NCBI RefSeq assembly: GCF_030684315.1 | Contig: NC_081365.1 | Coordinates: 51,886,481-51,950,480, forward strand | Length of the DNA: 64,000 bases | Reading direction: 5' to 3' | Source of the DNA: Stegostoma tigrinum | Taxonomy: Eukaryota | In this document: one piece after another, positions 1-64,000 of the stretch | Numbering within the stretch: the first letter of the stretch is position 1 | Layout of the letters: each line of letters starts with the position of its first letter | Notes under the pieces: generated by a model | Seen by the model: the letters and a program-made list of their open reading frames with translations, nothing else | Told to the model about the DNA's origin: nothing | The model's database searches: none | Position numbers and translations under genes: made by a program

Positions 1-1130
1 AGATCAAAGGCAGAGAGATCAAAAGATCATATATGATGTGAATAGAGTATCAAATAATAAGTCCCTGCAGGTTATCCAAAAAGTCGGATGGTGTGAGTAA
101 AGTGTCAATAGCTGAATTAACAAATGAAGGGATTACCTATAATCTGAACAAATGAAGCAGAGAGATATTTACAAAAAAATAAAAAGGAGATGCTTCTGGA
201 GACAAACCAAATGTAAGAAACAACACAATAGGTATAAGAATTATGCTGAGGGTCTGACTAAAGTAACAAGTAATCCAAACCTGTACAAGCTAATTAAGGT
301 AGAGAGATCATAATAATTTATCCAGGTGATGGTGACAAAAATGGACAGTAAGGAAGATTTTACAGATGCAGAATAGTGTAATTGGGTCACATTTAGCTTG
401 ATATGAACCCAAGATCACGGTTGAGGCCGTCTTCATGGGTACAGAATTTGGCTATCGGTTTCTGCCCAGCGATGCTGCATTGTTATGTATGTTGCAGCTG
501 CCTTGGAGGACACTTACCCGAAGATCAGAAGCGGAATGTCCCTGACCACTGAAGTGTTCCCTGAATGGGAGGGAACAGTCCTGCCTGGCATTGTTGCATC
601 ATGTCCATTCATCTATTGTCATAGGATCTGCATAGTCTCGCCAATGCCTCAGGGCATGCCTCAGGGCATCCTTGCCTGCAGCCGATGAGATAGACAGCAT
701 TGTCCGAGTCTCATGAGTATCTGCCATGTCTGTGTTGGGTGGTGTTCCCACATGTGATGGTAGTAGCAACATCAATGAGCTGACATGTCTTGCAGAGGTT
801 GCTTTATCAGGGTTGATTGATGCTATGGTTGATGTCATCCTGTAGTTTTCTGCAAATGATGTCTGTTTAAGGTTTGGCAGTTGTTTGATGGCAAGAAGTG
901 GAGGCATTGTGATGATCTTGGCGACATGCTCGTCATTGATGACATGTTGAAGGCTGAGGAGAACATGGTGTAGGCTCTCCATTCTGGGGAAGTACCGGAT
1001 GGCGAAGGGTGCTCCATCAGTTGTATCCAGTGTCTGTGTTCCGGAGAAGGTTGTTGTGGTTTCTTGCTGTGGCACGTCAAAACTGGCAATCGATGAGTTG
1101 AGCATTGTATCCGGTCTTATGAGTGAGTCT
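1..1130 (-). mobile_element. Decayed Penelope-like retroelement, 3' part (linker + GIY-YIG endonuclease + presumed 3' UTR)
   Basis: The minus ORF 599..1321 contains 'PFAIRYFPRMESLHHVLLSLQHVINDEHVAKIITMPPLLAIKQLPNLKQT', resembling the PLE RT-to-GIY-YIG linker. Other frames in 400-700 give IGETMQ, EHFSGQGHSASDLRVSVLQG and THEDGLNRDLGF. Frameshifted. Assigning 1-400 to the UTR is inference. Confidence 0.8.
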
Positions 1131-1179
1131 TTCAAAATCATTAGTACAATCTTTTTATCTCTCTGACCATAAATTTTGC

Positions 1180-1327
1180 GATCTGTGTGCTTCTGTCTCA
1201 CTTCACCTGATGAAGGGGCTACACTCTGAAAGCTTATGATTTCATATAAACCTGTTGGACTGTAACCTTGTGCTGTGTGACTTTTGACTTTGTCCACCGC
1301 ATCCAACACCAGCACCTCCACATCATG
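1180..1327 (+). repeat. Penelope terminal repeat with hammerhead-like motif, inverted relative to the adjacent element body
   Basis: cacCTGATGAaggggctacactctGAAAgctt at 1204-1235, followed by aaacctgttggactgtaacc...ccaacaccagcacctccacatcat. The same family recurs on the minus strand at 57121-57225. Confidence 0.75.
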
Positions 1328-2489
1328 ATATACCTATGCACCAGAACAAAAATATAAATGTGGCAATGTGGCAGTATTACAATCGTTCCAATATTGACTC
1401 CTTCAATCAAGTTTGGAAATCAAGGAAACTGGCAATGGAATCCCTGATCCATAATTTATCTAACAGTGGAAGGATTGAGAGTTGGATTAAATTACAAAAT
1501 GCTAATCTATTGCACCAAAAAGAATTGTGTAAACATCAGGGATAAAACAAAACTCTTTACCTGGATATAATTATTATGCCTTTCACTTTCTCGAATAAAA
1601 GTGTTCTCACTCATTATGGAAATTAAATATTTTTCATAAGGTAAAAAGAATCTGCTTTCAAGTAAAATATTTAATGGCACATTATTGAAAGAGAAGCCTG
1701 TTAAAATTTCTTACACTTTTAAGCTAGTCTCTGTGGCTAATGTATTAGATGATTGATGCAATTTAATTGCTTTGCAGCTTCCTCGTCATTTCAGATTATA
1801 TTCTCTTTCAATCATTTAACCAATACTCACTTATCTCTCTTATCCCTGTCAGTCTCTTTTTCGTAAAAGGAACTGAGAAAAAAAGAATGTGAAAATCACT
1901 TTCATTTTAACATCTTTCAAAAATTCCCATTGACTCAACAGCAATGTTGAACACAAGTCACATTATAATGAAGCCTAATACATTGTTTTATTTTATAGTT
2001 GACATATATTTGTTTGCTCTGTGAGCTAACTGATAAATGACTGTAGATTGTGATCAGTTTGAAATAATAAATAATTCCAGATCTGCATAAGGAAAAATGG
2101 AAAGAATACTTTCATGAAACGTAATTTTTTTCTTGGTACCCAATTATTCTGTTGGCACTTACATTTACCTCATGTAATAAAAAGTGTTTCTTTTTCAACT
2201 GGTTAGGTAATACCCTGTATAGTTTGTAACTTCAGATTCTGTAATGTTATATTATGGATAACTTATTGTCTCAATGTATGTACCTTACAAGCGTACAAAT
2301 ATGGACTTACCAACAGCTGTCCAAAGTTGTGAGTTGCTATCACCACATGAAGTAGGCCAGACCCTCTTGAAGGAGAAGAAATGTTGGGCAAGATTTGAAA
2401 AGCCAGAACATAAGTTATTTACTACAGAATTGCCTACCTCTGTTCTACTTTTCCACTCTTAGTGTTAATACAGCTAGTTCCATTTCTTC

Positions 2490-3410
2490 TCACTGCAAAT
2501 CCCCAGGATGCTCACAGTAGTGCAAATGCCATTATATGTCAAGTTCAATGATGTCTTATTGGAAATGGTCATTGGCTGGATCCTGTGTAACATGAATATA
2601 ACTTTTATTTCTCAGCGCAAGCCGGAATGTTATCCAGGACAGGCTCCTATGGACACTGACTGCTTTTGCATCTGAAGATTTGCAAATGGTGTAGCCATCA
2701 ATGAATATCACCACTTTTGACATTATTGTAGAAACAAGGTCATTGCTAAAGCCAATGAAGGTGGTTGGTACTGGGACACAACCCTGAAGAAATCTTGTGT
2801 TGATGTCCTGGAGCTGTGATGATTGATTTTCACCAACCACAACAACCTTCCTTTGTGCTCAGGATAACAAAGTGTGAAGCTGGATGAACACAGCAGGACA
2901 AGCAGCATCTCAGGAGCACAAAAGCTGATGTTTCGGGCCTAGACCCTTCACCAGAGGTAAAAGTAGAGTGGGAGATATGCCAAGCCATGAAATTGCAGAT
3001 CACAATAGAATGCAATTCTTTTCTTGTTGATGGCCCACAATACCTCATGGATGCCCAGTTTTAGTTTTGAAATTTTTGCTGTTGAAAAGGTGGTGGTGAG
3101 CTGTCTTCTTGAACTCCTGTAGTCAATGTGCTGTACGGAGAACCAAGTGGCATTAGGATTTTGACATAGTAACAGTGAAGGAATTGTGCTATATTTCCAA
3201 GTCAAGTTAATGAGCGGCTTGGAGGACTTGCAGGTGGTAACATTTCCATGTATCTATTGCTCTTATCCTTCTAGATGGGAGTTGTCATGGGTTTGGAAGG
3301 TGCTCTCTCAGGCTCTTTGACAAGCTTCTGCAGTGCACCTAGTAAATTCTGCACACTTCTGTTACTGAGCATCAGGGGTGTAGTGAATGAATGTTTGTGG
3401 ATGTTGAAAT
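2490..3410 (-). mobile_element. Mosaic of decayed CR1/L2-group LINE ORF2 fragments
   Basis: ORF 2556..2840 reads 'QSSQLQDINTRFLQGCVPVPTTFIGFSNDL...IFID', a decayed GVPQGSVLGP...INDL...FADD. 3085-3410 resembles the C-terminal region of the same family. Confidence 0.75.
2863..2956 (-). repeat. Short Penelope terminal-repeat unit with mutated hammerhead core, inserted in a LINE
   Basis: Reverse complement ctCTGGTGAagggtctaggcccGAAACATCagcttttgtgctcctgagatgctgc is nearly identical to 18280-18372. Confidence 0.85.
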
Positions 3411-3679
3411 TGGTATGAAATCTATCCCATTTAACAGAGAGATTGTGCCGTGCACACTATAGAAAGTGCCCTCACCATGGAGATGGGACATAGTCTCAAA
3501 CCAGGATGACTCAGTATTCACTCCTACCTTTTTATTAGTTAGTTCCTCAGGATGACTTTATTCACTTGGGAGTTGTGAGTGCTCGGGGACTAAATAATCC
3601 AAGTCTGGATATGCAAATCTTGACACAGGTGCTTGAATGCTGTTGCATTTTGCTGAACCTGATAAAATGGAAAGCTTTG

Positions 3680-4085
3680 GTTTTTGCATGCGCATCTCAC
3701 AGCTTGCACTTTGCCTCCAACTGGGCTTGTGAGAGATACTCAATAATATTTGGGTCATTTATGGATGCTTCTTTTCCATATTGGAAGATTTTAGGGCAGA
3801 GAGATTCCCAAAATAGTGATATTTCGGGTTTTCAGTGAGGCTTTAATGATGCAATTTCACACACAATTGATGGCTGGAATCTGGAACTCTCCACCCAAAA
3901 GTAAATCAATGTTGAATCAGTTGTAAATTTTGGAATGGAGGTTGAAAGCTTTTTATTGTATAAATGTTTCTAGGGACGTGCAAAAGTTTGTAAACTTGGA
4001 CAAGACACAGTGCAGTCATATCTAACTTCACAGTTGAAAATGTCAAGGGGCTGAATGGCTTATTCCTGTTACGATGTTCCTGCTA
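3680..4085 (+). mobile_element. Old CR1 LINE 3' fragment
   Basis: tctggaactctcc ('WNSL'-like region) and a CR1-type tail aggggctgaatggcttattcctgtt. Confidence 0.55.
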
Positions 4086-5539
4086 CATTGTTTGGCAGAC
4101 CTTATGCACGATTCAACAATGCACTTGATGAAAGAGAATGCTTTGTTGGGAGGTACAGAACTGTGTGGTGTCAATCTAGAATTAAGACATGTTTTGACAT
4201 CAAAACTCAGTTGGAAAAAGTATTTCTACCCTGGCACCACATCAAATGATTCACCCAATAATAAAAAGTAGCACATGGCAATGAGAACACCAAAAAATGA
4301 AAAAAAAACTTGCAATCAGATTTTCGAAAGTAAATTAAAGATGTGTAATGAGGATATTGACAAATCTAAACTCTAATCATGGAGGTACAAAAGCCTACAG
4401 CACTTGCTACTGAGGTTAAGAAAGAAGGAAGCTGATTGAAAAGGAAATATCTTTTGGAGTAGATGAACAGTTTATTTCACACAGCTTTTAAATCCGAAAA
4501 TTGGATATGCTGCTTTGACATCTGGGTTCATCACAAATGCTTAGGTAAAATAGAATACTCCCATGAACTGAACCAGAGAATTGAATTTATGTAGTTTGAT
4601 TGAAGGGGGAGACCATTAGGTCAAGTCCTTCCATTGAACTGCTTCTACTCAATTCCCTTGTACAATACACAAGGAAGTTCTTAACTGCTATTCAATTCTT
4701 GTTACTTTTTTAAATTTGCACCTTGGGGCACAAATGGTTTTGAGACATGGGATAGACATCTGTTAAGTGAATTACTAAGGTTGAAGAGTTGGAATCTGTT
4801 GCGATTAATAAAGCACTGATAAAGGTGATATGGAAACATGACAATGGACATGGAACTGTCTTACAAGGGTACACATATAGGAATTGCAAGATTTAATTAA
4901 TCAAAATGCTGTGTTACAGATATTATGGCTGGACGTGTGTAAAAAGACTACCAAAAATAGATGAAGTTAAAACTCATTGAAGGAACCACTTGAGGAGCAA
5001 TAAAAAAGAAATTACGGTATTATTTAGAACAACACAACTAACACTTTCTAGTGTTTTGCAACTGCAAAGTAAATTAAAGATGCAAAATAAGAACATGGAC
5101 GAATCTAAATTCTAATCAGGTGTAGTCAGGGCCAATTGAGTAACAGTAAATTCCTTTGACTTGCGCCACTCATCTATTTTCCAGTGGTTTAAATGTAATT
5201 GAACTAAGGGAAGGAAACCAGAAATGATGCACAATTTAAACCAACTTTAAAATATTAGTTTTTGTGACCAATGTAAAAGGTAAAACATGGTATACAGATG
5301 CTATTTAAAGGTGTCCACTACAGCCTCAGCCTTATGTATATTGAAGGCCTGGAGAAGCTAATAATTGCCCATTTCATGGTTTCAATTCACCCCAATTCAT
5401 AGCCATAAAATTCTGGGCAATGGCAGGTGGCTGGGAGTAGAAAGATCTTTTCTTGACAAATATTTTGAAAGGGTGAGAGGGAAAAGGGTGCACATAATTC
5501 ACTACTGTGTACAGAATCGGGATAACCTCTTCTGCAGAC

Positions 5540-5640
5540 TTCCCGCCTGTACAGTCATATCAGACATGGAACATTAATTTTGTTTCTCTCTCCTTAGATG
5601 TTTCCAGACCTGCTGAGTTTCACCAGTATTTTCTCTGATT
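5540..5640 (+). repeat. Decayed Penelope terminal-repeat unit (third family)
   Basis: aacattaattttgtttctctctcc...ccagacctgctgagtttcaccagtattttct matches 9735-9835 and 25577-25679. Confidence 0.65.
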
Positions 5641-8554
5641 GTATTGTATCATTGCAGTCTTTCATGCCTTGTATATATTTCTTGATTAGATATACATTGG
5701 TTGCTTTCATTCTTTATTTCTCTTGAAGTTTTTAAGACATAAACTAGCTACCAAAGGTCTGTTCTTCTCATGAAAATCCATTTTCTTCTTAATGTTGAGA
5801 TGTGAAGGCAATAACTATTGAAGCTAATAAGGCTTTTAATTTTCATCACAATAAAAGAAAATCTTTAAAAACACCATGTATGATTTAATCCCTTATTTGT
5901 TTCTGATCTTGCATTGAATTTTACTTCAATGAAAGATAGCAATCCATGTAGAATTCCTTGAATAATGATCAGTTTCTGTATCTTATTAAGCTGCTTTGTA
6001 TAACAGTATTATTCAGCACAACTATTGAACCAGTTAATTTTCTACATGTTAGACAGTGTGCAGTGAAACTTCAGTTACAATTGCACAAGTAAATACCTAT
6101 GGCATTATTCCCAAGTTTACACCAATTTTGCAACTTCGCAATTTAGAACAAATGTTGATGGTGTCAAACTTATCTTGGGTGTGCAAATAATGTGGATGAT
6201 AATGATTCAGCAGCCTGATTTAGTCTGTGCCTTATATTCAAGGATCATATAAGCTGTAGATGTACTTCAGATTTGCTGCTGTGTATTTTGTACTACTGCC
6301 CAGGATACATTACATACTGATATGAATTACCACCCTTTCTTCCTGTTACAGTGCGCTCCTGACAAATACTTAATGGACAGGCCTCTCTACTAATAAGTAC
6401 CACAAAAAACTAAGAGCATGTCAGTGAGGGACATCATTGTACAATCCACTGACCACTGTCTTTAAATTCCTGATATTACATTTTTCATGAATAGAAAAAG
6501 TCCCCATTCAGTCAGGGACAGAATAAAATATGGAGTGCTCTGAATATATTTATTAATCAGTGTAATATTCAGGAGTGAAATATTTACTAAAACAAATAAA
6601 TTATAATGCATGAATAACTCAATACTACAAAATTGATTCACAACTGCAATAATGTAAATAATAAGGTGGGACACAGAATCTTCTTGTGAGGATGACAACA
6701 CAAAAACGTTGCCATTGTTTGGAATATCTGCAAATTCTTGATAGGTCTAGCAATTAAATTACTGCAATGGTTTATAACAGTAATGATAACTGGTGTGGAT
6801 CTTACCATAATCCCAAACACTGCACTGGATAAATCTCCTCATTTTGTACATTACTAATCTAATTTTAATGAATAGCTCAGAGTCTTTTGCAGGGTGCGAT
6901 AGGTGTGCTGCATAATGTCAATTGGCTAGATAGAAAAATAAGAAGAATTGCAAGTTCTTATTTTTGGAGAAGAGTGTTGGTTTCTATCATCCATATTCTT
7001 CAACTAATTTTATTGGTGTTATTTGTAAACTGACAATGGATTCATCAATATAGAATCTGTAGCAAAATTTTAATCATCTGCCAGTTACAATGATAGCTTC
7101 AACCCCTAAATTTACCCCATATTCAGTCAAGCTAGGTTCAACAAACAGTGTCTAATTGTGCAATGTGGGCAACTGTTAAGCAATGTGAAACGGCAAGATC
7201 ATTAGCTTATGCAGGGGGTCAGGGAAGAAGTTAAATTGGCTCAGCTATTTAAAAAAAAAGTCACAAATAAAAAAATGAATGAATTAGAAACAGATAAAAT
7301 GGGACTTCTGATAGTGACAAATACAACCAATTGGCTAAATTAAAGTGCAATCTAATACTTTATTTGCTTTCTGGTCTATAGTTGCAATCTATCAAATGAA
7401 AATGGGGACAGACACATCAGACTACTAACAAATCAACTGAAAGAATAACATCTATCACAGTGAGTTCAAACATAAAAGATAACAAAGAACATTGCACTCA
7501 ACTTTCAAAGATCACTGCAGTATTTAAAGATTCCTCACATAATTTGAAAGAAGGGATTAGTTTTAGTCAAATTCTTTCAGAAGATCTTTGGTTCAGTATA
7601 TCAAATTAAAGTCAAGTAACTTCCAAGAATCCATGGACTGACCAGAGTGAAAGCAACTAAATTACCGAAGAAGAGAAAAAGTGCTGCTAGGCAATGATTA
7701 CACTAATGAGTTTTTAACTATCCCTTTCAGTCTTAAGTCCATTACCTCTTAAACCCCCACTGTAAAGCAAGAAATGGATGAATTATCTTACTCAAAGAAC
7801 CCAAAAAGCACGTTTGTTACAACAAGAAAAATGAACAATTGCTCTTAATACAAAAATTAACAGCGAACTTGATTTCGTAACTTAATAAATAGTCATAGGG
7901 TTAAGTTAGTTGGCACATTGAGCACGTAGCATCATTCAATAAGACTATGGCAAAAATGATGTGGCCATAACACTTCTTTCTTATCTCCCCCTGTTTTACA
8001 CATCACTTGGGTAGAACACTGGAAATCAAGTTCAGTTATTCCCAGGTTGTCGCACAAGTTAAAGACTTTAAAATTGAGAGAATTCTCTGATTTATTGGAT
8101 TTTTGTCCAACATTGACATAAAGCACAGACCAGGTTTCTGTACTCAAGAATTACCATCTCTGACAAATAAAAAGATTCAAATCTTTTAAATCTTGCAAAC
8201 AAAAAATTATAAGCCATCAACATATGACTCTCAGTTAAATTTCTACCTAACCTATAAAGCTTCCCACATATACGCAAATACTAATCAACACTTACAGACA
8301 GAAAAATTGTTTTATGCTTGAAGTGAAACACTGAGAAGGCATTTCCTGTGTACAGGATTTGCCAACATGATCATTTTGCTGATCAGAACATAGCTTCTTG
8401 ACCTTTCTTCTCCAGGCTGAGTGACTGATTTACTCTTCTAAAGGTCTTTTACTCATTAAAAGTCATAATTTACAGAAACTGATGAGGGGAAATAAACTGG
8501 CTGATTTGAGGCTCGAGATAGCTTTCACTGCAGAACAGAAACAACTCATTTTTT

Positions 8555-8690
8555 AGAGATAGTAGGAACTGCCGATGCTGGAGAATCTGATATAACACGG
8601 TGTGAAGCTATATGAACACAGCGGGCCAAGCAGCGTCACAGGAGCCGGAAAGCCTGATGTTTCAGGTCAGGGCCCTACTTCAGAAATGGA
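8555..8690 (-). repeat. Short Penelope terminal-repeat unit with decayed hammerhead
   Basis: Reverse complement ttCTGAAGTagggccctgacctGAAACATCagg...ctccagcatcggcagttcctactatctct aligns with 49781-49909. Confidence 0.8.
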
Positions 8691-8712
8691 TTCAGAATTT
8701 TTTTTAAAAAAA

Positions 8713-9033
8713 AGATTAGATTAGCTTCCCTAGAGTGTGAAAACAGGGCCTTTGGCCCAACAAGTCCACACTGCCCCTTGAAACATCCCACCCTGACCCA
8801 TCCCTCTATAACCCACACACGCCTGAACACTATGAGCAATTTAGTGTGGCCAATCCACCTAATGTGCACATCTTCGGACTGTGGGAGGAAACCGGGGCAC
8901 CTGGAGGAAACCCACGCAGACATGGGGAGAATGTGCAAACTCCACACAGACAGTTGCCTGAGGCTGAGAATTGAACCTGGGCCCCTAATGCTGTGAGGCA
9001 GCAGTGCTAACCACTGAGTCACCGTGCTGCCCC
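8713..9033 (-). mobile_element. Full-length HE1-type V-SINE
   Basis: On the minus strand: tRNA-like head (A box TGACTCAGTGG, B box GGTTCAATTC), V-core tgtgtggagtttgcacattctcccc...gggtttcctcc, and a CR1-like tail ending in tctaa repeats. Confidence 0.92.
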
Positions 9034-9129
9034 AAACATTTTATTCTGTTGTTTTCAACTTAAACGCAGCTTACCCTTTTGCAATTTCTTTTTTCCATGG
9101 TCTAATGGGTTCTGGCCTGAACATTCATA

Positions 9130-9660
9130 CCCTCAAGCAATTGTTATGTGGGAGCCAAATCACATGGTTTTTGTAGCTAGTCTTGCTTACATTTATCTTG
9201 ACTTTCATTGCAGCAAACACCAACATTCCATTTGCCTCTCATTGATTGCTATAAGTGCATGCTGAAGCATTGTCAGTCATGCCTATCCTATCTATCAAGG
9301 CATCATCCACAAATTTGGCTGTAATACAATCCCTCTGCTCCTGTGTCCTGTTCGAGTTTTATGCTCTACTTTATACTGCCTTTCAATATTCTTCCTACCA
9401 AAATACATCACCTCACATTTCTCTACTTGGAAATTCATCTGCTAACTCCACCAACTTTGTCTATGGCCTTGTGGAGTTCTACACTGGCCCTCAGTTTAAA
9501 ATTCTTCTAAATTTTGTATCGTTCACAAACTTCACACTTTTCCCCTTCATGCCAAGAACCGTAAAATTATATATCAGGAAAAGAAGCATTCCATTACTGA
9601 CTCCTGGGACACTGCTCTAAAAATGAAAAACATCCAATAACCCTACTCGTTCTTTTACTA
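9130..9660 (-). mobile_element. Highly decayed CR1 RT fragment
   Basis: caacattccatttgcct, accaaaatacatcacctcacatttct and gactcctgggacac resemble the antisense RT segments of the younger CR1 at 26.6-27.0 kb. Confidence 0.5.
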
Positions 9661-9732
9661 CTATTTTGCTGCTTATGCAGCGATCAAAGCCTTTGAGACT
9701 TCTCTTTATTTTGGCTGCCAATGCTGGGGCAA

Positions 9733-9835
9733 TGAAGAACAGTCATACCAGATGCAAAACATTAATTTTACTTTTCTCTCTGCACACGCTGGCAGACCTG
9801 CTGAGTTTCTCCAGCATTTTCTGTGTTTATTTCAC
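9733..9835 (+). repeat. Decayed Penelope terminal-repeat unit (third family)
   Basis: tgaagaacagtcataccagatgcaaaacattaa...cagacctgctgagtttctccagcattttctg. Confidence 0.65.
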
Positions 9836-11889
9836 TAACTCCAGTTACTTCTCAGTTAATCCCCTCTTCTTAAAAACACACGTGTTGTCCACAAACAAAT
9901 CAACCCACCACATCCTGTGATATTACAGTTTAATTTTTTATAGCACTCCTTAAAGCTGCACCTGTTAGAGTATGTTTCTGGCCACTGTCTCCCTGATGCG
10001 AGGCCTCAATCTATCCTCTTGCTGCCTCCTCTGTCATTGCTATATTGAGGCTGCAGGTAATGCAAGAGCAATAATTCAGATTGCTTAAAAATGCATATGT
10101 GAACTGCAATTATCTGTAATTTAAATGTTGGTGCCATAGCTCATATCCTTCTCAATAGAAGTTTTGTTTTGCACAGTGGTATGGAGACATGTGGAAATAT
10201 TTGCAAAAATATATTTGGCTTTGGGAGTTGAGCCTAAGAATTATTATAACAGATATTCAAATGCCAGTGGAATAAAATCTTTTTGTAATAACATCATTGG
10301 CCATGTATCCCATTGGAAATACATACTTATGTGATGCTATCAGTCTAATTCGTATCTGAATATTTATGAAAAGAACAAGAGCAAATCAAGTGTTAATAGT
10401 AAATTACCATGTCATCAGAAATTATCAAAACCTCGTTGAAGTGGATGGCTAATGGTTTGACCTACTTTTGTAATAAAAAATAGCATTGATGCACAACTTT
10501 ATGCCTCCATCCATTCTAAAACTAAATAGGTCTGTAAAGATAACAACCCTTACTTTCTAATGAAGGGACAAGACTATGCCCATGTGAGAGTCTTACTTGA
10601 ATTAGATAGGTCAAGAAGAATCATTAGATTCCCTTTATGTAGAACTAGGTTAGATGTCAGAAGATTTTTACTTTTTTTTCCCAGACTTGTCAGCTTGTGC
10701 AACGAGCATGAATTCATTACAAGCATTTGGAAGAGATAGCTGGACAGGTTCCTGGATAAGACCAAAATTACCTCTTACAAAAAAGGTGGACGGGATGTTT
10801 AATAGCATGCCTCAAGGTCACTTGCTTTGAAAACTTTGGGGTGGATGAAGCTTAGTTTGAAGAGTAATTTCCTTGAATTTATTTTTAACCTTGAGTTGTC
10901 TTAGAATACTTCTTCCAAGAGATTACATGACAGTTTGTGGTAGAATGCATTGGGGTGGCAGGATAAATACAGTGTGGCATTGCCACAGCAATTGCCATAA
11001 CGAGCACCTTACGGTATTTGCCACCTCTGCCAGCATGTAGATCAATGAAAATCCTTTCTAAGGTAGTTAGCTACCATCAATATTATTTTGCTTACACTTT
11101 GTCTACGGCCTGTCTACTGATCCATGATTGACAATTCACAACCATAACATATTTGCAGAAATGATTCTGTTCTTAACTATCAAGATGGTTTATGGTGTGG
11201 TACCAAGAAGTACACCTACATTTCAACAGTCATGCACAAGTGTTAGGACTCATAGGGAGCTATACTGCATACACCTGCTCTTTCTAAAGATGAATGTAGA
11301 ACTTCCTGCCTTTGTCCACAAACTGTGTGTGGTATCAAAGAATGGGCGGAGCTCAATGTACCACGGACATTAACTCCTTCAGAACAACTTATGCAATACG
11401 TGCAACTGGCATAGTAGCTCAGGGATGATGTGCCAAGTAATCTTTTCTTGTACAGCTGTTTCATACACTTGTAATTTTATAAAGAGTTGGGAATTTTACT
11501 GTCATTTATATAAACTGAAAATAGCAAACATTGCTATGTCCACGTCCAGAGGAATACTTGCAGCTATTTGGCATTTTTCATTACTTTAGGATGTTTTACA
11601 GTTGCTGAACTTTGGAAACTGCTGCCACAATAATAATGTGGAATCTACGTTAACAAAAACCACAATGTGAGAATGAATATCTGTTTACTTCATAGTAATA
11701 TTGCTTGGGGGAGAAATATTGATCAGGATATAGAAAAGGTAAAGGCATTTTTTTGTTTTGCTGCACAGTTATACTGAAGCCATGTAAGATACTCCATTTC
11801 ACATTGCAACACATTAATATGTTATAGCAACACTGTATAGTTTGTGAACAATACCACCTGTTTAATACTTGTCATGATGGGACAGGTAA

Positions 11890-12620
11890 CACCTCACATC
11901 TCCCCCGTCACCCCCATCCCAGGCCCTAAGAAGGCCACATCAAACAGATGTTCACCTGTACATCTGCTAATGTGGCATATTGTATCCGCTGTTCCCATTA
12001 TGGCCTCCCCTACATTGGAGAAACCAAGTGGAGGCTTGGGGACCGCTTTGTGGAACACCTACGCTCAGTTCGCACCAAACAACTGCATCTCCCAGGTGTG
12101 AACCATTTCAACTCTCCCTCCCACTCCTTAGACCACATGGCCATCCTGGGCCTCCTGCAGTGCTACAACGATACCACCGGAAAGTTGCAGGAACAGCACT
12201 TCATATTTCACTTGGGAACCCTGCAGCCCAATGGTATCAATGTGGATTTCACAAGCTTCAAAATCTTCCTCCCTCGACTACATCCAAAAACCAGCCCAGC
12301 TTGTCCCTGCTTCCCTCACCTGTTCTTCCTCCCACCTATCCCCTCCTCCCACCTCAAGCCCCATGCCTATCTCCTATCTACCAGCCTCATCCTGCCCCCT
12401 TCACCTGTCCATTCTTCCTGGACTGACCCAGTCCCCCCTAACCTCACCTTTACTGGCTCCACCCCCGCCCCTTTGACCTGTCTGTCTCCTCTCCATCTAT
12501 CTTCTCCTTTATCAATCTTCTATCCACCTCCCCCTCTCTCCCTATTTATTTCAGAATGCTCTTCCCCTCCCCATTTCTGAAGAAGGGTCTTGACCCAAAA
12601 CATCAGCTTTCCTGCTGCTT
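11890..12620 (+). mobile_element. 5'-truncated Penelope-like element (GIY-YIG domain + terminal repeat)
   Basis: ORF 11948..12580 reads 'FTCTSANVAYCIRCSHYGLPYIGETKWRLGDRFVEHL...NHF...LGTLQPNGIN'. A hammerhead remnant CTGAAGAagggtcttgacccAAAACATC lies at 12577-12604. Confidence 0.93.
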
Positions 12621-13479
12621 AGATTTCTTGTTTATGATACTTATGGTTCATCTTTCTTTAACTCTCATACTCCTTATCAAATCTTTGACTTTTCAATAGG
12701 TAAGGAAATCTATGACCAGGTATAGAAACAGTTGAGGCAAATTTGGTGATTTTCACTTGTTCTCTGCTAGCCTGCTCTCACTGCTTTTAAAAATACTATT
12801 CCCCCTCTTACTGACTGCAAAACAGTGTTCTAGTGGTTTCCTTGGATGACTTTTCGATTTAGAGATGCTCCCTGCACAGTTGCTATTCGGCTCTCTGGTT
12901 ATTCTGGCTGCTACTGGCCCTTATGCTGTGCCAGCAATTTATTGAAAAAAGTTGTTTTGAATTATTTTCTCCCCAGACAATCTGAGGCCAATTTCTTGAT
13001 CTAGGCTTACTGCCACAATGTTTCCCATAACTGTGATAATCTTTTTCAAATGGTTTTAATGCCACACCATAAGTTTGGACTTGAAACAGACTGCTCAAGG
13101 ATAAGGCAAAGTCAAGAATAGTCTTCATTTGTAGACTTCAAAGTAACCTTATTGTATGTAGGCACTACATACTGCTATGCATGGTAAAAATAGAAAGACA
13201 GGCTCAGTCATTCAATTTAATTTAGTAAGGACTAGGCTATCAGCCTTATGTATTCACATCCAAGCATTGTCAATATTGTTTCTCATTCCAGAGAATCTTC
13301 AATCCACCTACGTTGTTCGATTTATTTGCAAAGATGCACAGCTCTGGGACATCAAAATAGACTTGTTCCACGTCCTAACGCCTATGCCCAACATATAGAT
13401 ACAAATAAAGTGAAACATTAACATTACCTTTCTCTAAAATAAAATTATGAACATGATGGATGCAGCTAATTGATAATTC

Positions 13480-13990
13480 ACTGGTGAGTCTCTATTTATT
13501 TCAGTCTTAATCTTATTTTTAATAATGAAGTTAATTGTCCAATAAATATCGGCATGCAAGGCTTGATGAAATGGACATCCTCTTCCTTGTGTGAACTCCA
13601 GAGCAATTCTTCTGTCCTGGATATGCAGGAAGTGCTGTTAGATAGGGGAGCTTGACTCTGGAGTTTCAGAATTTAGGCAGCAGCTAGCATTGTTGTGGTG
13701 TATCTGTTGTTGAAGAAAACATTTTGAGATAGGGTCACTGCACAGATTAAGTGTCTGTGGGCAGAAAAGGAATAAGTGACAGTCAGGTAATCAAAGGAGC
13801 TCCTGGATTTTAGCTTGTTGCTACAACCAATGTTTAATTCTGAATAGTTGTAGAAGTGCTGATTTCTCTTGGGAGTGCAGCAAGAAACCAGTTCATAGTG
13901 TCATCTTTGCTTCAACTATACAGATGAGTCAGAGGAAGGTTGAGGAAGCAACACAAAAGGGATTTATTTTCATTTTGGGGGCAGACCACT
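13480..13990 (+). mobile_element. Very decayed CR1 5'/ORF1 fragment
   Basis: tgcaggaagtgc (CRKC), gagcttgactctg and a WVT-like segment are colinear with ORF1 at 45066-45512; heavily mutated. Confidence 0.4.
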
Positions 13991-15030
13991 GTTTGCTAAA
14001 TCTATGCCCTCATTCTTGTTCCTTTTTACAGTAGGAACAGCTTCTTGCTTTCTACTCTACTTAGTCCACTCATGATTTTGAAAACTTCCATAAAGTCTCC
14101 TCTCAGCCTTTTCCCCTGCCAGTAAAAAGTCCCAACTTCTTCAGTCTATCCTCATAACTGAAGTTTCTAATTGCTGAGGCAATTCTTATAAATCGTGTCT
14201 GCATGCCCTCCATTGCATTCACATCTTTCCTATAATGTGAGGCTGAGAGCTGTATGGAATCCTTCAGCTAAGATCTAACAACTGTTTTAAATAAGATCAA
14301 CACAACTTTGTTGCTCTTCTACTGTATGTCTCTATTAATAAAGCTGGGGGCACTGTATGCTTTATAAAGTGCCCTTTTCAACTGTCCTGCCACCTTCAGT
14401 TATTTATGTGCATATACACCTCGATCCATCTGCTCCTGGAAGCCCCTCAGGAGTAGTGCCTCCCATTTTATATTGTCTTTCAATGTTTTGCAATGAAAAT
14501 GAAATAATTCATTTCTCTGCATTGAGCCTTATTTGTCACTCACGTGCCCTCTCTACCAACTTGTCAATATTCATTTGGAATTCCATGCTGTCCTCTTCAT
14601 AGTTTATAAATCCTTCATGTTTCAGGTCATCTGCAAACTTTGAAATTGTCCATAGCACACCAAGATCCAGGCAATTGATATATATAATCAAGAAATTTTT
14701 GGGCTTAAATACAGAAACTCGAGGTTCTACACTACAAATGTTCCTCCAGAGGGAACTATAACCGTTGGCCATTATTCTCATTCAATCATTCGGCCAGTTT
14801 TATATCCTCATTGCTACTATCCATTTTAGACCATGACCTGTAACAAAGAAACTTGGAAATCAATGGATACCACATCAATGTTACCTTCATGGAGTCTTTC
14901 TGCTGATTGATTTGGAGGATGGGTTAACAGGAGGTTTGATGCAGAAGAAATGGTGTGTATGAACTTCAGAATGCATTTAATAAAGAGGCCTATAACAGGC
15001 CATTCAGTAAAGTTAAAGTCAATCGAATAA
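13990..15030 (-). mobile_element. Decayed CR1 RT fragment (mostly minus; short plus piece at 14930-15030)
   Basis: ORF 14536..14781 reads 'IYINCLDLGVLWTISKFADDLK...FQMNIDKLVERA'. Confidence 0.8.
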
Positions 15031-15034
15031 AGTA

Positions 15035-15620
15035 ACCAAATCTAAGCTCTGCAGTCCTACCATATCCTCGGGGTGGTGGACAATTATGCAACTAACAAGG
15101 GGAAAAGGCTTTGTCAATATCTCCATCCAAAACAATGGTGGAACCCAATGTATCAGTGCAAAAGAAGAGGCTGAAACATTTGCACATGTCCTCAGCCGTA
15201 AGTACCAAGTGGCTGATCCATCATGGCTCCTGCCTGAGGTCCCCAGAATTACTGATGCTTGTTTTCAACCAATTCAAGTAATTCCAACTGATAGCGAGAA
15301 TTGGCTGAAGACACTGGAATCTTAAAAGGACTCTAAGGACCCGAACAACTTTCTCACAACAGCGCAAAAAACATGCTCTCCAAATCTCACTGCACACTTA
15401 GCCAAGCTATTCCAGTACAGCTGCAATATTGCCACTTATCTGACAATGCAGATAATTATCCAAGTATATACTGTCCACAAAAAAAGTAGAAAAAATCCAA
15501 CCTGGCCAGTAACTCTTTTATCAATTTACTGTTAACCATAAGCAAAGTGAAAGAATGGGTCATTGATGGTGGTAATTCCTTTGCACTTGCAAAGGAATAA
15601 CTTATTCACTGGTGCTTAAT
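15035..15620 (+). mobile_element. CR1/L2-group LINE ORF2 fragment
   Basis: ORF 15086..15325 reads 'ISAKEEAETFA...VADPS..LPEVP.ITDACFQPI'; colinear with 46550-47160. Confidence 0.8.
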
Positions 15621-16057
15621 TTTCATGTTCCTTGAATTTGAGAAGTGACACATGCAAGCTGTTTAAATATTCTGAAGATTATTTACAAATTAATTATAAA
15701 ATGAAAAATGAGAATGGAAGAAGATTTTCAGCCTAATAGGATTTCATAACCTCTACAAATATCACTTTAGAAATTGAGGAAAGAAGTAAAATCATTAAAA
15801 TTGAAGAATGTTCCTTATACATAAGTAAGTTTAGTTAAATGATCTTATATTTTGTTCAAGAGTAATTAAATTAAGTGCTATTTAAAGATTTGTAGGTGAG
15901 CAATTGAAATTAGATGGAACCGAGAAGCAAAATTGTGGCTGAGTGAATTAAGACATTAAAGGCACTAAACTTGCCTTTAGTCAGATAAGAGCCAAGAGCT
16001 TTAGCAACATTGTGTGTTAGACTGACAGTGTGTTGTTGCAAAAAAGATCATAACTAC

Positions 16058-16347
16058 TTTGGTCCAACAAGTCCATACCGCCCCTTGAAATATCCCACCG
16101 AGACCCATTCCCCTATAACCCACACACCCGTGAACACGATGGGCAATTTAGCATGGCGGATCCACCTGTCCTGCACATCTTTGGATTGTGGGAGGAAACT
16201 GGAGCACACCCACGCAGACATGGGGAGAATGTGCAAACTCCACACAGACAGTTGCCTGAGGCTGGGATTGAACCCGGGTCCCTGGCACTGTGAGGCTGCA
16301 GTCCACCAAAGGGCCTGTTTCCCCACTGTAGGGAATCTAAAAATCTA
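16058..16347. mobile_element. HE1 V-SINE with internal inversion (body minus 16058-16302, tail plus 16306-16347)
   Basis: The body matches 8753-9005. It is followed by the sense tail ccaaagggcctgtttccccactgtagggaatctaaaaatcta. Confidence 0.88.
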
Positions 16348-17354
16348 CTGAGATTTTATTCTATTAATAGAACAGGAAAATATCTTGCTATGGCCCGAGC
16401 ATCCCCTCATTTGATCAAATAAAGAGCAGTTGCACTGAATTGCAAGCAGAGTTAAAGATGAAGTAGTCATGGGTAAATTGAACAGAAGGAGTGATCCTGA
16501 CAGTTGGTATGCCTGAAGATGATTTTTCTTGGGCATGGAGATGGACTATGAGAGGAAGCAAAATGTCATCCTGCTGAATTAATTGAAATCCTTATTTCTG
16601 AAATGTTATCACAAAATCATTCATAGATCAATAAAAGAGTATTTTTAGGAAGCAACCGGATCTGTTTTCTATATCTTGGAATATTCTGTAAAATATTGCA
16701 GGGCACTCTGAACACCATTAACTTAACTAAACTGGCTTTCAGTGCAGTATTTTGTAAGCACATATGCTTAGACACAGACAACTCAAATTTGAGACTGAAA
16801 GATGAAAGAATAGTTGCATTATCGAGGTGTAGCTGATCAGCCTCTGCTTACAATCTTTATCATGCAGGCTAACTTCTTATTGTTCACTTCCAGCTGATTC
16901 AGTTTAAGTGCCACATTGTCAGTTAAGGATTGTTAAGAAAATGAAATAAATAATTTTTTATGGCATGTGTTTTTTTAAAATCTACTGTGTCTGATACACA
17001 GGTATGAATTAAACTCAATTTAGAGCACTGGGCAGTGCCTTCCTGCCACACTCGCACCTACGTATTTCTCTATGGGATTTTTCTGAGTACATGCATGGAA
17101 GTAGCAGGAAGGCCCTTCTATTAATTTAACATCTTGCATGACCTCAAGGCATCCAGAAGTACTTGAGAGGCAGTGAAGCCTAATCAACCTTCCAGGCACT
17201 GGAGCAACAAAGGTAAGCAAATTCCTGTTGACCACGCAAAGTCTACCTCAACAAATCTGGGGACTTGTGCCAAAATTAGTAACTAGTCTGTAGGTCAATT
17301 TGTCTATCTGTAATATAACAGTAACATTCATGGAATTTTACTTTATAGGCAATG

Positions 17355-18372
17355 TTGGGGCCTGGGATAGGGGTGAGGGAGGAGGTGTGGGGGCAAGTGT
17401 AGCATTTCCTGCGGTTGCAGGGGAAGGTGCCGGGTGTGGTGGGGTTGGAGCGCAGTGTGGAGCGAACAAGGGAGTCACGGAGAGAGTGGTCTTTCTGGAA
17501 AGCAGACTGGGGTGGGGATGGAAAAATGTCTTGGGTGGTGGGGTCGGATTGTAGATGGCGGAAGTGTCGGAGGTCCCAAGATGACTTTCCACATTAAGCA
17601 GAGGTTCACCTGCACATCTGCCAATGTGGTATACTGCATTCACTGTACCCGGTGTGGCTTCCTCTACATTGGGGAAACCAAGCGGAGGCTTGGGGACCGC
17701 TTTGCAGAACACCTCCGCTCGGTTCGCAATAAACAACTGCACCTCCCAGCCGCAAACCATTTCCACTCCCCCTCCCATTCTTTAGATGACATGTCCATCA
17801 TGGGCCTCCTGCAGTGCCACAATGATGCCACCCGAAGGTTGCAGGAACAGCAACTCATATTCCGCTTGGGAACCCTGCAGCCCAATGGTATCAATGTGGA
17901 TTTCACCAGTTTCAAAATCTCCCCTTCCCCCACCGCATCCCAAAACCAGCCCAGTTCGTCCCCTCCCCCCACTGCACCACACAACCAGCCCAGCTCTTCC
18001 CCTCCACCCACTGCATCCCAAAACCAGTCCAACCTGTCTCTGCCTCCCTAACCTGTTCTTCCTCTCACCCATCCCTTCCTCCCACCCCAAGCCGCACCTC
18101 CATCTCCTACCTACTAACCTCATCCCACCTCCTTGACCTGTTCGTCTTCCCTGGACTGACCTATCCCCTCCCTACCTCCCCACCTGTACTCTCCTCTCCA
18201 CCTATCTTCTTTTCTCTCCATCTTCGGTCCGCCTCCCCCTCTCTCCCTATTTATTTCAGAACTCTCACCCCATCCCCTTCTCTGATGAAGGGTCTAGGCC
18301 CGAAACATCAGCTTTTGTGCTCCTGAGATGCTGCTTGGCCTGCTGTGTTCATCCAGCCTCACATTTTATTAT
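17355..18372 (+). mobile_element. Young Penelope-like element, 5'-truncated, with an inverted 5' segment (17355-17573)
   Basis: 'VVYCIHCTRCGFLYIGETKRRLGDRFAEHL' in ORF 17434..18051; near-identical to 50493-51738; hammerhead motif at 18282-18309; about three ~39-bp tandem units at 17929-18030. Confidence 0.95.
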
Positions 18373-18899
18373 ATTGAGGGAATGAAATTTACTCTTGCTG
18401 AGGGACTTCAATGTTATTACTAAGAGTGGCACAGGAGCAACAATGCAAGCAAGTTGAGTTCTTAGTTTTCTGCAAAGAGTTCCTTTGGCCTTGAAGGTAA
18501 GGAAGATCACTGTTTCTCTGTTAGTTTGAAATAATCTCTTCCAGTAACACTGAGAGACTTGGCCACAATGTAAGATTTTGGTTTAGTTTAATCGTTTTTG
18601 ATGTCCAAATATTCTTATTGGAACATTATGGTGTGTCCCAGCTCAAAACATTTGGAATGACCATGCTGTTATTTGAAAACAATAAATGATCAGTTATACT
18701 GAAATGTCCTCTCTATTACAACTGCCTGAGAATGAGATTTTGCTGCATGAATGCTTGTTATTTCTTGATACAGGACCGTCTTCATCAGGTTTGTGGGTAT
18801 ACTGAGAAACCAAGCAGTTTCTCTCTTCTCAGAAATAGGACCGAGTTCTAGAGATTCATGTGTATGGTAAACCAATGATGGAGTGGGTGGGACATTTTC

Positions 18900-19480
18900 C
18901 ACAACTCAGAATTCCCGGCCATGTGGTTGACCGATCTCTCAGCCAAGTCTAACCTATTTCCGGCTCTTCAGCCCTCATCCCTTCCTTTCCCTCCTACAAC
19001 AATGAAAGGGCTATCTTTGTCCTTATTTTCTACCCCACCAGTCTCGGCATCCAAAAGATCATGAGCCTCCAATTCTGCTACTTCCAGTGGGGTACCACCA
19101 CCACCAGACACTCATTCCCTGCCACCCCCTCGCTCATCGGCATTGCACAGGGACTATTCCCTCTGGAATACCGTGGTCCAATCTACTTCCACTCCCAACA
19201 CAGCCTTACACACCCACAACACCTTCCCAAGCAATTGCAGTAGGTGCATTACTTACTTTCTTACCTTCTCCCTCCACAATATTCAAGGGCCCAGGCAAAT
19301 CTTCCAGGAGAAGCAACAATTTACCTGCACTTTATTCAAATTAGTTTATATATGCTAGTCACAATGCAGTCTGCTCCACATTGGGGAAATAAAAGGCAGA
19401 CTGGCAATTATGTTGCAGAACACCTCCGCTGTGTCTGAAAAATGCCCCCAAGCTTTCAGTTGCCTGCCACTTAAACACAG
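18900..19480 (+). mobile_element. Old Penelope-like fragment (linker + GIY-YIG)
   Basis: 'FTCTLFKLVY', cattggggaaataaaaggcagactggc (IGE.K.RL) and 'AEHLRCV' across shifted frames. Confidence 0.8.
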
Positions 19481-19489
19481 TGCCTACAG

Positions 19490-20560
19490 GCAGCATGAAT
19501 TCTATTCAACAACAGATATGATTGTTCAGTCATGTTTCCTGCAGGCATTGTAGAGCCATCAGCTTGTATTCCATTGTGATATTCTTTGAGTTGATCAGTG
19601 GTTTAGGACATCATCCAGGAACATTCTACTCTGTGCAGTCCTTCCAGGCTGCTTGACGTTTTCCTATGCAAAATTTCAGGACTGATGTGGTGATAAAGCA
19701 TAGTCAGTTGAAGTGAAACTTGCCCAATGGACCAATGAAGGAACATCGATATATCACTGATGGGTAATTACCAAAACAAAAATCACACCATTTGTATCAA
19801 ACTTCATGAAGATTGAATAGCTTGCCAATTTATCTAAGCTCTTATCTGCAGACAACACAAGTTGAATGTTGTGTTTGATTGCTGTGTATATCTGTCTAAC
19901 ATCTACACTCATTCTGTCAGATGCATTCAATTTGGCACCAGTACTAACCACCGAGCACCGGCTGATTGATGTCGTCACAGGTGAAATACCAATGTGCTTC
20001 AATACAAAGTCAATTTCCCTCTTTCTTTGGCAAGACTGGATAAGGAATATTCCTAGATGTCTACAGGAACACTGTCTTTGTTTCTGCATACAAAGTCATG
20101 CAGTATTCTATTTCCAGTCTTCCTCGTGCTCTTGGTTTCAGAGGGTTACGTTCAATTGCCCTTCCATTACAGCCCACTGAGTATTTCTTACATGATCGCT
20201 GAATTGAGACCACGGTTCAGCATCGGAAAGAACTGAAGTTGCTGCACTTGAGTCTAACATTAAATACTTCTTGCTTCTCTCATCTGTAATATCAGTGCTC
20301 CAGTAACCTCCCCTGGTTTCTTGGATATTTCCAAGGAAACTTGTCTCAGTGCATGGTAATCATCTGTTTCATGGATCTTGCATCTTTCAGAGGTCTCCCA
20401 CTGTATATTCAATATAGATTTCTCACTACAGCACATTGGCTAACAGTGGCTTAACTTCCTGTGCAAATGGTATTTTGTTTCATTGGCAAGGCAGTTTTGC
20501 ACCTGGATTCTCCCTGTCACCAGTTATTAGTTAGTCTCGTTGTTCATGAAGTTTCTTCCT
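19490..20560 (-). mobile_element. Decayed Ty3/Gypsy gag-pol relic (protease + RT)
   Basis: Minus strand: LDSSAATSVLSDAEPW (protease-like, ~20257-20210); 'ISPVTTSISRCS...RMSVDV...SLDKLASYSIFMKFDTN'; 'FIGPLGKFHFN*LCF'; and LDDVL at 19618-19604. The order matches Gypsy pol. Confidence 0.8.
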
Positions 20561-21279
20561 GTCTCTCCTCTGTTTTTATGGCAGTTTCTCTGCTTTGAAG
20601 TTTGATCTACACTAATTATTTGACTGCTTTTGAAATAGGATTCTCTCATCACGTCCAATCACGGTTTAAATTGTCCGCCTGAGTTCAATTTCTCTGTTTG
20701 TTCAGAAGGCCTTTAATAAGGCCAGGTCATAAATCAACTGTTAAGCAGTCAGACTGACAAGTGAGATGTAGAAAACAGTGAAAACATCTTAGTGTGCTGA
20801 CTGCGTCTTACATGAGACTGCAAGAGTGAACAAGATGATGACATGTAACACCACTTCCTGTGATGCTGTATGTGGCATTTCATTAGCATGAAATACAATT
20901 ATAATTAACTCATTATACAACATTATCTAGTTTAAAAAGTCTGTGATCAGACTTTGAATGTTTGGACATGGTCAGACCAGAGTTCAGAGAAGAAATTTAA
21001 ACCCTAGTAAATGTGATATTCATGTGAACAGTGATGCACGAAGTCGGATGACAAAGTGGTAGTACCTAATTCTTTAAGGAGCTAGATTTTGGGCAGAACT
21101 ACATACTGAATACATATATATAGTTTGCACGAAATTCACAGTCAAAATGTTTGTGTATTCACCTGGTCTAGATGGTCATCTGGAATTATTGTTTGACAAA
21201 TGAACTATTGTTCAAACTGCAGAAATAAGCTGCCAAAAACCTTTTTTTTAACAACATCATCATGTTTGACCCAATCATT

Positions 21280-21900
21280 TGAAGGAATGCATACGAATGT
21301 CAGCTAAATGGGAAATTACCATTTCTCAGCACTTATTAGCAGTTACAATGAGCCTATTGACATATGTGGATCAAAACACCAAAGCTGAAAAGACAAAAGA
21401 TTAGTTTGAGTCCACTTCTACCTGTCATGGATTACTTAAGGATCTTGTCCACATGACAGGCTTTAATTTCGTTCCACTCAATTTCAGAATTCAATGAAGC
21501 TAAACTATATTGAACTTACTCTCATTGTCCGAACCAGTTGGCGTCAAATGGAACAGTAGGACGATCTGTGTGAATAATCAAGGAAACAAAGAAAGAAGCA
21601 AATGCTGCATGGACATTCAATTTCAACATAAGATAGATTAGCCAATTTTCTGCTGAGGTACTGAACATCTCCATACAAAACTATAAGGTACACACCTGCT
21701 GAGCTCTTCATGAAGAGGAGATTAAAGTCACAGCTTAGTTTATTTCTACAGAATTTGACTGCTAAAGATGAATGAGGAAAGTTCAGTCAGAAATGGCAGC
21801 ATGATACAAATAAGAGAAGGAACTTCAAAGAGAAGTTGACATTTGTGCTCTGGACAACCTTTTACATGTCGCACAGGTGGGATATGAAAAATATTTGTGG
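21280..21900 (+). mobile_element. Decayed Ty3/Gypsy integrase relic
   Basis: Plus-strand translation gives 'FRSTQFQNSMKLNYIE...ASNGTVGRSV*IIKE' and 'LANFLLRY*TSPYKTIRYTPAELFMKRRLKSQLSL', matching the SNGxAER and YRxTPH..TPAEL motifs. Confidence 0.8.
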
Positions 21901-22339
21901 AGATTTTTGGTACTAAGAAATACATATTTAAAATTGATGGAAAAGTGAGAAATCTTCAGGAGATTGCATGATGATTCAAAAACTTAAATATATTCTGCAT
22001 GAAAACAATCTTATGTCAAAATGTAAGGCAATTCAAGCCATGTTGTTTGAAATGACTATTTCTGAAGAGGAAATGAGATCTCCTATAATTTCCAAACTGA
22101 AACCTGAGACTCCAAAAACTGACAATATATCAATGTCTGTATAAAGATCTTGAAGACATTGTCAACCAATTATTTTATTCTCTTGCTTGCATTCTTTGGC
22201 TGGTTTACGGGTATTGTAGCCTTAAATGGACAAAGTGCGAAATGTAATTTTCGATGAAGTACATTACTCCATTTCTTAGTAAATGAGAAGCACAGTGTGT
22301 TTCAATGGTTTGTTGAAAAAAATGGAATAAATGAATTTA

Positions 22340-22515
22340 TATGCTCAGCTAATGTTTTGTGGACATGGGTTCAAATCTCACCAAAATAGGTGGTGAAATT
22401 TGAATCCAGTAAAAGAAACTGAAATGAAATACTAGCTGAATGGCAATCATGCAACCACAGCGAATTGTCATAAAAAACATGTGGTTCATTGCTGTTCTTT
22501 CAAGAAGGAAATGCA
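22340..22515 (+). mobile_element. tRNA-derived SINE fragment (same family as 60245-60578)
   Basis: B box gggttcaaatc, then ggtggtgaaatttgaatcc...ggttcatt...aaggaaat. Confidence 0.6.
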
Positions 22516-22519
22516 GAAG

Positions 22520-23440
22520 CTGGTGGATACTAATAAGATCCAGAGCAAAACCAACTCTGGTGAAGTGATCACAGCTCAGGAAACATGGGATCGGAGTTAA
22601 GGAGTTACAGTCAGAGCTACAGACATTGCATCACATCGGGAAAGGGGAAGTTACCCATGCACTTCACTCCAGATGGCAGTTACACCCCTCAGGTTAGGAA
22701 ATTCAACTAGTTTTGTTATCAGGAAAAGAGATTGTAACTGTTGATCAAACAGGTATGAGGATATGTGGTTAGAATTGAGGAGTCTTGGCTCCTGTGGTTG
22801 ACCAAGAATTATGAGATCCTTGCAAGGTGTGTGGATAAGAGTGGGGACACCAAAGCAGATGAGCAAACTTACCATGCCAGCCTTGTACAGTGATCCATTC
22901 AAGTGGTGTAAGGAAATAGGAACGTAGTTGTAGTAGTGGATAGTATAATTAGGGAAATAGATACCATTCTCTTCAGCTGTGATTAGGAGTCTCTAAGACT
23001 GTATTACCTGCCTGATAGTAGGGCTAAGGACATCTCCTCAGGCTGGAGGAGAACTTGGAGAATAACGGGAGGGATCAAACATTTGTTGTCCGGGTTGGTA
23101 CAATTAACATTGGTAGGACTAGAAAGGAGCTTTGAGTAAACTCTTTGAATAGTTAGGAGCTGAATTACAAAGCCGAACCACCAAGATAATAAACCCTTTG
23201 TTATTACATGGGCCATGAACAAACTGACATAAGGCAAATAAGCATTGTTAAATGCTTGGAATTAAATGCTTGTTTCAAAGATTGGTGTGGATGTAATGGG
23301 TTTCTGCGTAGGGTCACTTGCACAGGTTTTGGAACAGAAGGGAACTGTTCTGGTGGGATGGGCTTCTCTTGATCTCTGCAGGGACCAGAGCACCGGTGAA
23401 ATGAATAACTAGGACACCATTCAAAGCTTTAAATTAATTT
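22520..23440 (+). mobile_element. Decayed CR1 ORF1 (zipper + SGNH esterase)
   Basis: 'VKELQSELQTL', 'VVVVDSIIREIDT' and 'YYLPDSRAKDISS', plus an HVGTNDIG-like segment; colinear with 44446-45512. Confidence 0.75.
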
Positions 23441-23494
23441 GGAGGGTGGAGGAGGATTGGGAGACAGGAAATGTAGGAGACTTTTTTCCGATTG

Positions 23495-23616
23495 AGGCTC
23501 TTGTGGTGCAGTGGTAAAGACCCTACCTCTGAGACAGGATGGTTTGGGTACAAGTCGCACTTCCTACAGACATGTATAAAGCAACATCTCTGAACATGTT
23601 AATACAGAAAATATCT
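23495..23616 (+). mobile_element. Short tRNA-derived SINE, decayed
   Basis: A box tggtgcagtgg and a decayed B box gggtacaagtc with tRNA-like spacing. Confidence 0.55.
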
Positions 23617-24444
23617 GAAATGATTTCAATATTCCTGTACTCAAATACTTGTATACATTTCCAACTGTGTGAGGAAACTGAACATTTTTGGATGTGCACA
23701 ACCTGTTAGGGTTTCATGGTATTGCATTCCCTGTGGATGCATTATTTTCTCCTATTTATCAGGGAAAAAGTAAAGGAGCAGATTCCAAATGGAGCAAAGG
23801 AAAATTAGATGCCACTTGAGGAGGATGCAGCCCAAAATCCATCTCACATTTTAAAGAATCCCACTTTTAAGGATGTATGCAAAGGAAAGATGTCTTTACC
23901 AAGAAGGGAATAGAATACTTATCCGGATCTTATAGGAAAACCCTCAAACAATGCTCAATTGCCCTCTTTCCAAGAATCTGGAAATGACTACAGCCCATAT
24001 GTGACTTTTTCTGCATGGGGTAACTTCAATAACCTGGATTTATATGACACATTTAAGACAGTATAACAGAGGTGTCACCAAATTAAAATAACACCAAATC
24101 GGATAGGCAGTTATTAGCATGTGACATCACACTTAAAAGCCTCTTAAAGGAGGAAGGAGGATTGTAGACCAGGGGCTAGGCAACTGTTGGAATGGCAAGA
24201 ATTGCGAGAATGACAATTTTTTAGAATATACGCATAGAATGAATTGTGCAAGCCGAGAAAGATGGGAAGAGGGAAGACCATGGAGGTATTTGAACATAAA
24301 ATCATGAATTGTAAATAGAGGCATTATTGTGCCACTAAAGTACATATGCCATTAAACACAAGATGATGGGTAAACAAAATTTAACACCAGGTAAAGATTG
24401 TAAAGCACTGGGCTTTAGGTAAGCTGCTATATAGGGGAGGAGGT

Positions 24445-24603
24445 CAATGTTCACTCTCCTATTTGGGAAGAAAATCTGGCATCCTTACACAGTTTGGCCT
24501 CCATATCCACAGCAATGTGTTTGACTCTTATCTGGCTATCAGGGATAGACAACAAAATGCAGGCCAAACTAGAGACACCCACATTCCATGAATAAATAAA
24601 AAA
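24445..24603 (+). mobile_element. SINE 3' fragment with LINE-like tail
   Basis: ccacagcaatgtgtttgactctta...cccacattccatgaataaataaaaaa is homologous to the reverse complement of 60245-60420. Confidence 0.55.
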
Positions 24604-25419
24604 TTGTCAGCAGTACATCTTTCAAGTGTATTTATATGTTGATCTTTAAATTAGACCTTGTTGTATTATCTGTACCTTATATTTAACAGATGAAGAAAGA
24701 TTCAACTCTTATTCTAAAATGTCTTTGTAAGAACTGGGACTAAGATGGAAAATTCACTGCTTACTTGGGAACAAATGAAGGCTTTTGCTACCTATAGTCA
24801 TGCCTTTTGATCTGCACTTCAGTCAGGATGACAAAGCTATTACCCAGGATAATCTAATCAAGCATGATGAGAGAAGTGATTCATAGGAGTAGCCTCAAGA
24901 AATTGTGAATGTTTGCCATGCATCAAAGTTCCTATGATCTTGACTTGATTTGGAGTTTTATATTCAACAATTTGTCAATTTAGGAAATAGATCCATAATT
25001 CATTCTCAAATTTCAGAATCAAATTTACAGCTTGAATCTTCAATGTTGGGCAGAAATATGAGTCAATTCACACACAAACATTTGTTATGATCCTTGCAGA
25101 GAATGGTAACTTTTAAAAGAGAAAATAATTCCTGCAACCTCAACAGAAAGAAAACTGATGGACTAGATTTCACTTTTGAAAACATTTATTGTAACAATCA
25201 AAGCAATATCAACATAAAAATTAAAAAGCAAATGATGCTTCAACTAAAAAGGTAAACTTCATTTTAAATACACAAAATCCTCTAGGCAATTACAAGAGCT
25301 CACACCACCTCCTGCAAAAATGTTGGTAGGATCTCATCTGCAAGAAAACAGTTTTAAATTGACACAATTCTTGATGCATAAAGTAAACTTGTAGAAGTCC
25401 AATGTCTCAATATTTTAAA

Positions 25420-25679
25420 AACAGAAAGAACTGCAGGTTCTGTAAGTCAGAAACAAAAATAGAAGTTGCTGGAAAACATCAGCAGGTCTGGCAGCATCTG
25501 GGAAGTGAAATCAGAGTTAATGTTTCAGGTCTGGTGACCTTTCTGCAGTGGTGACTTTTCCTCAGAACCCTGAGTCCTGAGGAAAGGTCACCAGACTGGA
25601 AACATTAACTCTGATTTCTCTTCCCAGTGGCCGCCACACCTGTTGGTATTTTCCAGCAATTTCCATTTTTATATTTCAG
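25420..25679. repeat. Palindrome of two Penelope terminal repeats, back to back
   Basis: The left arm 25449-25565 is the reverse complement of the right arm 25577-25679. The right arm carries CTGAGGAaaggtcaccagactgGAAACATTaactctgatttc; the left arm has the same motif with a short internal duplication. Confidence 0.85.
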
Positions 25680-26024
25680 CATTATTGTTGGCATTCTAAC
25701 TGCACAGCATAATTAATGCAGCAGTAATTAGAACACTTATTATGGATAGTTTTGTTTATTGACTTTCAACAATCAATGATTTTGCTCCTTGAATTGCTTT
25801 CGTTGGCAGTTGGTTTACATTCAAAGTTGCTGGACATGCTAAACAGTATACTTTGACAGAGCTTTCTCTGCTAGGCTCTCAAAAGGTTGCTGGGTTAAAA
25901 TCTCTGGTGACTGTCTTCTCACACTCAATACAATGATCTGAATGGTTTGGCAAAACTGAAATAATGAATGTGACGGTGTTTGCTAGCCAACAATCCTTAC
26001 TGACCTTGTCTTCTGATCTATGTC

Positions 26025-27900
26025 TAAGACTATAAGACCATAAGACATAGGAGCAGAAATTAGGCCATTCAGCTCATCAAGTCCGCTCTGCCATTCAACC
26101 ATGGTTGATAAGTTCCTCAACCCCATTCTCCCGCTTTCTCCCCATAGCCCTTCAACCCCTTGATAATCAAGTATCTATTTATCTTAGTCTTAAAATGTAT
26201 TCAATGACCAGACCTCCACAGCCTTCCTGTGGCAGTGAATTCCATCGATTCACCACTCTCTGGCTGAAGAAGTTTCTCCTTATCTCCATTCTAAAAGGTC
26301 ATTCCTTTACTCTAAGGCTGCGCTCGGGTCCTAGATTTGCCTACCAATGGAAGTATCTTCCCAATATCCACTCTGTCCAGGCCATTCAGTATTCTGTAAG
26401 TTTCAATGAGATCCCCTCTCATTCTTCTAAACTCCAATGAATATAGTCCCAGATTCATCAAATATAACTCATATGTTAAACTTTTCATTCCTACAAAAGC
26501 TCCTCTGAACCCACTCCAGGGCCAGTACATCCTTCCTGAGATACGGGGCCCAGAACTGTACACAATACTCCAAATGTGGCCGGACCAGAGACTTATAAAG
26601 CCTCAGAAGTACATCCCTGCTTTTATATTCAAGTCCTCTCAAAATAAATGCCAACATTGCATTTGCCTTCCTGACTACTGACGCAACAAACAAGTTCACC
26701 TTGAGAGAATGCTGGACGAGAACTCTCAAGTCTCTTTGCACTTCAGGCTTCTGAATTTTCTCTCCATTTAGAAAATAGTCCATGCTTTTATTCTTCTTAC
26801 CAAAGTGCATGACCTCACACTTTTCCACGTTGAATTCCATCTGCCACTTCTTTGCCTACTCTCCTAACCTGTCCAAATCCTCCTGCAGTCTCCCCACCTC
26901 CTCAATACTACCTGCCCCTCCACCTATCCTTTGTATTATCTGCAAACTCAGCCAGGATTCTCACGGTTCCTTCATCTAGATTATTAATCTACAAAGTGAA
27001 AAGTTGTGGCCCCAACACTGACTCTTATAGAATACCACTTGTCACCAGATACGATCCTGAGAAAGACCCTTTTATCTCCACTCTCTGATTTCAGCCACAC
27101 AGCCAATCTTTTATCCATGCTAGCACCTTGCCCCGAACACCATGGGCCCTGATCTTATTCAGCAGCCTCCTGTGTGGCAACTTGTCAAAGGCCTTCTTGA
27201 AGTCCAGGTAGATAACATCTATTGGGTCTCCTTGGTCTGCTCTGCTTGTTAATCCCTCAAAGAATTCTAGCAGATTTGTCAGGCATGACCTCCCCTTGAT
27301 GAAGCCATGCTGACATTTCTCTACTTTACATTCACTTCCAAATATTCTGAAATTTCATCCTTTACAATGGACTCCAAAATCTTACCCACGACTGAGGCTA
27401 GGCTAATCAGCCTGTAATTTTCCATCTTTTGTCTTACTTCCTTTTTAAACAGGGGTGTCACGTTAGTGATTTTCCAGTCCTCTGGGGGCCTCCCTAATGA
27501 TTCCTGAAAGATCACCACTAATGCTTCAACTATCTCCTTCAGAACTCTGGGGTGTAGTTCATCTGGTCCAAGTAATTTATCCATCTTCAGGCCAATCAGT
27601 TTTATTAGCACCTTTTCCTTGGCGATGGCCACCATACTCAGTTCTGCCCCTGGCTCTATTAAATTTTTGGAAGATGACTTGTGTCTTCCGCTGTGAAAAC
27701 TGACGCAATGTAGTTCTTGAGCTCCTCAGCCATTTCGTTGTTGCCAACTATGATCTCTCCACCATTATTTTCCAGTGGTGGAAATGTCTACTTTTGCCCT
27801 TTAAATAAACTCTTACAGTCTTCATTTACATTACTGACTAGCTTTTCCTCATTTAATTTTCTCCCTCCTTATTTCTTTTTTAGTTGCCCTCTGTTGGTCA
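26025..27900 (-). mobile_element. 5'-truncated CR1 LINE (ORF2 RT + 3' tail)
   Basis: 'GPDELHPRVLKE...NVTPLFKK...NYRLISL', 'LYKSLVRPHLEYCVQFWAPY' and 'RMRGDLIETY'; tail repeats taagaccataagacatag at 26025-26050. Confidence 0.95.
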
Positions 27901-29027
27901 TGTTGCACACATTAACACAGTCCCTGTCCTGTTCTTAGAAAATTCTCCCTGTTGCTTAACCAGATTCTCCTGAGCTGCAGCGTCCAAGAAAAGAAATGAA
28001 TTGTACCTCTCAATTACTTATCCATTATCTTCTGCTTATTAACAATTATCCTGGTAACAACTGCAGGTTTCTTCAGCATTTTTACAGTCAACCTGCTTGC
28101 TGAAAATCTACTTACATCCTTTTCATAATACTCTGCTGCTTCACTTTTGAATTCAAGGGACAATCCTAAAACAAATAAGCATTTTTCCAAAGCACAAATG
28201 TCATCACACATTTTAAGCAACACGTTAGAATCAAGATCCCAAAATTTTACACATATTTACAGTCCACGAGAAATGCATTGTCTTTACTAATTCAATTTTC
28301 TTTCTATTGGCATCTCTCTGTGAATTTCTTTCTGATGAATACATGATATGTAAATTACTTTAATTATAATCATTTTAGCATCAACTTAAGAGTAGATGTT
28401 CGAATTTAGCAAAGGGGCAAGAGAGTATTGTGGGTAGCCCGAGTGTCTAATGTTATGGAATTAAAATTAAGTTGATTGTTAGTTTTATTATATGCTGTTT
28501 AAATCATGCACCAGTGCACAAGATCTGTTTATAGAAATTGCCATTTATTTATCAGTTTTTAATCAATGATGCTCCCCAAATGTTTCTGTTTAGAACGCCT
28601 TCCCATAAGTTATAACAAAAAAAGATAATAACAGTAAAGCCATCAAGTCAAAGAGGCCAGGATGAAATAATTCAGTTTTGTTTTTACAGTCATAGCTTAC
28701 ATTTATAATTAATGAATGCCTTGTTTGAAATATACGTTGTGTGCTAGAAGTGAGTTGCAGAACATTGTGATGGAAAATATTATTTAATATCGTTTAATAA
28801 AGCAGTTTATTTACTTTTATCACTAAGAAATGCAAGTATGAAAAATATTTTAAAGAATTTTATTTGTATCGATTCCTTTAAACTGATTTTTCTTTTATTT
28901 TGTAATCAACTATCCTTGGACCTTTCAGAGCTGTTTACTTTTGCAACTTTACTTCTTGTTTAGTCAGCACCTTAACAATGCACATTGCATCAATGAGTGT
29001 AAGCAATCTTTTCTTGCTTCTCCATAG

Positions 29028-29097
29028 TTTACAAAGATAGCAGGTGAATTTCAGGGAAAATGGATCTTCCAAAACAATAATAAGAACAACATTACAG
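29028..29097 (+). other. Candidate 70-nt host exon (unidentified gene)
   Basis: Acceptor cttttcttgcttctccatAG and donor acagGTagtt. Only one frame is open (FTKIAGEFQGKWIFQNNNKNNIT). It lies in ~2 kb with no repeat I recognise. Confidence 0.35.
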
Positions 29098-29959
29098 GTA
29101 GTTTTTATTAATGCGTTGCTTGTTTTAAAAAATGTATTGACTAATGATGTTTAAATCCACAATAACCAACAATAGGTTCAATAAATTGTAACATTTTAGT
29201 GTTTGCTGAACACTGATTAGTCCATTAATGACTGTACACTTCCACAAAACACAGATATTAAACATCACTTGAAATGTAATGCTTGTACGCAAGTATAATT
29301 CATGTTTGACAGAAAATCAATGTTTGGCTTATTTTAGTTCAGAATTCCCGAGAATTGTTGTACACTGGCAATTTGCTAGCAATGTCAAATAGTCTAAAAT
29401 ACAACTTGACAATAACATCAAAGTGCAAATAGCATCATGATAACCAATGTTACAATACTTCATAATAACTTACTTGATGTCTGAAACAGATTTTGAAATT
29501 CAATTTTTGACCAAAAATAACAAAATGGGCCTATGAAGATGTTAAAATGCCAGCGATTGATATGGTTCAATACACATGCAGGTGATGATTGCATTAATGA
29601 AAATTAACGCCAAGAAACATTGCAGGAGCTACACCGTACAAATTTGTGTAAACCTACATGGAAATATTAAGCAGAGGTAGGTTTGGAAGAAAGATGATTA
29701 TGAAGGGCAGATAAGTAGAAGATTAGCTGGAAATCCAGTGAAAACAAACATTTGCAATTATGCAAATGTTGTAAACAGGCAGCTGGTGTCAACAAGAAGA
29801 CCAGGCAAGGTAAGGCCCCTGTGACAGATGAACATAGATAGATCTCAGCTCACTGGTATTGATTGGAATGGTTTCTTATTTTGCCTTAGCAATAAAAAGA
29901 CAAACTGATTGTTTAGCCTCTGTTAGGTGCTTTAGGTCCATTCTATTCTCAAATTTTAC

Positions 29960-31152
29960 AGTAATTTGCAAATTGGTGTACAAGTTATTAGAATATATTG
30001 AAGGAAATATAGAAGGTAAGGTGTTAGAGAGATTATAGTTCTGTGCCTAGAAAAACTCATGATAATTGGAAAGAAATAGCATGGTTTCATCACAGGCAAA
30101 CTATGTTTAATCAACTTAACATAAGTGGAATCCTGTGGGCAATGTTGTATTTGGATTTCTAGAAGGCATTTGATAAATGTGCCAGATCAAAAGTTATTTG
30201 CAGAAGATATAAGCTCACGTGCACGAGGTAACATATTGAAACAGATAGAAGATTGGCTGGCTGAAAGAAAACAAACAGTACGCATTATTTAGGTCTTTGT
30301 TGATTGACAAGATGTGATGATACGAGTTCCACAAAAACCTGTGGTGAGGCCTCAAGTTTGTACAGTTTATATTAATTACTTAAAAGTGGGGAGCAAAGGC
30401 ATGGTAGCTGAATTAGTGTGGCTAATCAGAGTTCAACTTATACACTTAATGGTTGGGTTCTGGGGCAGTGTTACTGAAAAAAGGGACCCTGGATTGCAGA
30501 TTTATAGTTCCTTTAAAGTGGAGTCACAGACAAACAGGGTAATAAGACGATGTTTGATATACTTGCTTTAAGTGGTCAGTGCATTGACTAAAGGAGTTCA
30601 GAGGTCATTTTCCGGCTGTACAGGGCATTGGTTAGGTTGTTTTTGGAATATTGCAATCAATTCTGGTCTCCTTGCTATAGGAAACGTGCTGTGAAACATG
30701 TAAGGGTTCAGAAATAATTTACAAGGAAGTTGCTAGAGTTGGAGGGTTTGAGATATACGGAGAGGCTGGGGCTATTTTCCCCGGAGTGTTGGAGGCTGAG
30801 GGGGGACTTTACAGAAGCTTATAAATTCATTTTGCCATGGTTCTGGGATCTAAATCTAGAGGCCATAGGTATAAGGTGAGAGGGGAAAGATATAAAAGGG
30901 ACAGAAGGGGCTACAATTTCACACAGAGGGCAGTGCATGTATCGAATGAGCTGCCTGAGGAGGTTGTGGAGGCTGGTAAAGTAACAACATTTAAATGATA
31001 TCTGGACCTGTGCACGAATAGCAAGGATTTAGAGGGATATGGTCTAAATGCTGGCAAATGAATTGAGATTAATTTAGGATACCTGGTTGGCACAGACGAG
31101 TTGGGCCAAAGGGTCTCAGGTTTCTGTACTGTACTTCTCTACAACTCTATGG
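29960..31152 (+). mobile_element. Composite of decayed CR1 RT fragments with 3' tail
   Basis: tatttggatttctagaaggcatttgataa (YLDFxKAFDK), aattctggtctcct (QFWSP) and the tail ctgtacttctctacaactctat. Confidence 0.85.
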
Positions 31153-31659
31153 CTACATTGATATCTTGATTCAGAATGACATTTTAGTCCAAAACACCTT
31201 CTAATTCACCTGGATTGATTGAATCGCTTACTTCACCTCAGGATGGCTCAGGGATATTTTGCAATGAAGGGGATTACAATGCAAAAGCTTTTTATATGAA
31301 TAAGCCAATGGCATTTTGCTGCTCTAAAACTATGCCCTAACACTGACCAACCCCTGCAAATTATCTGTTGTTTTACAAATGCAGCATATTGTTATCATTT
31401 GTATTTGTGATATTTTTGTGCATTCCTCAGCTGGGACTTTCAATTTGAAAATATACTGTTTGCTTGAAACTTTATGATATTGTATCACCAGTGACTATAG
31501 AGTTTTGTACCTTATAAAGTGGATATGTTCACTGATGCCTTGCGATAGACTTATTCTACTACTCTCAGGGCTTTTTGCAATTCTTCCTTGTTTAGGCCTC
31601 CAGAAAATTTATACAAGTTTTACTCAAAGCCTCATCTTCCCTGTGTTGTAATGAAGCTT

Positions 31660-31895
31660 TTCATGTGTGGGCATTAATGAGTATTTATTGCCTATCTTGA
31701 ATTGCCCTTGAGAAGGTGGTAGTAAGCTGCCTTGAACTTTTGAACTGCTGGAGAATGTATACTGCAGTTTGACACACAATGCCCTGAGGGATGGATTTCC
31801 AAGATTTTGACCTAGGGACAGTTAAGGAATGGTGATACATTTACAAGTCAGGATGGCAGTTAGCTTGGAGGGGAATTTGCAGGCCATAGTGTTCT
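31660..31895 (-). mobile_element. CR1/L2-group LINE 3' end fragment
   Basis: tttattgcctatcttgaattgcccttgagaaggtggt...caagtcaggatgg is colinear with 3085-3250. Confidence 0.7.
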
Positions 31896-32721
31896 GACAA
31901 AGACTCAACAGTAATTCTATTAGCATTGCTGTTTAGGAATTCTGGTATCAAAGCTCAATTTTCAATTTTCAACTGGTCTGTAGAGATCATGAATTCAATT
32001 ATCTGTCAATTCCCCTGAATTCCCCAAAAGAAGTCTAAAGGACCATTAAAATTTATCCTTTCAAGGTTTGTTCTTGGAACTCTCTCAAACGTATCTGTGC
32101 CTTCTATTATATTTTGGTAATTTTTATTATCATGTGTTGTAGGGCCTGCTGAAAGTGTTATTTTATTTACTTATTCAGCTTGAAATTTAATTCATAATTT
32201 TGAAACAATTATCTCTCAAGAATTGTTTTCATGAAGATGCCTGATGTGGGGTCTGTTCCACCATCTCTGACATTAATTTTTGATGGTAAGAATATTTCTC
32301 TTGCCATTTTTTCCTATAGTTATTTATTATTTGAAAGATGACTTAAATCCATGGTATCTCAATACAGTCAGTTCTATTTTCCTCAGAGTTAATGATTTTG
32401 CAACCAGAAAAAAGCTGATGGCTTTATAACTTGCTGTCTAGCCCTGAATGGAAACTTCTATATAACTCTTGTTTTCAAGTCTCTCTGAAATTTTGCATTC
32501 TTTGAAATAGCAATGTTGTGATATTTTCTTTGCCTACTATGCGTTAAATATTACAGCAATGCTGTAATAATTTCCCTATAAATAAGACTTTATATTCTAT
32601 GTTATAACAATACTGTATCTCTGAACTGCTGACTGAGGATCTTCCTGCACTTTCACAATCAATCTAATGATTTTGTGTCTTCTCGTGGTTTCACACATTC
32701 CCAGGCCAAGATTTAGATTCT

Positions 32722-33221
32722 TGGTTTGCACTGCTTCCTTACAGCACCACAGATCTGGCTTCAATTTTGCCCTTTGATGACTGTCTAGATGTAGTTCGCT
32801 CTGGTTTCCTTTGGAGTTTGCACATTCTCCCAGTGTCTACGTGAGTTTCCTCCGGGTGTCCGGTTCCTTCCCACAGTCCAAAGATGTGCAAGTTGAGCGG
32901 ATTGGCCTTGCTAAGTTGCCCATAGTGTTCAGGGAAGTATAGATTAGGTGGGTTAGAAGGTGAATGAATCTGGGTGGATTGCTCTGAGGGGCAGTGTGGG
33001 GACTTGTTGGGTCAAAGGGCCTGTTTCCACACTGTAGAGATTCCTTCATCAATGTGTGGGTTAGGTGGATTGGCTATTCTAAATTGCCCAATGAGCAGGG
33101 ATGTGCTGGCTAGGTGGATTAGTCATGAGAAATTCAGGGTGAAAGGGATAGGGTAGGATGCTTTTTGGAGGCACAATCGTCCAAATGGCCTAGTCCCACA
33201 CTGTAGGGATTCTATGATTCA
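32722..33221 (+). mobile_element. Nested HE1 V-SINEs (younger 32811-33043 inside an older copy)
   Basis: Two 3' tails (cacactgtagagattc at ~33028-33043 and cacactgtagggattctatgattc at ~33197-33220). The core restarts at 32811 after an older, decayed head. Confidence 0.8.
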
Positions 33222-33977
33222 TGGTGATATGGATGTTTTCTCACCTTTCACAAAACATGTCACTCTGGCATAGTCTTTTAAATTAGCTTCTGTGGCAATA
33301 GCCTTAATAAGTCTTTCTGCTGTGGATTTTGAATACCCTATCTTATCATAATCCTGCAGTTTTATCTGAAGTAAATTCTTCCATTAGACACTGTATTTGA
33401 AATATTTTAAAATTGCCCATTTGCCACTCTAATTTGACCACTTCATCACTTTCTACCAATCTCAACCTGGCCCTTTAGACTGTTCTTTTGATCCTTTTAA
33501 CAGTTTCTCCCTCTTGCCCAGAGTGATTTTTAAACTTACTTACAGAACTTGAAACTGCTCTAAGACATCCTTTCACTCTGAAAACCTCATCTTTTCTTAA
33601 TGTGAAAAATTTCTGTTCTTTTCTCCTACACCTCTGGTCAGTTCTAAAATGAAAGCTTTCATCTGGGTTAGCTGTTTCATCCTGCTGCGCTTTCCATGTG
33701 ACTTGCTGATTGCTTATCTATTGAAGCACTTGCAGCTGTGACTTCTTAAATTGGTAATGTTCTTAAAGTGGTAAACTCACATTTTTCTCTCCTGGCTTGA
33801 ATGGGTTGTTTTTCACCATTGTTACCTTAAGATATTTATGCAACGATCCCAACTACGAATGGCTTGGAGTTAGGATAGAGTACTACTAACAATTATTCTT
33901 TTCCTATTGGGTCTTGGAATCGATCCAGTTTTCAGTCAGAGGGAATAAACTAAACTATAATGGAATCTTAATGAAAT

Positions 33978-36620
33978 ATAGAAATGTAGAAACATATAAA
34001 AGTAGCTTCAGGAGTAGGCCATTCAGCTCTTTGAGCCTGTACCACCAATCAACGGCTGAACATGCAATCTTAACATTCCACTCCTGCTTTCTTTCCATGA
34101 CCCTCAATATCTTTAGCTGCAAGGGCCAAGCACAGCTCCCTCTTAAATATATCAAATGACTGGCCCCAACAGTTTCCTGTGGGAGAGAATTCCACAGGTT
34201 CACAACTCTGAGTGAAGAAATTCTTCCTCACCTCAGTCCTGAATTGCTTACCCCTTATTCTTAGAATGTGATCTGTAGTTCTGGGCTTCCCCAATGTTGG
34301 GAATGTTCTTCCTGCGTCTAGCCTGTCTCGCACCTTCAGGGTTTTTTATGTTTCAATGAGATCCTCCCACTCCTTCTTTGAAATTTCAGTGAGTACAATT
34401 CAAGCTGATCCAATCTTTCTTCATATACCAATGCTGACATCCTGGGAATCAGTCTGGTGAACTTTTGCTGGAATCCCTCGATAGCAAGAATGGCCTTCCT
34501 TAGATGAGGAGAGCAAAACTGCACACAGTACTCAATGTGCGGCCTCACCAAGGCCCTGTATAACTGCAGCAAGACATCCTTTCTCTGATTTTCAAATCCT
34601 CTCGCTATGAAGGCAAGCATGTCATTAGCTTTCCTCACTGCCTGCTGTACCTGCATCCCAACCTCAGCAACTGTTCCACCATGTCACCCAGGTCTCATTG
34701 TACTTTTCTTAAATTGCCACCATTCAGATAGTAATATCTCCTCCTGGTTTTGCCAGCAAAGTGGATAATGTCACATTTATCCTCATTGTATTGCACTTGT
34801 CAATTATTTGCCCAAGCAGCCAGCTTGTCCAAGACATCCTACAATATCTTAGCATTCTCCTCATAGCACGCACTGCCACCCAGCTTAGTGTCATCTGCAA
34901 ATGTGGAGATATGGCATTCAATCCGTTCTTCTAAATTGTTAATATATTGTAAACAGCTGGGGCCCCAGCACTGAACCCTGTGACACCTGACACCTGACTT
35001 GCCACTGCCTGCCATTCTGAAAAGGACCCTCTTATTTCCAACTCTCTACTTTGTGTCTGCTAACCAGTTCTCTATTCATGTCTATACATTACCTCCGATA
35101 CCATGAGCTTTAATTTTGCTTACCAGTCTCTTATGTGGGACCTTGTCAAACACCTTTTGAAAGTCCAGATACACAACATCCACTGATTCAACTTTGTCCA
35201 TTTAACTTGTCATATACTGACAAACCTCCAGAAGATTTGTCAAGTATGATTTTCCTTTAGTGAATCCATGCTGTCTTGGACTGATTCTGTCACCACTTTC
35301 TAAATGTTTAGTTATTACATCCTTAATAATTGACTTCTGCATTTTCCCCAATGATCTTACACTTGTCGCCTATAACTCCCCATTTTATCTCTCCCTCTTT
35401 TTTTAATAAAAATGTGGGGTTATATTAGTTACCCTCCAGTCCATTGGAATTCTTCCAGAGTCCTCAGAATGCTGGAAAATGATCACCAATGCTTCCATTA
35501 TTTCAATGGCCACTCCATTAACTACTCTGGGATGCAGAGCATTAGGCCCTGGGAACTTATTGTGTTTTAATTCCATCAGTTTCCCCATTACCATTTCCTG
35601 ACTAATAGAGATTTCCTTCAGCCTGCCTTCGTGCTTAACCCTCTGTTCCCTAGTAAACCCGGAAAGTTATTTGTGTCCTCCATAATAAAGGCAGATCCAA
35701 TGTAATCGTTCAATAGGTCAACCATCTCTTTACTGTCCATTATGAATTCACCTGATTCTAACTGTAAGGGATCTACATTTGTCTTCACCAGCCTTTATCT
35801 TTTCAAATATCTGTAGAAGATATGTTTTTATGTTTTCCACAAACTTACTTTGGTATTTTATTTTCTTCTTCCAAATTAAACCCTTTGTCCTCCTCAGCTG
35901 AATTTTAAATTTCTCCCAGTCCTCAGCTTTTAATAGCCAATGTATGCACCTCCCCTTTGGCTTTAAGACGATTCTTGATTTCGCTTCAGCTGCTGTTACC
36001 CTTGTGTGGTAAGCCATCTCTCCCAACAGAATCAATCTCTGTTTTGGAGGGAGATAACTACAGGCAAACCCTACACTACCTTCCTACTCTTACTCTGTCT
36101 GTTGATCTTCCATTCCCTATATTTCTCAATAATTTTTATCTTTGCTGTGACCAACATACTGAATATGCTATCTACAATTCTCTCAGCCTCACAGATGCTC
36201 CAAAGTGAATCCAGCTGCAGCTCCAGAGCTGTCAAGCATTCAAACAGGGGAGCTGCAGCTGGGTGCACTTCCTGCATGTGAACAGTCAGAGTCATTAGAA
36301 GGATCTTTGAAATCCCACACCATACAGGAGGAGCACAATACAGGTCTGGAATCTCTTGCCATGGCTTAACCCTTAGATTAACTTAACAGCAACAGCAGGA
36401 AAGCCAAGAAAAAATAAGAGAAGAGAAAAGCTACTGAACAGACACAAGCCACTTAATTACCTGCTAGCTGTGCTGTCACAGTTTAATTTCCTTCTACTTC
36501 TCTTTTGCCCTCATGCCTTCGGCAGCTGCAGAGGTCGTTCTACCTTCAATTGTCTTACCTCACTGTTGATCGCCCTCCTCACCCAAGTCCATTACTTACT
36601 TAAATCGACCCTTAAGCTTC
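33978..36620 (-). mobile_element. Long decayed CR1 LINE with internal deletion (ORF1 remnant 36000-36365, ORF2 RT, tail)
   Basis: 'LYRALVRPHIEYCVQFCSP', 'PGPNALHPRV' and the ORF1 zipper 'LELQLDSLWSICEAE'; tail atagaaatgtagaaacata. Confidence 0.9.
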
Positions 36621-36964
36621 CAGCAGCACTCTGACCACAAAGCAGCCCTTCTCAAAATGGCAGCTACAAAAATGGCCATCTGCAACAGCTTGCCTTCCTT
36701 TTATTTTCTTCTGGTCGGTCACCGATTGAGCCGACTCCTCCCAGAATTCTCCTCAGTTACTTCCCTGCAGTGGCCTCTGTTGGATGTTCTTGCACCATTC
36801 ACTGACAGCTGCTTTTCTGTGCTCCCCTCCTCGGCCACAATGGCTGAGCTTGGTCCTCCCAGAATCCTCCTTTTGTCACTTCTCAGCAGTGCTCTTCGAA
36901 ACAGAACACTTGGCTTTAAAAGATGTAGTTATTGCTTGATAGAAACAGACACAAGAGACATTGA

Positions 36965-37445
36965 ATTGTGAGGCATAACATAGAATATTGAACAGTACAG
37001 CACTGAAATTGTCTGTTTGACCTGTGTTGTACATGTGTTAACCTTCTAAACACATCCCATCTGCCTGCACATGGCGGATGTACTATACTTAGGTTTCCAG
37101 AAGGCATTTGGTAAGGTACCATCTCAAAAGTTAATGTGGAAAATGAAAGCTCATGATGTAGAGGATAACGTCTGGAACAAGGAGTTTAAAAATAAGGTTG
37201 CCCATTTAAGAAAGAGATGGGGAGATGTATATTTTTTCTCTCAGAAGGTCATGAGTCCTTGGACCTCTGTTCTCAAAAAAAAAGTTGAGTCTTTGAATCT
37301 GTTGAAGGCAGAGGTAGTGTTAAATAATGCAGGAAAGTTTATTGGGGTTAGCTGAGACTATGGAGGACTCAGATCAACCATGAACGTATCAAAAAGTGCA
37401 GCATGCTCAAGAGCCCAAATCCTGCTTCTCAGTTATATTTTTGCA
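36965..37445. mobile_element. Short CR1 fragments in both orientations
   Basis: 'DVLYLGFQKAFGKVP' (plus) joined to a 3' region; a minus-strand tail catagaatattgaacagtacagcac. Confidence 0.7.
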
Positions 37446-37528
37446 TATATACTAACATACTTATTTCTGAATTTCAAGCAAAGTGTAGGAAACTAAAAAT
37501 ACTAATCTTAAAAATATTTGGAGACACC

Positions 37529-38184
37529 TGTAGTGTTGGGCTTAAAAATGATATCTTTAAACCAGACCGATAAGGGTTAATAGTTAAGGGTTAAAAGCTC
37601 GGAGCAATGAGTAACCATAGCGCTGTGGAAAAAATATATGAAAACAGGCTTGGTGTAAAAAAAGAAATGTGTGGTTTGTCTTGGAAATATCCTCATAACC
37701 TTGATTATTTGTGGGTAACATTCTTTTATGTTGTTAAAATGGAGCCACCTTGGGAAACTTTCAACTTTCTTTTGGACAATGGAATGTCTGGAAGAGTATT
37801 AGAAGTATTACAAAATGGAGATTGAGTGTGAAATCTGAGATTCAGAATAGTATTAATATCAGAGACTTTGCCCTACTCATCGGGCTTTTCACCATTGAGA
37901 TGGGGTTCATGAGGTCGGAACAATGGAATAATGAAAGGATTCCAAGTGCCACTGCTGCCAAAGTGCCTGACAGACAGATGGCCCTGTGAGCCTCACTAGT
38001 TTGTATGTGTGTATTGTGTAGTTTAAGCTAATAGATTCTGTCATTAGTTTGCATATGTCTCATATATATTTAATAGGTTAAAGTAATAAATTAACTTCAT
38101 ATTAAAGTGCATGTGTCTTCCTGTATTAATTTTGATCAAACTTTTTTAAATAATCCATTAAGTACTTTCAACTGGCAATATAAC
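37529..38184 (+). repeat. Possible solo LTR
   Basis: TG...CA ends with imperfect terminal inverted repeats (tgtagtgttg / caatataaca) and aataaa/attaaa near the 3' end; no clean TSD. Confidence 0.25.
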
Positions 38185-39029
38185 ACCTAAAATTAGTTTC
38201 TTTTTTTCTATCTAGCCATATTCTTTAATTTTCAGTTATCACTCCCTACAGACTATTGTTGACCTTCCAAATATCATCATGACTACGTGCAAAGACACTC
38301 TTACGCAACTTCAACATCAGAAATCAATAGCTTCTGTAGAATGATGACTTCTCAAACACAGAACAATACAATGACTGAAAATCCGTATTTTTCCCTGGTG
38401 TGGAATGGGAAAACATGTTTTGCCACATACACAATAGCTTTTAGTGTCTGTGCATCCTCTTACATTGTAGATAATCTATCCTTTGTGCATTTCAAAATGT
38501 GCATGCATAAAATCATTTGGCATCTTTGAACTTCATAAGCATTAATTAGGAGTATACCCAACTCTTTTGCATATTGATGAAATTCCCTTTCCAATTTCAC
38601 ATCTAAGCTGAATGTGGCAATAAAACGTATTTGAAACAACTTTAAAGTATGTCCTAAGCACAAAAAGATATGCTGCAATATTGAACATAGTTAAAAGCAG
38701 CAATGTATTGCATTAATTTTGTGAACCTGTGAAGCAAAGGACAGGTTAAAGGTGGAATGTTTTCGGCTGGTATCAGAGAATATTTAGAACAAATACGGAA
38801 GAATTCACTGCTCTCTATAATTGAATCTGATATATTAAAGCTATTTGCCAATTGCATTTCAGGAATAAAACCAAATTCATTTCATTCTTTATAAAATTGA
38901 GGGATCCAAAGAATTTTCAGACCTTTAGGGACTTCGGGCCTTCCCCAACTAAACGCAGATATGAACATGTAATATTTTAAAGTAGAACCTTTAAAATACG
39001 TGGATAAATATCTTTAACATTGTGAATAA

Positions 39030-40130
39030 AATATCTTTAATAAGCAATGGCTCAACTCCCAACTCCTCCAATCTTTCTCAGTAAATGTAGATTCTTATTC
39101 TTGGAATTAATATTTGAAATCTTTTCTAATGCCTTCACATCTTTCCTAAAGTGTGGGCTGCTAAATTAGATGCAAGACTCAAGTTGAGGCCAAGACAATT
39201 TTTTTAAACAAGTTTAGCTTTTACATTTGCTTTTATAATCTATGCTCCTATTGATAAAGCTCGGAATACCAAGTATGTTAACAGGCTCTGAAATCCTCTG
39301 CCATCTTCAATACATACATACATTTCTAGGCCCCATTATTCTGATACTGCATTTATAATTGTATCTTTTGTTTTATGTTGTTTCCCTCTCCTGTTCTTAC
39401 TAAAATTAATCACTTCACAATTATATTGTATTTGCCATTTGTTTATTCATTCCACAAATCTGTCTAGATCCTTCTGAAATTTTGCACCATTCTCCTCTAG
39501 TTTGTGTCATCTACAAATTTTAAAAACGTTTCTAATATACCAATGCTTAGCTCATTAATATATATTAAGGGGAACAAAAGTTCAAATGCTCATCCATGAG
39601 AAACCCTATGATAAATTTATGTCTCGTCCGAATAACAGCCATTCATCATTTATCCATGTTTCTTGTTACTAAGTCAATTACGTATCACTACAAAGATATG
39701 AATTTGGACCCTGAATATACTTCACCAACTGAGAAGATCACGGCTGATGTGATTATGGCCTCAGCTCCACTTTACTGCCTATCCTGACATGCCTTGACTC
39801 CTTTAGCAATCAAAAATTTAACAAATTCAACATCAAAAATATTCAATGACCTTCCCTCCACTCTTAACTGGGGAAGAGAATTCCACAGACCTGTGACCCT
39901 CTAAGGGAACAAAAAATTCTCTCCAACTTTGTCTTAGATGGGAAACACAATATTTGGAATTAGCTTAAAAGCCTCCCACAAGAAACATCCTGCTTCCATG
40001 TTACCAGTATCCATTGTTTTCCATGAATTTTAGGTTTAATCACAAGTTCGTTCTGTGGTTCTTCCTGAAAAGCCATTTGAAGATCCGTGTGTACCTCATT
40101 AAACCTACCTGTTATCTCATCAAGTAATTT
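39030..40130 (-). mobile_element. Old CR1 fragments
   Basis: ccttcacatctttcctaaagtgtggg, gtgtcatctacaaattt (antisense of KFVDDT) and gggaagagaattccacag (antisense of LWNSLP). Confidence 0.7.
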
Positions 40131-41699
40131 AGTTCAACATTATCTAGCTTTAAAATACACCAGGCTTTGAATATAATGAGCTGTGGTGAAAAATTTGGGA
40201 GAATTGCGTGTGATGTTGAGGGAAATCTTTCTCACCTTCAAGACCAATATGTTGCATTTTCCAACCTAGTCTCAGTTTTCAAAATGTGATTCTTGAATGT
40301 GATCAGTGAGAGGACTGTTATTAGGATTATCATTCATTCTCATCATCATTACCACCTAATCCCATTTCATTGATACATGTGCTCTCATTCTTCTATATCC
40401 TCCAGGAAGAAGCTAGGTACTAAACATTCTTATTATGAAAATCTGAATGAGTACCTGGTGACTCCATCTTGCCACCTTCTCGACCAGACCTTTGTCTTGC
40501 ACACCTGCCACCAACATCTCAGGGCTCACTGCATGGACTGCGGCCACGATCACGCCACATCCACAGGCCTTGACATCTGACATGTATCAAATTCATCACA
40601 TCATCATGGTGCATCTGTTTCACTTACTTATTACTTCTACACTTTAGTAGTACATTCTGGAATGCAACACCACGTTTCAGAGCAACACTGCTATAAGGAC
40701 ACATTGCATGAACAATTCCCTAGCTCACAGACTTGGCTAGGGAGCATCTGTAGGCTAGGTTGCTTACTCTGTTAGTGTCCACATTCTTTGTGCCTATATG
40801 AATCCTCACAACATCCCTGCCTTAGATTGCCATTTTGAATTTCCCCCCTCAGCTGGAGCTTAAAGTCCCATTGTTCTTCTGCCTTGCTCTGCTATTCAGT
40901 GCAAACAATAACCTAGGTTGACATGCTTGTCAGCATCATCTGTCAAAGGAGCAGAAACTTTGCTATAGGACACCATTCTATCTGAATATCACATCTGCAT
41001 TATTTGCAAAATACTGTAATTGGAGTAACGAAATGGTCATGCCGCAAAATTGAAATTGAGCAGTCATCAGTTATAGAGGGGCTCCATCCAATATCAATCC
41101 AGGTGTGTGGGTGTAGTTGGCACAATGGAACTGTCAGGATCAAGTTCTTCTCCTAGTAAGTGATGTGCAGCTGAATGTTAGGCATTTCACCACCCATCTT
41201 AGCTCTTTCTGAGGGCCATTTTCATCCTGAAATGAGACAAAGGGAGGATCTAGGTGAGATGAAAGTGACTCATACAGCTATTAATGTTGGCCTAGGTGGA
41301 GAAGTGCGACAAAGTGTCCTGAGTGAATGAAAGAGCCTGAGATAAAGATGCTCTGCTAGGTTAATAAGACGGGGCAGGTGCAAGCAAGTGAGGAAAGATG
41401 TTGCTTGTGGCAGTGAGGGTGGCAGAGTAAAGTACTTGGTGGGAGATGGGTGCAGGAGTGGAGATGCACTGAGCATGAGGTAGCAGAGAGAAGATGGTGG
41501 CACTTACCCTATCAGAGAAGACAAAGCCATTGACCTTCTTACAGATTTATGCACATCCCTCAGATGGCTGAGGCCACACTGACCCTGGTGGTAACTTTAT
41601 AGAACATAGAACATTACAGCACAGTGCAGGCCCTTCGGCCCTCGATGTTGTGCCAACCTGTCATACCGATCTCAAGCCCATCTAACCTACACTATTCCA

Positions 41700-44510
41700 T
41701 GTACGTCCATATGCTTGTCCAATGACAACGTAAATGTACCTCAAGTTGGCGAATCTACTACCGTTGCAGGCAAAGCCTTCCGTTCTCTTACTACTCTCTG
41801 AGTAAGGAAACTACCTCTGACATTTGTCCTATATCTTTCACCCCTCAATTTAAAGCTATGCCCCCTCGTGCTCGCCGTCACCATCCTAGGAAAAAGGCTC
41901 TCCCTATCCGCCTTATCTAACCCTCTGATTATTTTATATGTTTCAATTAAGTCACCTCTCAACCTTCTCTCTCATAAAAACAGCCTCAAGTCCCTCAGCC
42001 TTTCCTCGTAAGACCTTCCCTCCATACCAGGCAACATCCTAGTAAAACTCCTCTGCCCCCTTTCCAAACCTTTTACATCCTTCTTATAATGCGGTGACCA
42101 GAACTGTACGCAATACTCCAAGTGCGGCCGCACCAGAGTTTTGTACAACTTCACCATAAACTCTTGGTTCCAGAACTCGATCCCTCTATTAATAAAAGCT
42201 AAAACACTGTATGCTTTCTTAACAGCCCTGTCAACCTGGGTGGCAACTTTCAATGATCTGTGTACATGGACCCTGAGATCTCTCTGCTCATCTACACTAC
42301 TAAGAATCTTACCATTAGCCCTGTACTTTGCCTTCCGGTTACTCCTACCAAAGTGCATCACCTCACACTTGTCTGCATTAAACTCCATTTGCCACCTCTC
42401 AGCCCAGCTCTGCAGCTTATCTATGTCTCTCTGCAACCTACAGCATCCTTTGTCACTATCCACAACTCCATCGAACTTAGTGTCGTCTGCAAATTTACTA
42501 ACCCATCCTTCTACGCCCTCATCCAGGTCATTTATAAAAATGACACAATCACTGGTCCCAACACCGACCCTTGCGGTACACCACAAGTAACTGGTCTCCC
42601 GGATGAACATTTCCCATCAACTACCACCCTCTGTCTTCTTTCGGCAAGCCAATTTCCAATCCAAACTGCTATATCTCCCACAACTCCATTCCTCCGCATT
42701 TTGTACAATAGCCTATTGTGGGGAACCTTATCGAACGCCTTGCTGAAATCCAAATACACCACATCAACTGGTTTACTCTCATCTACCTGTTTGGTCACCT
42801 TCTCAAAGAACTCAGTAAGGTTTGTGAGGCACAACCTTCCCTTCACAAAACCATCCTGACTATCCCTAATCAATTTATTCTTTTCTAGATGATTATAAAT
42901 CCTATCCCTTATAATCTTTTCCAACACTTTACCAACAACTGAGGTAAGGCTCACTGGTCTATAATTACCAGGGTTGTCTCTACTCCCCTTCTTGAACAGG
43001 GGAACCACATTTACTATCCTCCAGTCATCTGGCACTATTCCTGTAGACAATGACGAGTTAAAGATCAATGCCAAACGCTCGGCAATCTCTTCCCTGGCTT
43101 CCCAGAGGATCCGAGGATAAATCCCATCCGGCCCAGGGGACTTATCTATCTTCAACTTCTGAAGGATTTCTAATACCTCTTCCATGTGAACCTCAATTCC
43201 ACCTAGCCTAGTAGCCTGTATCTCAGTATTCTCCTCGACAACATTGTCGTTTTCTAGAGTGAATACTGTCGAAAAATATTCATTTAGCGCTTCCCCTATC
43301 TCATCTGACTCCACACACAATTTACCACTACTATCCTTGATTGGGCCTAATCTTACTTTCGTCATTCTTTTATTCCCTAAATACCTATAGAAAGCCTTAG
43401 GGTTTACCCTGATCCTATCCGCCAACAACTTCTCATGTCTCCTCCTGGCTCTTCTGAGCTCTCTCTTTAGGTCTTTCCTGGCTACCTCGTAGCCGTCAAG
43501 TGCCCTAACTGAGCCTTCACAACTCATCATAACATAAGCCTTCTTCTTCCTCTTGACCAGAGATTCCACCTCCTTCGTAAACCACGGCTCCCGCACTCTA
43601 CAGCTTCCTCCCTGCCTGACAGGTACATGTTTATCTAGGACACACAGGAGCGTTTCCTTGAATAAGCTCCACATTTCTAATGTGCCCATCCCCTGCAGTT
43701 TCCTTCCCCATTCTAGGCTCCCTAAATCTTGCCTAATCTCATTGTAATTGCCTTTCCCCCAGCTATAACTCTTGCCCAGTGGTATACACCTATCCCTTTC
43801 CATCACTAAAGTAAACATAACAGAATTGTGATCGCTATCACCAAAGTGCTCACCTACTTCCAAATCTAACACCTGGCCAGGCTCATTACCCAGTACCAAA
43901 TCTAATGTGGCTTCGCCCGTTGTTGGCCTATCTGCATACTGTGTCAGGAAGCCCTCCTGCACACTCTGGACAAAAACTGACCCATCTATAGTACTCGAAC
44001 TATAGTGTTTCCAGTCAATATTTGAAAAGTTGAAGTCCCCCCATGACAACTACCCTGTCTCTCTCACTCCTATCGAGAATCATCTTTGCTATCCTTTCCT
44101 CTACATCTCTGGAACTATTCGGAGGCCTATAGAAAACTCCCAACAGGGTGACCTCTCCTTTCCTGTTTCTAACCTCAGCCCATACTACCTCAGTTGACGA
44201 GTCCCCAAACATCCTTTCTGCAACTGTAATACTGTCCTTGACCAACAATGCCACACCTCCGCCCCTTTTACCATCTTCTCTGTTCTTACTGAAACATCTA
44301 AATCCCAGAACCTGCAACAACCATTCCTGTCCCTGCTCTATCCATGTCTCCGAAATGGCCACAACATCGAAGTCCCAGGTACCAGCCCATGCTGCAAGTT
44401 CACCCACCTTATTCCAGACGATCCTGGTGTTGAAGTAGACACACTTCAATCCAACGTCTTGCTTGCTGGTGCCATCTTGCTTCCCTGAAACTTTATTTCG
44501 GACCACCCTA
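41700..44510 (-). pseudogene. CR1 ORF2: APE endonuclease + reverse transcriptase, broken into 4 ORF pieces
   Basis: 'ISETW', 'GGGVA', 'YRPPNS', 'GDFN', 'SDHN', 'SPGPDG', 'NYRPVSL', 'YLDFSKAFDKVPH', 'GVPQGSVLGP', 'FADDTK' and 'RPHLEYC'; frameshifts near 44040, 42550 and 41970. Confidence 0.96.
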
Positions 44511-44559
44511 CTCTCAACCTTTTCTTTAGTCGAACTACAATTTTGGTGCCCATCCCCCT

Positions 44560-45512
44560 GCTGAATTCATTTAAACCCACCCGAACAGCCTTAGCAAATT
44601 TCCCCCCCAGAATATCGGCACCAGTCTGGTTCAGGTGAAGACCATCATGCTTGTAGAGGTCCCACCTACCCCAGAAAGAGCCCCAATTATCCAAGAATCC
44701 AAAACCCTCCCTCCTGCACCATCCCTGTAGCCACGTGCTCAACTCCTCTCTCTCCCTATTCCTCATCTCACTAGCACGTGGCACGGGCAACAAACCAGAG
44801 ACAACAAAACTGTTTGTCCTAGCGCTCAGCTTCCATCCTAGCTCCCTGAATTTCTGCCTTAAATCCCCGTCTCTCTTCCTACCTATGTCGTTGGTGCCAA
44901 TGTGGACCACGACTTGGGGCTGCTCCCCCTCCCCCTTAAGGATCCCAAAAACATGATCAGAGACATCACGCACCCTGGCACCTGGGAGGCAACGCACCAA
45001 CCGTGAGTCTCTCTCGTCCCCACAGAACCTCCTGTCTGTCCCCCTAACTATGGAGTCCCCAATGACTAATGCTCTGTTCCTCTTCCCCCTTCCCTTCTGA
45101 GCAGCAGGGGCAGACTCTGTGCTAGAGACCCATGCCCCACTGCTTTCCCCGGTAAGTGGTCCCCCCCAACAGTATCCAAAACGGTATACTTATTGTTGAG
45201 GGGAATGGCCACTGGGGATCCCCGCACTGCCTGCCGGTTCCCTTTCCGTCCCCTGACCGTAACCCATCTGCCTTTTTCCTGTACTTGAGGAGTGACTACC
45301 TCCCTGTAACTCCTCTCAATAACCCCCTCTGCCTCCCGAATGATCTGAAGTTGCTCCAGCTCCAGCTCCAGCTCCAGCTCCCTAACGCGGTTTTCGAGGA
45401 GCTGGAGTTGGGTGCACTTCCCGCAGATGTAGTCAGCAGGGACACTAGTGGTGACCCTTACCTCCCACATTCTGCAGGAGGAACATTCAACTGCCCTGAC
45501 CTCCGTTCCCAT
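44560..45512 (-). pseudogene. CR1 ORF1: CxxC..CxxC zinc finger, leucine zipper, SGNH/GDSL esterase domain (frameshift near 45150)
   Basis: 'CSSC...CGKC', 'LENRVRELELELELEQL', 'LVIGDSIVRG', 'CLPGARV', 'HIGTNDIG' and 'DGLHLN'. Confidence 0.92.
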
Positions 45513-46544
45513 TGTTCTAAATTCCCAAAGACTTAAAAGAAAGAATAAAAAATAAACTTGTTACCTTACCAATCAGGCACACAGAACCTTTTTTTTTGGT
45601 TAGAGGAGGAGGATGAGTGGGAGACACTACCCGGGTCGTGTTTCGGGTAATGCAACCACACAAATATATTACCTCACTTACTCACCAGTCCCATGTCAGC
45701 TCCTGCTCAGTGTACCTCCTCCTATTCACGAGGTAAGCTTTTTAAAGATTCAAAAACAGTGACTCAACGGCTTCCCGACAGGCCCCTGCTCCAAGCTCCC
45801 GCTCGCGCTGCTGCAACCAGAAATGGAAGGCACCGGCACTCGAGGTAAGCTTTTTAAACCAAATTTTGGGGCAGGTTGGCACAGTCTGGTGTGGTGGCCT
45901 CCTTTGATCGTTTCAGATAGCCTGCATCAGCCTATACATCAAAAACTCCAGACATCTGACCACAAAACAACACACTAGTTTGCCCTTATCTGCCATGTCT
46001 GGGGCAAATTTCATAAACCATGCAGGGCAGCTCTGGAATACTAGCACTTGACTGGGTGCACAGCAACCTTTTAAGAGATTTGGCCAGTGACAGGGATTGT
46101 GAAATATCACAGCAGTGGAGAATACTTTTGGCTAAGGTGGTGGGAGAACCATATTAGCACTTGATAAAGGGACACCACCACAGCGGGGGTAGTAGTTTGC
46201 TAACAAGGTGGGTTTAGGAAGATCATGCAAGTAAGCCCATAAGGCCTCATGAGAGAAACCCTTTATGAAGCTTGATGAAAATGACACTTATGCAACATAT
46301 GGGACAATTCAGCTGATTAATCAGCTCTTTAATTAGTCTACATTTGCACAGTGACTATAATTTTGTACTGAATCACCGCATTTTTTTCCAAAATCACCCC
46401 CACAGCTGAGGTTATACTGACTGGATTATCTTTACACTTAATTGTTGAACAATAGTTCAACATTTGCATTTCTCTGGCCCTATGGCAGTGCCACTAAGTC
46501 TAAGGAACATTGACACATTCTGCTCATTGCATCTGCAATTTCCA

Positions 46545-47160
46545 AGTGTATGATCCATCTCAGCCTCCTCCAGTAGTCCCCAACATTACAGATGCCCAGT
46601 CTTCAGCCAATTCATTTCACTCTGTGTGATATCAAGAAATGGTTGGAGGCACCGGATACTGCAAAGGCTATGGGCCCTGACAGCATTCCGACAATAGTAA
46701 TGAAGACTCGTGCTCCAGATCTTGCTGCTCCCTGAGCCAAGTGTTTCCAGTATAGTTACAACATTGGCATCCACACAGTAATGTGCAAAATTGTCCAGGC
46801 TGACCTGTATACAGAAAGGAGGAAGAATACCATTGAGGGCCGAAGGGCGTGTACTATGCTGTAATGTTCTATGTTCTCTACAATTTAGCCAATTAGCCTC
46901 ATCGGTCTACTTTTCATTATCAGTAAACTGATGGAAATTATAATCAAAATTGCTTTCAAGCAGTACATGCTCAACAATAATCTGCTCACTGATGCTAAAT
47001 TTGGGTTCTTCCAGGGCCTCTCAGCTCCTGACCACATTGCAGCCTTTGTTTAAACATGAGAAGAAGCTTTGTCTTCTATAGATGAGGTTCGAGTGACAGC
47101 CCTTGTCATCAATGCCACATTTGAATGGGTTCGACATCAAGGATCCCGAACAAAGCTGGT
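46545..47160 (+). mobile_element. CR1/L2-group LINE ORF2 fragment with a ~50-bp CR1 tail inserted at 46830-46878
   Basis: gcaaaggctatgggccctgacagcattcc (AKAMGPDSIP) and aatttgggttcttccagg; insert gagggccgaagggcgtgtactatgctgtaatgttctatgttct. Confidence 0.85.
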
Positions 47161-47884
47161 GTGCAAAGAGTTTGCCACTTATTCCCATTGGTCAGCATCT
47201 TAGAAGGTTTCAGTGCATGAAAGAACTACACCAATGCAAGTAACAATTATAGCAAAATCACAAACAAGTTCACTGTAAATAAGTGAAGAATTTTCAGGCA
47301 GATAGCACACAAAGGATATTTCTGGGTAATAATTAAAAAGACAAAGAAAGCCAAAGGCAACATTGTAAGAGGAAAAGAATGATGTTCATTTTGTTTGGTG
47401 GTAAAAGTTGTAAACATGGACCTTCATCGAAGATTTTCAAGCATAATAGTTTTGCTTTAGTATTCTAATACAAACTGCAGCAAGTGGGTAAGTCAGTACA
47501 AAAGAACAGTTGACGTGAAAAGTTCATAATCTGTTCAGATGGATATCACATGGTCATTGTTATAACCATTGGTCTCTCAGAAAGCTCATGTAAATCCTAT
47601 CATGATTAATCTTTGATGAATTAGCAAGAAAACAATAACTAGACACAGCAATGGACAAATAAAAGCAAAAGCCTTTTTACACTGGACTACATTTGAACTG
47701 GAGTGGCTGGTAGAATCTGAAGAAAATAATCGACATCAGCTCGCTACATGCCATCAGCCCCTGGTTATGATTAAGCATAAATTTGATAAGATATATATTT
47801 TGTCTAAATTATATGAATCTATAGCAATTATAGTAGAAATATAATTAAAGAATAATTTATCCATATCATTCAAAGTTAAAGATT

Positions 47885-48192
47885 ACGGCTTCAAGGATGC
47901 CTTCAAAGCTTCCATGAAAACATGCATCACCTCCATTGATTCATGGAACCTCTAGCCAAAGACTACACAAATTAGAGAAGAAGCATTGGGAAATTAGCTT
48001 CTCCCTGCTGTTATCAGACTTTTCAAATGGACCTTGCAAATGTTAATTCTGATCATTCTCTGCAGCTGTAAGACTGCATTCTGCACCATGTTCTGTTACC
48101 CAGGTACACTTTGCAAGGCACAAACTGCCTGTAAAGAACACAAAACAACACTTTTCACTGTATCTGGATATGTGTGACAGTAATAAATCAGG
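47885..48192 (+). mobile_element. Short RTE-like 3' fragment followed by a Rex/Babar-like 3' end
   Basis: 'FKDAFKASMKTC..SIDSW' followed by agcttctccctgctgttatcagact...cttttcactgtatc...gtgacagtaataaatca. Family names are from recall. Confidence 0.5.
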
Positions 48193-49334
48193 CTTAGACA
48201 AACCATTTTCAGCATCTTTGACAGACCCAGGTGGAGATCAAGCACAAAATAGCAGAAAGAGTGAGTTTTCTGAGAATTCTTCCCACCTGCTTCAGCAAAC
48301 AACACTTGCCCACATTTGACAGGACTGCTCCAGCATTGGACTATTTTGTCACCTCAAATCCCACTCTACTGGAGTGGATGAGGGCATTCTCAATCCTGAG
48401 GGACTGTTGAGTTTAGTTTAATTAACCTAAAGAAATCAAAGTTGTGGTTTGTCTGATGTGACATAATTAAGTACTTGTTGGATCACAGAAACTAAGTTCC
48501 AACACTTCTCATGCTTTGATTTGGAGAAATTATGTGACATGGGAGGTGAGATTCTTAAAAAGTGGGAGAAAATTGTTTAGATATCCCCAGAAAGTTAATT
48601 TTGTCTGTCCTATGAAGTGTGAACTGAGTAGAAAGTACTACTGTTCCATTTAGTTTAACTACTGCGATCATCCAAAACATCACCTGGATGCTACAGCCCT
48701 GCAATTTTGAATTCTGAAAGAGAAGAAGAAAAAAGTCTGAGATACCTTTTTTTAAAGGAGGATCTTTGACATTACGCTTTTAGCAAAAAAATGAACACAC
48801 AGCTGAATTTTTATTTGACTAAGTCCGAGTGTATAGAGTTTTTTTTTTGGAGGGGTTCTTTTTGCATGATCTTAGAGGATAAGTTGTCATGCTCACCTTG
48901 CTGCCTGCTCACAATCAATCTATCAGTGCCACTGCATACACCTCCCACAACCACCTTCCCTGATGCTTGCAACTCATGAACTTACCCACATTTGCCTTTC
49001 AGACTCTCACACCATTAAAACTGCACACCCTCTTCTCTGCCTCCTCAGTCTTTTGAAACTCCTTAACACCTTTCCTCACATGCTTCAGGACCAAAAGCTA
49101 TACCACCAACTATCATTACAATCTGCCCCTCCGTGTTCTCACTACAGGAGAGGACAACCTTAGCAGTGTAGATGGCACAGGTAAGTCGGGGTCTGGGCGT
49201 TGGTGCACTGGCAGATTTGGCCCAATGTCCACATGTTCACTCTGCCAAAGTATCTTGGCAAAAGTAGAAGGAGGCCAGGACTGCTCTGACAGTGATGCTG
49301 AGACATATATATCTTGTGAAATGAGTAAATGCCT

Positions 49335-49740
49335 CAGCACAGACTACATTTCAGAGTAATTTGGTCAAGCTGAGTGGGAAAATGCATGGCAGATCAATAT
49401 AATGCGAATGAATGTATTGTCATACATTTTGGTAGCAAAGACAGAAAAGTAGATTGTTATCTGAATGACTTTAATTTGAAAGAGGGGAATGGGTAACAAG
49501 TCCTGGGTGTCTTCAAGTATCGTTCACTGAAAGTAAGTATGCAGTGCAGCATTTGGTGAAGAAATCAAATGGTGAGTTGGCCTTTATATTGAGAGGATGT
49601 GAGTACATAAGTGGGGATTTTTTGCTGCAGTTATTCAAAGCCTTGATGAAACCACACCAGAGTACACTGTGCAGTTTTGGTCTCCTTATCTGAGGAAAGA
49701 TATTCTTGATTTGGAGGGTGTGGAGTGAAGGTTCACTGAA
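49335..49740 (+). mobile_element. Decayed CR1 RT fragment
   Basis: accacaccagagtacactgtgcagttttggtctccttatctgagg (RPHLEYCVQFWSPYLR-like). Confidence 0.85.
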
Positions 49741-49747
49741 TTTATTT

Positions 49748-49909
49748 AATTTATTTCAGAGCCCCTTTCCCCTCCTTCATTTCTGAAGAAGGGTCCCAAC
49801 CCGAAACGTCAGCTTTCCTGCTCCTCTGATGCTGCCTGGCCTGCTGTGTTCATGTAGCTCTCCAACTTGTATATCAGATACTCCAGCATTAGCAGTTCTT
49901 ACTATCTCT
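49748..49909 (+). ncRNA. ORF-free Penelope terminal-repeat unit with intact minimal hammerhead core (49783-49810)
   Basis: CTGAAGA-A-GGGT-ccca-ACCC-GAAAC-GTC retains all core nucleotides; stem I is weak. Confidence 0.7.
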
Positions 49910-50592
49910 GGGTTCCAGTGAAATATTTGACTCTCCTAATTCAATATTCCTAACATGTGGTTCTCTATATGAGCAATAGCGTAGACGCCAAAGAGATAGC
50001 CAGATGTGGCTGTGCCACAGAAATGAACTATAGAGAGGTGGTCAACTATGTAGGATGGCAAGAAGGGTAGGCTGTCTGATTGCTTGTGTGCGACACTTTT
50101 CAAAGGTCTGAGACCAATGTTGTTTCCACTTAAGAGGCCTTTGAATAACATGTACTGCAGCTCCTTCCTCAATTGTCGAATTTACTTGCCCCACCTACCC
50201 AAAGACTTGTGGCAGCCTTTGAAATGCTCAGATTCATGACTGAAGGCTCAGTAAGCTCTTTTATTCCAGCAGCTTGCAACCTCAGCCTGTCTGCTCTGGG
50301 ACCTGTGTGGTAGCATACCATAAGCAAGGAATTTGGTCTCTTGAGATCTCTACAATATAGAAGGCCATTAGTAGAAGAAAGGGAACTAAATTAGGAAGAA
50401 ATGTGATTGCTACCTTTATTTTGTCAGGCCATGATTAGAAATTAGGCATCACGCATTAGAACAAAATACTATCTGGCCCATCATGGCCATTGAGGGATAA
50501 TGGGAACTGCAGATGCTGGAGAATTCCAAGATAATAAAATGTGAGGCTGGATGAACACAGCAGGCCAAGCAGCATCTCAGGAGCACAAAGCT

Positions 50593-50620
50593 GACGTTTC
50601 GGGCCTAGACCCTTCATCAG
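50593..50620 (-). ncRNA. Minimal type I hammerhead ribozyme motif, intact core
   Basis: Reverse complement CUGAUGA-A-GGGUC-ua-GGCCC-GAAAC-GUC. Predicted cleavage is after GUC (50593/50592), with a palindromic ACGU stem III. Confidence 0.75.
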
Positions 50621-50844
50621 AGAGGGGGATGGGGAGAGGGAACTGGAATAAATAGGGAGAGAGGGGGAGGTGGACCGAAGATGGAGAGTAAAGAAGATAG
50701 GTGGAGAGAGTGTAGGTGGGGAGGTAGGGAGGGGATAGGTCAGTCCAGGGAAGACGGACAGGTCAAGGAGGTGGGATGAGGTTAGTAGGTAGCTGGGGGT
50801 GCGGCTTGGGGTGGGAGGAAGGGATGGGTGAGAGGAAGAACCGG

Positions 50845-51714
50845 TTAGGGAGGCAGAGACAGGTTGGACTGGTTTTGGGATGCAGTGGGTGGGGGGGAAG
50901 AGCTGGGCTGGTTGTGTGGTGCAGTGGGGGGAGGGGACGAACTGGGCTGGTTTAGGGATGCAGTAGGAGAAGGGGAGATTTTGAAACTGGTGAAGTCCAC
51001 ATTGATACCATATGGCTGCAGGGTTCCCAGGCGGAATATGAGTTGCTGTTCCTGCAACCTTCGGGTGGCATCATTGTGGCAGTGCAGGAGGCCCATGATG
51101 GACATGTCATCTAGAGAATGGGAGGGGGAGTGGAAATGGTTTGCGACTGGGAGGTGCAGTTGTTTGTTGCGGACTGAGCGGAGGTGTTCTGCAAAGCGGT
51201 CCCCAAGCCTCCGCTTGGTTTCCCCAATGTAGAGGAAGCCGCACCGGGTACAGTGGATGCAGTATACCACATTGGCAGATGTGCAGGTGAACCTCTGCTT
51301 GATGTGGAATGTCATCTTGCGGCCTGGGATGGGGGTGAGGGAGGAGGTGTGGGGACAAGTGTAGCATTTCCTGCGGTTGCAGGGGAAGGTGCCGGGTGTG
51401 GTGGGGTTGGAGGGCAGTGTGGAGCGAACAAGGGAGCCACAGAGAGAGTGGTCTCTCCGGAAAGCTGACAGGGGAGGGGATGGAAAAATGTCTTGGGTGG
51501 TGGGGTCGGATTGTAAATGGCGGAAGTGTCGGAGGATAATGCGTTGTATCCGGAGGTTGGTAGGGTGGTGTGTGAGAACGAGGGGGATCCTCTTGGGGCG
51601 GTTGTGGCGGGGGCGGGGTGTGAGGGATGTGTTGCGGGAAATACGGGAGACGCGGTCAAGGGCGTTCTCGATCACTGTGGGGGGAAAGTTGCGGTCCTTG
51701 AAGAACTTGGACAT
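50845..51714 (-). CDS. Penelope ORF C-terminal fragment: linker with CxxxxCxxC + GIY-YIG endonuclease
   Basis: 'RIPLVLTHHP...PCNRRKCYTCP...VVYCIHCTRCGFLYIGETKRRLGDRFAEH...VANHF...EQQLIFRLGTLQP.GIN'; uninterrupted. Confidence 0.85.
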   Translation of the reverse strand: MSKFFKDRNFPPTVIENALDRVSRISRNTSLTPRPRHNRPKRIPLVLTHHPTNLRIQRIILRHFRHLQSDPTTQDIFPSPPLSAFRRDHSLCGSLVRSTLPSNPTTPGTFPCNRRKCYTCPHTSSLTPIPGRKMTFHIKQRFTCTSANVVYCIHCTRCGFLYIGETKRRLGDRFAEHLRSVRNKQLHLPVANHFHSPSHSLDDMSIMGLLHCHNDATRRLQEQQLIFRLGTLQPYGINVDFTSFKISPSPTASLNQPSSSPPPTAPHNQPSSSPPPTASQNQSNLSLPP

Positions 51715-53214
51715 CTGGGATGTGCGGGAGTGGAATGTCTTTAAGACTCACTCTGTCAGCTCCCGAGTGACAAGTGAGCAAACCCCGGGGACGGGCCCCG
51801 CTGATAATGATGACAACAAAGCCTCAAATAACACCAGTATCATCTGGTCTTGGGCTGTGGTGATACTAGGAATGGAAGTGTTCAAACAAGTACAGCTCAA
51901 GAAACTGGAGATTAATCCAGGCAGTATGTTGAGTTCGATACTAAATGACTGTCCTAAGCAATGGAGTTGTCAGGGTCAGCACAAATCTATTGAACAATTA
52001 AATGATTATTTAGGGGCCAGCCGTCATCCAATAGCCCTGCACAATTGGGTTGCTCAATCTCAGTATGAAAGTTATCAACTGCAACATTTCAAAACGTCTG
52101 TATAGACAAAGAAATTGATGACAGATGTAAATCACAATATAGTGATTGTTTGATAAAGCAATTTTCAGAAATCCCTCTCCTGATTGCCTGGACATCATAC
52201 TTTTGATGTTGAAAGCATGTTATCCTCTTATTGCAAGAGCAGCTAATTTTTTGTGTGTGTGTGTATGTTATTCACAGTGCTTCAGTTTTATGACCAAACT
52301 TTCACATTTAAATACTGAATACAATGAAAATGGTGTACAGCTAGATGTATCCAGTTAGCAATCTCTGAACATAAAAAAAAGCCTATTTTTAGTTTGGAAC
52401 ATGTCAATAATGATTGCTGCTACCCATGACATGATGTAGCCCACAGTCAGGCTTTCCTGCTGCAGAATCCACTGCTGAAAGAAACTAACCTTAAGTTCCA
52501 ACCGTCGCATTGCAGCCACTGAGACAGCAGTTTGTTTGATCTTGATGACAGGCAAAGAGAGAGGAAAGACCAGTACTAAATGAATGCACATGAACATTTT
52601 TATTCAATATGGCATTTTGATTTATAAATTTGGTCTGGCCTGTTTATTTTGTCATGACTTTGTTCTGGCCAAGCACTGATTTATTCAGTCAATCATGGAG
52701 GACATGGAAATGTTGTTGAACAGGGAATTAGTGGGGAGTTTAGTGATTTTGTGGTTGGTTGAGTCAATCAAAAGCATCCTGGTCAGAAAGGGACGATGGT
52801 GGTTGCCTGCTCTTCCTCCTCTGCCTCCTCCTTGTCAGCTGGTCATTATATATATCTGGTGACAAAGGATATCTACTCATGATAGATTGGTTTCACACTT
52901 TGTGGCAGGCATGTGCTCTATTGCAATACTGTGGTATTCAAGGGCCAAGTTTGTCATTTGTCCCTCAGCTGGGAACAAAATGTATCAGATGACTCTACCT
53001 CACTTAGAATGTCCTCACTGAAATATATCACATGCAACAAGCACAGCTGCAACCACATAGCAGTGCAAGAACTGTACTGCCGTTAGCTATGAAGATAATT
53101 GTGGTAATTGTGGGTTCGGAAGCTGCTATCTGAGGAACCTTGAGAAATTTTGCATGGCACATTGTGCTCTGACAGTGTATTGGTGGAATGGGGAAGAGAG
53201 GGAGGGAGCGAGTG

Positions 53215-53470
53215 AATATTTGTTATATTGTATCAGTCAAGTGGGCTGTTTAATCTTGGATGGTATCTAGTGTCTTCTGTGTTGTTCGAGCTGCACCCAT
53301 CTAGGAAACTGGGGAGTCCTCCATCACACGATTTACTTGTGACTTGTGGGTGATGGACAAGCTTTGGGGAGTCAGTAGGTGAGGTGCTCAATGTAGTTGT
53401 CCTGGTCTCTAACTTGCTCTTGCAGTCACTGTATTTTAAAAAATAATCGAGTTCAATTACAAGCCATGGA
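53215..53470 (-). mobile_element. CR1/L2-group LINE fragment
   Basis: The reverse complement reads in pieces as QVTSKS.., 'SFLDGCSSNNTEDTRYHPR', the shifted frame of WMGAAxTTLKxLDTIQD. Confidence 0.65.
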
Positions 53471-53769
53471 AAATCTCTAACACGTTGATAAGCATCCTGC
53501 CACGATGGCAAGAATTCTGTCTCTATACCCAGAACTCTCTTTGAAAATATAATAAATTGCTCTCAATGTTGAGAAATGCCTCTCCTGATTTCTCATGCAA
53601 TTCTCTCACATTTTTGTCTGTAGCCTACTTCATTCAGGGTCCTGTGAGATTACCAAAAAGAGAAATGTTGAGAAAAGATGTTCTTCTCTTTGGCACAAGG
53701 ACCATCATTACCTCTTCAAAGCACTGAAGCAGTCACTTTCAGAAGCATCAAACTTGCAATTTTACACTC

Positions 53770-53865
53770 AAATAAAAGCAAAACACTGTTGGATGCTGGA
53801 CATCTGAAACAAAAACAGAAAATACTGGAGGAACTCAACAGATCTGATGGCATCAGTGGAGATAG
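53770..53865 (-). repeat. Penelope terminal-repeat fragment (third family, ribozyme part missing)
   Basis: ggatgctggacatctgaaacaaaaacagaaaatactggaggaactcaacagatctg matches 25430-25500. Confidence 0.65.
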
Positions 53866-54479
53866 TATTTCAAGTCCAGTAAAGTACCTGCGCTTAAATG
53901 AATTGCTTCCAGTTGTGGGTGGTCTGATGCAGTTTTGCTACAAATTCTGCTGCTTGTGTTTGACTTCCATTCCAAATCTGTTTTTAAATTTTCCAAATGC
54001 AACATCTCAGTATACCTGACTTCATCTTGTGTCATACTCCCTTCAAAATATTTGTTATTTTTACCCTCCCTTGGCTTCCATAAGAATTGATCTTTGAAAT
54101 TTGATTTGACAAATACAGACCCGTTCCCTTTGGGACTCTCATTTTTCCACCTATTTGCATACTATTATCTTCCATTGTCTTTCCCCCTCCGCGAAATTGT
54201 TACAGTGTATGCAAACTTAAACCTCCCGTCTATTTTGCTGCATTGATTTTCAGGTCTTCATTTCGGTGATCCCTCCCATTGGGTGCCCTGAGTAATGTGT
54301 CAATTTCACATTGTCAGGTGCTTCACCTCAGTGCCAATTGTTCTGACTACCTTCAAATCATATTCTATTACTTGCTAACTACATTTGTCATTTATTTGGA
54401 TTCAGAATCTACATATTGTTTTATTTTTTCCCCATGAACCTCCTTTCCTAGGAATTTGAGAGTATTCCATGGAAAGTAA

Positions 54480-56015
54480 TGGGGCTAAAAAGGGCCTGAC
54501 AAACTTCTCCCCAGAGAACTACAGGAGATGGCCACGGAGATATTGGGTGTGTTGATTGTGATCTGCTAAAATTCGGCAGATTCTGGAAGAGTCCTGGCAG
54601 ATGGAAGGTTTGTAAATGTAACCTCACTGTTATACTCATGAGGGAGAGAAAAAGATCTAGGAATTATAGACTAGTAGGCCAGGAGTAAGGAAAATGCTGC
54701 AGTCTGCCATGAAGGGTGTGGTGATAGGACTCTTAAAAATACTAAAAGTATAATGTAAAGTCACTACAAATATAAAAGGGAAGTTATATTTGACAAATCT
54801 ACTATAGTGTTTTAAGGAAGCAGTTAATAGAATAGATGATGGAAACTTAGTGGATGTGCTTTATTTGGATCTTTGGAAAGCCTTTGATAAGATCACATGT
54901 AAGAGGTTACTGCACAAAGTCAAACCACATAGGACTGATCATAAAATATACACATGGATTGCGAACTTTTCAGCAGACATGAAAAATAGAGTATGAATAA
55001 ATAGTTGTTTCCAAAGTGGAAGGCGTGAGCAAGTGGGTTATCACAGGCTCGTTGGCTGCAGGTATTCACTATTTATACAATGCTTCATTTGACGGAAATG
55101 TGAATTTCTAAGTTTACTGTTAGCATAAAACTATGAGTGAGTGGCGAGGAGGACATAAAGCGGCTTCAGAGTGATACAGAGAATTGAGACAGTGTGAAAA
55201 TATATGGCAGATACAGTATCTGTGGATAAGTATGAAGTTATGCACTTTGGTAGAAAAAAACAAAATGTCAGTATGTTATTTAAATTGTGATAAAAGTTGA
55301 AATATGAAGAGATCTTGTTGTCTTTGTATACCAGTCACTGAAAGAAATCTGCAACAAGCAGTTCGGTAGTCAAATGATGCGTTGGCTTTCATTCAAGATG
55401 GTTTCAGAGCAGAAACAAGGAATTGTCTTCTTGAACAGACTGGGACCTTGGTCAGGCCATACCCGGAATATTCTGTGCAGTCTGTGCCTCTCTACCGAAG
55501 AAAAGATATGGTGGCTATGTAAAGAATATTGCAAAGATTTAGTGGATTGATTCCCAAGAAAGCAAATTTGTCATATGAGGAGTGATTGTCTGATTGGACG
55601 AGCAGTCATTTGAGTTTTGTAGCATGAGAGGATGTTTCATTTCAAAAAATAAAGTTCCAACAGGAATTGATCGGATGTAAAGATGATGTTTCCTTGACTG
55701 GAGCATTCAAAAGCAGGGTTCATGTATCTCATGATACATGATAGGACACTTCAGAATTAGATGAGGAGAAATGCCTTCACTCAGAAGGTGGATAACCTGT
55801 GGAACTTTCTATCACAGATGGATCTGGAAGTAACGTCTCTGAATATATTAAAGAAAGAAATATATCGATTTTGAGAAAATAACAGTATCAAGGGATATGG
55901 AGAAAGAGTGTTATTATGCTGTATATAATATAACATCAGCCATATGATTGTGCTGAATAGCAGAGCATGGTTAAATAGACTGCATCTGCTTTTACTTGCT
56001 ACATTTCTATGTTTT
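54480..56015 (+). mobile_element. Old CR1 LINE ORF2 3' half
   Basis: NYRLV, tatttggatctttggaaagcctttgataag (YLDxxKAFDK), RPYPEY and LWNFL motifs; tail tttctatgtttt. Confidence 0.88.
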
Positions 56016-57120
56016 CTCTTTGGAGAAGGAACATCGTCACCTGCATATCAAATAGCTTCTCCTTTGGTTCTTCTTACAGGAGTCCTCAAATAGCCGAGTC
56101 TCACAGTTGTTCCCTTTACTGAGAAAACCTGTCGCACCCTTGCATTCAATGCCACCTCATAGACTTGGTGGGCTTACTGGCCTCTTTCCATGATGTAGTG
56201 ATTCTATGATTATATGATATTGATATTGTATGACACAAAGAATGTTATACCAGTATTTTAATGGAACTACTCCCATACCACAAACGTTAGAGTTGTAGAA
56301 ACTTTATTTATGTGCGCAATAATGGAATAGCCAAAGATGTGATGACAAGGGAAGCTGTTCAGAAAAAAATCCAATTTTTTTTCTTGTTAAAAATTACAAA
56401 ATGAAAATATACTACTGAACAAGTTATTTTCAATAGTCATAAAGAGGAAGCGTGCTTATTAAATGATTCCAGTGAAACCTGACAATTGTAAAATTAATTT
56501 ATATAGATAAGATGTGTTTCACATAGATTATGGCGTGCATATGTGTTGGGACATACATCTATATTGAGACATTTATACAAACCTACAATCACTGTGATGT
56601 AGCACAGAACTTAATAAGTCTTACAGAAGTATATATTAACGAACCTAATGTAAAATTACTTGCAAATATGTTCATATTTATTAACAGATTGGGAGAAATG
56701 CACTATTTACATTGCCTGAATGAATGTAAAATATTAGATATCAGCTTCCAGTCACATACTTTAACATTGACAGTATATTCATGGCAATGGGTTTGAAAAT
56801 TATAATAACTGGCAATGTTTGAGAGGATTTCAACCACAAATCTTAATATTTATTGGGATGTCCTCTTATTATCTTAAGTATATAGGGAATAAAATCAAGC
56901 CTTAATTGTTGTTGGGATAGATGATTAATGATGAGATATGGAGCAGTTTTGATGAACCAGCTAGTCTTTTTCTGCTTGTCAACATTGTATGTTCATAATT
57001 GATCTCAGCGCCCTCAGGCTAAATAATATTCAAATCAGCTAAAGTTTCATTGCGAATCGCAGTCCACACGCCCCAATTTGAAAGCATCATTCTTGACCAA
57101 GATGTGAATCAAGCTTAGCA

Positions 57121-57287
57121 TGATGTGTAGGTGCCAGTGTTGGGCTGAAGTTGACAAGGTTAAAAATCACACGACACCAGGTTATAGTCCGACAGTTTAA
57201 TTTGAAGACACAAGCTTTCAGAGTCTCAGCTTCTATGGTGCATTTCAGCTGACACCTGAACTATAACCTAGTGTCATGTGATTTTTG
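57121..57287. mobile_element. 167-bp Penelope terminal-repeat insertion with partial inversion, flanked by a 13-bp direct repeat
   Basis: atcaagcttagca at 57108-57120 and 57288-57300. 57121-57225 is the reverse complement of the 1225-1327 repeat; 57261-57287 is a sense piece of it. Confidence 0.8.
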
Positions 57288-57804
57288 ATCAAGCTTAGCA
57301 GTGAGAGTACCCACAGCCAGCCGTGACTTAATCTTTTATTTCCTTACTTAAGTGTAATTTCATTGAGTGTCATAACGGGTTTCCTCACGAGATTTATTGC
57401 TGTTTCTTACCAAGCTCGCCTCATTAACTGATCTGTCCCTACGGTTTATTCTCAGCTGATTTTAGCCCCATCTTACCATTTGCCTTTCCCAGCAGACACC
57501 AGATGTCTGCAGAAAGGCTTATGTTTTTGTTGCTTGCACTAAAGAGCCAGGGTGTGCAAAGAGGTGTCTGACAAAACCAACTATGCGAGAAGAACTGTGT
57601 CACTCAAAGGAGAAGTTTGAGCCTGCTTCTGTGGAAATGATGAAACACCCATTTCCAAATTATCACAGTTCTCACTTCAACCTGGGTGTCAGTATCATTC
57701 ATTGCATATCATTTTTAATTATTGGTAGTGAAGTTTTCTCTCCTTTGATCACTTTAGCCAAAGGAGCTATGGTAAATCCTCTGTATCCATGAGTTCACGA
57801 GTTG

Positions 57805-58125
57805 CTATGGATTCCCTACAGTGCAAAAAGAAGCCATTCAACCCATCAGGTCTGCACCTGTCCTCCAAAGTCCATCCCACCCAGATCCCTTAAGCTCCTA
57901 TTTGGGTTTTTAACAATGGCTAATACACCTGGACACTCTGGGCAATTTAGCATGACCAATCCACCTAACCTACCTATCTTTGGGCTGTAGAAGGAAACTG
58001 GAGCACCCATAGGAAACCCACACAGACTCAGGGAGAATGTGCAAACTCCGCACAGACAGTCACCAAAGGCTAGAATTTGGGCTGGTTTCGTGGTGCTGTG
58101 AGGAACTGAACCACAGTGCCACCCC
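57805..58125 (-). mobile_element. HE1 V-SINE, diverged
   Basis: gggagaatgtgcaaactccgcacagacagtc core and attccctacagtg tail. Confidence 0.88.
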
Positions 58126-58164
58126 ATTGTGCATTGGCCTATCCGCACCAAAAAGTGACAAAAT

Positions 58165-59070
58165 TCAAAATAGTGAATTGCATAGGTTTACTGGTCTCTG
58201 GGTGAAGGATTTTTTCATCAGCAGTTCTAAAAGTTTACCCCTTACCCTTCAACCACGACTTCTGGTTCTGGGCTCTCCCACCATCAAGAACATTGTTCCA
58301 AAATGTAACCTTTATAGTCCTGTTAAAATTTTACAGGTTACTGTGCAATCCCACCTTATTTTTCTAAACTCCACTGAATATAAGCCTAACCTAATCCTGT
58401 ATCACATGTCAGCTCTGACATCCCAGGAATAAATTGCTTCACTGCACACCCTCTGCAGCAAGAACATTCTTCCTCAGATGAGAAGGCCAAAACTGCATAA
58501 AATTTTCCAGATGTTGCCTCAACAGTGCCTTGTATAGTTGCAGCAAGTTTTCTACGTTCCTTCACATAAATCCACTCGCTTTGAAGGTCAAAATACAGTT
58601 TGCCCTCCTTATTGCCTGTCGCACCTGCACGCTTGCGTTCAGCGACTGGTGTGCAAGGACATGCAGGTCTCTTTGAACATTCACTTCTCAGAAGTTACGG
58701 CCATTCAAATAATAACCCAGCTTCCTGTTTTTGCTACCAAAATAGATAACATCACATTTATCCACACGATGCTGCATCTGCTGCGCACTTTCCCCACTCA
58801 CTTGTCTGAATCACACTGCAATGCCTCTGCATCCTCCGCCCCCCCCGCCACAGTTTATCATTCCAATCAGCTTTGTGTTATCTACAAGTTTAATTTCCTC
58901 ATTTAAATCATTGTTGATAACTGCTGTCCTAGTACCAATCCCGCAGTACTGCCTGCCATTCAGAAAAATACACAATTATTGCCTTGTCTTTGTTTCCTCC
59001 CTGCTGAATAATTTTCTATCCATCTCAATACACTAACCCCAATTCCATGTGCTTTAATTTTACACATTAA
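58165..59070 (-). mobile_element. Decayed CR1 RT/3' fragment
   Basis: Colinear with 34180-35120 (aaaactgca, ataacatcacatttatccaca, ccatgtgctttaatttt). Confidence 0.85.
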
Positions 59071-60244
59071 GCTGGAGCCTGAACACAGGAAAAAAAAGCA
59101 TGTGAAGGCAAACAGAAAAGTAACCTTTCATAAGACTGACACAATACAATTTATGGTGCTCAGACTACACCTGTCTTCTGAAGCTGGCCAGAAAATCAGA
59201 GAATATTTGTCTGGTTCATGGCTCAATTTAGCCAAAAAGTATAACTAGTTTACAGATTCATCTTTTAGACATTTATTCTGGCATTAAATAAAATGGCCTA
59301 AGTGCAACATATAGTTCTTTTCTCTCTGTTACATATTTGAAGTAAGAAACACTTTATTGTTCATAATACATGGAAGCACAATTATTCAATGTATTATGCA
59401 AAATTAGTGTGAAAATGCATTAATCTTTGGTGATAACGCAATTTCTACTCTTCAAAGGCAAAAGCTAAAAGAAAATTTTAAATTGCTACAGTAGAAAAAT
59501 GCATTAGCTGAAAAACAGCCTGTGTTATTGATAATGAACAAGTCAAAATGCTTAACTGAGTGAACAAAAAGATTCCATGACTGTGCTATACTATATATGG
59601 ATAATTATGAGGAAACCCCAGTATTTATGGCCCTGCCGTCTTCTAATAGGTGATAACAAATTTGCAACCAATTGTATTAAAGTTCATGAATCCAATATCA
59701 TTTAAATTTATACTTAATTTATACATTACTTTCACCCAACATCAATTTTTTTCTAAATGTGAATCTCAGCACTCTTAATGAATTCACCCACATGATGTTC
59801 AGTAATAAATGTGACTACGATTGAAAATAAGTTGTACTGCCAGAAAACTCCTGGTTATGCCTTTTATTTTTACTGACAATATCGTTTATTTTCTTCACTT
59901 CTTTCTTTTAGAATGAAGGAGTACATTTTCTGTGGTGTGTAATTTGGGACATCACCAGCAAACTGTGTGCAGGAAATTAACATCTGGAACAGCCCATTAG
60001 GTCCTCTGTTTCTTTTATGCATTCACAAGATCTGGAGGTCATGGCAAAGTCAAGACTTAATGCTCATTCCTAAATGCCCCTGCAAAGGTTGAGGTAGGTG
60101 GCATTTTTGACGACTGCCAAGCTTGCTCCCCTACTTCAGAGTCAGTTAAAAGTCACTCACCATTATTCAAGATCTGGAATCAGGTATATGCCAGTCCTGT
60201 CATCAATAGCAGATTCTACTTCTCAAGTGCATTATTTTTATTTT

Positions 60245-60578
60245 CCTTATTCATTAACTGTAAGAGGGCATCCTTGACCAGTCAGCATTTCTTGCCCATC
60301 CCTTACTGCCCAGAAGGCACTGAAGAACGAACCACAGTGTTGTGGATCTGAACTCACACATAGGCCACACTAGGTAAGGGTGGCAGTTTCCCTCCCTAAA
60401 GGACATTAGTGAACCTGGTGGGTTTTTCCAACAATCAACAATTAGATTTTTAATTCCAGATATTTTTACTGAATTCAAATTCCACCATCTGCCATGGTAG
60501 GATTCGAACTCCCCAGAAAGTTTTCTGGGTCGCTGGATTAACAGTTCAGTGATAATACCACTTGATCATCACCTCCCC
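60245..60578 (-). mobile_element. tRNA-derived SINE (non-HE1 family); further decayed copies at ~60015-60235 and ~60595-60750
   Basis: On the minus strand: B box gagttcgaatcc, A-box-like tgatcaagtgg, and a LINE-like tail ending tgaataa. Confidence 0.75.
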
Positions 60579-61762
60579 TCATTATTGAATCAGAGAGATT
60601 TTTCATGGTTACCATGACTGATGCATTCTACTCCAGCTGTGTATATTCATCAAATTTAAATTTCCTTATGTTGAGAGTTGAACTCATACTTATGACAAAA
60701 AAAACACAGGTCTCTGGCTTACTCGCCCATATCTTAACTACCATGCTACTGTTTCAAGTAAAAGATGCCTGAACATTTGCTTCTAATTTGGAAATGTAGA
60801 ATATGAAACATCTCTGGCTGTGTAATCCCTACTAAAGAGAAAGTGCATTGGACAGTCAAACTTTCATTCCAGGAATGGACGGAAAGTTGGCTACAAGGTT
60901 GTTGGGCCTGCCTTTCCCAGAAAGAACTTGAAGATCACAACAAGGTGCTGAGTGAAGAGTGAACTGTGAGAAAGGTCTCCTTTGTGATCGAGAACTTTAT
61001 CACACCTCATCAGCCACAATCCCTCATCCTCTGTGTATATTCCATGCCCCATTTCAATTCATGTCCCCATTCATCCCTTTCACTCTGTACATCTTCTGTG
61101 CCAACTTATGCCACTTGATCCACACATCCATGGCCTACTAAAGCTAATGTAATGTCAATCACATCAAGCTCCATAACATCTCATCCAGGATTGACCATGG
61201 GCACTCATCAGAACCTATGCCGAAATGAAATTATGTAATTTCCTCAGCTGTCATTTGATGAATGAACAACTACTTAACTTGTTACAAGAACACAAATTTG
61301 TATTTGTATTCTGATATAAAATACTTTGTAACTATATGGAGCTTTCAATGAATATTTCATCAGACAGGCACCCCACTGTGTTAGCAGGCAAAATTAAGTA
61401 GCATGTACTGATATTTCTTTAACGTCGCAAATAGGTTTTTTCTTTTTTAAAAAAATTATAGGCCAAAAGAATTAAATACCTTGACAAATTACTAGCTCCA
61501 ATGACAACTAGATAGTTCTATTGAGATTCATTCAGTTGCATTTGTAACAATTACAAAGTGCACACAAGCTCTTTGAGAGGGCAACCGAACTCATCCAAAA
61601 GACACATCACTTCTCCCAAAGTGTCACCCTACCTGCCCAAAATGGTCTCATATCTTTCCAAATAACATCAGCAGCTTTAGGCCTTTTCCTTAAAAATGTG
61701 AAGTCCATACGTTGTAAACCTCCCTGAATGAACAGTACAGCACCCTGACCAATTCAAATCTA

Positions 61763-61862
61763 TCTGAGATAAAACGGTGTGAAGCTGGATGAACATTGCA
61801 GGCCAATCAACATCAGAGGACCAGGAAAGCTGATGTTTCGGGTCGAGACCCTTCTTCAGAAA
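61763..61862 (-). repeat. ORF-free Penelope terminal-repeat unit with hammerhead motif
   Basis: Reverse complement CTGAAGA-A-GGGTC-tc-GACCC-GAAAC-ATC (61859-61832). Confidence 0.82.
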
Positions 61863-61874
61863 CATCTATCTGCC

Positions 61875-61995
61875 TTAAAGATAGTGGAATCGAGGGTTAT
61901 GGGGATAAAGCAGGAACAGCCATGATCATAATGAATAGTGGTACTGGCTTGAAGGGCCGAATGGCCTACTCCTGCATCTATTATCTATTGTTTAT
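61875..61995 (+). mobile_element. CR1 3' tail fragment
   Basis: gagggttatggggataaagcagg...ggcttgaagggccgaatggcctactcctgc. Confidence 0.8.
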
Positions 61996-64000
61996 TGACT
62001 AAAATAGAAATGTTTTTAGTATATTTCCATATCAATTATGGCTCAAATGCTCAGCAGCCTTTTCTCATGCTGCATAGATTGGTTTTCCTTTGTTCAAGTC
62101 TGTTTTGTGTGTCCTAGTTCAGATGAATGATTGTCAATGGCATAACTCACCTCATTACTGTTCAACTTCCTATCTTACCAAACATGCCAAACTAGATAGA
62201 TATCAAAAAAAACTTGACCTGGAAATCAGAGCAAGGATATGGTACATTCAGCTCACCACTTGCTCCAAAAGACCTCCACTTTGCAAATAATAAAAAAAAT
62301 CTCATTGCAGAATCCACAGATATCAGCCACATGCAGCCATTGTCCGTAGACATTAGAAACTGCCATTGTCAAACATTCATCTCCATTATGCTATCTCTCC
62401 GATACACCTGTAGGTCACTTTCGAAGTACAGGCTTACAGTTCAGAGCACAGTAGACTAGCATTGAATTGTTGCATCAAGTACATTTTGCAACCAGGGCAG
62501 TTACATGAGTTACACATTGGTGTCGACTGCATTTGAAGTTATCTCGCTTGCTGCATTAGTGCTTGCTCCCCCTGCCTATCTACATGCTCACAGTATCTAT
62601 ACTTTGGCGTGTCATGCCTTACCTTGTATTGGCCGTGCTTATTAATGTGTCAGTGCTTCAGCCTGAATCAAAGACCCTCATGCTTTTGTTTTAATGTGTT
62701 CTTTATTGCAGACAGGCTGCTTGCCTTGCTTGTCAGTAGGGATCTAATTAGGTTGGGGGTGGGTATGTGATCTTAAGGTACACCATACCACAACATCAAC
62801 ACCTGCAATATGTGTCAACTGCCAGCGCAGCAAATGCACAGAACATTTTATCGACCAAATGGCCAGGTCAAAAACTGTTTGGGCAAATCCTCAGTTCAGT
62901 CAAGGCATCCCAACACCTTCAATCACAGTCAAACTCCAGGGACTAGACCATGGCTGGTCATCTCTTAAATGCTCACAGACAGACTATGTCCTGGGAGTGG
63001 GCATCAGTGAGTCTTGTAGGGCCAACACAGGTAGCGAAGAGAAGTCTACCATCAATCAAGGAGTTACAAACAGGTCAAGATCTTGCCAGTGACAGCTAGA
63101 GGCTACTCATAAAAGTCAGTCAGAGCAAGTACAGTCCTGTGGATCTGTGCATTACAATGTTTTAAGAGGGTAACGGAGAGCCTGTAGGGTCAGTGCAGGG
63201 AATCATTTCCAAAATGGCTTGGGAGAGGGAAGCAGAGAGAGGATGGGGGACAAGGGGAATGTACAAGTGTCTGGGGGTATATACAACAGCATTAGAGGAC
63301 ATGTTGGGACAGACGATTGGGATTAGTGATTAGCAGTGATCACTGCTGTGGCTGCTACAGGGGGAATGGATGGAAAGTATGTTCACAATTAAGGCATAAT
63401 AGCTGGTTAAAGAGGCAGGGGAGACAGTCATAGGGAAAGTTCAATGATTCTCCACATGGTGGGAGAATAGGTGGAACTGGACTTTCAGTGGAGTACAAAA
63501 TACAAGATCATATGGATGCTCTGGGGAGGGGGGTGCGCAAGTAGTTACTTGGTGACCAGATAGACTCTGGTGCGAACAGTAACCACCATATGTTCCCTGC
63601 CATCACTTGCTATTCTCTAGATGTAATGTTTTACTAGAAAATGCCTGGGTCAACACCCAAGTGGAGGGCAGAGTAAATGTCAATTTGCTGGATAAATGCA
63701 CTAAAAGCACACTTTCTGACTTTAGGATATTAAAGGAACAAATAAATGATGCAGCTATTTGCAAATCTCGGCTATGTTTAATTTCCAATCATTTCATCAC
63801 CGATTCACAACGTATGCAAAGTAGAAGTGCTTAGGGGTCAGGTGGTGGTTAAAGCTGATTCACTTCACGCTACTGGTGTTTGCAAATTGAACATAGCCAT
63901 CAATGTGATTGCTGAAGTCAACAGTAATGGCTTAATAAAAGAGGCCAGTTCTGGCCAAAAACAAACCATGACTTGCGCAACTTCCAATTGATTCATCATC

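What the first reader, a model, noticed from the sequence alone, without database searches (positions are those of the whole stretch)
1204..61862. Dense population of minimal hammerhead-ribozyme motifs from three terminal-repeat families
Seen: about 13 motif copies or remnants in 64 kb (1207+, 2925-2955-, ~5545+, 8655-8685-, ~9735+, 12577+, 18282+, 25520-25565-, 25577+, 49783+, 50620-, ~57215-, 61859-). CUGANGA and GAAA are shared while stem II keeps pairing with different loops (GGGUC-ua-GGCCC, GGGUC-uu-GACCC, GGGU-ccca-ACCC, GGGUC-uc-GACCC). Stem III is a short palindrome where intact (ACGU or AAGCUU). An extra A follows A9, as in the CChMVd viroid hammerhead. Known: Penelope-like elements carry minimal type I hammerheads thought to act as dimers. 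Inference: three shark PLE families each kept the ribozyme, seeding host introns with potential self-cleavage sites.
Basis: partly seen in the sequence, partly recalled or inferred. Interest (0 to 1): 0.7.

Follow-up and report, generated by a model that had tools for sequence, protein, structure and literature searches.

The report
Shark Penelope stubs with minimal hammerheads
These are real, mostly broken copies of the tiny self-cutting "hammerhead" RNA motif already known from Penelope-like jumping genes, present about 190,000 times across this likely shark genome rather than clustered here, and the copies' front ends pile up just before the motif and, more weakly, at its predicted cut site, which likely records where the element's RNA starts and is sometimes cut.

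Summary
All 13 loci are real, and two more remnants were found. They are terminal repeats (pLTRs) of three Neptune-like Penelope families carrying the minimal type I hammerhead described in 2014. The extra base after A9 and the palindromic helix III are published hallmarks of that class. The core is present in 12 of 12 subfamily consensuses, stems I-III covary, and only N7 varies.

The window is not dense: it has 15 remnants against 23 per 64 kb in random samples. The genome holds 192,189 intact cores (control 1,137). Only 2 of the 15 window copies are fully intact, and they lie on opposite strands. CpG decay at G12 and helix III breaks most copies. No host gene was shown, so intronic self-cleavage is unsupported.

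Copy 5' ends pile up about 30 nt before the cut, about 31 nt behind a TATA-like box (likely the transcription start), and more weakly at the predicted cut (3,676 against 1,196 at a control site; about 800 against 21 palindromic junctions). This hints at cleavage in the germ line. The scan noted the same pattern on other pieces of this genome and on other sharks. Verdict: new member of a known kind.

The parts
330..1025 (-). Degenerate Neptune-like PLE ORF remnant (thumb, linker, GIY-YIG) of family C; start approximate; its 3' pLTR lies just left of the window (L019:9886-9954, -)
   Evidence: translation; 8 of 14 other loci with this ORF piece have a family C repeat 0.7-1.4 kb downstream on the same strand
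1200..1306 (+). Family C pLTR stub, inverted arm; core 1207-1235 present, helix III AGCU, stem I lost, stem II damaged
2860..2956 (-). Family A1 stub starting at -30; A6G and ACAU, broken
5556..5634 (+). Family B remnant, no CUGANGA
8589..8686 (-). Older family A stub starting near -31; A9U and ACAU, broken
9731..9827 (+). Family B remnant; C3 and G12 lost
11936..12624 (+). Family A 3' end: GIY-YIG remnant 11936-12265 and pLTR; C3 at 12577, G12A and ACAU, broken
17336..18378 (+). Family A1 5'-truncated copy with inverted piece 17336-17572, GIY-YIG frame 17566-18048 and pLTR; C3 at 18282, core intact but ACAU
25455..25565 (-). Family B left arm of a head-to-head pair; damaged and partly duplicated core (25548, 25565)
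25555..25670 (+). Family B right arm; C3 at 25577, stem II damaged, ACAU
49759..49874 (+). Older family A stub with TATA-like box; whole hammerhead 49783-49810, predicted cut after 49810
50528..51747 (-). Young family A1 3' end: open thumb/linker/GIY-YIG frame 50848-51747 and pLTR; whole hammerhead 50620-50593, predicted cut after 50593
   Evidence: exact 30-mer found 90,316 times
53811..53880 (-).
57139..57233 (-). Family C remnant, GAAAGCUU kept, no CUGANGA; short inverted partner at 57257-57288(+)
61758..61872 (-). Older family A stub 61767-61862 between 9-bp target duplications (61864-61872, 61758-61766) with one extra G at 61863; C3 at 61859, core intact but ACAU
   Evidence: sequence shown

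Best explanation
The motifs are the ends (pLTRs) of three Neptune-like Penelope retrotransposon families, scattered genome-wide as short stubs and mostly broken by CpG decay, and the hammerhead likely serves the element's own RNA, where it would occupy the first 31 or so bases of the transcript and cut only part of the time, with help from a second copy or the element's protein. Shown: the motif lies in both direct repeats of full-length elements around an RT + GIY-YIG frame; core invariance and stem covariation across lineages; copy number; CpG decay; positions of copy ends. Inferred: transcription starts about 31 nt behind a TATA-like box, 2-4 bases before C3, which would explain why stem I is only 2-4 bp. 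Reverse transcription starts inside the RNA about 65 or 100 nt past the cut. Run-off at the uncut 5' end gives the common 95-135-bp stubs, and run-off at the cut end gives the rarer stubs that begin at A1.1. Cleavage would remove the capped leader 138 nt before the AUG. Single stubs in host DNA are likely inert.
For: Full-length copies L012 and L013 carry the motif in both repeats; L012 has a 1,099-codon frame (RVT_1 and GIY-YIG weak, below cut-off). Family A has the frame's end upstream in 57 of 214 sampled copies, B in 8 of 102, and C in 8 of 14 other loci. 12 of 12 subfamily majority consensuses hold CUGA-GA/GAAA/U; N7 takes all four bases; pair 2.1-1.1 is U-A, C-G or A-U; helix III is ACGU or AGCU; 3' flank identity between families is 0.41-0.67. 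Mutation is 255/918 at core CpG positions against 138/2,455 at other core positions. 5' ends in 1.04 Mb of position-picked DNA (n = 105): 28 at -35..-27, 11 at -3..+3, 13 at -26..-4, 10 at +4..+39 (binomial p = 4e-16 and 5e-4). TATTTA lies 34-35 nt before C3 in 89 of 200 A copies. 3' ends cluster at +61..68 and +96..107, as for the two internal RT starts in PMC11167929. Genome counts: boundary at the cut 3,676 against 1,196 at +10. Perfect palindromes centred on the cut product's first four bases: 22 in the first 86 Mb of C1 (counted by hand) against 1 in that interval and 21 genome-wide for a GGCC control. L188 and L190 start at A1.1 between target duplications.
Against: No cleavage or transcript end was observed. 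The families were first found through the motif, so motif-less families would be missed, and the pattern used to read the consensuses itself asks for most core letters. The pile-up at the cut is spread over -3..+3 (3 of 11 exactly at 0), the windows were chosen after seeing the data, and arms of inversions are not independent. About 60 of the first 100 listed cut-site boundaries are AA fold-backs that the natural AGCT palindrome could favour without cleavage; the other 40% scale to about 1,470, only 1.2-1.6 times the control. One control site and one control palindrome were counted, both nearer the RT start, where short arms may be disfavoured. A cap-derived extra G was seen at window 61863 but not confirmed: in L214 and L222 the G belongs to the target duplication, and only 8 of 156 A copies gave a duplication of 8 bp or more. 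For family A1 the active dimer is predicted at -5.5 kcal/mol against -22.8 for two inactive monomers (the model omits tertiary energy). In the Anolis element, ribozyme mutants do not impair insertion in vitro and no reads ended at the cut (PMC11167929).
Confidence: 0.72

Rival explanations
1. The motif is kept as a fold, promoter or protein-binding signal and rarely cuts in vivo; the boundaries near the cut come from AGCT microhomology during inversion.
For: Fold-backs dominate the cut-site class. The inactive CUGAUG:CGUCAG hairpin is the predicted fold of A1. Cleavage is dispensable in vitro in PMC11167929. PMC8557442 notes that clades without hammerheads proliferate well.
Against: Exactly the catalytic positions are fixed while N7 is free and three helices covary. 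Control palindrome 21 against about 800. There are non-inverted starts at A1.1 with target duplications, and template jumps to A1.1 (L188, L190, L197, L198, loci selected for that start).
Confidence: 0.2
2. One reading: dispersed copies cut host pre-mRNAs and affect gene expression.
For: About 190,000 intact cores. 13 of 64 intact sampled copies have an intact same-strand neighbour within 5 kb in the same 10-kb stretch. Head-to-tail arrays exist (L086, L099).
Against: 2 of 15 window copies are whole, and they lie on opposite strands. Core CpGs decay at 28% against 37% for other CpGs, so little protection is seen. No host exon was shown (2 weak hits below cut-off among 150 frames). Single minimal motifs did not cleave in PMC4209133.
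Confidence: 0.06
3. The short copies are a separate non-autonomous family (SINE or retrozyme) with its own RNA.
For: Most copies have no ORF beside them. A few tandem arrays of 300-450 nt exist elsewhere.
Against: The stubs are near-identical to pLTRs of ORF-bearing copies, share their two 3' ends, and grade continuously into longer 5'-truncated and inverted copies. No tandem array of motifs was seen in the window.
Confidence: 0.05

Closest known systems
Minimal hammerheads (min-HHR) in pLTRs of metazoan Penelope-like elements (PMC4209133; parts 1-2 of 4 read, 2 supplementary files searched, 1 not searchable)
   Same: Type I core, extra base between 9 and 10.1, R10.1-Y11.1 pair, palindromic 15.2-16.2 without loop, one copy per pLTR, mostly single dispersed copies, several families per genome.
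   Different: No shark example in the text or supplements I could see. Helix II is 5-6 bp (7-8 in Schistosoma) and helix I only 2 bp in family A (as in the D. virilis variant). There are 192,189 cores here against about 9,000 (Xenopus) and 4,000 (coelacanth); descriptors differ, and mine has no stem requirement.
Poseidon element PAc of Anolis carolinensis (PMC11167929; passages and section 3 part 2 read)
   Same: Hammerhead at the pLTR/ORF junction; two genomic 3' ends about 35-40 nt apart, matching two internal RT starts.
   Different: In PAc the ORF starts inside stem II; here the AUG is 138 nt past the cut. PAc cleavage was tested (protein-assisted); here it was not. No in vivo cut ends were found for PAc; here genomic 5' ends are in moderate excess at the cut.
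Neptune clade of endonuclease-positive PLEs (PMC8557442; passages read)
   Same: RT followed by CX2-5CxxC linker and GIY-YIG with CCHH, pLTRs, inverted and tandem insertions.
   Different: No tree was built; Nematis shares the linker motif.
Non-LTR retrozymes of animals (PMC7229834, passages; bioRxiv 10.64898/2026.07.22.740005, parts 1-2 of 5 and passages, supplements closed)
   Same: Type I hammerheads with weak helix III in very high copy number (axolotl 126,247); reported in one chondrichthyan; proposed to derive from pLTRs.
   Different: Those are tandem units of 170-400 nt, with canonical ribozymes in the axolotl; the window holds single or inverted pLTR stubs. Density here is about 60 per Mb against about 4.5 per Mb in axolotl.

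Membership tests
PLE minimal hammerhead (min-HHR) | CUGANGA and GAAA..UH core | tested here: met
   12 of 12 subfamily consensuses; whole in 2 of 15 window copies
PLE minimal hammerhead (min-HHR) | Unpaired base between 9 and 10.1, and R10.1-Y11.1 pair | tested here: met
   A in 99 and U in 3 of 102 intact motifs; pair kept in 12 of 12 consensuses, some as G-U
PLE minimal hammerhead (min-HHR) | Palindromic helix III without loop | tested here: met
   ACGU in A, B, D and AGCU in C; 3 of 12 majority consensuses show the CpG-decayed form
PLE minimal hammerhead (min-HHR) | Helices I and II with covariation | tested here: met
   Helix I 3-4 bp in B, C, D and A4, 2 bp in the other A subfamilies; helix II 5 of 5 pairs in all 12
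PLE minimal hammerhead (min-HHR) | Present in both pLTRs of full-length elements | tested here: met
   L012 (3680, 7334) and L013 for family A; no full-length B or C copy was sought
PLE minimal hammerhead (min-HHR) | Self-cleavage as dimer or with protein | not testable with these tools
   Only indirect genomic footprint
Endonuclease-positive PLE, Neptune clade | Single ORF with RT and C-terminal GIY-YIG | tested here: met
   1,099-codon frame in L012; Pfam hits weak; closest homologues carry RVT_1, some also GIY-YIG
Endonuclease-positive PLE, Neptune clade | CX2-5CxxC linker and CCHH motif | tested here: met
   CNRRKCYTC linker and CxxC..H..H read in family A; degenerate linker in C; B only by a 38-49% similar endonuclease region
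Endonuclease-positive PLE, Neptune clade | Placement in the RT phylogeny | not tested
   No named reference set was at hand
Non-LTR retrozyme | Head-to-tail units of 170-400 nt, each with a hammerhead | tested here: not met
   No same-strand tandem of motifs in the window; arrays elsewhere (L086, L099)
Canonical hammerhead (Rfam models) | Score above a hammerhead model's threshold | tested here: not met
   No hammerhead family among 7 matches up to E = 10

The most novel reading that the evidence does not exclude
The shark genome is a fossil record of Penelope RNA processing. Hundreds of thousands of stubs map the transcription start 2-4 bases before the hammerhead core, and thousands begin exactly at the scissile bond, showing that these weak minimal ribozymes decap their own RNA in the germ line and that both cut and uncut RNA are reverse-transcribed. 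At about 60 intact cores per Mb, this would be the densest hammerhead load among the counts I read.
Probability: 0.5. Interest if true: 0.62.

Novelty: new member of a known kind. Interest (0 to 1): 0.33.

Why it matters
The motif class and its dimer model are published, so the finding as written is ordinary. What could matter is the scale and the ends of the copies. Whether PLE hammerheads cut in vivo is open (PMC4209133, PMC11167929, PMC8557442), and a young family with about 90,000 identical motifs lets this be read from DNA, base by base and across four lineages. It also gives exact constructs: RNA starting at -31, with or without the element's protein. Both core CpGs fall on G12 and on the dimer helix, so methylation-driven decay likely disarms dispersed copies without any selection by the host.

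Tried and rejected
Rfam scan: no hammerhead match.

'Dense cluster' rejected by random sampling; 16 of the 100 requested stretches did not exist and were dropped.

The iterated profile for B merged with A, so non-iterated seeds were used. MAFFT misaligned family D, so stems were read from anchors.

Lower mutation of non-CpG core positions than of flanks among copies (5.6% against 10.8%) was not taken as host selection, because flanks mix subfamilies.

RNA: no RNA holder listed, and no raw reads. Contigs of four guessed-RNA runs covered most of the element but cannot show starts or ends.

Host gene: listing of open frames was uninformative; Pfam on the 150 longest of 295 unmasked frames gave two weak hits below cut-off; no RNA could be laid on the window. 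Whether the window is intronic stays open.

Cap-derived extra G: inconclusive.

Literature: five searches for shark PLE hammerheads or a cleavage footprint listed no such paper. The 2017 RNA Biology paper on PLE hammerhead dimers is not held (seen only as cited in PMC6765202) and may include shark motifs. One supplement of PMC4209133 and those of the bioRxiv preprint could not be seen and may too.
Full report
Observation. All 13 loci exist at the stated places. Family-specific profiles give 15 terminal-repeat remnants in the window: 7 of family A, 5 of B and 3 of C. A hammerhead descriptor finds 5 motifs with core and stem II, and 3 with a palindromic helix III, against 0.1 and 0.01 in 100 shuffles. 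Rfam has no hammerhead match. Most copies are damaged. Only 49783+ and 50620- are whole. 1207+ keeps the core but has lost stem I. The others have core changes, ACAU in place of ACGU, or no CUGANGA.

Not a cluster. In 84 stretches of 10 kb picked by position, I count 304 remnants, 23 per 64 kb, and 86% of resampled draws reach the window's 15. The descriptor gives 73 and 44 hits there, against 6 and 0 after shuffling. Genome-wide (3.2 Gb), the exact 30-base motif of the young subfamily A1 occurs 90,316 times. The family-blind core pattern occurs 192,189 times against 1,137 for its control. Tight patterns give 1,602 copies for B and 48 for C. Published counts are about 9,000 in Xenopus and 4,000 in coelacanth (PMC4209133) and 126,247 in axolotl (PMC7229834); the descriptors are not the same.

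What carries the motif. Family A lies behind a GIY-YIG frame at 50848-51747, 17566-18048 and 11936-12265. L012 is a full-length copy with the motif in both direct repeats, 3,654 bp apart, around a 1,099-codon RT + GIY-YIG frame; L013 is similar. The frame has the CX3CxxC linker and CCHH motif that PMC8557442 gives for Neptune and Nematis. The nearest named protein is from Chiloscyllium punctatum at 78%, so the host is likely a shark. Family C at 1200+ is the inverted arm of a degenerate element on the minus strand, and 8 of 14 other loci with that frame have a C repeat downstream on the same strand. B has an endonuclease remnant upstream in 8 of 102 sampled copies and shares 67% of its 3' flank with A. 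A fourth family, D, with a Poseidon-like endonuclease upstream in 2 of 14 copies (the label rests on recalled motifs), is absent from the window.

Is it a ribozyme fold? Clustering gives 12 subfamilies of 5 or more copies (one cluster of 3 deleted copies was left out). All 12 majority consensuses hold the core. N7 takes all four bases. Helix II pairs at 5 of 5 positions with different sequences. The first pair of helix I is U-A, C-G or A-U. Helix III is ACGU or AGCU. Flank identity between families is 0.41-0.67. B and C have U17, so they would cut after GUU and CUU. The extra base after A9 and the loopless palindrome are listed as class hallmarks in PMC4209133.

Fate of the copies. The only CpGs of the A1 repeat fall on C11.1-G12 and 15.2-16.2. 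Over all families these core positions are changed in 255 of 918 cells, against 138 of 2,455 at other core positions and 51 of 138 at other CpGs. Intact cores fall from 42 of 93 in A1 to 2 of 29 and 0 of 26 in older subfamilies. Folding predicts that the A monomer pairs its core with its own cleavage site (CUGAUG with CGUCAG, -11.4 kcal/mol). The active dimer scores -5.5 against -22.8 for two monomers; for B, C and D the gap is smaller (about -17 against -19 to -24). The two whole window copies are on opposite strands. No host exon was shown. Cleavage of host introns is therefore unsupported here.

Where copies begin and end. Numbering from the base after the cut, 3' ends cluster at +61..68 and +96..107, like the two internal RT starts of the Anolis element (PMC11167929). 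Of 105 5' ends in 1.04 Mb, 28 lie at -35..-27, just before C3 (-28); 11 at -3..+3; 13 at -26..-4; 10 at +4..+39; 6 at -99..-36; the remaining 37 reach further upstream. TATTTA stands 34-35 bases before C3 in 89 of 200 A copies, and TATA-like hexamers lie 30-41 bases before C3 in 5 of 28 B and 5 of 19 C copies. This puts a likely start at about -31 and would explain the short helix I. Window copies 2956-, 8686- and 61862- begin there, the last between 9-bp duplications with one extra G. A cap origin of such a G was not confirmed. Of 30 loci holding the ORF start, 8 begin at -33..-23 and none at exactly 0.

Footprint of cleavage. Copies whose homology stops at A1.1 number 3,676 (21 of 22 inspected matches are true boundaries), against 1,196 at +10 (about 15 of 20 true) and 3,739 at -30 under a stricter flank rule. 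Of the first 100 listed, 44 form 22 perfect palindromes centred on the first four bases after the cut, which scales to about 800. A control palindrome further into the tail has 21. Two cDNAs that both ran off a cut RNA would anneal exactly there. Against this: AGCT is a natural palindrome; without the AA class the excess is only 1.2-1.6-fold; there is one control of each kind; and the unbiased peak is broad. I put germ-line cleavage at a little over even odds. Counts 55-59 were made before I looked at earlier notes, and one search was sent in the same turn as the look-up. Those notes report the same pattern on other pieces of this genome and on other sharks, and gave me the TATA and cap-G leads. 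They are not independent support.

Verdict. The feature is real and belongs to a known class, the minimal hammerheads of Penelope pLTRs, here in three Neptune-like shark families. I found no paper on the shark motifs in five searches, but could not read the 2017 dimer paper or some supplements. The window adds nothing beyond the genome-wide pattern. The residual interest lies in the copy number and in copy ends that make the open question of in vivo cleavage testable.

Noticed in passing
window:41972-45560 (-); also 26469-27725 (-): Long LINE (CR1-like label recalled) with RT and endonuclease frames; RVT_1 E = 1e-22 for 42535-44049.
   Followed up: no
L100:8474, L039:40, L103, L072, L109: Fourth hammerhead family D (U after A9, helix II 6 bp or more, Poseidon-like endonuclease upstream), 14 copies in 840 kb, none in the window.
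   Followed up: partly
L086:7451-8339 (+) and L099 (-): Three same-strand intact A1 motifs about 440 and 301 bp apart: retrozyme-like mini-arrays where in-cis dimers would be possible.
   Followed up: no
L193: Head-to-tail repeat of the tail in which the unit restarts exactly at the predicted cut product's first base.
   Followed up: no
L129, minus strand near 333: A family A stub inserted into a family B repeat just behind its predicted cut site.
   Followed up: no
window:19119-19406 (+): Old PLE endonuclease-region remnant, 44% identical to family A, with no terminal repeat found behind it.
   Followed up: no
window:50601-50612: Helix II of A1 is almost self-complementary with a CUAG centre, so two RNAs could also pair through helix II (dimer fold -38 kcal/mol).
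   Followed up: partly
window:33478-33717 (-): Weak DUF4078 match (E = 0.002, below cut-off) among 150 frames; probably chance.
   Followed up: no
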